Origin: Trichoplax adhaerens
Lineage: Eukaryota > Animalia > Placozoa
Reading direction: 5' to 3'
DNA length: 64,000 nucleotides
Assembly: GCF_000150275.1 (NCBI RefSeq)
Contig: NW_002060959.1
Location: forward strand, 10,632 to 74,631
The notes beneath the pieces were generated by a model. The model did no database searches. It was not told where the DNA came from and worked only from the letters and a program-made list of their open reading frames with translations. The translations under genes were made by a program, and so were the position numbers. Shown here in pieces: positions 1 to 64,000 of this stretch (positions within the stretch are counted from its first letter, which is position 1; the number at the start of each line of letters is the position of its first letter).

Positions 1-757
1 ATAGTTAGGCTAGAAATTTTAGTAATGAAAATGAATCCATGATAATTACAGCTAAACAACTGATTTACTTCAATGCTTTGATGTTCTATATAGAGGGTAG
101 AAGGCGTGAAACCTTCATGTATATAGCTGATAGAATAAAATCAAAGAAGTTAAAAGAATTTGGTCGAAAATTGAAATTACAGCCTAATGACGTTGATGAC
201 ATAGCCGATACGAGCGATGGCAGAATTGACAAGTGTATTCATCTGTTGGAAGCATGGAATACTACATTTACAGCAGAAGCGACATTTGATGTATTACTGT
301 CAGTTTTGAAAAGTTGCAAAGAGACATTAATAGACGATGAATTAAAATAAAATTACTTTTGCTGATGCCAAAATTATCACTACGTAATGATTGTATGAAT
401 GAAATTGGAAAGATAAATTATAGACTTAGAAAGGCGACCGGACAATGTTATGTGCATAAATTTTACTGGTGGAATGAATGGACTACTCTAGATATTTTGA
501 TTTAGTATAATTAAATTATGGCTTTACAAACCATTTCATTCCTTACATTTTTAGAATGATTTTATGCTTACTACTTCATACTGCATTGTCATAACATTTT
601 CTACAGGATTAAAGTTCGATCTATGATGCTTAGAATGAAGAAATTGATGACTGAGAAAGTTTCTTGTGCTTAAACCTGCTTGTGAAATACCATTCATTAT
701 TTTAATTTAGAAAATTAATTTATATTGAAGTTTATTGACATTTTCCTAGTTATGTTA
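1..757 (+). repeat. Segmental duplicate of ~31034-31788 (DD terminal exon plus 3' flank)
   Basis: Read-by-eye alignment is near-identical until ...ttattgacattttcctagttatgttacc, then diverges abruptly. Confidence 0.92.
94..350 (+). CDS. Terminal death-domain exon (DD type A) of a gene that starts upstream of the window
   Basis: Acceptor tctatatag|AG (phase 1); translates EGRRRETFMYIADRIKSKKLKEFGRKLKL..DVDDI..HLLEAW..ATFDVLLSVLKSCKE, a death-fold pattern; near-identical to 31127-31389. Confidence 0.8.
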
Positions 758-2302
758 CCACCAAGGCCCGCAATGACAGCGCACTCACAAGCAACGCCAA
801 TATTGAGTTATTGCTATTTTATAGAGAGACTGCCTCGTTAGTGTACAGCGTTATTGGCTAAATGCTGTATGGTAGGCTACGCTACTCTTAACGCTGACAA
901 CAACAGTCTTGATGGGTATGTTGTGTTGGCGCCAAAAGTAGTAAAACACGCCGGCCACTGCCAGCTCATTTGCATGTCAATCGTATACAGTAGAGTGTAC
1001 CGTTACAGACATACCATACAGTTGAAATAACTAGTAAAATCATCTATTAGTATGGTGAAGGTAGCTAATCGTGGGCTAGCACAACCGGAAGTAGTTCACT
1101 GCCAGGAACTAGTAACTAATATTACATTGCTAGTATATACTAGCTAGTTCTACTTCGGAAGTAGTTCACTGCCTTTTTTGAAGTAGTTCCTTGGTCTGGG
1201 CACCTGCAATTGGTATCGAAGCGACGATAGTGAATCGAAGAATTTATCAAGCACTCGTAAACGACAAACAGTAGATCAGTTAGGTAAGGAAATGAAGCAG
1301 TAATGGCTGTTCTTCGCATTGTAAAGCGATTAAATTACTCAATTAGTGTGTTGATATGAAAGTATAACTTATAAAAATTCGAGCCTAGTTTCATTGCAGG
1401 ACTAATTACTATAGATAAGTAGATTAGAACCAGCGCTATTAAAATTGAACATTTCTTAACATCGAACTTAATTTTGGGGTTATACCGTAACCATGGACTA
1501 CCATTTGTGCATATACACTGTTCTATTTGTTTGACTTACCGGCATCCATTAGGTATAAAATTGATTGATTTCATCGATAAAGATAGTGATAGTAGGCATT
1601 ATAACCTGTAATTAACGATTATGAAACAACTGTAATATTTTAAATCAGTTTTAAGGAACAATTTTCGCTTTTCGCTGTATTTACAATCATCAGCACTCTA
1701 AATTGGCCAATAGATCGCGTTGAACTTAAGATTCGTAAATCTGCGGTGGTTTCAATATAATTTGTTAGTTACTCGGGTAAATGGCACCATGCGTGCAGTA
1801 AATATGACCAATCTTTCTAAATATCCCTAATATACTGCACGGATACGCTAACATTGAGCTATAGTTACTACCTATTTCCGCTAATTGGATTAAAACTCTG
1901 CTATAGCTTTATTATTTAACTGACTTAGAAAAATAATGTAATCGAAGGTTACTATTAATTTCAAAACTTTCTAACATGCATCAAAAGCATCAGTTTACAT
2001 CAAATAGATTTTGCACTATTTTTGTTAACCATTACCTCTTAATAAGTAAGAAAATTTTTAGCATTGGCGTGGGTAACAGCAAAATAATCATTAATGAATA
2101 AGATACCAGTTTTTTAACACAGATTATTCCAAAATAATTACACATCCTCTACTACCCAACCCAACAGTATAAAGCGCTTATCTTAAATACAATCGCTTTT
2201 AATTAGAATTAGCGCAAAAGAAAAAAAGATACAGCTTCTATCAAAACTGTAGCTTTTCTCGAACTTAAACATCTATTTAATATTTTGGAAAAGCCACCCA
2301 AA

Positions 2303-2741
2303 ATGTCCTCAGGATTAATGACTCAAGAACATCGTGAAATCCTAAGAGCCAGTCGAATGTTACTTGCTCGAAAATGTCAGGATCAAATCTCACCGATATG
2401 TGAATGTTTATTTGAAGCGAATATATTAACATCATACCACAAACAAATAATCGAATCTAAATCGACGGCTTTTGAGTAAGAAGTTTTTATATAGTACATG
2501 TTCAGTAACTGTTAAACAGTATTCTATCTAATATGAAATGGCAAGCTAAATTAATAGTTTGTTTATTTACTGCAAGAATAAATTTTGTAGTCGGAGAGCA
2601 GTTATCGTAATTATTTAATTTTGTTTTACAGAAAAGTTTGCACTTTATTGGATATTCTGCCTGAGCGTGGTGATAGAGCCTTTGATGAGTTTTGCGATGC
2701 TTTAACATATTGTGAAATAACAGTGGAAAACTTCAATAGTG
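2303..2741 (+). CDS. CARD domain (exons 2303-2475 and 2632-2741)
   Basis: MSSGLMTQEHREILRASRMLLA...LFEANILTSYHKQIIESKSTAFE|KVCTLLDILPERGDRAFDEFCDAL; the LLDILP.RG..AF..F..AL motif is typical of caspase-2/RAIDD-type CARDs; donors GA|gtaag and G|gtaag, acceptor ttttacag. Confidence 0.9.
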
Positions 2742-5700
2742 GTAAGCATTAAAGTTTACAAATAGACCTAACGATTAAGACTTAAGGATGTGATACATGA
2801 TTATCCCACTTTCGAGTAGAAATAACAATAAAGCGATCAGAGTAGAAAATAGTACGACATGTACATAATGAAATTAGATTTTCAATTTACAGTAGTAGAC
2901 GATATGAAAACTTGTTAAAACAATAGCGATGTGTCGTTTCGACAAGGTAAATTAAAGATTAGTATCACTTTTTATGCTGTTATACTAGTATGTTGTCAAT
3001 GAACTATGTTTCCACTATAATTTTAACATGTTTAACTAGGACAAAAGGCTATAATTTATGATAATCATGTTGTGTAAGAGTTACAATTATTTAGATCATT
3101 GATAATTTAGTACTTAAGGTAATCGGTAATACGTACTTTTAACATGTATATAAATACTGAATTGAATTTGACATTAACCAGTACGTATTGAATTAACTTA
3201 TCAAGCTAAGAGCTTTTGTGATTAATTTATGTGTATTACATTAAAATATGATTTTTGATATTGCCTGCTATAATCAGCTAAAACTTTACCGCTACTTAAT
3301 CATTACATCCTAAATTTGTAATCAATTTGATATCGCTATAAATCTAACTTTCTGATAAATATTCTCTTTGTAAGTAGCTACATAGTAACTAAATTACCTG
3401 TTGTATCTGTTATTTAGGTCGAAAACCGAAAAACTCTAAAGATATTAAAAAAGACACAGGTAATTACAACTATAGACACATTTTAATGCTATTATGGGTT
3501 CATCACAATTTTAAGAATATCATTTATCCTTCTATGGTCGTTAAAATTTAATTATTATTAGGATTTGTCAAACTTTACTTAAAGTTATGTTTATGCAAGA
3601 TATTTAGCTGTACAGATACTGTAACATGAGATGAATACATTCCAGCTAGTGATTGTAACAGTGATTGTTATCAATGCAGCGTTTCACTTAGTATATAAGA
3701 TCAAATCTTACCGGTACGTAAATTTTCATATAAGTCAAACACAATACCATTTCACCTACAAATAATATAATCAAAGCTGAATTGACACCTTTTGAGCGAG
3801 CATAATCGATTAATTAGTTGTTTTTAATAATTAGTGTTGCTTACAAATGTTTCCTAGATCATTTTATGTTATTCTTCTAAAAGTAAGTCTCATAATAACA
3901 TATTAAGTTATAAGGCATAAATTTACATCTACGAGCGTCACTGCGTTGTAACACAAGTATATGAGGAAAAGCAATTGATTAATTGCTCAGTTTCTTGGTA
4001 ATCTATATGCTATTTTTCATTTTTGTCTTCAGTAAGGCTCAATAATGGGTAATGTAAAGATCGTCTTGGATTCGTATTCCATACATGCAAATGTAATAAA
4101 ACCTGTTCTACTAGCTGCATTTAGACTGCAAGCAATAAAAAGAATTTTATAATAGCATAGTTTTATTACTGATACTCTAACAATCGAAATACTAAGTAAT
4201 AGTATAACAGGCTCTGACGGACATAGAAAAATTTGTTACAACAGCAGATTTTTGAAACAAAGACTTAAAATAATAATAACAGAATAAAATAACTACTTAA
4301 GTACGTTCCCTAACATGTTTACAACGTAAAGATTGCAAACAATAACTCTTAATACTTACACAATCTAGTATGAGAACGAAGTTTTATGACTAGAATTAGA
4401 TTTTATAACTGAACTAACAGCCTCACTACAAGACTATTCTATAGTAGACATTGCAGTAATTTTGGTGCGTAATAAATAATTGATTTCTATTCTGTTTGCA
4501 TACGGAACTGTCGACTATGCTTTTAAGTCAATGAAATAAGGATTAGCATCATATCCTATATTATATGTCGTAATCGTAATCTAACTATATCTATTATAAA
4601 GACAATGAAAGACTCTATTTATAGTCCACAAATTACGGTAGATTTTCAATTTATAAGTTTGACATTTATGCTGACCAATGGTATATTAGAATGCACGGGT
4701 AATTGCAACTATAGAAACATTTTAATTCTCTCGTGGATTCAATGCAATTTTAAGAGTATTATATTCTTTGCTAAGCTCGTTAAAATTTAGTTCTTAAAAG
4801 AATTTATTATACTATACTTTAAGTTATGTTTGTGTTATATATTTAGCTATATAGATACTTTATCGTGAGATAAATACGTTCCAACAAGTAATTATAATTT
4901 ACAAAAATTAGCTACTGGAGTCGCAATGGACATGAAATTATCTTAAATCAAACTGTTTTGTATGATAATCATTAATAGTACAACTCATGTTCGTTATACT
5001 TTGCGAACCTTATATACTTTTACTTTTTATTGTCTATTAATTATCATTGCTACTTCTCACTAAGTATATAACATCATTACATCTCAAACAATTAAAGATA
5101 AATTGACGCCTTTTGAGTAAGCATAATTGGCTCTTAATAATTCGTAGTAAATAAGCGCATATATTTCAAAATAAAACAGCTCTACAGCACTAACACCGAT
5201 AAAATCGGGCTATATTACCCCAGAAATGATTTTAGTTTTCTTTCGTATGCATTCAATGTGCCTTTATACCGCTGAATTAATGAACTTGGGTTTATTTCGC
5301 AAGAATCTGAAACTAGTCAACAGGAAGGAATAGCAATACAAAACGATATGGATCCAATACAAGATGGTAAGTTAGTAATGGTCGTCTATATATCGTAATT
5401 AGTTTCCTTGCATGTATATACGATTAGGTGATGCCACTTATTACCATAAGATTAAAATATGTATGTTAGTTTATAATTAGCTTAGACGACATAAAATGAA
5501 ATAGTTCAATGCAAGCAATATTTTATACTTCAAATTGGCATGTTTAGAGGTGAAAGTTCGGCATTAGTCGCAATAAAGTAAAATAGAATAGTGAAGGGAA
5601 GTGTAATCTTTATTGAGCTAGTGTAAGAAAATAATCGTGTAACACTATCGGGTGAGTAACGACGTGACTAGTCGAATAACTATAGTAGTGTAGAATAGAT

Positions 5701-8154
5701 AAAGCGTGCAAGCATACCGTATAAATAACAGAACTAGCTAGCGAGATAGGCGAAAAAAGATAGCTTTTGTAATGTTAGGAGCACAGCAGGACGAAATTAT
5801 TTATGAGCGCGAATAATTCATGAAAATAGGTTACTTCTATTTTAAGCTAGTGCAACGGTATAATTTAGCTAGAGTACAAGATATTTCCACCGAGTAAATT
5901 GTTAAATATAGATCATACATATTTAGAGTTATGTTACAGTCTAGTGTAAACTAATACTTTCACTAAAAATTGACTATACTGTATTTAGAAGTGAACACTG
6001 CACAAATTTTATAAAGATATTAATGCATTTTGTTAGGAATTTTAGGAACGTCAATGAATTAATTACAACATCTAAAATATTATCGATATTCTTCCATTAT
6101 TTGATATTATTTAGATCTTAAAAGGCCTGATATCTTTATAGATATCGCTGATAATGCAAAGTCAATCAAAGTAATCGAACTTGGTCGAAAGTTACGATTA
6201 TCTAATAATGATGTTGACGATCTAGCCAATTCGAATGGTAACAGATTTGATAAGTTTATTCATCTGTTGGAGGAATGGTACTCTCAATTTGCCTCTGCAG
6301 CAACGTTTGATAAATTATTAGATGCTTTGCGTTCTTGCAATGAAGTAGTAGTGGCTGAGAAGTTGAAAAAGAAATACTCTATATCAAGCAAAAGTGGAGG
6401 TAAGATACGATTTGCGAGTACTGTATTGTATTTTAGGATAATTAACCACAATATCTAAGCCTAACATTTTCAATATGCAAGACGTATATAAGTATTACAT
6501 GATACAACTACGTCCTACCTCGCACTCGGTTTTTAGTCGCATTAATACCACACATACGAATCTGATATTTCAAATAATGATTGAATTTAGCTAAAATCGA
6601 TTGTTATGCATTCTAGAAAACACGAAGTTAGGTAGCCAATGTGCTACTGTAGATAATTCGACATAGGATATAAGCTTTACAAATAAATAAATGAACTATT
6701 TGATTGAGTAAATTCAGAAAATATACCAGTAACTAATTTTATAGCTGAAGTATTTAGCATTGCAGCTTTTACCAAACTAATCTGCTAATAATGCTACCTT
6801 TAGTACACTGTTCTATTTATTTGACTCACAGCATCTCTTAGGTATAAAACTTTATTGATGAAATCAATAAATGTAGTGGTAGTATAAATATTGAATTGAA
6901 TTTGACATTAACCAGTACGTATTGAATTAACTTATCAAGCTAAGAGCTTTTGTGATTAATTTATGTGTATTACATTAAAATATGATTTTTGATATTGCCT
7001 GCTATAATCAGCTAAAACTTTACCGCTAATTAATCATTGCATCCTAAATTTGTAATCAATTTGATATCGCTATAAATCTAACTTTCTGATAAATATTCTC
7101 TTTGTAAGTAGCTACATAGTAACTAAATTACCTGTTGTATCTGTTATTTAGGTCGAAAACCGAAAAACTCTAAAGATATTAAAAAAAACACAGGTAATTA
7201 CAACTATAGGCACATTTTAATGCTATTATGGGTTCATCACAATTTTAAGAATATCATTTACCCTTCTATGGTCGTTAAAATCTAATTATTATTAGGATTT
7301 GTCAAACATTACTTAAAGTTATGTTTATGCAAGATATTTAGCTGTACAGATACTGTAACATGAGATGAATACATTCCAGCTAGTGATTGTAACTTATAGT
7401 AATTAGGTAATAGAGTCACAACGTACATAAAACTATAACAAATTAAACTTCACTGCGTGGTGATGACTATTATTGTATTATCAATGCAGCTTTTCACTTA
7501 GTATATAAGATCAAATCTTACCGGCACGTAAATTTTCATATAACTCAAACACAATAACTATTTCACCTACAAATAATCAAAGCTAAATTTGCCGTTTTTG
7601 AGCAAGAATTACGTAAATTTAGAATATTCTTACCTGGAATTTAATTACGCACATAAGCATCGAAAGACAATAAAACCTATCATCATCAAAGATGTTGATC
7701 CAAAGAAGGATTTGATAAGTTCAGATGGCGAGAGAGATTTCTATGTTTTAGTTAGTGGTAAGGTCTACACTAAAATTCTTCGTCAAAAGCAAACAGATGA
7801 TGAATTCAAGAAAAAATTAGAGAAACTATATGGTACCGTTAAACAAAGAAATACGGGTCATTACATTTGTAACATGATTTGTGTATTCTTAGTATCCGTA
7901 TAAGAAATATTCTAATCACTTGTGTTTGCTTTAAATGATCTTTAAGTAGCAGTATGAGTGGTAAAGATCATAAAATATCGTCATGCAAAAGTACTTATTT
8001 TCACCGAACTATAAATTTGACGAATATAAATTTATGTTATATCTTGAAATTTTAGAAAGTATCGTCAAACCTAAGCCAGAGACCAAATCGAGTCAACAAC
8101 AACTTAGCCCTGCGAAAGACGAAGTTGACAAGATGGATACAGAAACGGCTCCAG
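2303..8154 (+). CDS. Multi-exon CARD - linker - DD - linker - partial TIR - linker gene; 3' end not found, possibly decaying
   Basis: Exons 2303-2475, 2632-2741, 3418-3459, 5304-5366, 6115-6399, 7152-7193, 7623-7856, 8056-8154 join in one frame using GT-AG sites; every intron after the CARD is phase 1; the 5304 acceptor and 7856 donor are weak. Confidence 0.6.
3418..3459 (+). CDS. 42-nt basic linker microexon (GRKPKNSKDIKKDT), phase 1-1
   Basis: tatttag|GT...ACAG|gtaatt; duplicated at 7152-7193. Confidence 0.7.
5304..5366 (+). CDS. Linker exon (ESETSQQEGIAIQNDMDPIQD), 5'-shortened
   Basis: Homologous to linker exons 56426-56509 and 57612-57695; donor G|gtaag; only a weak AAG acceptor. Confidence 0.55.
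6115..6399 (+). CDS. Death-domain exon (DD type A), 285 nt, phase 1-1
   Basis: tatttag|AT..; DLKRPDIFIDIADNAKSIKVIELGRKLRLSNNDVDDL...HLLEEWYSQFASAATFDKLLDALRSCNE; donor GAG|gtaag. Confidence 0.85.
6892..7603 (+). repeat. Near-identical duplicate of ~3158-3797, carrying a second copy of the microexon (7152-7193)
   Basis: Direct sequence identity visible (tgaattgaatttgacattaaccagtacg...), with one internal indel. Confidence 0.9.
7601..7856 (+). CDS. C-terminal half of a TIR domain (TIR_2-like)
   Basis: SKNYVNLEYSYLEFNYAHKHRKTIKPIII fits the TIR S..Y..S..C..E..YA....K.IIP motif (S and C altered); the N-terminal half is replaced by duplicated intron DNA. Confidence 0.65.
8056..8154 (+). CDS. 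99-nt linker exon (ESIVKPKPETKSSQQQLSPAKDEVDKMDTETAP), phase 1-1
   Basis: attttag|AA ... CCAG|gtaaat, open frame. Confidence 0.7.
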
Positions 8155-8959
8155 GTAAATTATAACTCATGTATTTTCTCAGTAAATAACAGAATAGTAA
8201 AGTGATGATAAATTTATGCTTCGCGCCTTTCAAAACAACGAATATATGACAATAAACATCTGAAACTAATTCTTTCATTTTCACTTCATGAATCACTCTA
8301 CTCAATTTCATTAATCTATTGATAATTTCAGCAAAAATAATTTCTTAGTATCTCAGTTACAGGATATTAATTGTAACTGTAGAAATCTTTGTTTACTGAA
8401 GAAAGGTTAATAATTATAATTAATTATTTACTTTTGGGGTTGAAGGGCGTTATTAGATTTATTATACTACCGTTTGAGAAAGTATGCTTTACAGACTTTT
8501 ATAATTTTCTAATCTGTAATATTATTGCCAATTTAGCATTGTACTTACTTCTTATTTACTTCTTATCCAAGATCTATCTAAGTTAAGCAAATTTTGATGA
8601 TAACATAATGTAAATTATCTTTACTCCACTCCTATTTTAACTACCCTATTTCGACGTCATTTATTGATATTGCTGACTATGGATTTACCAAAGATCAGTA
8701 TAAACATAGTTCAAAATATGAAAGGTAACAACTACTCTGTAGACTAATAACACATTTGAAACGTGTAGATTACGTACTAGTTGCTCTTAAATCATTCGTA
8801 ATACCTCATAGCTATCATGGTAAAGCCAAGATAGCCGATGCTTGACACTATGTAACTGAAAACTTCTTCAGGAAGATATCCTAAACTGTTAATAGTACCT
8901 CAAATGAGTTGTTAATCTAGTTAAATACTAATTAAGTAATATTTTAGAAGTTATTACTT

Positions 8960-10400
8960 GGGAATTCTACTGTGCATCATTTATGAAAGTACACATCATA
9001 CAAAAGCTCAGACACAATTTACCTACGATTTCTGTACAGAGCGCTATAAATTTAACAAACGAGCTACATATCACAGTAGATCAATTTTTATTACATTTTT
9101 TTGGCAATTAAACTTCAAGAAAAACTATCAGTTAATCTATAAGATAGATTTCTGTCGTTAGCGTAAACAGAGTATGCTTCATTACCGGGTACGGAAATGG
9201 AGCAGCAACTGCTGTTCTTCCTATTCTAAATCGATTAAATTACTCAATTAGTCCGTTAATATGAAAGTATAACTCTTAAAAAATCGAGTCTAGTCTCATT
9301 GTAGGACTAGTTACTATAGATAAGTAGAATAGAACTAGCGCTATCAAAATTAAACATTTCTTAACATCGAACTCAATTTTGGGTTATACCGTTATGCCCA
9401 GAATTCTACTGTGCATCATTTCTGAAAGTAAATATCGTACAAAGCACAGACACAATTTACCTACGATTTCTGCACAGAACGCTATAAATTTAACAAACAA
9501 ACTATGGTATAACGGTAGATCAATTATTTTATCTTAAACACTTTTTCTAGTGAGTAAACTTCAAGAAAAACTAAAAGTTAATCTATAAAATAAATTTATG
9601 TCGTTAGCGTAAATAGGCTATGCTTCATTGCCGAAGCTTCTAAAAGGATAGTGTTTTGCTACGATTTCTAAATTTTAATCCAAAAAAGCCATCAAACGAT
9701 CTTTCTTTAGAATAGGCAATTGCTAACATTTTTCTACTTGTAATGAAATGAAATGTGTAGAGATCAAGCTACAAAACTTTAACAAACTTTCATTCTACTT
9801 TCGTTGCACTCCGGTCGACTTAACGCTAATACTTTGACACCAAATAAAATTTGGGGAAATAAACGAACAATAATTTATTACAAAACAAAAATGAAGAGAA
9901 GTATAAACCGAACAACCTTACAAATACTTAGCTTTAAGCATTATTAAAATAAATGACAGACTTAAAAACTGTCAACGACCAAACAACCTTTCAAAAAAGA
10001 AGAACGTTCTAACTTACGACAATTCGACCCCGAAGGCCTTTTAAATTCAACAAGTTCTTCAAGTAAAATCTTCTTCTACTCTCCCTTCTAAATTTTTTAG
10101 TTGTACTATCATTTATAGACTTCGTAGAGCCATCTAATGTATTTAAAACTAAATATTTGCTAACCAATTGCTCTTCAGATCTGTTTTAGAAAACTACTTT
10201 GCACCATTTAAGAAAACAAAAATCACTCAAAGTTCAGACACATATTACCCTACGATTCCATTACAAAACACTATAAAACTAACAAGCTAACTATAAAAAT
10301 GCATCAAACTTCACTCCTAACTTAATTTCTATCATTAATACACTATAAAAGTCTAAAAATCAACCTTTAAACATCAAGATTTAGTCATAAAAACAACAGT
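8960..10400. repeat. Three dispersed copies of a ~220-bp non-coding repeat (~8960-9185, ~9401-9630, diverged ~10185-10400)
   Basis: Shared core ctactgtgcatcattt..gaaagta...cagacacaatttacctacgatttctg.acaga.cgctataaatttaacaaac. Confidence 0.7.
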
Positions 10401-10583
10401 TTAACTACTTAACAATCAACACAACCTCTACCAATTTCCATCTTATTTTCTATTTTCCTCACTAAATTCTCCTAATGTGACTTCGCAGTCACGTCATAAA
10501 ATTCCAAAGTTTTAAATTCATAACAAAAAGTCCAAATTTCAAAAATCAACTCTTACGATATTTTTCATGAACAAAAATCCCCC

Positions 10584-10653
10584 AAAATTAAATTAAAACA
10601 GAAAAATTATATCAGACAAAAATTAAATTAAAACAGAAAAATTATATCGGACA
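10584..10653. repeat. 2 x 35-bp tandem repeat
   Basis: aaaattaaattaaaacagaaaaattatatc(a/g)gaca occurs twice. Confidence 0.85.
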
Positions 10654-11374
10654 TAAATCTGACCGGTTCCGGAATCCGAATCCGAAAAATTCGGTTTTTA
10701 TAAAGATCACAGTAATCGCTTATCGAAAAAATTTATATGACTATTACGACTACTTTTCTGACATTAGTATCGCTGAGTATTCGCGAGTATTGACAGTTGA
10801 TGTTTTAGCGTCAGATTGTACGGTGACTGTATGATTATAGACTACATTACAGTACTTTATCGTCATGTTATAAATCCCCTTTCTCTAAGGATAGGGTTTT
10901 GCCACTAAGTCAAATTCCTTTACAATTTGAATAAACGATCAAACGCCCTTTCTATAGATTAGGCAATTGCTCTCGGGCTATTTCTATAGTAATCTATATA
11001 ATGCCTTGTAAAATAATGAAGAAGAAAAGATGGCGACATGATGATTTGGCAGGGTAAAACTTAAAAACACTATCACTTTCTAGGTATTTTCTATAGTAAA
11101 ATAGTACTAGTTACATACCAAAAAGCTATAAAGTACTCTACTTTTAGTCCTTTACTACATACTTATCTACGTATTTAAGATACAAAATTTGTTCATTATA
11201 GTGTAGTTCATACAAAACATATTAAATATTAGAATATATACCATCTTAAAATCTTATACCACATTACTGAATATAACACGATCAACTTTTCAATAATGAA
11301 CTATTAAAAAACTTTTCTGTAGTAATCGATACGAAAACTTGTGAGAAACGATAGCGATATGCCGTTCTGACAAG

Positions 11375-11987
11375 GTGAAATAAGGATTAGCATCATATCC
11401 TATATCATATGTCGTAATCGTAATCTAGCTATATCCATTGTAAAAACAATGAAAAGCTCTATTTATAGTCCACAAATTACGGTAGATTTTCAATTTATAA
11501 GTTTGACAATCATGCAGACCAATGGTATATTAGAATGCACGGGTAATTGCAACTATAGAAACATTTTAATTCTCTCGTGGATTCAATACAATTTTAAGAG
11601 TACTGTATTATATTTCTTGCTAAGCTTGTTAAAATTTAGTTCTTAAAAGAATTTATTATACTGTACTTTAAGTTATGTTTGTGTTATATATTTAGCTATA
11701 TAGATACTTTATCGTGAGATAAATACGTTCCAACAAGTAATTATAATTTACAAAAATTAGCTACTGGAGTCGCAATGGACATGAAATTATCTTAAATCAA
11801 ACTTTTTGTATGATAATCATTAATAGTACAACTCATGTTCGTTATACTTTGCGAACCTTATATACTTTTACTTTTTATTGTCTATTAATTATCATTGCTA
11901 CTTCTCACTAAGTATATAACATCATTACATCTCAAACAATTAAAGATAAATTGACGCCTTTTGAGTAAGCATAATTGGCTCCTAATA
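11375..11987 (+). repeat. Near-identical duplicate of ~4532-5140 (intronic DNA of the CARD gene)
   Basis: The ORF track shows the same pseudo-ORF at 4605 and 11449; direct sequence identity. Confidence 0.92.
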
Positions 11988-14014
11988 ACTCGTCATTACT
12001 GTTAAGAACTGCCCTGTGACGAGTAATATGTCTTAACACATACATACCGTAATCGTACTCATTTTACAACTACAGACATAACAGTTACTTTAACTAGTGC
12101 TGCATATAAGCGCTTCTTATACTAAGCTATATTACTCCTCTACGAGCAAATATCAAAATAGCATTGTTACAAGTCGAAATGTATAACGAGAAAAATGCTA
12201 AACTATTATAGAAAGTATACTATAAGTCTACTGATTAGTTAGTTTTCTTGACATCAACCTACAGTACGACTCTAAATACTGACGATCTCCTTTCGTTGGG
12301 AAGGACAGTGACACAATACTATTCTCTCTTAGACATAACTGAATCCAAACTTTGTTAAAAGTCAATCAATTTATAGTGAATGGAAATAAATATTAATTAT
12401 CTGTTTATAGATAATATTATTAAGCTATGCAGTTATCTATTAAAAGCATGAAAAACATCATAAATGACGGTATGTAAATGCATTCCTAGATAAATTTTCT
12501 GACGGAATTTATGATATCACAGCGTAACAAGTATATTAAATTGTAAGGCGTCAATTACATACCAGTGCAGCATTGTGTTGCGATATAAGTGTATAATAAT
12601 GACCAATCGATTAATTGCTCAGCTTTTTAGTAGTCTGTGTGCTAGTTGACATTTTGCCTAAACTAATGCTCAACAAAGAGTAATTTAATATTCGAATCTA
12701 ATTGTTAAGACAGTAGTGTAATTGCAAAGAAGAGCGATTATCGCTCTTCCATTGACAACTTCCAGAGTTAGTAAGAGAATTTAAATCTTTATAAGATTTG
12801 GTTAAATCAATCATTTACGATATACAAAATCGTAACTAGATATACGAAGAATACACTACATCGTAACTAGTGATTATAATTGGTTAAAGGCGTTTACACT
12901 TCATCCTAGATAACCCTAAAATCGATAGCCAAAGGACTTTGTCTCTTTGGCTGCGTATACAAATACTACAATTAATAGCTCAGTTAAGCCTGCACTGACT
13001 ACTAATAATCGAGGTAACTAGTATATTATTTCTATACTTAAGCTAAGTAAGGGCTCTTGTTAATTTATAATTTGACATTTTCATTACCGAGAGTAATAAA
13101 ATTTAACCATTTTAGCAATATCCTTCAAAATTACTTTTTACGAAGTTTACAGTCTACCTATAACAAAGTTGTTTTTAATTTTGGAAGAAACTTTGTACTA
13201 AAAGTTATCATAGCTAAACTAAAATAAATTACGATTAATTAATTGATGTTCTATCTTACTTGAAATTATCCCATTAGTAAGATTAGATTTGCTGTAAGTA
13301 AATAGCCGCTGCCGCTAACTGGATTTATATCGTAACTATAGACTGCCGTTTGTCCATATATACACACTGTTTTAGTTGCTTGACTCATCGACATCTCTTA
13401 GGTATAAAATTTATTAATGAAATCAATAAATACAGTTATATTAGGGATTGCAACTGATAATTAACGATTATGAAACGACTTTAGTATTTTAAATCACTTT
13501 TAAGGAACTATTTTAGCATAGCGCTGTATTTATAATCATCAGCAGTCTAAATTGGCGAATGAGTCGCGTTGAACTTAAGATTCTTAATTCTGCTATCCTT
13601 ACAATATAACTTGTTAGTTACTCGTATAAATGGCACCATGTATGCAGTAAATATGACTGAGCTTTCTCGCTATCCCCAATACACTGTACTAATACATCAA
13701 CATTGAGCTATAGTTACTACCTATTTCTGTGAATTAGATTAAAACTTTGCTATTGCTTTATTAATTGATTGATTTGAAAAAATAATGTAATCGAAGGTTA
13801 CTATAAATTTTAAAACTTTCTAACATGTATCAGAAGCATCAGTTTACATCAAATATATTTTGCGCTATTTTTCTTAATCATTACCTCTTAATAAGTAGGA
13901 ATATTTTAAGCATTTGCGCGAGTAATAGCAAAATAATTATTAATGAATAAGATACTAATTTTTCGACACAGCTTATCCGAAAATAATTACGCATCCTCGA
14001 CCACCCATCTCTAC

Positions 14015-14888
14015 TAGGCCTATACGTAACAATTTAATACTTACCTCTACTGAAGTTTACCACTGTTATTTCCCAATATGTTACAGCATTGCAAAACTCA
14101 TCAAAGGCTCTATCGCTACACTCAGGCAGAATATCCAATAAATTGTAAACTTTTCTATAAAACTAAATTAATTAATTACGATAACTGCTCTCCGACTACA
14201 AAATTTATTCTTGCAATAAATAAACAAACTACTAATTTAGGTTGCCATTGCATATTAGAATAGAATATTGTTTAACAGTTACTGAACATGTACTATATAA
14301 AAACTCCTTACTCAAAAGCCGTCAATTTAGATTTGATTGTTTGTTTGTGTGTTAGCGATAATGATAGCGTCTGATTTTTGGTATGTTCTCAGTCAACTGA
14401 AGCGAGATCGGCAGCTAAGCTTCCACGTGAATATCTACCTTTATTCTGATTTCTTACCACCTTACATACTGTACAATACAGTACCTATACTGATCTAGTA
14501 TGGAATAGAACTAGTGCCGTTAAGCTCTGATAAGGTTGCAATACAACCGATATGAATACAATACAAGAAATCATATAATTAGATACAGAGACGCTAGTAA
14601 ATCCGTCACATTGTGGTATGACGTTAATATACTCGCTCCAAGTAAATATTCACATATTGGTGAGATTTGATGCTAACATTTTTGAGCAAGTTAACATACG
14701 ACTGGCTCTTAGGATTTTACGATGTTCTTGAGTCACTGATCCAGAGAACGTTTTGGGTGGCTTATCTAAAATATTAAATAGATGTTTAAGTTCGATAAAA
14801 GCTACAGTTTTGATAGAAGCTGCATCTGCTGCTCTTTCGCGCTAATCTTAATTACAAACGATTGTATTTAAGATTAACGCTTTATACT
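14015..14888 (-). pseudogene. CARD pseudogene: inverted copy of 2166-2770 inside a direct-orientation paralog of ~1500-2890
   Basis: Reverse complement gives both CARD exons and their intron; both N-terminal Met codons are mutated (ATG>ACG, ATG>GTG) and exon 1 is interrupted by an insertion; flanks ~13340-14014 and 14889-15010 match ~1500-2165 and 2771-2890 in direct orientation. Confidence 0.88.
14350..14610. mobile_element. Solo-LTR-like insertion, 261 bp
   Basis: Begins TGT and ends ACA, flanked by 5-bp direct repeat TTGTG (14345-14349, 14611-14615); removing it restores the CARD exon-1 sequence. Confidence 0.8.
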
Positions 14889-17800
14889 CCGATTATAGCT
14901 TAACCATGTGATCCATGATAATCCCATTTTCTGGTAGAAATAACAATAAAGCGATTAGAGTAGAGAATAGTACGACAACTACATGATGAATCTAGATTTT
15001 CAATTTATAGTTTTGTTATACTCAACTAAATCAATAAGCGGTAATTTCAGATTTTTATGTCCAAAACGAGTACCGGTAATTAATAATATACCTTTTTGTA
15101 ATGGAGTAAGTACAGCTTTTTCGAAGCTTAAGTTTTAAAGGGTACGATACGCTTACTGAATAGAAATTGTTGTCATTTATTATTCAATTAATTTATCAGG
15201 TAAAGGACTTTCTCATGTAAAATTGATACTAGATTCTAGTATAATATATTAAATCGCATACGATAGTCATTTGAAATGTAATTTAATTAAATTAAATTAC
15301 TTCGCGGTATATAATAAATTATATAAGAGGCCATTTCTTTGCTTGACCTAGTATTTATAAGTAGCCTTTAATTATAATTATTTTAACAATTGTGAATCTT
15401 ATTCAAATCAAAAAGGAGTTGATTTTAAAGGCATTCAACGACACAGGCAATTCTATTTAAAGAAACGTTTCGATATTTTCTGGAATTTGTTGTAACTTTA
15501 TAAACATATCAGTACTTATTCTAGGGTAACCTCGATAATATTCAGCTATTATATGATTTTTTTAGGCAAAATAGTGGAACCAAATAGAAAGACATAATAT
15601 CTTAAATCTGTTTATTTAGTAAGAGAATAGTAATTAAATTCATGAAAAGATCGTACTTTTCTATATTATTTATTTACGACTGAAAGATAAGCACATCATT
15701 CCTTCATTAAATTGAATTAGAAGTAAATAAAAATACTTTATCTATACTTATATTCCTTACGAATTAGAAAGAGATAGATTGAAATCCAGTGCAAAGAATC
15801 ACCATTTGCCATTAGCATTTGCTTGTTCACTTTAGACAAGATATCAATCATAGAGTCTAAAAATTGAGCTACTGAATTGCAATGATCATTCTTCATTCAA
15901 GTTAACACAAAGACCGATAGCTAAAGTGCTACAAAAGCTTTTTCAATCCAGAATGTAAATACTGCAACTCATAACTTGATCAAGCCTGTTGAGACTATTG
16001 CTAATTGAAGCACTAAAATATTATTTTCTGCACTTACGTCATCTTAGGAATGAGATTGTATTATACACTAAAAGTGAATTTCCAGTGATATATCATTGAA
16101 GATTACTTTCACCAAGGGTTATGATATTATTTGTTATCCTATAATGTCTGTAGCCATAGAGCTATTAGTAACTATAATAGCGTACAGTAATAATACTATA
16201 TAGAGATATTAATGCATTGTTCTAGAAGTTACAGTAATCACAATGAAGTCATTATACTTACGGCAATATTTTGAATTTACTTCAATGTTTTAATATTCTC
16301 CTTTAAGCTCCTCTATATGGCTTAATTGTATAATGTAAGGGCCATTTTATAAATGGCATTGTTTATGTATTATATTCACTATATTCAAAGTTTTCTGCCA
16401 AATATACAATTTAGGTGGCCGCATGGTGATTGGACTCTCTCTGTCAATAGTTATTATTATCCTGGGAATTTTTATTAGCCTGTATTTTAGAGGAAGCATT
16501 AATTATTTTTAAAAGTTTTAGTTTTCCGTCATTATCGAATTATGCAGTATTCTACATGCCATTCCATATTTTAAAATATTTTGCAAGTTGTATCACCGAA
16601 AGGTGTTGGACATTAATTGTAGAGTAGCCATATTTTAAGTAGAATAATTCGGATTGTACAAGGTAATGATGTTCTATTTTAAGAAAAGTGCTCTGTTTGA
16701 TGACTCAGGTCTGATTGTAGTTAATTATGTTATCATTAATAGATTTAACGAAATGTATTTAAGGTTTACGTAGATGAGCTTACCATAGAGAGAGGCTGTA
16801 CTTCACTTTGAGCTCGGAATACTTTGGATTTTAGACTAGGTTCCTTCAGTAATTAATTATTACTCTACTATTCCTAAAACCTTGTAATAAAAATCTTTTC
16901 GAAAATTCTATTTGACTAAGACAGTTTTTTGTGCGATAATTTTATTACACTTATCAGCAACGGAATTTGAGTTATGAAATGGAAACTGGTAAAGAAAGTT
17001 ACAGTGTTAGGTGAGTGAAAGGAACTCGCGGCATAGCATGAAAAAATAGCAGGAAGGAACAGATATTGAACCTCTGCTTGTCATTATTTTCTAGCTCGAC
17101 TTGCTTTTGCAATTGCCGCTAACAATTGGCATTGCCAATCTGTCGATGAAATTAGACCGTATCATCCAACATCAATTTATTCATATATGTATATGATTCG
17201 TGATACTACATGAGTCACGTAGGAAATCTTGTATAGTGTGAAAAGTAATGTAAAGGTTATTGGAGAAACTGTATCGTAAAAATATAAGACAGATTTAATA
17301 GGAAGTATAAATCTGTAAGCGTAAATCTGTTTATGTGATCGTAAGGTGGTAAAAGTATAAGTACAGAATGGAGGTAGAATGCTAGAGAAGGATTAATGTA
17401 AAATTATACCAGTCGAAAATAAAGAACTGCTCAGAAAGGCTACAAAACTAGAAAACTATTCACATAATATCAAACATTCATTCGTAAAGTATATGATTTT
17501 TCCTTTATTACGTATATTGTAATCTCATCGTATTCCAATATCACCCTAAAATCTGACAGCTATTAATATGCATATACACGTATGCTAACCGCGGTAACTG
17601 CAATATTCGATTCGCGTAGATCTGTTCTTTACTGTAAATTTACGATGTTAATAATATTCTTCCTGTCGAAATAGTTCATTGAAATCATAATGAATTGATG
17701 CAAAAACCAGAAAATTAGATTTTCAACACATTTAGGATAAAGATAACAATTATCATCTACAATTGCATTTAACGCATTTCTCTGATCATTTAGTTGATAT

Positions 17801-18343
17801 TATGCTTTCGATCACCTCATTCATTATCAAATATTATCTACAGTAGATAGTCCGCCATTCAACAAGCTCCAGCAATTAGATGGATATAAAAAACTAATGG
17901 TGTTACATTAAGCATTCTAACAGTTATATCGAAAGCAGATAAACAGTTAGCAATGAATAAAATTGAAGATTTTTATTGAAATATTCGTATCAGTAATACA
18001 GGCCTGATTTATTCTCTTATATTAAGAAATGTTCAATATTTCGATACATTCGTGGAATATGGATTTAAGTTCACATTTAATTTTTATAAGGATTTATTAT
18101 ACTGCACCAGCAGGTATGTTTGTGTCATATATTTAGTTGTATAGATACTTTAGCCTGATATCAATCCATTCCAACTAGTGATTTTAATCTACAATAATAC
18201 CGTTACTTTTAATTAGTATTACTTACAAACGTTTCTTATACTATACTATATTAATCCTCTAGGAGTAAATCGCCGTAGGCGTATGACACAATTTAGACAA
18301 TCTCAGTTTAATTTTTAAAATTTCTCTGAGCTGCTTACGTTCG

Positions 18344-19174
18344 NNNNNNNNNNNNNNNNNNNNNNNNNNNNNNNNNNNNNNNNNNNNNNNNNNNNNNNNN
18401 NNNNNNNNNNNNNNNNNNNNNNNNNNNNNNNNNNNNNNNNNNNNNNNNNNNNNNNNNNNNNNNNNNNNNNNNNNNNNNNNNNNNNNNNNNNNNNNNNNNN
18501 NNNNNNNNNNNNNNNNNNNNNNNNNNNNNNNNNNNNNNNNNNNNNNNNNNNNNNNNNNNNNNNNNNNNNNNNNNNNNNNNNNNNNNNNNNNNNNNNNNNN
18601 NNNNNNNNNNNNNNNNNNNNNNNNNNNNNNNNNNNNNNNNNNNNNNNNNNNNNNNNNNNNNNNNNNNNNNNNNNNNNNNNNNNNNNNNNNNNNNNNNNNN
18701 NNNNNNNNNNNNNNNNNNNNNNNNNNNNNNNNNNNNNNNNNNNNNNNNNNNNNNNNNNNNNNNNNNNNNNNNNNNNNNNNNNNNNNNNNNNNNNNNNNNN
18801 NNNNNNNNNNNNNNNNNNNNNNNNNNNNNNNNNNNNNNNNNNNNNNNNNNNNNNNNNNNNNNNNNNNNNNNNNNNNNNNNNNNNNNNNNNNNNNNNNNNN
18901 NNNNNNNNNNNNNNNNNNNNNNNNNNNNNNNNNNNNNNNNNNNNNNNNNNNNNNNNNNNNNNNNNNNNNNNNNNNNNNNNNNNNNNNNNNNNNNNNNNNN
19001 NNNNNNNNNNNNNNNNNNNNNNNNNNNNNNNNNNNNNNNNNNNNNNNNNNNNNNNNNNNNNNNNNNNNNNNNNNNNNNNNNNNNNNNNNNNNNNNNNNNN
19101 NNNNNNNNNNNNNNNNNNNNNNNNNNNNNNNNNNNNNNNNNNNNNNNNNNNNNNNNNNNNNNNNNNNNNNNNNN
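18344..19174. other. Assembly gap (831 N)
   Basis: Run of N. Confidence 1.
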
Positions 19175-19303
19175 TTATTCATTATTATACATCAAAGTTC
19201 TTACTCAAGAAAAAGAAAGATGAATTTCAGAAATCATCAAATAAATTGTGTAATTTTGTTAAACCAACGAAGGAATCGAAAATCAATTCGATCTCCAATT
19301 AAT
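19175..19303 (+). pseudogene. Frameshifted remnant of a TIR-exon 3' end abutting the gap
   Basis: LYIKVLTQEKE/DEFQKSSNKLCNFVK resembles VYTKILRQKQTDDEFKKKLEKLYGTVK at ~7763-7845. Confidence 0.5.
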
Positions 19304-21369
19304 TAAGATAACGTAGTGTAACTCGTAAAGTAGCTTAAGCTTACGATTATAAGATTATGCAAGAATACCTGAAGTTTTAGATTTGCTTATAAGATCATGC
19401 AATTTTCCCTTTCTTGATAGTACAATAAATATTTAGTTTAACTTACAAAATATCACATATGGATAATACAATAAAGTTTAGTTTTAATTGAGGAAGTCGA
19501 TAAGTTAGTTGATAACAGATGATTATTAGTGATTAGCAGTAGATTGCAAGTTATGAGTTCAATCGGATATTTTAGTAAATAGCTTTTAGAATACAGTTTT
19601 GATTCTTAGCGTGAGTATTCTATCTTCTAAGACTCGAATCTAAGTTTGGTAGATTAAAGAGTGTTTAGAGTTAGTCGCTTAGATAGTTAAGACTACTTTA
19701 GAGGAAAGGATCCCGTTCATTTTCGTGTTGCAATCTCGGTTGTGGCAGAAGATGTGTTGGCCTCCCTAACAATCCTAAGCCAAGATTTTTGGGGCAACCA
19801 AATAAGAATTAAACTACTGCCTAGTGGATACGGATTATGAATTTGCCAAGTGTATTTTATCTCCTCGCCATCTTACTTTAATAATTGGTTACTAACACAA
19901 CACACGTAATCGTATCGTAAGAGTTTCAGAGCTAAATGAACTATATTTTAGGGTATTTTAAGTTATAAAATATGCATACTTGAACTGCAGGCGCTTTTTT
20001 TTGTAGATCTGTAATATTATGTTTTGTTAACTCGTCACTGCAACTAAATATACTCTTACTGACCTTTAGTTTTAGTTCGTATTTTACAAAATCACTATAA
20101 TGATGATACGATCGTGTTATGTAGTTTTTACATTACGTTAAAACTAGTCGATTGGAATAACCAGCATTGCTATAGTTCATTTACCCACGCTTCTATAGCC
20201 AATTAAGAATGGATTAAGAACGAGCTCTATTAGGATTGAAATTATTCCCTTGAAATACAGTGTAATTGGCGATTAACACATTGCAAAGCCTACACTACTA
20301 CACACTGAAGGTAGGTCTCATTTTATTAATGAAGAAAATAGCATCATCGAATAAAGTATAACTACTTTTTCCATAATGTTTCTATAAGCCGAATTCAAAT
20401 TTCTTGGAAAGATACTCTCTACAGCTGGAAACATCACTTCAGTACCATACATCCTATGTTAATAGTCAATCTCAATTTGTTGGTATAAAAGGGCTGCAAG
20501 ATTTTGCAACGTCTACAAGCTAATTACACAATTGTGATAAGCTTAATTCCGCCACTTTTTACTGCTTTGCTGGCTATGTATCCCCCTAATTTTTTCGAAC
20601 ACAGTCATACTTGTCAGCACTCAAGTGCAGCAATCAAGTAGTATGGTATCTTGAAATGACACCAAATCATCCACAGTGACCCTCGACGATGCCTATTTCA
20701 CGCTTTGCAAATTAAGACTAGTTTATTGTGTTAGAGGTATTAAAAATATCACTCAAACAAGTAACTCATTCTTCTAGGGAAAAATCGTTATATAATGCCA
20801 CCTTAATAATCATGCTGTCGGCTGTATCTAACATGGAGCCCATTACAAGATTGTAACTTTTATCTAATTAAAGTTTCATTTTAAATCTAGACTTGCAATT
20901 ATAAAATTCAGGAACAATAAAGGGGAGCTTTCGTAACCGTTTAGCCTAAGCATATTTAAATAGTCAAGCGTAAACGGTATTTCAAGTTCACCTGCTTAAA
21001 ATCATCTTTGAAGTAATATACAAGTATGACTGCATGAGTACAATTACGAATATCATGTTTTTACCCTTTGGAATTATCTTTGCAACATAATAATTGCAGA
21101 AAGTATTATACCTTTTTTTTAACGTCTATCTTCATTTAAAATCTTGGAATCACGTGTTGAAATGCAATAGTTGTAATCATTAAACATCTATTAGAACATT
21201 TTCAACGATATCATCAAAGGTATAGATAGAATCTGTATCAGATCTAATTGAAATGGTTGACACGTAAACCAATGAAAGCGCCGAACAACTCTCTAAGAGT
21301 TTGTATTCAAGATTATTGAAATCATAAAAAAAGCGCAAGAGCTTTAATAACATAAAGCATGAAATATAC

Positions 21370-22037
21370 CTAGTTCTTTAGCCAGATAGACAGCAATAGC
21401 ATGATTTCGACATAATATGCGATCATCGACTTCCAATACAGGCAACTGGAAAACGGAAATTTAATTTCTACATAAGTTGGATAACATATTGAAAGTTAAA
21501 GTGCTCATTTGCTGATCATCTTCCTCCATTGATCTACATCACGTTAATGTCAAACAGTAAAGATATCATGTTGATTAACATCTAGTTTAGAGTGTTAGAA
21601 TTCTTTGATCATTTCCAAATTCTTTCAGGTTATTGATGAAAAAACAAGCAACTCATTTTCAACTGTTAATCGTGGTGTAAGTAAGCTGCAACTGTATCTA
21701 CAAGCAAACAACCTGGTATTGAAATTGGTTGACTACAGTAAATCATCAAAGCTGCAGCCTAGCCTAGCTTGCAGTATTGCGACTACGATTGGCTGATCAT
21801 GGTAGTACCATGACAGGCTATTCCGTTTAAGCTTCTTATACTAAAACAAACATGGTCGACTCCGACAACATTGCACTCTGACAGCAGCAGATGGTAAAGC
21901 AAGACTAACCTGCTTTAACGGATTTCCATTCCTCCATGGTCAAGCCACGAAATTGATAGCCAACATTTAGCTAAAGCAAACATATAATGATAAAACTCAC
22001 CTCGTCCTTGGAAAAACGTCAATTTATACCTTGGCAT
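21370..22037 (-). pseudogene. Glutathione S-transferase (sigma-like) pseudogene, N-terminal exons
   Basis: Exon 22001-22037 MPRYKLTFFQGRG|gtgag; then YMFALA/NVGYQFRGLTMEEWKSVKA; then PF/QLPVLEVDDRILCRNHAIAVYLAKELG (~21460-21370); frameshifts, and the RAE..R segment is deleted. Confidence 0.8.
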
Positions 22038-23228
22038 GATTGCAAAAGTGGAGAACGAGCTAGGCTGTCGACTCCTGGAACTTTGGATTGGCAAAACTTT
22101 GATGATGCAGACTTGCTACAAGCTGGAGTCGGGACAGGGACTACTATCCGATATTGATTTTGCAGCTTGTTTACTTCCGAACTGAGGGTACTTTACTATA
22201 CTCTTTTTTATCTTCGACAGTATGCAACTGTTACGGAGCCATGCTCCGAAATATTAATTGCTAAGTTAATTAAAATATCTCATTTAAATTATTGTTTGCT
22301 CCAGTAGCTTATTAGATATTAATGTTTATTCATAAGTACTTGTTCATTATTGTTGACATGTCGGAGCTAACACGTTTAGTCTGTAAACGTTAATCAATAA
22401 CACCTTAAGTGTAAGATCAATTACTTTGCAGAGCCTTGAGGCTCTAGTTGCTATACTAGGATATGCATACTGTACAGTGTAAGCCGCTATTTCAAGAATA
22501 TTCACAAGTGTACCATCGGCGAGACTATAAAAAGCGGAGCACTAGCTTAGCTTCTCAGTTCCAGCTAGTCATTTGCAGGATCTTGTGACTATTATTGCTA
22601 AGAATATTCTTACGTTTATCTTTAGTACATTTTACGACTAAGGTTAACGAAAATAAAGTAAAGTGTTTAAACCTATTACTCAATAGTAGTTTTTTTGTGT
22701 AGCTGAGAGTTCGTTCAACTACGATAGGTCCCTAAGTTAGTTTGGAACACAAGTACTAGTGAAGATAGTGTTTAAGACCCGGTTTCTTGTTACAAAGAAG
22801 AAGATTTGTAACAGCAACTCTGCCATGTTGACTAAAGTATGGAAAGTTTTATCCCTTTTTGACGATAGAGTGCTGCCTGCCGGATCAAGAGCGAAGGCAA
22901 TGTATACTTCGCCCTTGACTAATATTGAAGAAGAGCAAGGTAATAGAGCGACATATCTTTTTGTTGAAGGATATAAGCAAAATAACTGTCAGCCTTTCAT
23001 CTAGTTTTAACCACACAATACTGTCTTACATGTAAAGAGAGGAGACAACAGGGCGATAGCTTATTTTGCATAACGCTCAGCTGTTGACACTAACTTACCT
23101 ACAAGTGTAGAAAAGACAGCCAATGGATTCAATGCTGTCTGCTCTCTTATGTGTTCCTGGCTCTACTACAATCATTTTTGATGGATGGGTACTGCAGTCA
23201 AAGAGAAACCCTATACCAGCCACCCTAC

Positions 23229-23815
23229 AATTATCTAGAACTTACTAAACCTACAGCATATCAACCCATATAAAAAATATTAAATTTCAGTATCCATGTA
23301 CGAAATCTGTTATAATATAAAGTAATTGAATTGTAGCATTAAAAAAGGATATCTTAAATAAAATTTATAAGTAATTATCGTCCACCACCATGTTCACTAA
23401 TTTTTTGTGCAATTGAAAATGATAGCTATACTGTAGTTAATGATTCCATTTTACTTGTTAAGTACAACTATTTCCCTACTAACAGAAAGTACATCAGAGC
23501 TTGCAATAATCGATAGGGTCGGCTAGCCAACTAACATCAAATACTGCTACAATAATGATGAAGGTGTTATGACTTAGCACATCGAAATCTAATTTGTTAA
23601 ATTTATCAATTTTCTCCAGACATTTACCTTTATTGGATAAATGTTTCGACGAATGTACTTATAAAATTTAGTCATACGCGTAACGAAAACTTATCAGTCC
23701 ATAACACTTTGTTTATTCAGCAATTGGCGAAATTAAGCATTTAGCTTTATGATAGATGCGAAGTTATGAGTTCTGATATGTGGACAGCGCCTTTATACTG
23801 CTCCATGATGACATG
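23229..23815 (-). pseudogene. Detached, diverged copy of the FASN 3' end (last ~23 codons plus 3' flank)
   Basis: Aligns to ~33218-33800 (e.g. ttagctttatga.agatgcgaagttatga.ttctgatatg). Confidence 0.85.
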
Positions 23816-26800
23816 AATCAGAATACATATAACAGTTTGATCTAAATCATGCTCGCGATTTTTCTATTTGCGGCTGAAAAGAGATTATGACCATTCATCT
23901 GCAAGCTTACGAGATTCTGAAATAGATTTTAACCACCTTTAAAATCTTCAGCTTTCTTTAGCTTTATATAAGCCTGTAGTGATACAAAAAGAATTACAAT
24001 TCGTAAGTCAGAATCAGCAAGGTTCTGAAAGCATCAGGAGCACCACTTTCCTTCTTAAAAACACAAATCGAAGAATTGACAGATTGACATGATCTAAGTC
24101 ATAGTCTATCATAACTAGCTTTACTGATTTTACCCGATTAGTTCACTACGCTGTGATACAGTAGCAATCATATGAGGTGAGAAATCTCGTAATCAGCTTC
24201 TTAGAGTTTCTCAGTCAGAAAGATGTAGTTTAGTCTGCTTATATCAATCATTGATTAATCTAGAAAAATAAACAATACAAATTTTCTGGGTTTTACTGTA
24301 GTTTACTATTGTCAAATTGCCTGTCGAATCCTTTTGAAATCTACAACGATCATTTTCAAGTCTATTTCAAGTCGTCAATAGGTAGTATATCCTTAATGAA
24401 GTTTTAAAAAGCCAAAGAGAGCCGAGAAGATTATATACTACTACCATTTCCAATATCAACGTGAGCTAAGAAAAGACCCAGACTAAAAGATTTCAAAGCA
24501 AAATATAGTTTCTACCTAAGTTTATGTAGTAACTACGCCGGTCGATACTACGCTTAAATTTAAATATCTTTATTCATCATGGATCTCGTTAGCATGAGCT
24601 GATATTTCGTAGAGCATTCAAATGAGAAGCTAGGTTAAATGGAAGTCCTACGAGTGACGAAATTAGGCCCTCTCAAAGCGAATTCAATACGATATATATA
24701 TGACCGCAGTTCATCGAATTGTGCAGATCTAAAATATAATGACGCTTAATAACACCAGCTCTAATTGCCTAGTGTTATATTAATTTTCGACACTTTGGCT
24801 GATAGTGGATCTAGCTTTGATGATGAATTCCCCTACAATACGTAAAAAGGTCAATCCAAATTACTGATCAAATTTATTATGGTTCATGATATGTCATAGA
24901 TTGGTAAGATCACGAAAACGATCCGTTGATTAATTGCCGATAACTTGATATTTTCTTATACCTCAGTTCCTGCTCTTTTCTTTTTGTGCATGTAAGATCA
25001 ATTTCAAGCTTGTAAGAAATTCGTTATGTTGTCTACTGTGTGCGAAGATATCTGAAATGTTTTTACATTAGGTGACTTTAAGTGTAAATTACATGAGTTA
25101 GTCTTATCGCTTATTGACGTTATTTCCTTTACCTATATGCATTAGCTTTTGATTCGTTCATGCTATAAAGTTAATATAAATGATACTGGTAGCAACTATA
25201 CGCAAATAATCGTTTCATATATTTAATAAGAAATGTCTATAGTTTTGGACTGTATGATCCTTGATGTCCATTCGATCAGCTTACCTTCAAGATGTGAATA
25301 TCAGGCAATAGTGTCAGTGCTTTATTTACATAATTAAATTAAAAATTTTGATTATCTTTATGGCCGCGATATGCAAAAGATATGGGCAGCAATGATGGAG
25401 TTGGAAGACAAGTCGTAGATAGCGAATGTCAGATGGTTTATACTCATATCATCATCCCCAATTGTTATGACTAATGCTAATTAAACAGTCTCATTTTACT
25501 TTATTAAACTACTTAAACATAGGATATACGATTTTGTAATATAATTTAATTACAAATCGTGATACAAAAGAGAGAAATATGGTAACCGGTCAGTGGTCAA
25601 CTTATATACTGAAAGTGAATTCAATGATGACTCTACACTACGTTTGTCGGTGTTCTGTAAGCCAAGCAAAGAGATCTTCCTGCCCGAGTTACCAATTCGA
25701 TATATCAGCTCCATAGTTAAGCTAATAAAATTTTCATAACAAGAAAGCAGAAATGAGCTGCATACGTGTAGATTACTACGAGTAGAATCATCTCTGCTAA
25801 CTAATTGATGCCGACTTACTTATATCTTATAATTTACAGTACGAATACGAGTAACAATCATTTTAAGACTTCTAAATGCACGATACAAAGCAATATTACT
25901 CTACTTAGTGAAATTAATCTTATTATTAGATACTTTTTCTAGATAGATTTAGCCCTTTCATGGAAAATGCAGGTAAAATTTTGCATTCATTTTCATCATC
26001 AACGAAGTAATTATTACATCGATTGATTAACTTATTAGTTTTAAGTTTTATATTTATTGCTCTAATTACCTAGATAGTGCCACATTGGCCATTCTTTCCA
26101 TATTAGAGATGTTTCGAGCCTAGAGCTTCTTGTAATCAATTAATCCACAATCTCGGCTTTAATTATAATTACAAGATGACGTAACTGCTATATGAATATT
26201 ATTACGCACGCGTATTTAAAATGGATGCTAAGGCCTTGAGCAGACATCGATCCTGACCTGCAGTGGCTATATTAATTAAATAGCGCTCTACCATATTTAT
26301 TCTGCTCGGCATTCGATAACCTCCAATGTGCATCAAAGTGGCTGCATTGATCTTAAGTTAACTTTCTCAGTTTTTATTCTTTATTGATCGACGTTTAGGA
26401 CATTGAAATTGCTCATTTTATTATAAATAAAGTCAGCTTTAGTCGCTGTTTGAAATGGATAAAACGTAAGTAAACATTTTAGGAAGCAGTTATCATCAAT
26501 TTCTACTTTGTACTTGATAACTTGTTACGAAATGGCTGGTAAGACTCCACTCCATTAATTAGCATCTCTATCGGCTTGTCTGCAGTCAATATATGTACTT
26601 GCTAAGAGTAAGGTGTTAAAGTCTTTATATAAATTATCATCTTAAATTGAATTACCTATAAATGGACTCACGAAAATAACAAGTTGTGATTATTAAAAGT
26701 AGTGAAATCTACAGTAGACTGGTTACTGATCACTTGAATAGTCAGATAAACTTAGTATTTATCAAATTTATCATACCACAATCTCTTCTAGAGCTAAACT

Positions 26801-28040
26801 TCAGAACTTCAATTTTATTGAAATGTCCATCAGTTAAATCGTACAGCTAATCTATATAAACATCTACGAGCTCTGCTTAGATAACTTTATTAAACCATTT
26901 CGATTATCTACGTAAATGTGCCTCAAAACATAGATCAAAAAGTGCTAATATCGGCGAATTCCAAACTACGCTTTAACGTTTTAATTATCTTCCAAATACT
27001 ACGCTATAGTTTTTCTATAAAATTCGTATAATTCGATGTTCTGCTATAATAAAATAAAATTAAGATAGATAGCAAACGAATAAGTATCTACGGTACAAGT
27101 TTACTAGCTAACAACTATCAGTTACTTTCGTTAATTTATGCTGCATATTATTATAATATCTAATCTGTAAGAATTTCCCTTAAGTTACCGTAAATTAGCA
27201 GCTGATAAACTACTTCTTTAATTTCTTATTATCTACTGTCGTCAGGAATATCGACGTCACATAGCATCATGAATTTTAAACAATCAGACTCGATTTAGGT
27301 ATAAAGTGTAGATAGATCATTAACCTGCAAAGCGATCTACGTACATATTATCCTGCTGTCTCGTTATCATTATAATACAATGAAAATATGTTTAATCCAT
27401 TAACTTTTATCCATTTGTAAGTGATCTAGACTGCAATTATAGCGACTAAGATCGAAATAGATAATTTCTGCTTATTAAATACGTCAATTCCTATTTTTAT
27501 CTGATTGAGATGTGATCTTTGCCCAGATACCATTTTGTTTCATACTAATATAGACTTTTGCTAATTTCTGAAAATTTAAAGCAAAATTTAGTGAATTCGA
27601 CCCATAATAGCAGAATATAAGTGAAAAAGAATGCTATAAGTTCTACACATAACAATAACTGTTAATAGTGCCCTAGTTTATTAAGGAATTAAAGTTCAAG
27701 TAATATAAATTAAGACATTGCCGATATGTCTACTACAGAAATTACATTAATCTTGTATTAAAGTACTATCAATTTTTACCATTTTTATACAAATCTAATA
27801 ATTATTGTCTATTAAATTATTACAAGCGTTGTAAGAACATTCGAAATTTTTCTTTACAATGGCGAAACTGTGCGAGTTAATAATCCAGATTCACGTAAGC
27901 GATACTTGCTAGTAATTTACAACTATATTTGCTGATATAACGTTTATACATTATCGTCTTTATGTCTAATCATTAAAACTATCTTCAACACCGCAGTGCA
28001 AATAATCAAAATACGTATATCTCTTTTTACATAACGATAG

Positions 28041-31000
28041 CTGCACAACGCTATTTTAACCTGATTATCAAAGATATTGGCGCAGAATGGAAAGACTTAG
28101 CTAGAGTCCTAGATTTTGATCAGACCCAAATTAAAACTATTAAAGCCAATAATCCTCTCGATGTCAATGACCAATGTGCGGAGATGTTACATGTACAACA
28201 TAATACGAAAGGGAAAAGTTTCAACAAGTTAGAGCTAATTAAAGCTCTCTATGAAGCTAATTTAGCTGCAGTTGCAGAAAAGATAAACATCGATCCGGAT
28301 GAGATAACCCAAGATCCTGGTAAATATCGTCATTGTTTAATATTTTTACTTGACGTAGAAAATTGTTAATTAACTACTATACTAATATGAATATTAGAGT
28401 TATTGCATCATGAATTAAGATTAGTATCGACACAGCAGTAGAGTTGATCACTAGAATAACTAATAGTTACAGTATAATGAAATTAATTAATGAGAGATAA
28501 ATATGTATAATTACTACTTGAAATTTAAAACCTATATGTAGTGAGAGCCAGCAAGCATTAAACAGTAATAAAGATCAAGGTCAAGTACATAAAATTGTTC
28601 ATTTAAAATAACTAGAATATATTCAGTGAAAGAGTAAGACATATATCATATTGTATAAATGCTACAGAATTGACAAAATCCTTTTAGTTATAAATGTCAC
28701 AAAGACACGATATCGCAATGTATCAAAGTCAAAGGCATGAAATTAGGGATTTAAACAGATAGATTATAATTAACAAAAAGTGCAATCAAGGCTCAATGTA
28801 ACAGAATTAACTAGTGTAATACTTAGAGAAGTTACAACAGAAAGAAATGATAAGTTAATAGTTTAGTTAATATAGATTGTTCTGCTATGATTTGATTTTA
28901 TAAATGCACATATAACAATGTGCACTTTTACTTTGAAAAAAAATTTGTACTAAAAGTTATCATAGCTAAACAAACTAACTTACATTACGATTACTTAATT
29001 AATGTTCTATTCTACTTAAAATTACTGCATTAGCAAGATTAAACTAGCTATAAGTAATTGGCCGCTACCGCTAACTTTATCAAGCCTACATAGCATGATG
29101 CTTATGTTATAAACCTGCAATAAGAATCAGGTTATCAACTAATTACATAATTTCCTTTTGATTTTTTCTATTGTATAGGTAATAGTGGATCAAAAATTAA
29201 TCGTCAGCAGAGTACTGGTATGATAAATTATATAACAAGTACTAGCAGCGTCCTAGTAGACATTTTTAGCTTTACGTATTGTAATACATGAATCTATGAT
29301 TTAAAGTCCATCAATTAGATAAATGCTATTACTAATCAAATGTTGCAGATACTACCGAATATCTCTTTGATGTGGCAGATAAACTACAAGAAGATTGGAT
29401 TAAATTAGTACCAAGGTTGGATCGAGAAGGAAAGATTGATATTAAAAAGATTCAAAATAAGAGTAACGACCACTTTGATCGTGGTTTTGAATTTTTGGAT
29501 AAATGGCATGGAATATATGGTAAATCTGCTACCAAAAATAAATTAAAAGCGGCGCTAAAAGTTATTAAGAGGGCTGATGTCGCAGACGAGATTGGTATTT
29601 AAATTAATCTAATATAACGTAAAACTCACTATGAATTTATATTCGTTTTATAAGGAATATCAAATTACAATAAACTGTGATATCGTGTCACTATCACGGA
29701 AAACAATTTATAATGTACTAGTATTAGATTATATTGATGTATAAAATATTACCAGATATTTAATTTTTAGTCATTTAGAGCATATACTAGGCATATTATC
29801 CATGTAGTGTATTACAGCTGTCGATTAAAGTTGGTTAAAAGAGGTTATTCTTTATTCCAGACAACACCATAACCGGAGGCCAAAGTACCATGGCAGTCTC
29901 GTCGGCTCCGAATACAGCTACTACAATTGACAGCTCGATTAAACCTGCAATAACTACTGCTGAACAAGGTAGTTAATATATTGTTTCCATATATAAGTCA
30001 ATTTAGGATTCTTGCTATTTAGTATATCAAGTATTAGTTTTAAAAGCGCTGTAAAATAAACTTTCTAGCAAGTTCTTCAAGGTAGCTTTTCACAAAGTTT
30101 ACTATACCCATTATTCCAGAGTGATATAGTCATTCACTGAATCATTCATACTTAGAATAATAAAGGATAGCAAACAAAGTTCAACTAGGTAGATATCCCA
30201 TCAGTAAGTTGATTGTAGGTCATTGATTGATAGACAAGTCGTATGATACTTTAAATAATTATGTATTAGGCAAGTCTATTGATTTTACTAACCTTGATCA
30301 TTAGTCATATTCAAGTATGTAATTTATTTTGTAGTGGTATTTCTACAACCTTAACGTATAGCCTATTTTATGCATTTGAGATAATTTTACGAGAAGATAA
30401 AATTTACCTTATATTAGACTAGTTGATAGAATCCTTACCTGCAGTAATTCTATATCTAACTACTTGAAGGAATTTATAAGTTTGCTTAACTAAAAAACAT
30501 ATTGTGTTTATGCATACTGTATCCGAGTATGCTTTCTATCAATACTAATCCAGAATATTAAACCTGTTGTATGAATTCTGATCAAGGTGGAAGAGCTACG
30601 GATCCCATAAAAGATGGTAAATTAGTAATAGTCATCTGCTTATTTTAATTACTTTCTTGCAACATACATTAGCTTAATGCTCAGATTTGATAGTCAATCA
30701 TATATACCGTTGATTATGTCCTTAATTATTTACCTATATTTGCTATGGATTTTAACAATAACATTTGATAAATGATATGTTACTTATTAAGATTTATTTA
30801 TTTACAATACTACATCCTCACTAAGTATCAAATTTGTAGCTAAGTTATTAAGTTGCTTTAATCCCGATTAATTCATGGCCACAGTATATGTAGCATAGAA
30901 GAATTCTTATCAAGATACCACACCTGTCGCATTCAAGTATTAATACCGTAGTTTAATACCAACATAGACTACATAAACTAGGCTACACTATTGCCAACGA

Positions 31001-31389
31001 TGTTCGGTATTTCGGATCACATACAGATATTAATAAGTTAGGCTAGAAATTTTAGTAATGAAAATGAATCCATGATAATTACAGCGAAATTACACATTTA
31101 CTTCAATGCTTTGATGTTCTATATAGAGGGTAGAAGGCGCGAAATCTTCATGTATTTAGCTGATAGAATAAAATCAAAGAAATTAAAAGAATTTGGTCGA
31201 AAATTGAAATTAAATCCTAATGATGTTGATGACATAACCGATACGAACGATGTCAGATTTGACAAGTGTATTCATCTGTTGGAAACATGGTATACTACAT
31301 TTGCTTCAGAAGCGACATTTGATGTATTACTATCAGTTTTGAAAAGTTGCAAAGAGACATTAATAGCCGATGAATTAAAAAAAAATTAA
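28041..31389 (+). CDS. Triple death-domain protein (DD-C, DD-B, DD-A with linkers); first exon uncertain
   Basis: Exons 28041-28319 (..IGAEWKDLARVLDFDQTQIKTIKANNPLDVNDQCAEML..), 29179-29217, 29349-29594 (..VADKLQEDWIKLVPRL..KWHGIYGKSAT..), 29861-29968, [30554-30616 damaged], 31127-31389; all introns are phase 1 and GT-AG. Confidence 0.75.
30554..30616 (+). pseudogene. Damaged linker exon with in-frame TAA
   Basis: Homolog of the ..DPIQD linker (ends TDPIKD|gtaaat), but the spliced frame reads E-Y-stop. Confidence 0.6.
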
Positions 31390-33731
31390 TTTTGCTGATG
31401 CCAAAATTATCACTACGTAATGATTGTATGAATGGAATTGGAAAGATAAATTATAAACTTAGAAAGGCGACCGGGCAATGTTATGTGCATAAATTTTACT
31501 GGTGGAATGGCTACTCTAGAAAATTTTGATTTAGTATAATTAAATTATGGCTTTACAAACCATTTCATTCCTTACATTTTTAGAATGATTTTATACTTAC
31601 TACTTCATGCTGCATTGTCATAACATTTTCTACTGGATTAAAGTTCGATCTTTGATGCTTAGAATGAAGAAATTGATGACTGAGAAAGTTTCTTGTGCTT
31701 ACACCTACTTGTGAAATACCATTCATTATTTTAATTTAGAAAATTAATTCATGTTGAAGTTTATTGACGTTTTCCAAGTTATTTTACCTTTGCTTGTGAA
31801 ATCTATATAACAGATCTTTTACAGCCATTATTTTATCACGATAGGATCATTTATTACAAATGAACACAGGTAAAGAGAAATTAGTTTAACACCTACATCT
31901 TGTAATTAATGGTATATTTTTATATAAGATGTCTGTAAAGTGCCTTAGTTTGACAGGCTGTTCGATGCAACATTTGCCATACTTTTGCTTGCTTTAAGGA
32001 AGTATTACTTCTGTGTCGATTATGTATTGTTTTAATCAATTTCTTAATGAAAACGATTTCATGGCATCAAATAAATTAACATGTATTTATTTTACTCAGA
32101 ATAGAACTGTCGTAGATTTAATTACATTGATAATACATTGTTTATATGAGACTTAAAATACAAGTAGAAGAGAAATAAATACTTCTTTACCTATAACACT
32201 AATGCATTGTCTATATCAGATTTTATGCGTATGTAGAGGAGAAATAAATATCTTAGCATGCTTATTAAACTAACAGGGAATAGATAGATTGCAGAAAGGA
32301 AATAGAGTACAAAAAACTGCTACCTTATGGAATAGAAAACCGTGAAAAGTATTTCTTGAAAATTTTATTACTTTCCATAATTACTGGTACTCTTTCTATT
32401 CTGACTGCTCGTTCTAAAGTTGAATGACGAATCAAAATCGTAAATAGCAATGTCACAGCTAATTTATGTCTTTGTAATGTACAATTATTGTTCAGAATAT
32501 TATAGTAATACTTCTGTAAGCGTATTACATAATTACTAAGGGTATACATGATCATCCAAAGCGTTTATGCACCATATAAAACATATACAATATATCAATA
32601 ATAATATCTATTTTCTATAATGTATGTTCTACTTATTGTTTTGGAATGATAGCTTATGCTTATATTGCAGTGTCTGCGTAAATTATTAGCTAAGAATTTG
32701 CTTCAAGTCTTTATATACTTCTGTCCTTCTCCTTCAGGTTTAGATCGATTTTGCTATTTGACTAATATTAGTGAAATTTTTGTAATGCTCCTTATTCTCG
32801 TACGCGTGTTACAATATATATTATCAAAAAGACCGTCTAAGTCCTAGCAACTACACTAAAGATAATTTATGTGCTGCTTTTCAATTTTATTAATTATATA
32901 GTCTGCAACAGATATTGGAAAGTATGATGCTGAGCTGTAAAGAATGATAAAGTATTTCAATAGTCGCTTATAGGGCGGTAAATCCGAGTTATTAGTAGTA
33001 TTGATCAAGATAGTTCAGTCACTGAAACGTATAGATTATTTGCCTTATAAAAAAGTAGTGTGTGAGGTAAAGTAGTTTTTGTATGAATGTATAATACACA
33101 ATAACTTTGGTACTGGATACAAGTAATTTGTAAAAGATTTATTTATGCTTGATTTAAATTACGCTGGAAATAATACTTTTATATTAACTGAAATAAATGG
33201 CCGCAATTGTAATTCACAATTATCTAGTACTGCCGAAACCAAACATACTACAGCATATCAACTCATGTAAAAATATTGAATTTCAGTATCTATGTACGAT
33301 ATCCGTATATTGTAATGAAATTGAATTGCATAATTAAAAATGGATATCTTAAAATTTATAAGTAATTATCATCAACTATTACGTTAACTAATTTTTTGTG
33401 CAATTGAATAACATGACTATACTGTAGTTAACGACAGCAGTTTTACTTGTTAAGTATAACTTTTCCCTACTAACAGAAAGTACATCAAAGCTTGTAATAG
33501 TCGATACAGTCGGCTAGACAAATAACATCACATACTGCTACAATAATTATAAAGGCGTTATGACTTAACACATCGAAATTTAATTTGCTAAATTTATAAA
33601 TTTCTTCCTGACATTTACCTTTATTTGATAAATGTTTCGACTAATGTACTTATAAATTTTAGTAACATAGAAAACTTATCAGTTCATAACACTTTGTTTA
33701 TTCAGCAATCGGCGAAATTAAGCATTTAGCT

Positions 33732-42376
<8,645 letters not shown>

Positions 42377-44147
42377 CTGCAATAATTCAATCAATATGCA
42401 TGGTCAGCTAGAGTCGTTCATGCTCAACCTTCAACTTAGTCGGATGATTGATCTACTGTCATTGAGGTGCGATAGACTAGATGCACTCTCATATGAATCG
42501 GCATGACTGCTAAGGGTACGTGGATCGCAACGTGCTCCATTGCTTCCGTCCAGGTAGCCTGCATTGGCGAGCTGGGTTGGCTTAGTAAAAAATTGTTTTA
42601 CCATCGCCCGTTGTTTCCAAAAGAGTACAGTACTGTCCTAGACCTGTTTGCCCTAATCTGGTATGTCCAGACCGTAGAGGTAAGGTGAAAAAGAGTCTGT
42701 TTTTTAAATCTCAATTCAAACCCGAGTCCATCTCTGAATCGATTCACGGCTCTACAAAAACTTCCTTCCTCGTATGCTCTCCGCCCTCGCCCAATTCAAT
42801 TTTATTTTCTACCGATGACGTACGTCAACATTTCCATTTTCAGGTACAGTATAGTGACACGGCAGGTCTAGTGACACCTAGCGTCGACACCACGATCGCA
42901 CGACCGAAGGTTAAGGTTGCGCGACTGTCGCAAAAGAGTATCACGCCATTGATATCGCGAGTACTGGACAGTGTACTGTATTTTACTGTGGTTTTACTAC
43001 TGTACTGTGCATAGTTGACTATCGCGCTAGACTAGCCACTCCCCATAGTCGAGCCTTATGGTGGAGGTGACGCATTGAGTGGGTATGACTCAGTGCTAGG
43101 TGAATGTGCCAGCCGGCATCCGTCTGACACATTGCTCCATACAATCCAACTGATGATCAGTGGGCACTGTTGAGTGTTGAGGGATTGCATAGCTATTCGT
43201 TCGGTTTAGTATCCAACTACGCTTGAACAGTATTGTAAAATGGTGCAACAAGTATAGCCTGATTCGGTCTCCAATGACTTGATAGCCATACCTTGCTTTG
43301 GTGGTGATGCAAGTCGTTTCACGTAGTCAATAAAGTACAAGACACGACCGTATTCCACGGTCACTCCACGTTGACATGGTTATGGATGACTGTACCACTG
43401 CGCAGTGCGCAGTGCGCTTTACTCTTCTACGTACGGTGCATAACCATCAACAATGTTCAATATCTGATCGTTCAAACCAGTCATTTCGCTTTACTCTTCT
43501 GTACAGTATTGTACTGTACTGTACATAACCATCTCCAATGTTCAATATCTGGTCATTCGAGCCTGTCATTTCCCACGACATGGCGGATCCAGAATTGCCG
43601 GTAAAACTGTTTCAGCGGCATTTTTGCATGTATTTTACAGGGAAATATTTGGGCCTACTGATCATGGACTACTATCGCTATACAGTGCATGGATTAGTCC
43701 ATGGTGAGGTATTAAATGGAGTGGATGGTGTAATCCGTCGCCGGAATCGTATGGAATACAGTAATATCTAATCTACGGTGCTGTCAGGTACAGACTGTAT
43801 AAATAGTACCTGTTGTTTGAAAAACAACATTTTTTTTAAAGCTATTTTTGAAATGCCATCCAAGTATGGCTGAGCCTTGAACCACTAGGACCTTGGAAAA
43901 GAACGATACAGTAACTGAAACTGTTACTAACAGCCCTGTTAGCCATTTAACAGTAATATTAAAAGTCATTATGTCACGCCGAACAATGATCTCGCAAAGT
44001 TGGAAGCCCTTAACCGATTGAGTACAAGCTGCATTGACATAAGTCCATTTAGATATAGTCGTTCCATACTCATCATGTCAATTCAGAATACCCTAAACCC
44101 CTAAATTAGCGATGCGATTGAAATTGAAGAGAAAAAAAATAGCTTAC

Positions 44148-44260
44148 CTTTCTTATCTTCTTCTTCTGTGTCTTTTTTTTCAGCCCAAAATAATGGCACG
44201 ATCTGATCAGATTGTTATTTGACTTGAAATCGGCCAAATAACCCTGCAGGAATTCACGTA
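44148..44260 (-). other. Probable non-coding first exon of FASN (intron 44147-42377); 5' boundary approximate
   Basis: The FASN ATG is directly preceded by acceptor ttgcag; strong donor AAG|gtaagc at 44148/44147; CCAAT boxes just upstream. Confidence 0.5.
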
Positions 44261-44302
44261 GCTGTATCTTGCAATACAGTTGCGATAATTATGGAATTTG
44301 GA

Positions 44303-44364
44303 GGAGATTGGAAGCCAATTTATTACATCAATCTTCGATGCAATCAAATTGGCTTTCAATCTCC
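44303..44364. repeat. Imperfect inverted repeat/hairpin in the putative FASN promoter
   Basis: ggagattggaagccaattt ... aaattggctttcaatctcc (1 mismatch in 19), with inner pairing attacatc/gatgcaat. Confidence 0.8.
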
Positions 44365-44668
44365 AACCAATCAGCTTGTCGGTTGCTTCAAAATCTCGCT
44401 CGGGCCATCAATAATAAATAATAGGCTGGAGTCACAGAGATCCGGATTGGGACCCGCGGGACGGACTCATTGTACTGTAGACTACAGTGTACAGTACAGC
44501 ATAGTACGGTACATTCCATGAGACCATGCATAGACGCATGATTCATTGGTACAGGTGTGAACAATCATTATGGACATGCACTTTGTGCAGTACATTGTAC
44601 TATTCAAAACAGTACTGTAGTGTACTGTACTGTACACTGTACATCTCAACCAGTGCACTGGGCACGGC

Positions 44669-44714
44669 AATGTGCTAACTACCCACACTCATTAGTGTGG
44701 GTAGTTAGCACATT
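44669..44714. repeat. Perfect 21-bp inverted repeat with 4-nt loop
   Basis: aatgtgctaactacccacact-catt-agtgtgggtagttagcacatt. Confidence 0.95.
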
Positions 44715-44892
44715 TTGGGGTATTGCTATATTTCGTCTAGGTCTTTTAGCACATTTTTGGTTAATACCATATTGAGTGCTACTGTTCAGGGCGTATGACT
44801 ACAGTAGTGAATTAATACAAAATTCCAATTCCAATTAGGACTTCTGTCATTTAGATATTAATTACAATTAGTAGTACAGTGAATTGCCATTA

Positions 44893-44930
44893 TACTGCTT
44901 GGTGGATAGGTGGGGGCATATGCCGAGTAA
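44893..44930 (+). pseudogene. 3'-terminal fragment of a fourth copy of the secreted Cys-rich protein gene
   Basis: tactgcttggtggataggtgggggcatatgccgagtaa matches 53441-53477 plus 1 extra G; downstream ~45000-45620 resembles ~53730-54345. Confidence 0.8.
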
Positions 44931-46379
44931 AAATTGCATCTCCTATTTCAAGGGTTGTTTCGTATTTTACAACATCACTACCATATAATACCATATAGAT
45001 ATTGTATTTTGTTAGTATTATTATCATGTAATTAGGAGATGAAAACAAGAAGCATCATTTCAGTTTATTGGTGGATTCTACATAGCAGATGGTTATTATA
45101 ACTGTAGCTATTTTACAAATAGATTAAAATTAACGTTATAATAATGCTATGGCAGCCCTATTTTTAATAGCGTATAGCTGTTATGAATTATTGGCCAAAT
45201 AGTAGCTGTATACTCAATGTTATCCAATAGGAATGTAATCAAATTTTTTTAATTTATCCATTTGTGTTCAACTTTTCACGAATGTTACTAGCAGTTTCTA
45301 ACAAAATCATGCAAACTTAAAATCGATCAACGATAGATCGCTCATGGACTTAGAGAATTCCTAGTGTCGCATTAATTTTAACCTTATCAATTGAATGCTT
45401 CAAAATTAATCACTGCTAACCAATATTGGTAACCAAATCACAACAGCTCTACAGTAACAACATCAATAGCAGAGTATCTTCAACTCTGTCTCAGTCTGCC
45501 ATATATCGTCATTTGTATTGACTGGTTATGGAATAATAATAATAGAATCAGATATAAGCTTCTACAGTAGAAAGTGCAGTATAATCAATCAGGAGGCAAT
45601 ATCCGTTCATCCGATTTACTTCAATAAATATGTATGTTGTGATTTATGATGAGTTTGATCTTTATACTAGTAAAGTGATAATTAACATCCAACATAAACA
45701 ACGATAAAGCAATAAAAGTAATGGATTCTTATGGTATAAAATGTTAATTTAAAGGAAGAGATAACCCGTTTTTGTAATAACTTTTTACTATCCACCAATT
45801 GAGGTAAATTAAATGTAGTGATACTAGGCAATAGGAAATTTTGAATACCGTTTTTAAATAATTTGTGTTTTAAATTGAGGCTAGAAATAGAAGAATCAAT
45901 GCTGCAGTTTTCTTTCAATTAATTCAGAAGCCCATTTAATCCGTAAGCTAGCTATCAAAGTAGTAAATTTGGCTGGTAGTATAAACTGCGTAATGAAGTG
46001 TTACGGTATTGCGTTGCCTAAATTATAGAATTTAAGAAAGTATTATCACTGACAGTGTTTCAGTATTATAGTATAGTAAATGTTTACGTTAGACTAGTCA
46101 ACTTGCCAGGAAGTAGTCTGTGACAGGAAGTTAATCTAACTTTTCATATCACAATCTTGTATATCGCTAAATCACTTTTCTTTTACATTGAACTCAGCAG
46201 AAGACTCCTAACTCATCTCGCTGAAGTTAGCTAACAGCTCTAGTTTAAATTAATTAAAAAATACTGTAAATATACAGCCTCCACCGAAAATCATTCCATT
46301 GAAGCCAGTTATTTTAGATAAAATTAGACATTTGTTTCAGTAGACATATACAAACATAAATCGTGTTATCAAGTCAAAA

Positions 46380-47025
46380 AAATGTCTTAAACCTTCTGAA
46401 AATGATTTTTTACACTATTTGACAGTAATATCAGCCTGTTCCGAAGTTGCTGCGACTTCGAATCAGAATCACTTTTCGTTTGGACAGTAATTATCTCCTA
46501 TTACTCGAAAATGCTCAAATAGTAGCCTATCGTATGAGCTCTAATATCAATCTTTTATTAGGCGAATACAATTCCTCTATATCGCTATTTTGCCTTTTAT
46601 TACATCATATTACTTTTATTTTAGCTTCTTATGGATTCACACCCTTTCGTTCAACTCATAATTGCAATATCGCGGTAGAAAGTGGCCTAACTAATCGTTG
46701 TGACTATGTAAGATTCTTGGCATTTATAAGCCCTTCTTTTCTCAAGATAATGCGATATATGCGTACGTGTATAGAAGTAGATTATATCAATATCAGAGGG
46801 CAATCATGTAGAAAGTGCATTGTACTATTTTATTGTTCTGATACACACCATCTCCATGTCGATTTCCATTTTACAACAAGCGATAGTAGTAAACTATCTT
46901 TCCAGAATGTTGTGAGCTACGAAGATGCATTTGGTCAACATCATCAAAACAAACCAAAATTGTCCTATGTGGCTAACAAATAATTCAACGACTGGCTGGT
47001 GAATAAGTGGGCCGTATGCCGAAAA
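46380..47025 (+). pseudogene. Degenerate paralog of the secreted fibrinogen-like Cys-rich protein
   Basis: CDFESES..WT then a frameshift; ..EVDYINIRGQSCRKC.. retained; premature TAA at 46981; several Cys lost. Confidence 0.85.
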
Positions 47026-48694
47026 ATTTGTCTCCTACTGCTTTGGACAGCTAGATTGATATCTTAATGGATTAATGCTTTTACAAGTATTGAATGGTAT
47101 ATAAGTATTCAAATAGGGCTAATAGAGCAAAATTATAGTGTGTTCTAAACAACTTCTGCTTATTTGAATACCGAATTTTAGTATTTAATAGTTGATTCAT
47201 AGAATTATTTATGAACTCGTCACTACAATTCAATATTCCCCTGGTAACTTATATTACTGCATCATGATGAAATAGCATAATTAATACAATTTTTTTTGTC
47301 AAGTTACTGCTTACTTAACTAGAAGATCAAAATAAGTAGCATCACTATAATTTTTTTTACCTACCTTGGACAGCAGATAAGTTTCACTGCTATAATTATT
47401 TTACAAGCTGATAGATTAGAATTAGCGGCATACTCGTATGTAAGGGTAATCTTATTTTGAAAACGTATAAGAATGTACTAAAGTCTGTCAGTTCCATCTA
47501 TAAGTATTAAACACTTGACAAAGTAATAAAGTTTTGAAAATTAGAATCTTACAACGATCGATACAGTCGTAATTTGATTTATGATTTGATTTGTGAAAGT
47601 TTATTGCGCAATTATAGAATTTTACGTATTATTTACAAATCCGAGAATATTATCTACCGGAAATTATTTTAGTCAATCAGCTCTACTTCAGTAGATATAG
47701 ATGCTATCTATAAAAATGGCAGTATCATCGGTAACAAAATCAATCGGATCTACTTTAATCCGAATGGTGAATTACAAAACCAAGTCATTTTCATCTTAAT
47801 CAATAAAGTTATCGAGACCTTTTTAATATGTTAATGAAGATAACAAATAGTAATTAAGACTCGAATTTAAAAATGAGCTCAGACTTAAGCATATCTCATT
47901 AAAGGCATCGTGCCTATTTTGAACAGTACGGTACCTATTTGATATAAGCATAAACTTAATTAAGAAAGAGAGACAATCGGTCTTCGCCTTTATTATATTA
48001 CATGTAGAAAGAATATCATTTCTACAAAATTGGCAATCATGCTAATTGTTATAAAAATAGAAGCCGTCTTAATACTTGGCAAGTAAAAAGCAGTTAAGCA
48101 GCTATTGAAGAAATTGAAATTTTTGCTTTGTTGAGTAAGGAGCTAACTATTATAATCAATTAAACTGCTAGTTCTGATGTTGTAACTTGTTCTATTCCGT
48201 GTGAATAATACTCCACTTTCAAGATAGCCTTCGCACACAATCTTTTATAACCTACTGTGATAATGCATTAATAAAAAACTGCTGAAATAGGTTATAGTCA
48301 ATCCTATACTTTTTATAATCATTCGTTGATACTGTCAGAAACAAGTTAGTATCAATACTATGCTTAGAAATAGTTCTGTTAGGGTGGTTTTCCTAGTAAA
48401 AATAGTTTACCATCGTATTGTATTTATCTTTACTCTTATATGATTAGCATTTGGATACACTTAATAGTCTCTGTGCTACTATATTTAAGGCTCTTATTTT
48501 ATTATTCTAAATGATCTTTGATCAGTACTATTTGCAAATCCTAATTTACAAGAACAGGTAAAAATAAGGATCTTACTTGCAATATAACATGGTAGAACAT
48601 AATTACTAGGAGATAGTGTCGAGGCTGTCGGCTATGGCTCTAATTCAGTACTTACTACAAGTAGTTCATGCAGTACTGGAGTTGTCTTATTAGC

Positions 48695-48919
48695 AACTAC
48701 TGTCGGCTAAACACTTTATGTACGCACTATCTATTATAATGCTTTCTATTTCGTTTATCAATATTAATCGAAATGATACACGAAACTATGCCTTATTCCT
48801 TATGTTGATTGTTTTAAAAATAGAAAATTTACTAAAAACTACTGTCTGCTAAAAACTTTATGTACGCATTATCTACTATAATACTTTCTATTTCATATGT
48901 CAATATTAATCGAAATGAT
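48695..48919. repeat. Two copies of an ~83-bp sequence, ~142 bp apart
   Basis: aactactgtc.gctaaa.actttatgtacgca.tatcta.tataat.ctttctatttc...caatattaatcgaaatgat occurs twice. Confidence 0.8.
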
Positions 48920-49703
48920 TTCCTGAATAAGATGTATAAAATGTGGCTATGGTATTAATATCTTAACTGGATATCAAATTAAAATCGCCATAATCAATTA
49001 GCGATAGTTTTATCTACTATTTTACTTAATTTTATCACGTAGATATTCTGCTTTAAATTACTTTGTAGAAAATATGATAATTTGTACCTCAGCATTGCAT
49101 TTCTATATGCCAATACAGTACGCCATACTAAGTTTTTTTTATTTGATGCTAATGTAGTTCGTATTTTGATAACTGATAAAATTAAAAAAACTCTCACTTC
49201 ATTGTTCGCTTTATAATTCAGCATACGGTTATCCCGTTATGTACACGAAAGAATCTTTACTTTAACAAGTTTACTCGAGTAGAATAAAGGTCACAGCTGG
49301 TGATGAAGAATTTTTTTCTAGTCTATTCAATTACATTTAGAGAGAGAGGAAAGTGAATAATATAATCTAAATCAATCTCAAATTTAGTAGCTTACATTAT
49401 AATTAATTATTGCAAAATTTGTTTGGGTTTCAAAGAGAGGCTGATGTAAGATCAGACGTAAAGCGATAGTTAATTACCGCCATCAGCTTGATACCCGGTC
49501 TATGATGTGTTGAGGTTTATGTATAACAATAACATTAGATGTAGACATTTTTAATCCTGCAATATATATAACTGCATCGCGCCCAATTGTTCATATTTTC
49601 CAGTTTAAATTGTAGAGAGTGTGTGAACTGCAGTTCGAATTCGAACACTATTCAATATTTTATTGCTTGTCTTCTTTTCTATTTTCTACCTTTAGCTAGA
49701 AAA

Positions 49704-50623
49704 ATGTCCAGATTGATCGCATTTGTTGTTATCCTAGCTGCTATTGTACCCAATGGATTTTCTTCGGTATATTCTAGCTACATACTTAATGAAGAAACTC
49801 TTTTCTTTGCTGTTGCTATGCTTCATGATTACAGTAACATTTTTAGCAAATTACTATTTCTACTAATAGGACTAGTATTAAAATCATATTTTACTGTTGA
49901 TAGGTGGTTATCAAGCATCGCGCTAAATCTTGTTATGAAGTCAAAGAGTATCTTCAAGCTAACGAGAATGGATTTTATAATCTATTCGATAGCTTAGGCA
50001 GTCCTTACACTACTTATTGCGATTTTGAATCCGATACACCATTTGTTTGGACCTTGATAGAATCGTTTTCGTTACAAGAAGCTCAAAAAACAGCTAATCG
50101 TAAAGGTGTGTATGTAAATCATCCTATCGGAGAATGTATTCTATCTTGGTCAGCATTTCGATTATCTAGACTCAGAATGGATACAATCATAAGCTCATAT
50201 GGGACAACACACTATCGTACAACGTGCAATTTTAATTATGTTAATGGAACTGGATTAGCTAATCGTCGCGATTACTTGAGAGGGGAGATTTGTCGACGCA
50301 GTTATTTCCACAGTACTTGGGCATTAAATAGATATGGCCAACCGACGTATATATGCAACTACGTCGACTACGTCAATGTCCGTGGAACTACCTGTCGCAA
50401 GTGTACTGTTCCATTTGTTCGTCCTACAAGTAGCGTCCATGAACATATCGATCTTAGCATTGCAGCTTCCCATTGCAGTAAATTCACTCCTACCGATTCC
50501 ATTTCCAATGAAGACGTTTTCGGACATTACGGTAATGCTAATCCGTTATTTTCATGTACGTCGAATGTGAATTCTACGACTAATTGGTGGTTAGGAGGTG
50601 CTTATATTGCTGAAGCTTTTTAA
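49704..50623 (+). CDS. Secreted Cys-rich protein with fibrinogen-related (FReD/intelectin-like) N-terminal motif, ~260 aa
   Basis: Exon 49704-49766 is signal-peptide-like (MSRLIAFVVILAAIVPNGFSS); phase-0 intron; exon 49904-50623 KSCYEVKEYLQANENGFYNL..YTTYCDFESDTPFVWTLIESF. Confidence 0.85.
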
Positions 50624-52632
50624 GCGTTTTATTACTATCAAAAACTTAATCATAATTTTGATAAGGATAGAACTTAAATTTATTTATCGCCGTCTCTACT
50701 TTAATTCAACTTAGAGCTGTGTACACTTTTTGTAGCAATTTATCTATCATTGTTTAGTAATCATCTTTCTAGATATGTAGCTATAATTTTGAAAATGAAC
50801 AAGTAACTTAGTTATTTTAGCTGATAATGTGCCGTAGCAGGTTATCAATGTACGGTACATGAATGCATATCTCTGTGTACCCTAAAAAAGGAATAAAATT
50901 AATCTTTACACTCACTTGACAACTTGGTTTAATATCGCTTTATCCATGTCGAATAGTTGACAGATTCAATGAAGTCAAAAAGCTAAAGATATTCAAATAG
51001 TAGAACTAGTGTAGATTATTACAAAGTCATGCTGGTATAAGGTCTAACTTGCTAGAGATCTACTATTCTCTGAGCTACCGTACTATATCAGTATCATAAA
51101 TTAAAGTTCAATATCTTTTCGTCTGGATTATGAGCTTTTTTAGTTCAAGTTCTATATCATGCTGAACCGCAAGTGCAATTTTGTAAATACCTTAAGAAAT
51201 TATTTGTAGGTTAAATCTAGACACTTTCTAGTAGACACGAAGGTCTTACCCAACAATGTAGTGCTTACAGTAGGAGTGCCTATAATTCTCTCTGTCTAGC
51301 ATTTATCCTCTATTATATTAATTGTTGATGGTTATATAAATACAATAATGGAATCATATCTACAATCTACAACGGAGAGAGTATAATTAAGCAGAAAGGA
51401 ATACAATTAATTTCGCCTACTTCAGTGGGAAATTAAACTGTGTAAGTTTATTCAATAATAATAGAATCACGTCTACCGTATACATAAATGTGAGCATCAT
51501 CGATTAAAAAGTATTAATCAATCAGATAAACTACAATAGAAAATTTAAATCATAAATGTTTATTTATTAAGAATAAAATCGTATATACTATTGATAAATA
51601 TATCATCTAGATTGAAAGTCGAAGCGAGGCTATGCATAAACATGCCATATGAAGGTTATTGTAGCCATTTTAATTATTAATTAAATACGACCATCTAATG
51701 TAGGGCAGGCTTTCAAGAAAGTGTCAATTTATTTTACAGAAGTCTTTAACTTACTCAACGTGTGATTTCTTGGAATCATTCAGTAAAGTAATCGAAAGGT
51801 TATTAAGGCGTTGAATAAATGACAATAGCACGGGATTTCTGCTTCTCGTATTTAATCGAATAACTAACTTACGAATGAGGTGACAATTTTTTTCAACGCC
51901 TATTCGAAATCGCAAATCGAATTAACTTTTATTCTCTTAAGTTCTGATATCTCAGCAAGTTGTTTTCTTACTATCAATTCGATATTAATGGCTTTATGTA
52001 ATAGAGCAGAAAAGGAATTGCAGTCATGATAAACTTTCAACAAGGTTAATCAAGGTTCATCGTTCTAAGAAAATCGTCATGAAAATTATACTTGATATCC
52101 AACCCAGGCAAATTTTAATCTTCTTATATTGATACACTTAAATCAGTGCAAGCTAAGGGATATACAGTATAAAAGAGCGAAATAACATATACATTAGACA
52201 TTATTGACAATTCTGTTTGCCTTCTAAGCAATTGTTAATATTTGTGACAGTACTTGGTATAAATTATAAGCTTAGAAGAAGAAGTAACCCGCTTTTACAA
52301 TTACTCGTTAATTAATATCCATCAAATTGAGGCAGACATTATTTGGTGTGATGTTAGACTAATAGAAAATTCAGATTCTATCTTGCATAATAGTGATTGT
52401 ATTTTAAAGTAGAACATGGAATAAAGGAATAAACATTTTAGTGTTTTCCCATTAACACAGCAGGCTATTTTTAGTCCACAAGTGAGCCACTAAAATAGCA
52501 GAATACTGTTCGTAGTATAAAACCGCTCACGATTGAAATTAAGCTTACATTCTCCTCACACAATCTTGAATACAACCGCATCATTTTTATGCAAGTAGCG
52601 TAACATAAAATTCCTTACTTATATAATTCAAG

Positions 52633-53477
52633 ATGGTCAAAATCTGGTCTCTCTTTGCTATTGTGGCTCTCTTACCACTTGTCATGCCAAATGTAAGTCT
52701 AATAGCTCAAGTTTAGATCGGATATACTCGTATACCTTTAGTAATTCTAATTCCCTTGATTTCGATCTGTAATATGAATAATGACGTTTACTTCTGTAGA
52801 CACATCACAAACCTAAATCATGCTATGAAGTTAAACAATTCCTTAAAGCTACTGAAAATGGCTTTTTCACTCTTTATGATGCTAACGGTAACCCGTTCCG
52901 AAGTTTTTGCGATTTCGAATCAGAACCGCCTTTCGCTTGGACATTAATTGAATCTATGACTCTCGAAAATGCTCAAAAAGCACAACATAATAAGGGCTTC
53001 AGTGTCAATATCCCATTAGGCGAATGTCATACCTCTATGTCTCTCTTTCGCCTTCCATCCCATCATATGTCTTCTGTTTTATCTTCTTATGGATCCACAC
53101 ATTATCGTTCAACATGCAATTTCAATATCATTGAAGGAACTGGTCTAGCTAATCGTCGCGACTATATAAGATTCTCGGCATGTAGAGGTGCTTCTACTCT
53201 CAGTAATATAAACGGTGGCTGTGTAGAGGTAGATTATATCAATATCAGAGGGCAATCATGTAGAAAGTGCCAGATGCCATTTTATGCTTCTAGTTCATAT
53301 CATCTTCATATCGATCTTAGTGGCGCAACAACTACTTGTAGTAGATTTGGTTTTACTAATTTTGTAGCCAATGAAGATGTGTTTGGCTACTATAACTCTC
53401 ATAATCCAACATTTTCTTGTACTGCCAACAAAAATTCAACTACTGCTTGGTGGATAGGTGGGGCATATGCCGAGTAA
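52633..53477 (+). CDS. Paralogous secreted Cys-rich fibrinogen-like protein, ~245 aa
   Basis: Exon 52633-52692 MVKIWSLFAIVALLPLVMPN|gtaag; exon 52800-53477 THHKPKSCYEVKQFLKATENGFFTLYDANGNPFRSFCDFESEPPFAWTLIES...STTAWWIGGAYAE*. Confidence 0.88.
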
Positions 53478-55762
53478 AATTGGATCTCTCATTTGGTAAC
53501 TGTCTATTATTTTTATTGTTTCAATTGGTTACTTGCGTAGCACATTAAATCGAATCGTAAGACTTTTAGGGCTAGTTAAGCTATATAAGTACCCTGAATT
53601 GCAGATATTAATAATGGCAGTTCTATAATATTATTTGTTATTAGCTCGTGATTCGAATTAAATATATACTTATTGAGACTCAAGGGCTATTCAGTGTTTA
53701 CAACATAACCACAAAATGCTGCAAATAATGTATTTTGTTAGGATTATCGTGTAATTAGTAGGTTAAATTAGGAGGAGCATTCTAGTACATTTGTCGATTC
53801 GGGATAGCAAATAGCTATTATAACTGCATTTATTTTCGAAATAAATTACAATTAACGTTATAACTACGGCATACCAGCCCTATTTTAATAGCGTTTAGCT
53901 ACTAAAAATTATTAGCAAAATATTAGCGGTATACTCAATGCTATAGAAGAAAAATTTAATAAAATCATCCACATTTATTAATTCGTGTCTAACTTTTCAC
54001 GCATACTACTAACAGTCGTAACAAAGTCGTATAAACTTAAGTTTTCAGCGATAGATCACTCAGTCATTGGCTTAGAGTATTCATTATCTCCTATAACTTT
54101 TAACGTTATCAATTGAATGCTTAGAAATCAATTATATTGTTAGTCAACATTTCCACCTAAGTTACTACAAATCTACGGTACCAACACCTATGGTCTAGTA
54201 TTTTAGCTTTCTTAGTTTACATAAATCCTGATTTGTATCAATTTTTGCCGGCTATGGAATAGTAATAATAAATTCAGATATACAATTTATACAGTAGAGA
54301 GTATAATTAATCACGATGTAAAATTGTCTATCCGATTGACTTCAGTCGAAAAGTGAATTATGAAAGTTAAGTTAATAATTATAATAGAATCACATTCTGC
54401 TATCAACAATATTGAGATAGTCCAGTAGAAACTATTAATCAGATCTACTACGATCGAAAAATGAAGTAAAAAAGATTATGGATTAATATTAGAATCGCAA
54501 GCGCCATCTTTAAACATGTGCATAATCAACGAAATAGTCCAATCAATCGTATTTACTCCAATCCGTAAGTAAATCATAAAGCCAATCTCTATTCAACTTC
54601 ATCGATTCAACTTCATCGATAAATAAATCGATATAAACTTCAACTTATAATTACTTGAACTGCGGATCTTATTAACGGTTGATTTAAAGAATTATTTACA
54701 TGAACTAGTCACTACAATTCAATTTGCCCTTCGCGTGTTTTATACTATTACACATTTTACAGTATCATGATAAAATCGCATAACCAATATAATTTTCTAC
54801 ATCGTCTAACTATATTCTCACACCTAGAAGATCAGAACAAGTAGCATCGATATAGTTCTTATTATCTACCTTAGATAACAAATAAATTTTACTATTATAA
54901 TTATTTTACGGGCTGATAGATTAGAATTAACGATATACTCGTATATAAGATTGTTATTAGCTTTATAACGTGTAAGAATCTAATAAAGATTTTCGATCCA
55001 ATCTGCTACCAGTTGACACTTAATGAATGCAACTAACAAAAGCAACAAGGTTTTGAAAATTTATACTTTATACTTATACTTTTCTTAGTCTAGAATTTAT
55101 ATTTAATAATCTTCGATGATTAAATAAAATATGAATAGAATCATCTGTACTGCCTATGAAGGGAAAAGTATAATCAACCAGGAAGTAGTACAATCAGCTA
55201 GATCTACTCTAATCTGAAATTGAATTTTAAAAGTTTTTTAATAATAATAGAATCGTATCTACTATCTATATAGATGTGATCATAATCCATATGAAGTCTT
55301 AATCAGATAAGAGACTGTCATTGGAAATTTAAATCATAACTGTTTGTTTATTAACAGCAGAATCGCATATACCAACATCATACATAAAATGAACAAAACA
55401 GGATTATCAATTGGATCGAATCCATTCGAAAATAAATTATAAGTCTAAATTATTTTATCTTAGTCAACAAAGCTGTCGAAATCTTTACTATGCTAGTGGG
55501 AATAAACACTAATAAGCTAGATTAGAAATTATAACGGAGTTATGTCTAAACCTTTCAAATCAAGGCTATGTTTGAACTTGCCAAATTGAGGCTATATTTA
55601 AACCTGCCAAATAGAGGCCAACGCAGCCTAAATAGCGTACGCAAGGTAATATTTTGTAGCGTCAAGTGTGGCATGCTCAAACATCTTGAAAGTTGGAAGT
55701 GTTAGACCTAGATATTGTGGACCATTGTCCAAAAAGGCAATACAGTTCTCGTAAATCCTATT

Positions 55763-58700
55763 TCACTCTTTTCTTTGTATGCAGTATTCCTCTTTCAATT
55801 TTTCGGCCATTTTTCCCTCTCTGCATTCACATAAAACTTTCAATAATGTATCAAGCTTTGTTGTTGAGCTGAATTCAGAATACCATGCCTCCAGCAGACG
55901 ATCAACCTTCCAAAATCTGCTATTATTTGAATCAACTATTTCGTTAATGCTATTCGACGATAAATGCAATTTTCTACCAAATTCGGCCAACTTAGTTGAT
56001 TCTATTTTATCGGCGATATCTATAAAGATGCTACGTCTATTAGAATCTATTAGGGAAGATCAAAATATTTGAACAAATCAATAATGTGGAGGTCATTATT
56101 AATTTGTTGTCATTGCTAAAATTCCGAGTACAGCACATCGTTATTTACCTATAAATTAAAACACTGAAAATCATTGACAATGAACTATTCATTTTTAGGT
56201 AGTATTCACTTAGCATTGGACTAATGAGCAGATTTTACATTACCAGTGGTTTTAGTATCATAATGACAATTCGAATATGTAACGAAATTATGGCAATGGA
56301 TTAATAGCTTTTAGAACAACGAAATGACTATGCTATAAAAATTATGCTTCGTGAGAAGGCAATATCAAGCTGTTACAAGTTCTCGAAAACTATTTGAGAT
56401 AAATAGGTGATCATTACTACTTTACCATCCTGTATTGGATCCATTGTGTTTTGAGTTGCCGTTTCTCCTTGTTGACTAGTCGTAGATTCTTGCATAACTG
56501 GTTTGATACCTACCGATTTACGTTAACAGATGCAAGTAATATATGAAATAAATATGAGAATATTAAATTTTTGGTGTTAAATATTGAAGGCTGTAGGTTC
56601 GTTTAAGTCGCTTGACATGGTATTGCAGCAGGTATTACAACATTATTTTATTCATATCTTTAACAAGCTCTATGTTTACGCACATGTACATATAAAAGCG
56701 AAAAAAGACACAATTTGAAACAAGTCAATAGATTCTATCAACTTGTCTAATTCAGAGTCACTATGTCCTATGATAACAATTGTTAAAATGCCTAAATGAG
56801 ATCTATGTTGAAAGTTTTATCACTATTTGACAATTTATAATATTGCTGGAATATGCGTGATACTCGTGGAACTCCAATTCGAGACGTCGAAACATTATTT
56901 TATGGCATATGAATATAAGATAGCGAATGCAATTGTTACTAATTCACTTGTCGTTATCTTATTCATAGTTAGTAAACTAATTAATATTTAAAACAGTAAA
57001 ATGGATAGAAAGGTTAGATAAACCAGTTTATTCTCACATCAATAGGTTTAAGAGTATCTATCATTGATTGAGACCAAAGCTGCTGTGATACTGATTATAT
57101 ATAATTATTATTCGTTAAAATACGATGTCAATTTCAAAATTTATAGTCATAATTGCGAATTTTTGGATTAATGAAAAGAACTTAATATCAAATAGTACCC
57201 ATCTCTAGTAGCTTATCCCTTACAAATTACTATGAATGGTATATTCGAGCACTACAAGAATAATTTGTCATACTGTATTGATTGCACATGCTTACTTATA
57301 AAAGTGTCATGAGTGCCTAAACGAGATCTATCTCAAAACTTTTATCACTGCTCGACCATTCGCGATGTTATTGGAGTATGCGTTATACTCATGTAGCTCC
57401 AATTCAAGATATTAAAACATTAAGTTTTAAGTCAATAAGGAGATAAGAAAGCGAAAGCAATTGTAATTATTAATTCACTCGTCTGTAACTTATAATTATT
57501 TATAACCAATAAAATAATTAACGATTTATGCAGTAAAATATATAGAAAGTCTAGAAAAACGAATTTTTTTTAAGTAAATAGTTTTAATAATAACTACCAT
57601 TGCTAATTTACTATCTTGTAATGGATCTATACCGTTTTGAGTTGTTGTTCCTCCTTGTTGACTGCTTATTGATTCTTGCACCACAGGTGTAATATCTACA
57701 GATTTGCGTCGAGTAAGTAACATCTGATTATTTATGAAAATATTGAATTTTAGCTGTGTTAGGTTTTATACATTAAGCGTATAATTTCATTTCAGTCGCT
57801 TGATATGGAATTATAGCAGCGGTTGCTACATTATTCTATCCATCTACTAAACAAGCTATATATATGCGCACATGTAAATATAAAAAGCTATCGAAAGACA
57901 CAATAGGGATCAACTCAATAGATTCTTTCAATTTGTCTAATTTAGAGCTTCTTTGGCTTCTTATAACCTTATTTTAAATCCCTAAATGAGATCTATGTTA
58001 CAATTCTATCTCTACTCGAGCATTCACGATGTTACTGGAATATGCGTAATACTTGTGCAGCTGCAATTTAAGGTGTCAAAACATTACTTTTTATGAAATA
58101 TGAACATAAGAAGGCGAATGCAATTGTAATCATCAATTCATCTATCGCTAAATTACTCATATCTAGTAAACTAATTAACATTTAATGTAATAAAATGAAT
58201 AGAAAGGCTAGAAAAGCCAATTTCTTTTTACATCAATAAATTTTAGAGTATCTACTGTTAATTGAAACAAAAACCATTGTAGTACTAGTCAATATTCGTT
58301 AAAAATTCGATATCAATTTCAAAATTTATAGTTATAATTGTAAATTTTCTTAATTTAGGAAAGAATTTAATATAATTAAGATTTATCTCTAGTGGTTCAT
58401 CATTCTACATATTACTGTAAACAGCATATATTTGCGTACTATACACATGAATAATATTGTTTCGCAGGCTCAATTATAAAATTGTCATTCTTTTACATTG
58501 ACGTTAAGTCGTATTGACGCTAACACTGAAATGAACGAAGGACTAACAAATTAACGGACGATACGGCCGACTGGAGTAGTGGTGTCGCAAAAAGCTCGCG
58601 ACGCGGAAACCAGGGATCATTAAAACTCCTTAAAAGGTAAAGCTACAACAGCTGAACGTGTCTACAACAGACTAGGAGTAGTCTAGTTTGAGGTTTAAAA

Positions 58701-61700
58701 GGATTTATTTAATTTAGTAGTCTTGAAATCCAAGGCTACTTCATCCACACGCACACCACTCGGCTAATCATCAACGGATCAGTTAATGAGAGGACCGGGC
58801 TTTATATACTTTCTCTCGGCTGCACAACTTAGATAAATAATTCTAAAACTTATACAGAACTGTATGGCCAACTGTTTACGAAGTCTGTACTTCGTCGCAA
58901 CTGGTGTAACTAATGTTGCCTATTGTGTAAGATTAAGGTTTTACTCGTGCCTAGCGATTGACCGGAAAATTAGACTCGTGCTGCGTACGACGTAAAATTT
59001 AGAAATGTGCAAGCTATTGCATGACGGTAATAAACACTCATTGGAATTTAATTTAGTAATTTAAAAGTGTAAATCGTCGGCTCTTTGGTATCTAGCAGAT
59101 TCAATATCGACTGAATCTTGGCCTGTATCTAGCTTATGCAAGATTACATTTTAAACTACTCAGAATTTTATTAGAAACCGAAAGATAATTGCGGTGTTTT
59201 TGCTATCTCCTTTCTTAGTTATAGCTAAAGTACACAAAAATATCTGAGATATTGCGAATAATGATGAAATTTTCAAGATCAAATTATACCAGTAAGTCAA
59301 TTTTACTTCGATTTTAGCGCTAATGTTAAAGAATAAAATATCTGTATATAGCCTATGAAAGTATTTGCTATAATTCCAGTACTAATGTTAATGTCAATCT
59401 ATTGATTTGCGAAAATTTTAGTTTATTATGCTCTCTATTCAAATATACTGTAAACTATTGATATATATTATACAGAATAAAACTCATAATTATAATAGGA
59501 AGGCTTCTTACTAATACTCTTGCTGCAGATTCTAGGTTACTTATCTATACTTGCAAAAAGCATCTACTACTTTTGGTTGGTCAAACGGATTACGATTCTA
59601 TTCTGCAGCAAAATCTAGGTAGATTACATTCATTACTGTTTAATCAAGGTAAAATCTCCGGTCTACCGGCGATAAAGCTAACAAGATTTTGCTTGAAGAA
59701 GGCCGTCAGTAGAGAAATGAAATAAGCAATTTAGAGTTTATCAGATCTAGCTATGAACATCTCCCAGAATTGAGATTAACTCAAAAAAAAACATGCTAGT
59801 TAGGAAAAGTAACAAAGGAATAAACTGAGTTACTAGCAAATCTAAAATGAATCATTCCTTAAGCTGTGGATTTAGTCAAGAGAACTAATCAAATTCTTTT
59901 TGCTAATGTATTGCTTTCAAATTTTGTCTGTAATTAATTAAATAGTGTATTATATTTTAATCTCAACTAGCTATACCTGGCAACATTGTCCACCCATGGA
60001 CAGATCCACATTCGTAAATTTCATCACAATTGCAATATAACAGCTGTGAGCTGCTCTGGACTGGACTATTCACATCAACAAATGTATTGCAATTTGCACA
60101 CTTTATAAAATATAAACAATCTGAATTTTTGCATCTTGGCATCCGTTCCTTAATCAGTGATGATAATTTATTTCGAATAAATATATATGGTGGTTTTTCA
60201 TTTATAAGTTTTTTTACTTTATCTTCTATCTGTCGTTGTAGGCTAGGTTTATTTGACATCATTCGATAGCGATACTTGATACCAATCCAGGAACTTTCTT
60301 TTTTAACAATAATATCACAACAATATTCTTTCAGACGATATTTTGCACACTTGTAACGTGGCTCAATCTCTGAACTTTGCCATTCTTTATAACAAGATAC
60401 AAGTAAACAAAATAATATGCCATCTGGAATATAAGGCATTTGTGGTGGCTTAAATCCTATGTACAGCCATCCCGATGTTTTATATCCTTTGTCATCAAAT
60501 TCCTGGCTATTTGAACGAAATAAATAGGGCACGAAATACTGATCAGGACAATTGTCATTTTCATTACTGATCTTGCAAATAATGTCGTACGATTCCATTA
60601 AATCCAACAGAAATTTTCTGTCCTTTTCTTCTACTTCGAGCTTGTCAAATTGGTCATTAATATAGCGTGATGACATAATTCCTGAATCTCGAGCAGCTTC
60701 ATATTCTGCGTTTATTCTTAATCCTTTACAAACAGGTTCATCTAACTGAATAATTGTACGGAATATGTTTAATAGCCATTCAACTTGTGTAATAACTTTT
60801 CCTTTAGCAGATTCTTTTTGGCAATAAACAATTTCTCCTAGATCATGCAGATAGAGTAGCATTTGGTGAATATCTTCACTTCCATCGCATAATTGATACT
60901 CTTTCGCTAATTGTTCGATTTCTTCAGCTGCCATAATTCTACTAATTTTTTGATTCAACTTTGTAGAAAATTTTGCCGCTTGTTCGTTAAATCGATCCAA
61001 AGAAGTATGCAGTATAGCTGCCATAATATACCATTTGAATGGAATTTGAGAGAAGTGATCGATAGAAGGTTGATGATTAACAAAATCTCTCATGATATTA
61101 TGCAATTGCCCACAATTTTTTTGACGTTGCAATCGCACTTCTTCGCCATTATCTTCGTCATTACAGTTAAATATTATTTTAGAACCATATATATGATCAG
61201 AATAAGAAGGAAGCTTATTATGAATACATCTACTAAATTTCGAAAATCTTTGCTGACAGGCATTGTTATCACCTATTTTATCAGCATGCGTTCCGACTAA
61301 AATAACTATAGGCCACGCGATATTTTCTAGAGTACCATTAATTTCCGTTACAGTACGAGCATTGCTTGTGCTACTACCAATAATTGAGGCGAGCCATTCT
61401 TGTATAGCCTCCAAATATGTCATTTCGGTATCATTGCCGTCTCGATCAACGACATATTTATCTATATCTTGAGACATATCGAGGACTAACATGTAGATAC
61501 AATTGCAAGATATAAATGGCTGATGTGTTATGTGATAGATAGAATGGCCAGCAAAATCCCATAGTTTACCATAATGGCAGTCATCTATTCCGATATTTTG
61601 GTTGGACTCATAGTGACCTCGAAAGTAATTCTCGAGAAATTCTAGAGGGATGGTCTCTTCATCTGCCGATACAGACTCAGAAAAGGTCGACTCCTCATCT

Positions 61701-63413
61701 TCCAGTACAGACTCAGAAAAGGTCGACTCTTCATCTGCCGATACAGACTCAGAAAAGGTCGACTCCTCATCTTCCAGTACAGACTCAGAAAAGGTCGACT
61801 CTTCATCTGCCGATACAGACTCAGAAAAGGTCGACTCCTCATCTTCCAGTACAGACTTATAATAATCTGATAGAACTTGAGATAACTGTATTGCTTGTCG
61901 AGTATCATAGGAGGAAAAATCTGAAAGCGATTTCTCTAATTTCATTTGGTATTTAATAGTTTCTATTGCTGTAACTACTTTTCTCGCTAGGACAGATATA
62001 AACTCATCGACCGATTTATTATCGACGTTATATGTAAGTAATTTGATAAGTTCTTTCGTTACTACTGCCGCCGTTGTCGGTCCAATTTTACCAATCAATC
62101 CTTGCCGTGTGAAGGCTTGGATAAGACATGATTTTCCGACATTTTGAGGACCTGTTATCAGGAATCTAATGAAATCATTACGACAAGATCCCTCTTTTCT
62201 AGCTTTTGCATACGCTTCCTTATATTCTTTCTCTTGAGTGAATATAAAATTAAATGTCAAAGAATAATTAATACATTTTACCTCTAATAGATACTTCAAA
62301 AGCGTCACCAGGTATATAATTGGAAAATTACATTTTCATAAATTTCCTGACTTAGTAATATTGCTACAGTAACTATCCATGACATGGTATTGTATATAAA
62401 AAATTGCAACTCTTATCATATCTTGCAAAACTTTCATGCACGAACAACTCAACTTTAAAAGAAGAAAGTTGCACAATTAATGTCGTAGTTACCAATTACG
62501 TTCTTGATCAATGTTCCACATACTTAATAAAGAAACCTGATGTGATTTATAGTAATGTGAAAATTGTTTTCCTATAGTATAACATACCTTCTATGATCTT
62601 GGACATCGCATTCCTTTCTTGCTTTTCCAGTTCATTTAGGCGTAGAAACGCTACAATAGTATCGCATAAAATTAATATTACAAAGAGGTTGTCGTACTTA
62701 TTAATTCTTATAACAGCTAAAACTATTTTGATGAAGATTATATAATTATAGGTCTTAATAAGCAAAGTAAATACTGTAGTAGGTACTAATCTTATTATCA
62801 GATAGGCAAGTTGATTTACTTTGCTAATACTCGTTTAAGGATGGAAGTAATATTAACATTTCGAAGTCATAGAAATAAATTAAGAGCATATTTAACATGT
62901 AACATAAAACGCTCAACAAAAATATTATATTCTACTTTGTTTCAATTTTTTAAAATACTACTATTCAACAATATACTCCCACAACTATCAGTGAATCGCA
63001 TTCCTAAGAGCATTCACTAATTTAGTGAATGAGTAAATCAGTTGCGTTCAACAAAGCCATCACATTAATATATGTATGTTACGTATACATAGTTCGTGTA
63101 CCATGATTATAATCGACAATAGAGAACGTATTAAAGATAAAGCAATTTGTCGTACAATAACCTTGATCTCTGTTTATTTCATCGACCATACCACTTTTAC
63201 CAATGCGCAATAAAGCATCATTCAGTCGGTCAATGGTAGCGGATAAGCCGTATTTCGTATGCCATTTCTTGAGAAAAGCCATCGCTTGATGATCTTCTAT
63301 TTTGTATTTTGACTTGATAGCCTTGATGTTAATCGAAGGATCTAAGATCGCTGCTAACCTTGTCCAATCCCCTTTAATCCTGACTGCAATGTTGGAAAAG
63401 TAGACTCTGGGGT
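55763..63413 (-). CDS. Roco-family GTPase: DD - linker - Roc-COR - linkers - DD; 5' end not identified
   Basis: Exons 63413-63162 (DD-B), 62650-62588, 62232-59977 (Roc-COR), 57695-57612, 56509-56426, 56046-55763 (DD-A, stop); all internal exons are multiples of 3 with phase-1 GT-AG borders. Confidence 0.7.
56400..58465. repeat. Tandem duplication (~1.19-kb offset) carrying the 84-nt linker exon and its intron
   Basis: ~56420-57265 aligns with ~57605-58465; a sub-duplication ~56760-56960 also recurs at ~57305-57490. Confidence 0.8.
58468..59095. mobile_element. Possible LTR-like/transposon remnant in a Roco intron
   Basis: GC/CpG-richer block starting where the tandem-duplication homology stops; minus-strand TATA-like (tatataaa, ~58805) then aataaa-like (~58705); no TSD found. 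Confidence 0.3.
59977..62232 (-). CDS. Roc GTPase plus COR domain exon (2256 nt)
   Basis: G1 GPQNVGKS, G3 WDFAGH..Y.ITHQPF, G4 LVGTHAD; COR motifs IPFKW, LLYLHDLGEIVY, WL, YFVPYL; C-terminal CANC..CNC. Confidence 0.9.
61655..61857 (-). repeat. In-frame 72-bp (2 x 36-bp) tandem repeat, ~2.8 copies
   Basis: Encodes (SVLEDEESTFSE SVSADEESTFSE)n; the DNA copies appear identical. Confidence 0.95.
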
Positions 63414-64000
63414 CTATAAATAGTTATTGATAACATAATATAATCATCATATGAAACAGTCATTTCCATTAACTTTCCTATTCGTCGCAATAATGAATTA
63501 ACAGAATACTCTAACTAGTATGTCTTTTTTGAAATATATAATTAATTACATGCTTACAGCCCTCCATTCTTAGAAACTATATTAATAGATTTACAAAGTA
63601 CAATTACGGACCTCTTATGCTATCCATCTTCAGTTAAGATTAAGCTGGTTTGATTTTATACCTGAATTCAGAACATGAGTGAAAGCTAACTGCTATCATT
63701 TTAAGACTAAGTAACAAGTAGAAAGTATAAAATGATACTGATATTAATTATTGATACCTTCAGGTGGAATTTTTTTCTCAATTATTTTCTTTTATCTGGA
63801 TAGTGTAATCGGCTGATTCCTGTCGATTCTAAACTTCGTTAACTTCGACAATTGTTGAAAATCAGTAACAAGGTTACAATACTTATTTCATACTGAATCA
63901 GATGATGAAGTAAAAAACAAGGAAATTATTATTTCAAATACCTATCTAACATTACAGTCTTCCTCTACTTAACTGCATTAATAACAAAAAAACGATAGCT

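Follow-up and report, generated by a model that had tools for sequence, protein, structure and literature searches.

Class 1-1 exon shuffling, in which domains with a phase-1 intron at each end undergo reuse and recombination within introns, was described in Metazoa by Patthy, and the available sections of a review (PMC8001218) cite Franca et al., who found exon shuffling to leave a significant signal across Metazoa, including Trichoplax adhaerens. According to the same sections, class 1-1 modules are mostly extracellular and mainly of the beta type (PMC8001218). For Trichoplax, the available passages describe at least 17 ROCO genes with CARD, DD, TIR and other partners (Civiero 2014, PMC4104024) and two CARD and TIR-containing "MyD88-like" proteins (Civiero 2014, PMC4104024; Kamm 2019, PMC6321704). 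These studies deal with the same organism and families as the present analysis, and the domain diversity itself is already published. Intron phases, exon structure and recombination breakpoints do not appear in the available passages of either study, and the words exon, shuffling and tandem are absent from Kamm 2019 (PMC6321704).

Domain shuffling within the amphioxus network of innate immunity (Zhang 2008, PMC2575513) and the grafting of domains in RLRs of lophotrochozoans (PMC8998645) resemble the Trichoplax case, as far as the accessible parts of these papers go, in that new TIR, DD and CARD combinations arise in expanded immune-type families, with exon gain and loss as the suggested route; the word "phase" occurs in neither paper. 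Accessible text on brown-alga ROCO genes describes shuffled and alternatively spliced LRR exons of 72 nt and phase 2 inside one repeat domain (PMC11378527). The family and the symmetrical exons are shared with Trichoplax, and shuffling together with alternative splicing was proposed there as a repertoire generator (PMC11378527), whereas in Trichoplax whole phase-1 domains are exchanged between genes of differing architecture. Compared with the known metazoan class 1-1 modules, those found here are cytoplasmic, comprising death-fold domains of the all-alpha type, a TIR and a GTPase exon of 750 residues, and their recombination joins are still readable. Vertebrate NLRP genes offer a parallel in phase-1 exon structure, on which a literature search returned nothing usable.

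The window analyzed here is a 64,000-nt stretch of T. adhaerens scaffold C1398 (C1398:10632-74631), and coordinates are window positions unless a scaffold is named. It was interpreted as part of a Trichoplax lineage-specific death-fold cluster built of class 1-1 exon modules (exons with a phase-1 intron on either side) that were moved by duplication and deletion, a reading to which we assign a probability of about 0.8. Genes are designated A (TRIADDRAFT_60656; model P0026), B (the CARD gene TRIADDRAFT_60657; model P0023), C (triple-DD) and D (Roco); E is a duplicate and G is a paralogue.

Genes and exon modules in the window

Database searches were run with window exons and, for whole proteins, with P0023 and P0048 from the database; joined exon chains were checked for open frame and identity only. 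Intron positions of P0023, P0026 and P0005 came from exact splice searches against the genome. Six exons matched the Pfam Death profile (PF00531) at 34-47 bits against a cut-off of 22.6. Spacer exons, pieces of the inverted CARD and three Cys-rich ORFs had no Pfam match. The exons of genes A and B are as follows.

94-350, + strand: terminal DD-A exon of gene A, phase-1 entry; P0026 splice map exact; sister copy with Pfam Death E 1.9e-9
2303-2475, + strand: gene B CARD exon 1 with start codon, phase-2 donor; P0023 map; RNA joint 2475 to 2632 in three runs
2632-2741, + strand: gene B CARD exon 2, phase-1 exit; RNA and P0023 map
3418-3459, + strand: gene B spacer x42a, 42 nt, 1-1, in direct repeat 3149-3659; RNA joint 3459 to 5304
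5304-5366, + strand: gene B linker, 63 nt, 1-1; RNA joints 3459 to 5304 and 5366 to 6115; homologues in A, C, D and E
6115-6399, + strand: gene B DD-A exon, 1-1; Pfam Death E 2.6e-9; RNA joints on either side
7152-7193, + strand: gene B spacer x42b, 42 nt, 1-1, in direct repeat 6883-7393
7590-7832, + strand: gene B remnant of a C-terminal TIR exon, taken as 7623-7832 in the JGI model; RNA donor 7832
8056-8154, + strand: gene B spacer, 99 nt, 1-1; RNA joints x42 to 8056 and 7832 to 8056
9761-9837, + strand: gene B alternative terminal exon, phase-1 entry; short soluble tail
14015-14888, - strand: inverted CARD copy in the last intron of gene B, pseudo-exons with stop codons; same inversion in duplicate E
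16415-16512, + strand: gene B terminal exon, phase-1 entry; predicted hydrophobic C-terminal membrane anchor
18344-19174, no strand: intergenic assembly gap (N), standing for about 732 nt

The DD at 94-347 belongs, as last exon, to a separate CARD gene, TRIADDRAFT_60656. Its exon region is 93.8% identical at the nucleotide level to 31036-31788, and the CARD and linker exons of this gene lie upstream of the window, past an assembly gap that probably hides further exons. The draft assembly is rich in gaps at this locus, and gene A crosses one of them. The gene B tail exon ends 1.8 kb before the gap inside the window, and the triple-DD start codon follows 8.2 kb after that gap. The flanks of this gap are collinear with C1398:1-3509 and C1398:96081-99507 at 97-98% identity, and both paralogous copies fill the interval with 732 nt of AT-rich DNA free of long ORFs; the gap affects no exon or reading frame.

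The gene B chain 2303-2475, 2632-2741, 3418-3459, 5304-5366, 6115-6399, 7152-7193, 7623-7832 and 8056-8154 was an exact match to P0023. RNA contigs contained the joints 2475 to 2632, approximately 2741 to x42, 3459 to 5304, 5366 to 6115, 6399 to x42, and 7832 to 8056, in support of the gene B junctions; the TIR acceptor 7623 had no support from RNA. CARD exon 1 includes an internal phase-1 acceptor at 2313 (AG at 2311-2312). A second internal acceptor, at 2289, was dropped, since the window has GG rather than AG there. The separate CARD exon halves scored 18.7 and 16.4 bits against a Pfam cut-off of 23.9, and the database lists PF00619 on the whole of P0023.

Gene B had been proposed to encode a CARD-DD-TIR chimera, but its TIR is a truncated remnant. 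The remnant has neither the N-terminal TIR exon, which is absent from the window, nor 7 nt and the native acceptor; a 97% match to the intact paralogue L027 begins at 7590, inside the exon. TIR_2 aligned at E 0.03 and over profile positions 55-101 only. The donor used in RNA is 7832, not 7856 as predicted. The intact TIR form is found in paralogue G and in P0049, and a 30-letter RNA loose end at the TIR-N/TIR-C junction was one letter off the genomic paralogue. In the public model TRIADDRAFT_60657, a cryptic acceptor brings in half of a TIR, and the real tails are absent.

Gene B runs on past 8154 to the alternative tails at 9761 and 16415. A loose end after 8154 in RNA run X16 was identical letter for letter to the 9761 site, and one in run X5 matched the 16415 tail at 28 of 30 positions; the paralogue model P0024 ends in a tail similar to exon 16415. 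MAVS has a CARD and a C-terminal membrane anchor, and gene B with its anchor tail is like it in architecture only. The CARD and DD architecture found here is also that of CRADD/RAIDD, and the Trichoplax sp. H2 annotation calls relatives CRADD; this likeness too is one of architecture. MyD88 depends on a complete TIR, and gene B has none.

The exons of genes C and D are as follows.

27388-27416 and 27827-27894, + strand: gene C leader exons, phase-2 intron between them, the second exiting in phase 1; mapped with H2 model P0053
28041-28319, + strand: gene C DD1 exon, 1-1; Pfam Death E 2e-12
29179-29217, + strand: gene C spacer, 39 nt, 1-1; found also in H2 model P0048
29349-29594, + strand: gene C DD2 exon, 1-1; Pfam Death E 2e-8
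29861-29968, + strand: gene C spacer, 108 nt, 1-1; P0053 match 100%
30587-30616, + strand: gene C shortened linker, 30 nt, 1-1; H2 model P0053
31127-31389, + strand: gene C terminal DD-A exon, phase-1 entry; Pfam Death E 1.9e-9
63162-63413, - strand: gene D N-terminal DD exon, DD2 type, 1-1; Pfam Death E 2.9e-8
62588-62650, - strand: gene D spacer, 63 nt, 1-1; prediction only
59977-62232, - strand: gene D Roc-COR exon, 2256 nt, 1-1; Pfam COR-A E 1.7e-13, Roc E 4.8e-9
57612-57695, - strand: gene D first linker exon, 84 nt (63 nt if donor 57633 is used); 1-1 in both forms
56426-56509, - strand: gene D linker exon 2, 84 nt, 1-1; homologous linker; P0025 junction mapping
55763-56046, - strand: gene D terminal DD-A exon, phase-1 entry; Pfam Death E 4.3e-9; P0025 junction

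The gene C chain was open, and 343 of 353 residues were identical to the H2 model TrispH2_011573 (P0053). Its linker had been placed at 30554, where an in-frame TAA follows (30559-30561); the usable exon is the 30-nt one at 30587-30616.

For gene D, the predicted chain 63413-63162, 62650-62588, 62232-59977, 57695-57612, 56509-56426 and 56046-55763 was open. Database model P0025 backs only the last junctions, and any junction upstream of the linkers is predicted; linker exon 1, for which 84 nt had been proposed, has 63 nt in P0025. No exon upstream of the N-terminal DD was found. The Roc-COR exon scored above the cut-off for Roc (36.9 bits) followed by COR-A (51.1 bits), and Roc contains an inserted tandem repeat of 36/72 nt at 61655-61857. 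Paralogues of the Roc-COR exon have the same start and end residues, and the exon was 69% identical to TRIADDRAFT_61412 and 61414; the search returned no annotated counterpart of this exon itself.

Intron phases and shared modules

All 24 between-module introns of genes A-D and one paralogous Roco gene were in phase 1 (P0023, P0026 and P0005 by exact maps; gene C; and the predicted gene D chain), as against none of the four intron types inside a domain or leader, which were in phase 0 or 2: the intra-CARD intron and the gene C leader intron are in phase 2, and the intra-TIR intron and the first P0005 intron are in phase 0. Because introns within domains are not in phase 1, the uniform phase is specific to module borders. 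With approximately 12 independent intron positions and an assumed phase-1 background of 0.3, the chance of this uniformity is roughly 5e-7. Exons with phase-1 introns on both sides and a length divisible by 3 were found in gene B by RNA, in gene C by the H2 model and in gene D by prediction. All 15 originally listed phase-1 exon lengths exist as AG/GT-bounded open exons; the TIR exon is corrected to 210 nt from 234. Since every module boundary is in phase 1, any new combination, or any exon skip, remains in frame.

The linker and DD-A pair expected in the CARD, triple-DD and Roco genes was found in all three, together with the homologous intron flanks (approximately 70% identity over 80-105 nt upstream of DD-A, and approximately 79% over 40 nt downstream of the linker). 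One DD interface common to the genes is an assumption; DD-A copies from different genes are only 44-57% identical.

The modules comprise CARD (two exons), three DD types (one exon each), TIR (two exons), a single Roc-COR exon and tail exons, with class 1-1 spacer exons of 30-108 nt between them. They occur in the architectures CARD-DD, CARD-DD-tail, DD-DD-DD, DD-Roc-COR-DD, Roc-COR-CARD, CARD-TIR and CARD-CARD-DD, and the same module is found in different domain contexts with homology that reaches into the flanking introns. Independent H2 models include CARD-x42-linker-DD-x42, DD1-CARD-linker-x39-DD2, TIR-only, CARD-linker-x42-tail and CARD-CARD-DD. In the DD tree, three clades each extended across several architectures (A with C 100/99, B with E 99/98). 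Further, genes A and B have CARDs with a likeness of 84-92%, yet their DD-A exons fall in different well-supported subclades; the CARD and DD histories disagree.

Mosaic segments and competing explanations

Stretches of 0.5-3 kb whose ends lie in introns were duplicated or deleted, which moved modules between neighboring genes and onto other scaffolds. Segments 2886-3659, 5149-6804 and 6883-7623 match duplicate E, and 3998-4531 and 7590-9739 match paralogue G. Two DD1 copies match 25308-28664 and 27185-28664, with the common end 28664, and the homology of 28707-29171 is carried on in gene A. Copies of the CARD cassette 2296-2893 at 93-94% identity lie on C1381 and, directly after a Roc-COR exon, on C1372. 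Breakpoints are intronic (4531/4532, 5145/5149, 6804/6883, 28664 and 28707) with one exception at 7590, 7 nt into an exon, and module shuffling was not always clean because this breakpoint cut into the exon. As an account of evolution, the idea of a mix-and-match locus is largely supported, by the mosaic of duplicated segments, the intronic breakpoints and the modules in varied architectures, without the CARD-DD-TIR chimera. This copying of exons between genes is clear, yet not unprecedented, exon shuffling. The mechanism is unequal recombination in introns, with spacer-exon repeats as further possible sites.

Some copies are decaying: the TIR of gene B is a remnant, the inverted CARD contains stops, and a DD-A copy on C1392 is broken. 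Recent duplicates gave dN/dS values of 0.5-4 on very few changes, too few to separate relaxed constraint from positive selection.

An ordinary birth-and-death tandem family, with the phase inherited from few ancestral exons, mosaics as by-products of unequal crossing-over, many near-pseudogenes and no selected "toolkit", is a serious, if less probable, account. The TIR remnant in gene B, the inverted CARD carrying stops, the in-frame stop that the longer gene C linker contains, the broken DD-A on C1392 and dN/dS near or above 1 fit it. However, the frames of genes B and C are intact, each with an annotated Trichoplax sp. H2 counterpart; the predicted gene D chain is open too, with a database match for its C-terminal part only; transcripts exist; and phase-1 uniformity is restricted to module borders, with other phases inside domains.

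If individual loci generated most of the diversity by Dscam-like alternative splicing, with skipped cassettes and alternative tails, gene B would yield CARD-only, CARD-DD, and anchored or soluble isoforms. The RNA joints x42 to x42, linker to x42, and x42 to 8056 and the two continuations past 8154 (9761 and the membrane tail) are as this explanation requires, all of them in frame, but we consider it unlikely. RNA reads were placed at a likeness of at least 90%, while paralogues E, G and C1246 are 90-97% identical and could supply several of the skipping-type in-frame joints present in RNA contigs; in E, the genomic order is already linker directly followed by x42. Moreover, contigs do not phase junctions along a molecule, and x42 to x42 alone requires skipping in every known copy.

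It is very improbable that collapse or mis-joining in the draft assembly, or a mixture of haplotypes, produced the apparent chimeras: the first 144 kb of C1398 do contain eleven N runs, one of 12 kb, and parts of the locus recur on the small contigs C1246 and C1268, but the breakpoints sit within contiguous sequence, the separate H2 assembly and annotation show the same combinations, and RNA contigs span the junctions.

Proposed function and significance

Under the favored reading of a cluster of mobile class 1-1 modules, the proteins may serve as adaptors and receptors, brought together through homotypic death-fold contacts and in some cases probably membrane-anchored through a C-terminal helix, and RNA-level skipping may add isoforms over DNA-level shuffling.

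It is conceivable, though quite doubtful, that the spacer exons and conserved intron flanks act as standard connectors at both the DNA and the RNA level. In DNA, whole domain cassettes would be gained or lost by recombination between connectors; in RNA, connector-to-connector splicing, which might take place even between neighboring genes, as hinted by DD-to-CARD H2 models, would let a single locus give rise to a combinatorial set of adaptors, anchored as well as soluble. The clearest candidate connector is the 511-nt x42 repeat on both sides of the linker and DD-A (3149-3659 and 6883-7393; 98.4% identity). If this were true, the locus would parallel Dscam-type diversity inside the cell, in an animal that is among the earliest to branch off.

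The analysis corrects public gene models for TRIADDRAFT_60657, TRIADDRAFT_60656 and the Roc-COR exon of the Roco gene. Exon shuffling has been held to build mainly extracellular, beta-rich animal proteins, and here, in a placozoan, the phase-1 rule covers cytoplasmic death-fold, TIR and GTPase modules. As the joins are young enough to read, the mechanism is open to direct study instead of inference from old genes.

Gene content and phase of module borders

The window (C1398:10632-74631, G+C about 30%) is from Trichoplax adhaerens, as its exact encoding of TRIADDRAFT_60657 shows. It contained the following genes, the three Cys-rich ORFs being without a Pfam match.

94-350, last exon of gene A (TRIADDRAFT_60656), the only part of it within the window
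2303-16512, gene B (TRIADDRAFT_60657), the CARD gene of the original prediction
27388-31389, gene C, with three death-domain (DD) exons
33732-42394, minus strand, animal-type fatty acid synthase gene with one 5.1-kb terminal exon (1711-residue ORF), between gene C and the Cys-rich genes
46429-46980, 49904-50620 and 52800-53474, plus strand, tandem Cys-rich ORFs (35-56% mutual identity); the copy at 46429 looks degraded
63413-55763, minus strand, gene D (Roco)

Pfam searches detected Death in six exons (E 2e-12 to 2.9e-8), CARD as two halves, Roc and COR-A both in one 790-residue ORF, and TIR_2 restricted to profile positions 55-101 (E 0.03). Introns bordering the modules were in phase 1 in 24/24 cases (genes A, B, C, D and TRIADDRAFT_61416), against 0/4 intron types inside a domain or leader. 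Because the copies are related, about 12 independent positions were counted; with a phase-1 background taken as 0.3, the chance of uniform phase 1 is about 5e-7.

The last exon of gene B ends 1.8 kb before the single N run of the window (18344-19174), and 8.2 kb separate this run from the start codon of gene C. The flanks of the run (17458-18343 and 19177-21068) matched C1398:1-892 and 1625-3509 at 97-98% identity, and also C1398:96081-96712 and 97445-99507. In both collinear copies exactly 732 nt joined the flanks; the two bridges (G+C 27-28%) shared 98% identity, and neither resembled any module. The reading frames are independent of this gap.

Exon chain of gene B and its TIR exon

The first eight exons of gene B reproduced the TRIADDRAFT_60657 protein exactly. 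The CARD-internal intron was in phase 2 and all later ones in phase 1.

2303-2475, 2632-2741, 3418-3459, 5304-5366, 6115-6399, 7152-7193, 7623-7832, 8056-8154, exons of the protein model
9761-9837, further exon, matched letter for letter by an RNA loose end
16415-16512, further exon encoding a hydrophobic C-terminal helix, matched by an RNA loose end (28/30 identical)
14015-14888, minus strand, inverted copy of both CARD exons with stop codons, in the last intron

Contigs from three runs, two of RNA and one probably of RNA, provided the transcript evidence, which included the joints 2475|2632, CARD2|x42 (x42 being a 42-nt spacer exon), 3459|5304, 5366|6115, 6399|x42 and 7832|8056. Loose ends after 8154 led to the two further exons, each entered in phase 1, so that the gene model first proposed had ended too early. 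Loose ends at 2311 fit an internal phase-1 acceptor at 2313 in the CARD exon. The joints x42|x42, 5366|x42 and x42|8056 were also found; reads were placed at >=90% likeness and the paralogues are 90-97% identical, so several of these skipping-type joints may stem from paralogues. In duplicate E, a related locus on the same scaffold, x42 directly follows the linker in the genome itself. The CARD inversion also occurs in duplicate E (C1398:89998-90591, first exon open) and is thus older than that duplication.

The TIR exon had been predicted to end in phase 1 at donor 7856; the phase stood, while the joint 7832|8056 moves the donor to 7832. Judged by sequence comparison, the TIR of gene B is a remnant. 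Paralogue G (C1398:124061-127309) carries two TIR exons: the N-terminal one is preceded by a phase-1 intron and followed by a phase-0 intron, after which comes the C-terminal one. Identity between the window and this paralogue was 95.7% over 3998-4531 and 97% from 7590 on; the N-terminal TIR exon was missing from the window, as were the initial 7 nt of the C-terminal exon and its acceptor. The JGI model enters the remnant via a cryptic acceptor at 7623, which was not seen in the RNA contigs, and the joint x42|8056 is compatible with skipping of the remnant. Database domains on the gene B protein were Death and CARD, with no TIR. A full TIR was present in a Trichoplax sp. H2 protein (P0049), and contig C1246 had the order DD-A, CARD, x42, TIR, corresponding to the CARD+TIR proteins termed 'MyD88-like' in passages of Kamm 2019 (PMC6321704).

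Genes A, C and D

Gene C was mapped with the H2 model TrispH2_011573, and gene D was predicted from AG/GT borders.

27388-27416, 27827-27894, 28041-28319, 29179-29217, 29349-29594, 29861-29968, 30587-30616, 31127-31389, gene C exons
63413-63162, 62650-62588, 62232-59977, 57695-57612, 56509-56426, 56046-55763, minus strand, gene D exons

The gene C chain was open and 343/353 identical to the H2 protein; its leader intron was in phase 2 and the rest in phase 1. A linker start at 30554, as originally predicted, is contradicted by an in-frame TAA at 30559-30561, and the H2 protein uses a 30-nt form. Two additional DD1 copies end together at 28664, and the stretch just past this point (28707-29171) continues in gene A immediately ahead of a 2.7-kb assembly gap (C1398:7913-10631), which lies within TRIADDRAFT_60656 directly upstream of the window. 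Collinearity with gene C, together with the order DD1-CARD-linker-x39-DD2 in H2 model P0048, suggests that this gap probably hides the x39, DD2 and x108 exons. The public 207-residue model of TRIADDRAFT_60656 is probably too short, and genes A and C probably differ by a swapped 5' module. In the partial H2 models P0047 and P0048, a DD exon from one gene is spliced to the following gene's CARD exon by way of an open region that precedes the CARD start codon, reflecting either tandem-gene read-through or an annotation merge.

The gene D chain was open (exon lengths 252, 63, 2256, 84 and 84 nt), and no exon upstream of 63413 was found. The start and end residues of its Roc-COR exon were the same in paralogous Roco proteins, and the C-terminal model P0025 backed linker-linker-DD-A, with a first linker of 63 nt. 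TRIADDRAFT_61416 (C1392) shared this layout, with a class 1-1 Roc-COR exon of 2097 nt, then a 1-1 spacer of 99 nt and finally a terminal DD-A; the C-terminus of this protein was 100% identical to a DD exon on that contig. A search with the intact Roc-COR exon (59977-62232, minus strand) returned only paralogues of <=69% identity and did not hit any annotated protein for gene D itself; the gene seems absent from public models except for a C-terminal fragment. Within Roc, between the P-loop and the DxxG motif, a perfect 72-nt tandem repeat (36-nt sub-unit, 2.8 copies; 61655-61857, minus strand) encodes an acidic Ser-rich insert, and paralogues carry non-repeated sequence there.

Patchwork of shared segments and comparison with known systems

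Comparing the first 144 kb of C1398 with itself revealed a patchwork of matching segments. Gene B matched gene A over 1485-2864 (92%), duplicate E over 2886-3659 (95%), 5149-6804 (90%) and 6883-7623 (93%), and paralogue G over 3998-4531 and 7590-9739. The x42 exon with a 511-nt flank occurred twice in gene B (98.4% identity), bracketing the linker plus DD-A cassette, and genome-wide (105.6 Mb, 1414 contigs) this repeat was confined to loci of this death-fold family. The CARD cassette (2296-2893) was also found on C1381 and C1372 (93-94%), on the latter directly after a Roc-COR exon. As originally proposed, the intron flanks of DD-A and the linker were homologous among genes B, C and D; the DD-A domains were 44-57% identical across genes. 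A 0.6-kb element lies precisely at the left-hand breakpoint of the linker plus DD-A insertion; gene B has two copies of it (4532-5145 and 11376-11993) that are 96% identical, and another is found near paralogue G.

A tree of 18 DD exons contained three clades, each spread over several architectures, and paired genes A and C (100/99) as well as B and E (99/98), whereas the CARDs of genes A and B were 84-92% alike. The module histories are thus incongruent, which the original prediction had named as support for shuffling.

Shuffling of class 1-1 exons is textbook knowledge; a review (PMC8001218) places the emphasis on modules that are extracellular and mainly beta, and refers to work with a significant signal of shuffling across all Metazoa, including Trichoplax adhaerens. 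For the ROCO and CARD/TIR proteins of Trichoplax, domain diversity has already been published, and the passages concerned (PMC4104024, PMC6321704) describe neither exon structure nor intron phase. Amphioxus (PMC2575513) and lophotrochozoan (PMC8998645) studies report domain shuffling, the word 'phase' being absent from both papers, and in brown-alga ROCO genes phase-2 LRR exons are shuffled (PMC11378527). The locus is a real, well-resolved case of a known process, exon shuffling, in a family for which it had not yet been set out.

What the first reader, a model, noticed from the sequence alone, without database searches (positions are those of the whole stretch)
55763..63413. Roco GTPase flanked by death domains on both sides, with no LRR or kinase in view
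Seen: DD-B exon, one 2256-nt Roc-COR exon ending in CxxC..CxC, two duplicated linkers, then a terminal DD-A. The ORF track ends the protein at 59963, but a phase-1 donor (CCAG|gtatag, 59977) would extend it to the DD. Established: DAPK1 has Roc-COR-DD and LRRK proteins have LRR-Roc-COR-kinase. Inference: a GTP-switched death-fold scaffold analogous to an NLR/apoptosome, with Roc-COR as the switch.
Basis: partly seen in the sequence, partly recalled or inferred. Interest (0 to 1): 0.8.

Follow-up and report, generated by a model that had tools for sequence, protein, structure and literature searches.

The report
Placozoan Roco GTPase flanked by death domains
This is a real-looking Trichoplax adhaerens gene for a Roc-COR GTPase with a death domain at each end and no LRR or kinase, but it is one more member of a large, already published placozoan family, so it is not a new kind of protein.

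Summary
On the minus strand there are six phase-compatible exons: a 16-nt start exon, an N-terminal Death exon, a single 2256-nt Roc-COR exon ending in a Cys-rich module, two duplicated 84-nt linker exons, and a terminal Death exon. Together they give 991 codons with no internal stop. Both Death exons pass Pfam's cut-off. The large exon folds as a Roc-COR tandem that matches LRRK1, LRRK2 and C. tepidum Roco.

No LRR, kinase or TPR lies upstream. The next gene is a divergently transcribed CARD gene.

The genome is Trichoplax adhaerens. The locus, introns included, is a diverged segmental duplicate of TRIADDRAFT_61414/61415. The evidence-based Trichoplax sp. H2 orthologue of that paralogue (RDD45516.1) is already annotated as DD-DD-Roc-COR-linker-DD and uses the homologous splice sites.

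The genome holds more than 50 Roc-COR exons. About 20 are followed by a Death exon, and 7, this one included, are flanked by one on both sides. Civiero et al. 2014 already reported at least 17 Trichoplax ROCO genes with CARD and death domains. This scan noted the same family on other pieces of this genome (s1-734983, s1-733991).

The idea of a GTP-switched death-fold scaffold is plausible, untested and not new. No transcript data were available. Verdict: new member of a known kind, interest about 0.3.

The parts
63612..63627 (-). Predicted first coding exon (ATG plus 13 nt, donor G|gtccgt, phase 1). An in-frame TAA lies three codons upstream.
   Evidence: Read directly from the sequence. It is 87.5% identical to paralogous locus C1392, against 52% for the following intron. 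Inferred; no transcript evidence.
63162..63413 (-).
   Evidence: Pfam PF00531 scores 35.6 bits, cut-off 22.6. The AF2 model has pLDDT 90 and TM 0.85-0.87 to the ankyrin-G and FADD death domains. It is 45% identical to both N-terminal DDs of P0015. Its donor, G|gttattgt, is homologous to the donor used in the H2 model.
59977..62232 (-). Single 2256-nt exon, phase 1-1, encoding Roc (with a large internal insertion), COR-A, COR-B and a Cys-rich C-terminal module.
   Evidence: Pfam Roc and COR-A both score above their cut-offs. The AF2 model has pTM 0.75 and matches LRRK1 8e05, C. tepidum RocCOR 3dpu and LRRK2 at Foldseek E 1e-13 to 1e-12. dN/dS is 0.24-0.28.
62129..62152 (-). Roc P-loop (G1, GxxxxGKS; exon residues 28-35).
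   Evidence: G28, G33 and K34 are invariant in the 16-sequence alignment A2.
61547..61558 (-). Roc G3 / switch II motif DFAG (exon residues 226-229).
   Evidence: D226 is invariant and G229 nearly invariant in A2.
61280..61291 (-). Roc G4 motif THAD (exon residues 315-318).
   Evidence: H316 and D318 are invariant in A2.
61655..61857 (-). In-frame 72-nt tandem repeat, 2.8 copies, 100% identical, encoding an acidic Ser-rich stretch inside the Roc insertion.
   Evidence: Tandem Repeats Finder. The stretch is disordered in the model, pLDDT below 50 over residues 123-195. Paralogues do not align across this stretch.
60521..60958 (-). COR-A.
   Evidence: Pfam PF16095 scores 51.1 bits, cut-off 35.3.
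59978..60142 (-). Cys-rich module after COR-B (C-x4-C, C-x2-C, C-x-C, C-x3-H), probably zinc-binding.
   Evidence: Read from the sequence. The Cys positions are conserved in the family consensus. The model shows short beta strands at pLDDT 61-89. Relative P0011 gives a weak IBR_1 hit, E 0.0036. Metal binding is inferred.
59963..59965 (-). In-frame TAA four codons past the donor. It would end a DD-less product if intron 3 were retained.
   Evidence: JGI model P0002 of the paralogue stops at the homologous place.
57612..57695 (-). Linker exon 1 (84 nt, phase 1-1).
   Evidence: Splice sites ctgtag| and |gtaaat. Homologous to the single linker exon of P0015.
56426..56509 (-). Linker exon 2 (84 nt, phase 1-1), the duplicate of linker exon 1.
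   Evidence: Splice sites cggtag| and |gtaaag. It lies in the 1.19-kb tandem duplication 56412-57190 / 57598-58373, which is 76-81% identical in exon and intron alike.
55763..56046 (-).
   Evidence: Pfam PF00531 scores 37.1 bits. It is 57% identical to the C-terminal DD of P0015. Acceptor cctaatag|, phase 1.

Best explanation
**What it is.** A single Trichoplax adhaerens gene on the minus strand, about 7.9 kb with six coding exons. Its predicted product is about 991 aa: N-terminal Death domain, Roc GTPase, COR-A/COR-B, a Cys-rich (probably zinc-binding) module, one or two short low-complexity linkers, and a C-terminal Death domain of a different subtype. It is a diverged segmental duplicate of TRIADDRAFT_61414/61415. 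It belongs to the large, lineage-specific placozoan expansion of Roco genes whose ends carry interchangeable death-fold modules (Death, CARD) or TPRs.

**How it probably works (inferred, not shown).**
1. The Roc domain binds and hydrolyses GTP. Its G1, G3 and G4 motifs are intact.
2. As in bacterial Roco proteins and LRRK1/2, the nucleotide state is coupled through COR to the conformation or oligomeric state of the protein.
3. That change alters how the two terminal Death domains are presented, so they can nucleate or join homotypic death-fold assemblies with other DD or CARD proteins. Many such genes lie next to this one.
4. The protein would therefore work like an NLR or Apaf-1-type switchable scaffold, using a Roc-COR GTPase where those use a STAND ATPase.

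Because every exon is phase 1-1, the DD and linker modules can be shuffled, duplicated or skipped without breaking the frame. That fits the variable ends seen among close paralogues.

The confidence given is for the gene structure and the family placement. For the mechanism alone I would put it at about 0.4.
For: **Exon structure.** The exons, their phases and the uninterrupted 991-codon frame are.

**Domains.** Pfam Death (twice), Roc and COR-A all score above their cut-offs. The Roc-COR fold matches LRRK1, LRRK2 and CtRoco. The N-terminal DD fold matches solved death domains at TM 0.85-0.87. The GTPase motif residues are invariant across 16 relatives.

**Selection.** dN/dS is 0.24-0.28 on Roc-COR and 0.5-0.64 on the DD exons.

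**Genome identity.** The genome is T. adhaerens: P0001, P0002 and P0005 map at 99.9-100% to G000:C1392.

**Support from the paralogue.** The H2 orthologue of the paralogue, P0015 (RDD45516.1), is annotated DD-DD-Roc-COR-linker-DD. Its junctions fall at the homologous donor after ...HGW-x4 and at the homologous DD acceptors. The H2 models were evidence-based MAKER predictions made with RNA-seq (PMC6057997). The locus is collinear with that paralogue through introns at 72-80% nucleotide identity.

**5' boundary.** A conserved start exon is present. The upstream neighbour is a plus-strand CARD ORF, and no other domain lies in between.

**Recurrence.** Seven Roc-COR loci, this one included, have a same-strand Death exon within about 4 kb on both sides. 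About 20 have one within 2 kb downstream.

**Literature.** Civiero et al. 2014 list at least 17 T. adhaerens ROCO genes with CARD, death, TPR, LRR and AAA domains.
Against: - No transcript evidence was available for this locus. Every junction is predicted.
- No annotated protein containing this exon was retrieved. The best hit was a paralogue at 69% identity, so neither public annotation seems to call this gene within the length range that search can see.
- The JGI models of the paralogue split the same layout into a DD-only gene (TRIADDRAFT_61415) and a Roc-COR gene that ends at the in-frame stop (TRIADDRAFT_61414).
- The N-terminal DD depends on a 16-nt start exon that is inferred only from conservation. 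The ATG that the H2 model uses in the paralogue is a TAA here.
- The two linker exons have diverged no more slowly than the surrounding intron, so one of them may be unused.
- Because all exons are phase 1-1, frame compatibility is weak evidence for any particular join.
- GTP binding, oligomerisation and DD partners are all untested.
Confidence: 0.7

Rival explanations
1. The locus is two or three transcription units or isoforms, not one DD-Roc-COR-DD protein. On this reading the main product is a DD-less Roc-COR protein that ends at the TAA at 59963 (intron 3 retained or never spliced). The flanking DD exons would be separate small DD-only genes, or would be used only in minor isoforms.
For: The JGI annotation of the closest paralogue is split this way: TRIADDRAFT_61414 (760 aa) ends ...GIAK* at the homologous stop, and TRIADDRAFT_61415 (165 aa) is a DD-only model upstream. 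A stop lies only four codons past the donor, both here and in the paralogue. All exons are phase 1-1, so skipping any of them is frame-neutral.
Against: Neither the terminal DD exon nor the linker exons has a start codon ahead of its domain, and each begins at a good acceptor. The DD-B exon ends at a donor homologous to the one the H2 model uses. The evidence-based H2 model joins all parts of the paralogue into one protein. JGI models P0001 and P0005 also join Roc-COR to a C-terminal DD.
Confidence: 0.15
2. The locus is a recently duplicated copy that is silent or decaying: an unprocessed pseudogene that keeps an open frame only because it is young.
For: No annotated protein was retrieved for it. 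The ATG that starts the H2 model in the paralogue is a TAA here. There is a perfect 72-nt tandem repeat inside the GTPase domain. The linker exon was duplicated and has diverged at an intron-like rate. The family shows birth and death, with about 10 Roc-COR fragments carrying internal stops elsewhere in the genome.
Against: dS against the nearest paralogues is 0.59-0.70, so the copy is not young, yet 752 + 84 + 95 codons remain open in DNA of about 30% G+C, and dN/dS is 0.24-0.28. All ten splice signals are intact. The GTPase motifs are intact. The tandem repeat is in frame and sits in a disordered loop that varies among paralogues.
Confidence: 0.1

Closest known systems
Trichoplax sp. H2 TrispH2_003508 (RDD45516.1, P0015), with its T. 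adhaerens counterpart TRIADDRAFT_61414 + 61415
   Same: The domain order matches: Death - Roc(with insertion) - COR - Cys-rich module - linker - Death. The Roc-COR exon is 74% identical in protein. The splice positions are homologous, and the locus is collinear through introns.
   Different: The paralogue has two tandem N-terminal DDs and one linker exon. This gene has one N-terminal DD and two linker exons. This gene also carries a private 72-nt tandem repeat and lacks the ATG used by the H2 model.
Placozoan ROCO family as catalogued by Civiero et al. 2014 (Chem Biol; PMC4104024)
   Same: These are Roc-COR proteins of T. adhaerens surrounded by CARD, death, TPR and other domains. The named members TRIADDRAFT_62404, 61412 and 61416 are 48-69% identical to this exon.
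   Different: That survey listed at least 17 genes from the JGI models. The six-frame search here finds more than 50 Roc-COR pieces, roughly 33 of them with intact frames of about 700 aa. This particular gene does not appear among the proteins retrieved.
DAPK1 (kinase - ankyrin - Roc-COR - Death)
   Same: It is the one well-studied animal protein that combines Roc-COR with a C-terminal Death domain (established knowledge).
   Different: This locus has no kinase, calmodulin-binding or ankyrin region, and it has a second Death domain at the N-terminus. It is not a DAPK orthologue.
LRRK1/LRRK2 and Chlorobium tepidum Roco
   Same: These are the best structural and profile matches for the Roc-COR tandem.
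   Different: This gene has no LRR, kinase or WD40. Its Roc domain carries an insertion of about 140 residues between strand 2 and strand 3.
NLR / Apaf-1 (STAND ATPase with death-fold effector domains)
   Same: The logic matches: a nucleotide switch fused to death-fold adaptor domains, with lineage-specific expansion in Trichoplax (PMC6321704).
   Different: The switch here is a Roc GTPase with COR, not a NACHT or NB-ARC ATPase, and there is no repeat-type sensor domain. The analogy is one of function only.
Molluscan TIR/Death-ROCO fusions (Aplysia 'MyD88-like' protein and TLRs with ROC-COR; PMC9334734)
   Same: Roc-COR is fused to innate-immunity adaptor domains in an invertebrate.
   Different: The partner domains differ (TIR, LRR, EF-hand, MBT) and so does the phylum. 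No homology beyond Roc-COR was tested here.

Membership tests
Roco (Roc-COR) GTPases | Roc (Ras of complex proteins) GTPase domain | tested here: met
   PF08477 scores 37-40 bits, cut-off 27. The profile hits C. tepidum Roco and LRRK2 Roc among PDB sequences at E 1e-16 to 1e-7.
Roco (Roc-COR) GTPases | COR domain immediately C-terminal of Roc, forming one tandem | tested here: met
   PF16095 COR-A scores 51 bits, cut-off 35.3. The AF2 model aligns over 530-590 columns to the Roc-COR of LRRK1 (8e05), CtRoco (3dpu, 6hlu) and LRRK2, Foldseek E 1e-13 to 1e-12.
Roco (Roc-COR) GTPases | Intact nucleotide-binding motifs (G1 P-loop, G3 DxxG, G4 [NT][KH]xD) | tested here: met
   GxxxxGKS, DFAG and THAD are present. 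G28, G33, K34, D226, H316 and D318 are invariant in alignment A2.
Roco (Roc-COR) GTPases | GTP binding and hydrolysis, and COR-mediated dimerisation | not testable with these tools
   These are biochemical properties. They are inferred from family membership only.
Death domain (Death-fold superfamily, DD subfamily) | Sequence match to the Death profile, for both terminal exons | tested here: met
   PF00531 scores 35.6 bits (N-terminal exon) and 37.1 bits (C-terminal exon), cut-off 22.6. The six-frame scan gives 34.4 and 36.4 bits.
Death domain (Death-fold superfamily, DD subfamily) | Death-domain helical-bundle fold | tested here: met
   This was tested for the N-terminal exon only. AF2 gives pLDDT 90.1 (DSSP merges the first helices). 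The top PDB matches are all death domains (ankyrin-G, FADD, TRADD, RIPK1) at TM 0.80-0.87 and rmsd 1.4-2.3 A. The C-terminal DD was not folded.
DAPK1 orthologues | N-terminal Ser/Thr kinase and ankyrin repeats before Roc-COR | tested here: not met
   There are no kinase or ankyrin hits in any exon or in the upstream open frames. The protein starts with a Death domain.
LRRK / LRR-Roco | Leucine-rich repeats N-terminal of Roc, and for LRRK a kinase after COR | tested here: not met
   No LRR or kinase hit was found. The 2 kb upstream ends at a divergent CARD gene.
NLR / STAND NTPases | NACHT or NB-ARC ATPase module | tested here: not met
   The NTPase here is a Roc GTPase and no STAND profile matched. 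The resemblance is one of architecture and logic only.

The most novel reading that the evidence does not exclude
Placozoan Roco proteins with a different death-fold subtype at each end may be a true third class of switchable death-fold signalosome nucleators, alongside STAND-ATPase NLRs and Apaf-1. On this reading, GTP-dependent changes in Roc-COR would bring the N- and C-terminal Death domains into register, bridging two distinct partner sets: for example the neighbouring DD-only adaptors and the CARD proteins. Phase-1-1 exon shuffling would generate the repertoire. This gene would be an unannotated member of that system.
Probability: 0.25. Interest if true: 0.6.

Novelty: new member of a known kind. 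Interest (0 to 1): 0.3.

Why it matters
Placozoans have no LRR-bearing NLRs (Kamm et al. 2019), yet they keep dozens of Roc-COR genes tipped with Death, CARD or TPR modules. If these act as nucleotide-gated death-fold scaffolds, they would show that early animals built cell-death or immune signalosomes on a GTPase chassis related to LRRK2 and DAPK1. They would also offer a minimal, kinase-free Roc-COR for studying how that switch works. This locus adds three things: a clean example with a DD on both ends, evidence that the public gene sets undercount the family, and evidence that the modules sit on frame-neutral (phase 1-1) exons. It does not add a new kind of protein.

Tried and rejected
- **Homodimer prediction.** A prediction for the COR-B plus Cys-rich part (window:59978-60601, two copies) returned no verdict, score 0.00, with the chain itself poorly folded. 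It is evidence neither for nor against dimerisation.
- **Looking for a called gene at the locus.** I looked up a neighbouring single-exon ORF (52956-53474) to see the called genes around the locus. Whether the gene is annotated therefore stays open.
- **The upstream DD as the last exon of another gene.** I considered that the N-terminal DD exon might be the terminal exon of an upstream tandem Roco gene. I rejected this because the 10 kb upstream has no Roc-COR or TPR match and the nearest upstream gene is a plus-strand CARD ORF.
- **The window as a different placozoan genus.** The 69% best hit first suggested this. I rejected it because TRIADDRAFT proteins map at 100% to other contigs of the same assembly. 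The 69% hit is a paralogue.
- **A promoter from the TATAAAA at 63660-63654.** It lies only 33 nt before the ATG and reads CATAAAA in the paralogue, so I make no claim from it.
- **The joined spliced model.** I neither searched nor folded it. All searches were exon by exon, by reference. The only joined step was an in-script count of codons and stops.
- **The large representative-protein search.** I did not run it, because the family scans and the word search had already placed the protein.


Full report
**What is in the sequence**

The window is AT-rich (about 30% G+C) eukaryotic DNA. On the minus strand between 63627 and 55763 there is a chain of six open pieces.

- **Roc-COR exon.** The central piece is a 790-codon stop-free frame (62335-59966). 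Pfam finds Roc (37-40 bits, cut-off 27) and COR-A (51 bits, cut-off 35.3) in it.
- **N-terminal Death exon.** The exon 63413-63162 is a Death domain at 35.6 bits against a cut-off of 22.6.
- **Downstream exons.** There are two 84-nt exons (57695-57612 and 56509-56426) whose peptides are 67% identical. They are followed by a terminal Death exon, 56046-55766, with a TGA stop at 55765-55763 (37.1 bits).
- **Frame.** Every junction is phase 1. Frame bookkeeping over the exons gives 2976 nt, or 991 codons plus a stop, with no internal stop.

The joined model was neither searched nor folded.

**The 5' end**

The Death exon has no ATG ahead of the domain and opens with an acceptor (tttatag|AC). That raises two possibilities: more 5' exons exist, or the exon belongs to another gene.

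Aligning the region with its paralogous locus (G000:C1392) shows a conserved block about 200 nt upstream. It contains ATG plus 13 nt followed by G|gtccgt (63627-63612, phase 1), with an in-frame TAA three codons before it. This block is 87.5% identical between the loci, against 52% for the intron that follows. I take it as the start exon. This is inference, not transcript evidence.

Beyond the window I fetched 10 kb more of the contig. No Roc-COR, TPR, LRR or kinase match lies there. The first recognisable gene is a plus-strand CARD ORF about 1.8 kb upstream of the start exon (PF00619, 26.8 bits). The minus-strand open frames in between have no Pfam match.

**The folds**

- **Roc-COR.** An AF2 model of the large exon, built on 16 relatives, has pTM 0.75 and mean pLDDT 73.5. 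Its best PDB matches are LRRK1 (8e05), the C. tepidum RocCOR tandem (3dpu, 6hlu) and LRRK2, at Foldseek E 1e-13 to 1e-12 over 530-590 columns. A sequence profile of the family gives the same answer.
- **GTPase motifs.** The P-loop (G28, G33, K34), DFAG (D226) and THAD (H316, D318) are invariant across the alignment.
- **N-terminal Death exon.** It folds as a compact helical bundle at pLDDT 90. Its top matches are all death domains (ankyrin-G, FADD, TRADD, RIPK1) at TM 0.80-0.87.
- **Cys-rich tail.** After COR-B come two helices and a small Cys-rich beta module with the spacing C-x4-C, C-x2-C, C-x-C, C-x3-H. The Cys positions are conserved in the family consensus.

**Whose genome, and which family**

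The closest proteins are Trichoplax adhaerens TRIADDRAFT_61412, 61414, 62406, 62404 and 61416, at 48-69% identity. Three of these map at 99.9-100% to contig C1392 of the window's own assembly. The genome is therefore T. adhaerens and these hits are paralogues.

No protein identical to the window's exon was retrieved.

A six-frame search of the assembly finds 83 matching pieces, which I merged into about 54 Roc-COR loci. Roughly 33 have intact frames of about 700 aa and about 10 carry internal stops. The same kind of search finds 118 Death exons. Crossing the two lists gives about 20 Roc-COR exons with a same-strand Death exon within 2 kb downstream. Seven, this one included, have one on both sides within about 4 kb.

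**Support for the splice model from the paralogue**

The 90%-identity cluster of TRIADDRAFT_61414 also holds a Trichoplax sp. H2 protein of 1087 aa, TrispH2_003508 (RDD45516.1, P0015). Pfam finds three Death stretches plus Roc and COR-A in it.

Both of its N-terminal DDs are 45% identical to the window's N-terminal DD. Its C-terminal DD is 57% identical to the window's terminal DD. It then passes through a single linker exon homologous to both of the window's linkers, and enters the DD exon at the homologous acceptor.

The H2 gene set was made with MAKER using RNA-seq evidence (PMC6057997). I could not check transcript support for that particular model.

The older JGI models of the same paralogue split it into a DD-only gene (61415) and a Roc-COR gene that stops at the in-frame stop (61414). 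That split is the main rival reading.

The window's locus is collinear with the paralogue through introns at 72-80% nucleotide identity. The whole gene is therefore a diverged segmental duplicate.

**Selection and turnover**

Against its two nearest paralogues the Roc-COR exon has dN/dS of 0.24-0.28 at dS 0.59-0.70. It has been under purifying selection for a long time. The Death exons evolve faster, with dN/dS of 0.5-0.64. The N-terminal DD exon is less conserved at the nucleotide level (67.5%) than the non-coding DNA on either side of it (76-80%).

The two linker exons lie in a 1.19-kb tandem duplication. Exon and intron within it have diverged alike, at 76-81% identity, so one copy may be redundant.

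Among close paralogues the ends differ:
- one DD here;
- two DDs in P0015;
- CARD in TRIADDRAFT_62404 (per its UniRef name; Pfam found no CARD in it) and a sub-threshold CARD match (21.7 bits, cut-off 23.9) in the H2 form of 61412;
- a C-terminal DD of a third class in 61412, whose best match in the window is a plus-strand DD exon at 28043-28285, not this gene's tail.

With all exons in phase 1-1, this is the signature of exon shuffling. It agrees with an earlier follow-up in this scan on another part of the genome (s1-734983).

**How it probably works**

Shown here: the domain content, intact GTPase motifs, purifying selection, and a recurrent architecture.

Inferred from what is known of Roco proteins and death-fold signalling:
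1. Roc cycles between GTP and GDP.
2. COR couples that cycle to conformation or oligomeric state.
3. The two terminal Death domains, which are of different subtypes, recruit or nucleate homotypic assemblies with other DD or CARD proteins.

This works like an NLR or Apaf-1, but the protein is not a member of that family because it has no STAND ATPase. It is also not a DAPK or LRRK orthologue, because it has no kinase, ankyrin or LRR.

**Novelty**

- Civiero et al. 2014 (PMC4104024) already reported at least 17 ROCO genes in T. adhaerens with CARD, death, TPR, LRR and AAA domains. Later work cites this as the most diverse Roco repertoire known alongside Dictyostelium (PMC11378527).
- Kaur et al. 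2021 (PMC8195603) treat bacterial homologues of the DAP-kinase GTPase plus COR, with LRRs like those of NACHT and AP-ATPase receptors, as the centre of a conflict system.
- ROCO fusions with TIR and Death are described in Aplysia (PMC9334734).
- A DD-DD-Roc-COR-DD protein is in GenBank as a hypothetical protein.

What is new here is modest: an apparently uncalled family member, a larger family count than published, and the phase-1-1 modular exon structure at this locus. I rate it a new member of a known kind, interest 0.3.

Noticed in passing
window 61655-61857 (minus-strand coding): A perfect 72-nt in-frame tandem repeat (2.8 copies, 100% identical; the 36-nt sub-units are 88% identical) encodes an acidic Ser-rich stretch inside the Roc domain. 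Paralogues do not align across it. It is either a very recent expansion or an assembly effect.
   Followed up: partly
window about 61590-62025 (exon residues about 70-215): The whole placozoan subfamily has an insertion of about 140 residues in the Roc domain, between strand 2 and strand 3. It consists of a long helical hairpin (moderate confidence) and then a disordered, paralogue-specific acidic loop. It produces weak Dynamin_N hits in relatives. It is not seen in LRRK1, LRRK2 or CtRoco.
   Followed up: partly
window 59978-60142: A conserved Cys-rich module lies after COR-B (C-x4-C, C-x2-C, C-x-C, C-x3-H). It has no Pfam hit here, though relative P0011 gives a weak IBR_1 match. It may be a zinc ribbon. 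Its role is unknown.
   Followed up: partly
window 56412-57190 and 57598-58373: A 1.19-kb tandem duplication carries the linker exon plus intron sequence. It is 76-81% identical throughout, and the exon is no better conserved than the intron.
   Followed up: yes
window 81-344, 5294-5365, 6120-6338, 28043-28285, 29345-29590, 31114-31383 (all plus strand): There are further Death exons of three classes, and a linker-like exon upstream of one of them. The same linker plus DD-A module as in the Roco gene recurs in DD-only genes. More Death exons follow on the contig up to about 150 kb.
   Followed up: partly
L015:2020-2439 and L015:9651-9998 (contig C1398:76019-76438 and 83650-83997, plus strand): Two near-identical ORFs lie just upstream of the Roco gene, transcribed divergently. 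The first is a CARD by Pfam (PF00619, 26.8 bits); the second was not scanned.
   Followed up: partly
window 33732-42394 (minus strand): An animal-type fatty acid synthase gene is present. The domains found are KS, KS C-terminal extension/AT, DH, pseudo-KR, ER, KR, ACP and TE. One 1711-codon exon holds most of them.
   Followed up: no
G000:C1392:23972-24202 (L016:6973-7203, minus strand): A second DD-A-type exon lies downstream of the paralogous Roco gene. At the nucleotide level it is 80% identical to this gene's terminal DD, closer than the exon used in the H2 model. It carries an in-frame TAA, so it is likely a decaying duplicate exon.
   Followed up: no
window 63100-63161 and 63162-63413: The N-terminal DD exon is less conserved with its paralogue (67.5% nt) than the first 60 nt of the intron after it (about 80%) and the block upstream of the start exon (76%). 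Either the DD is evolving fast or the flanks are constrained.
   Followed up: partly
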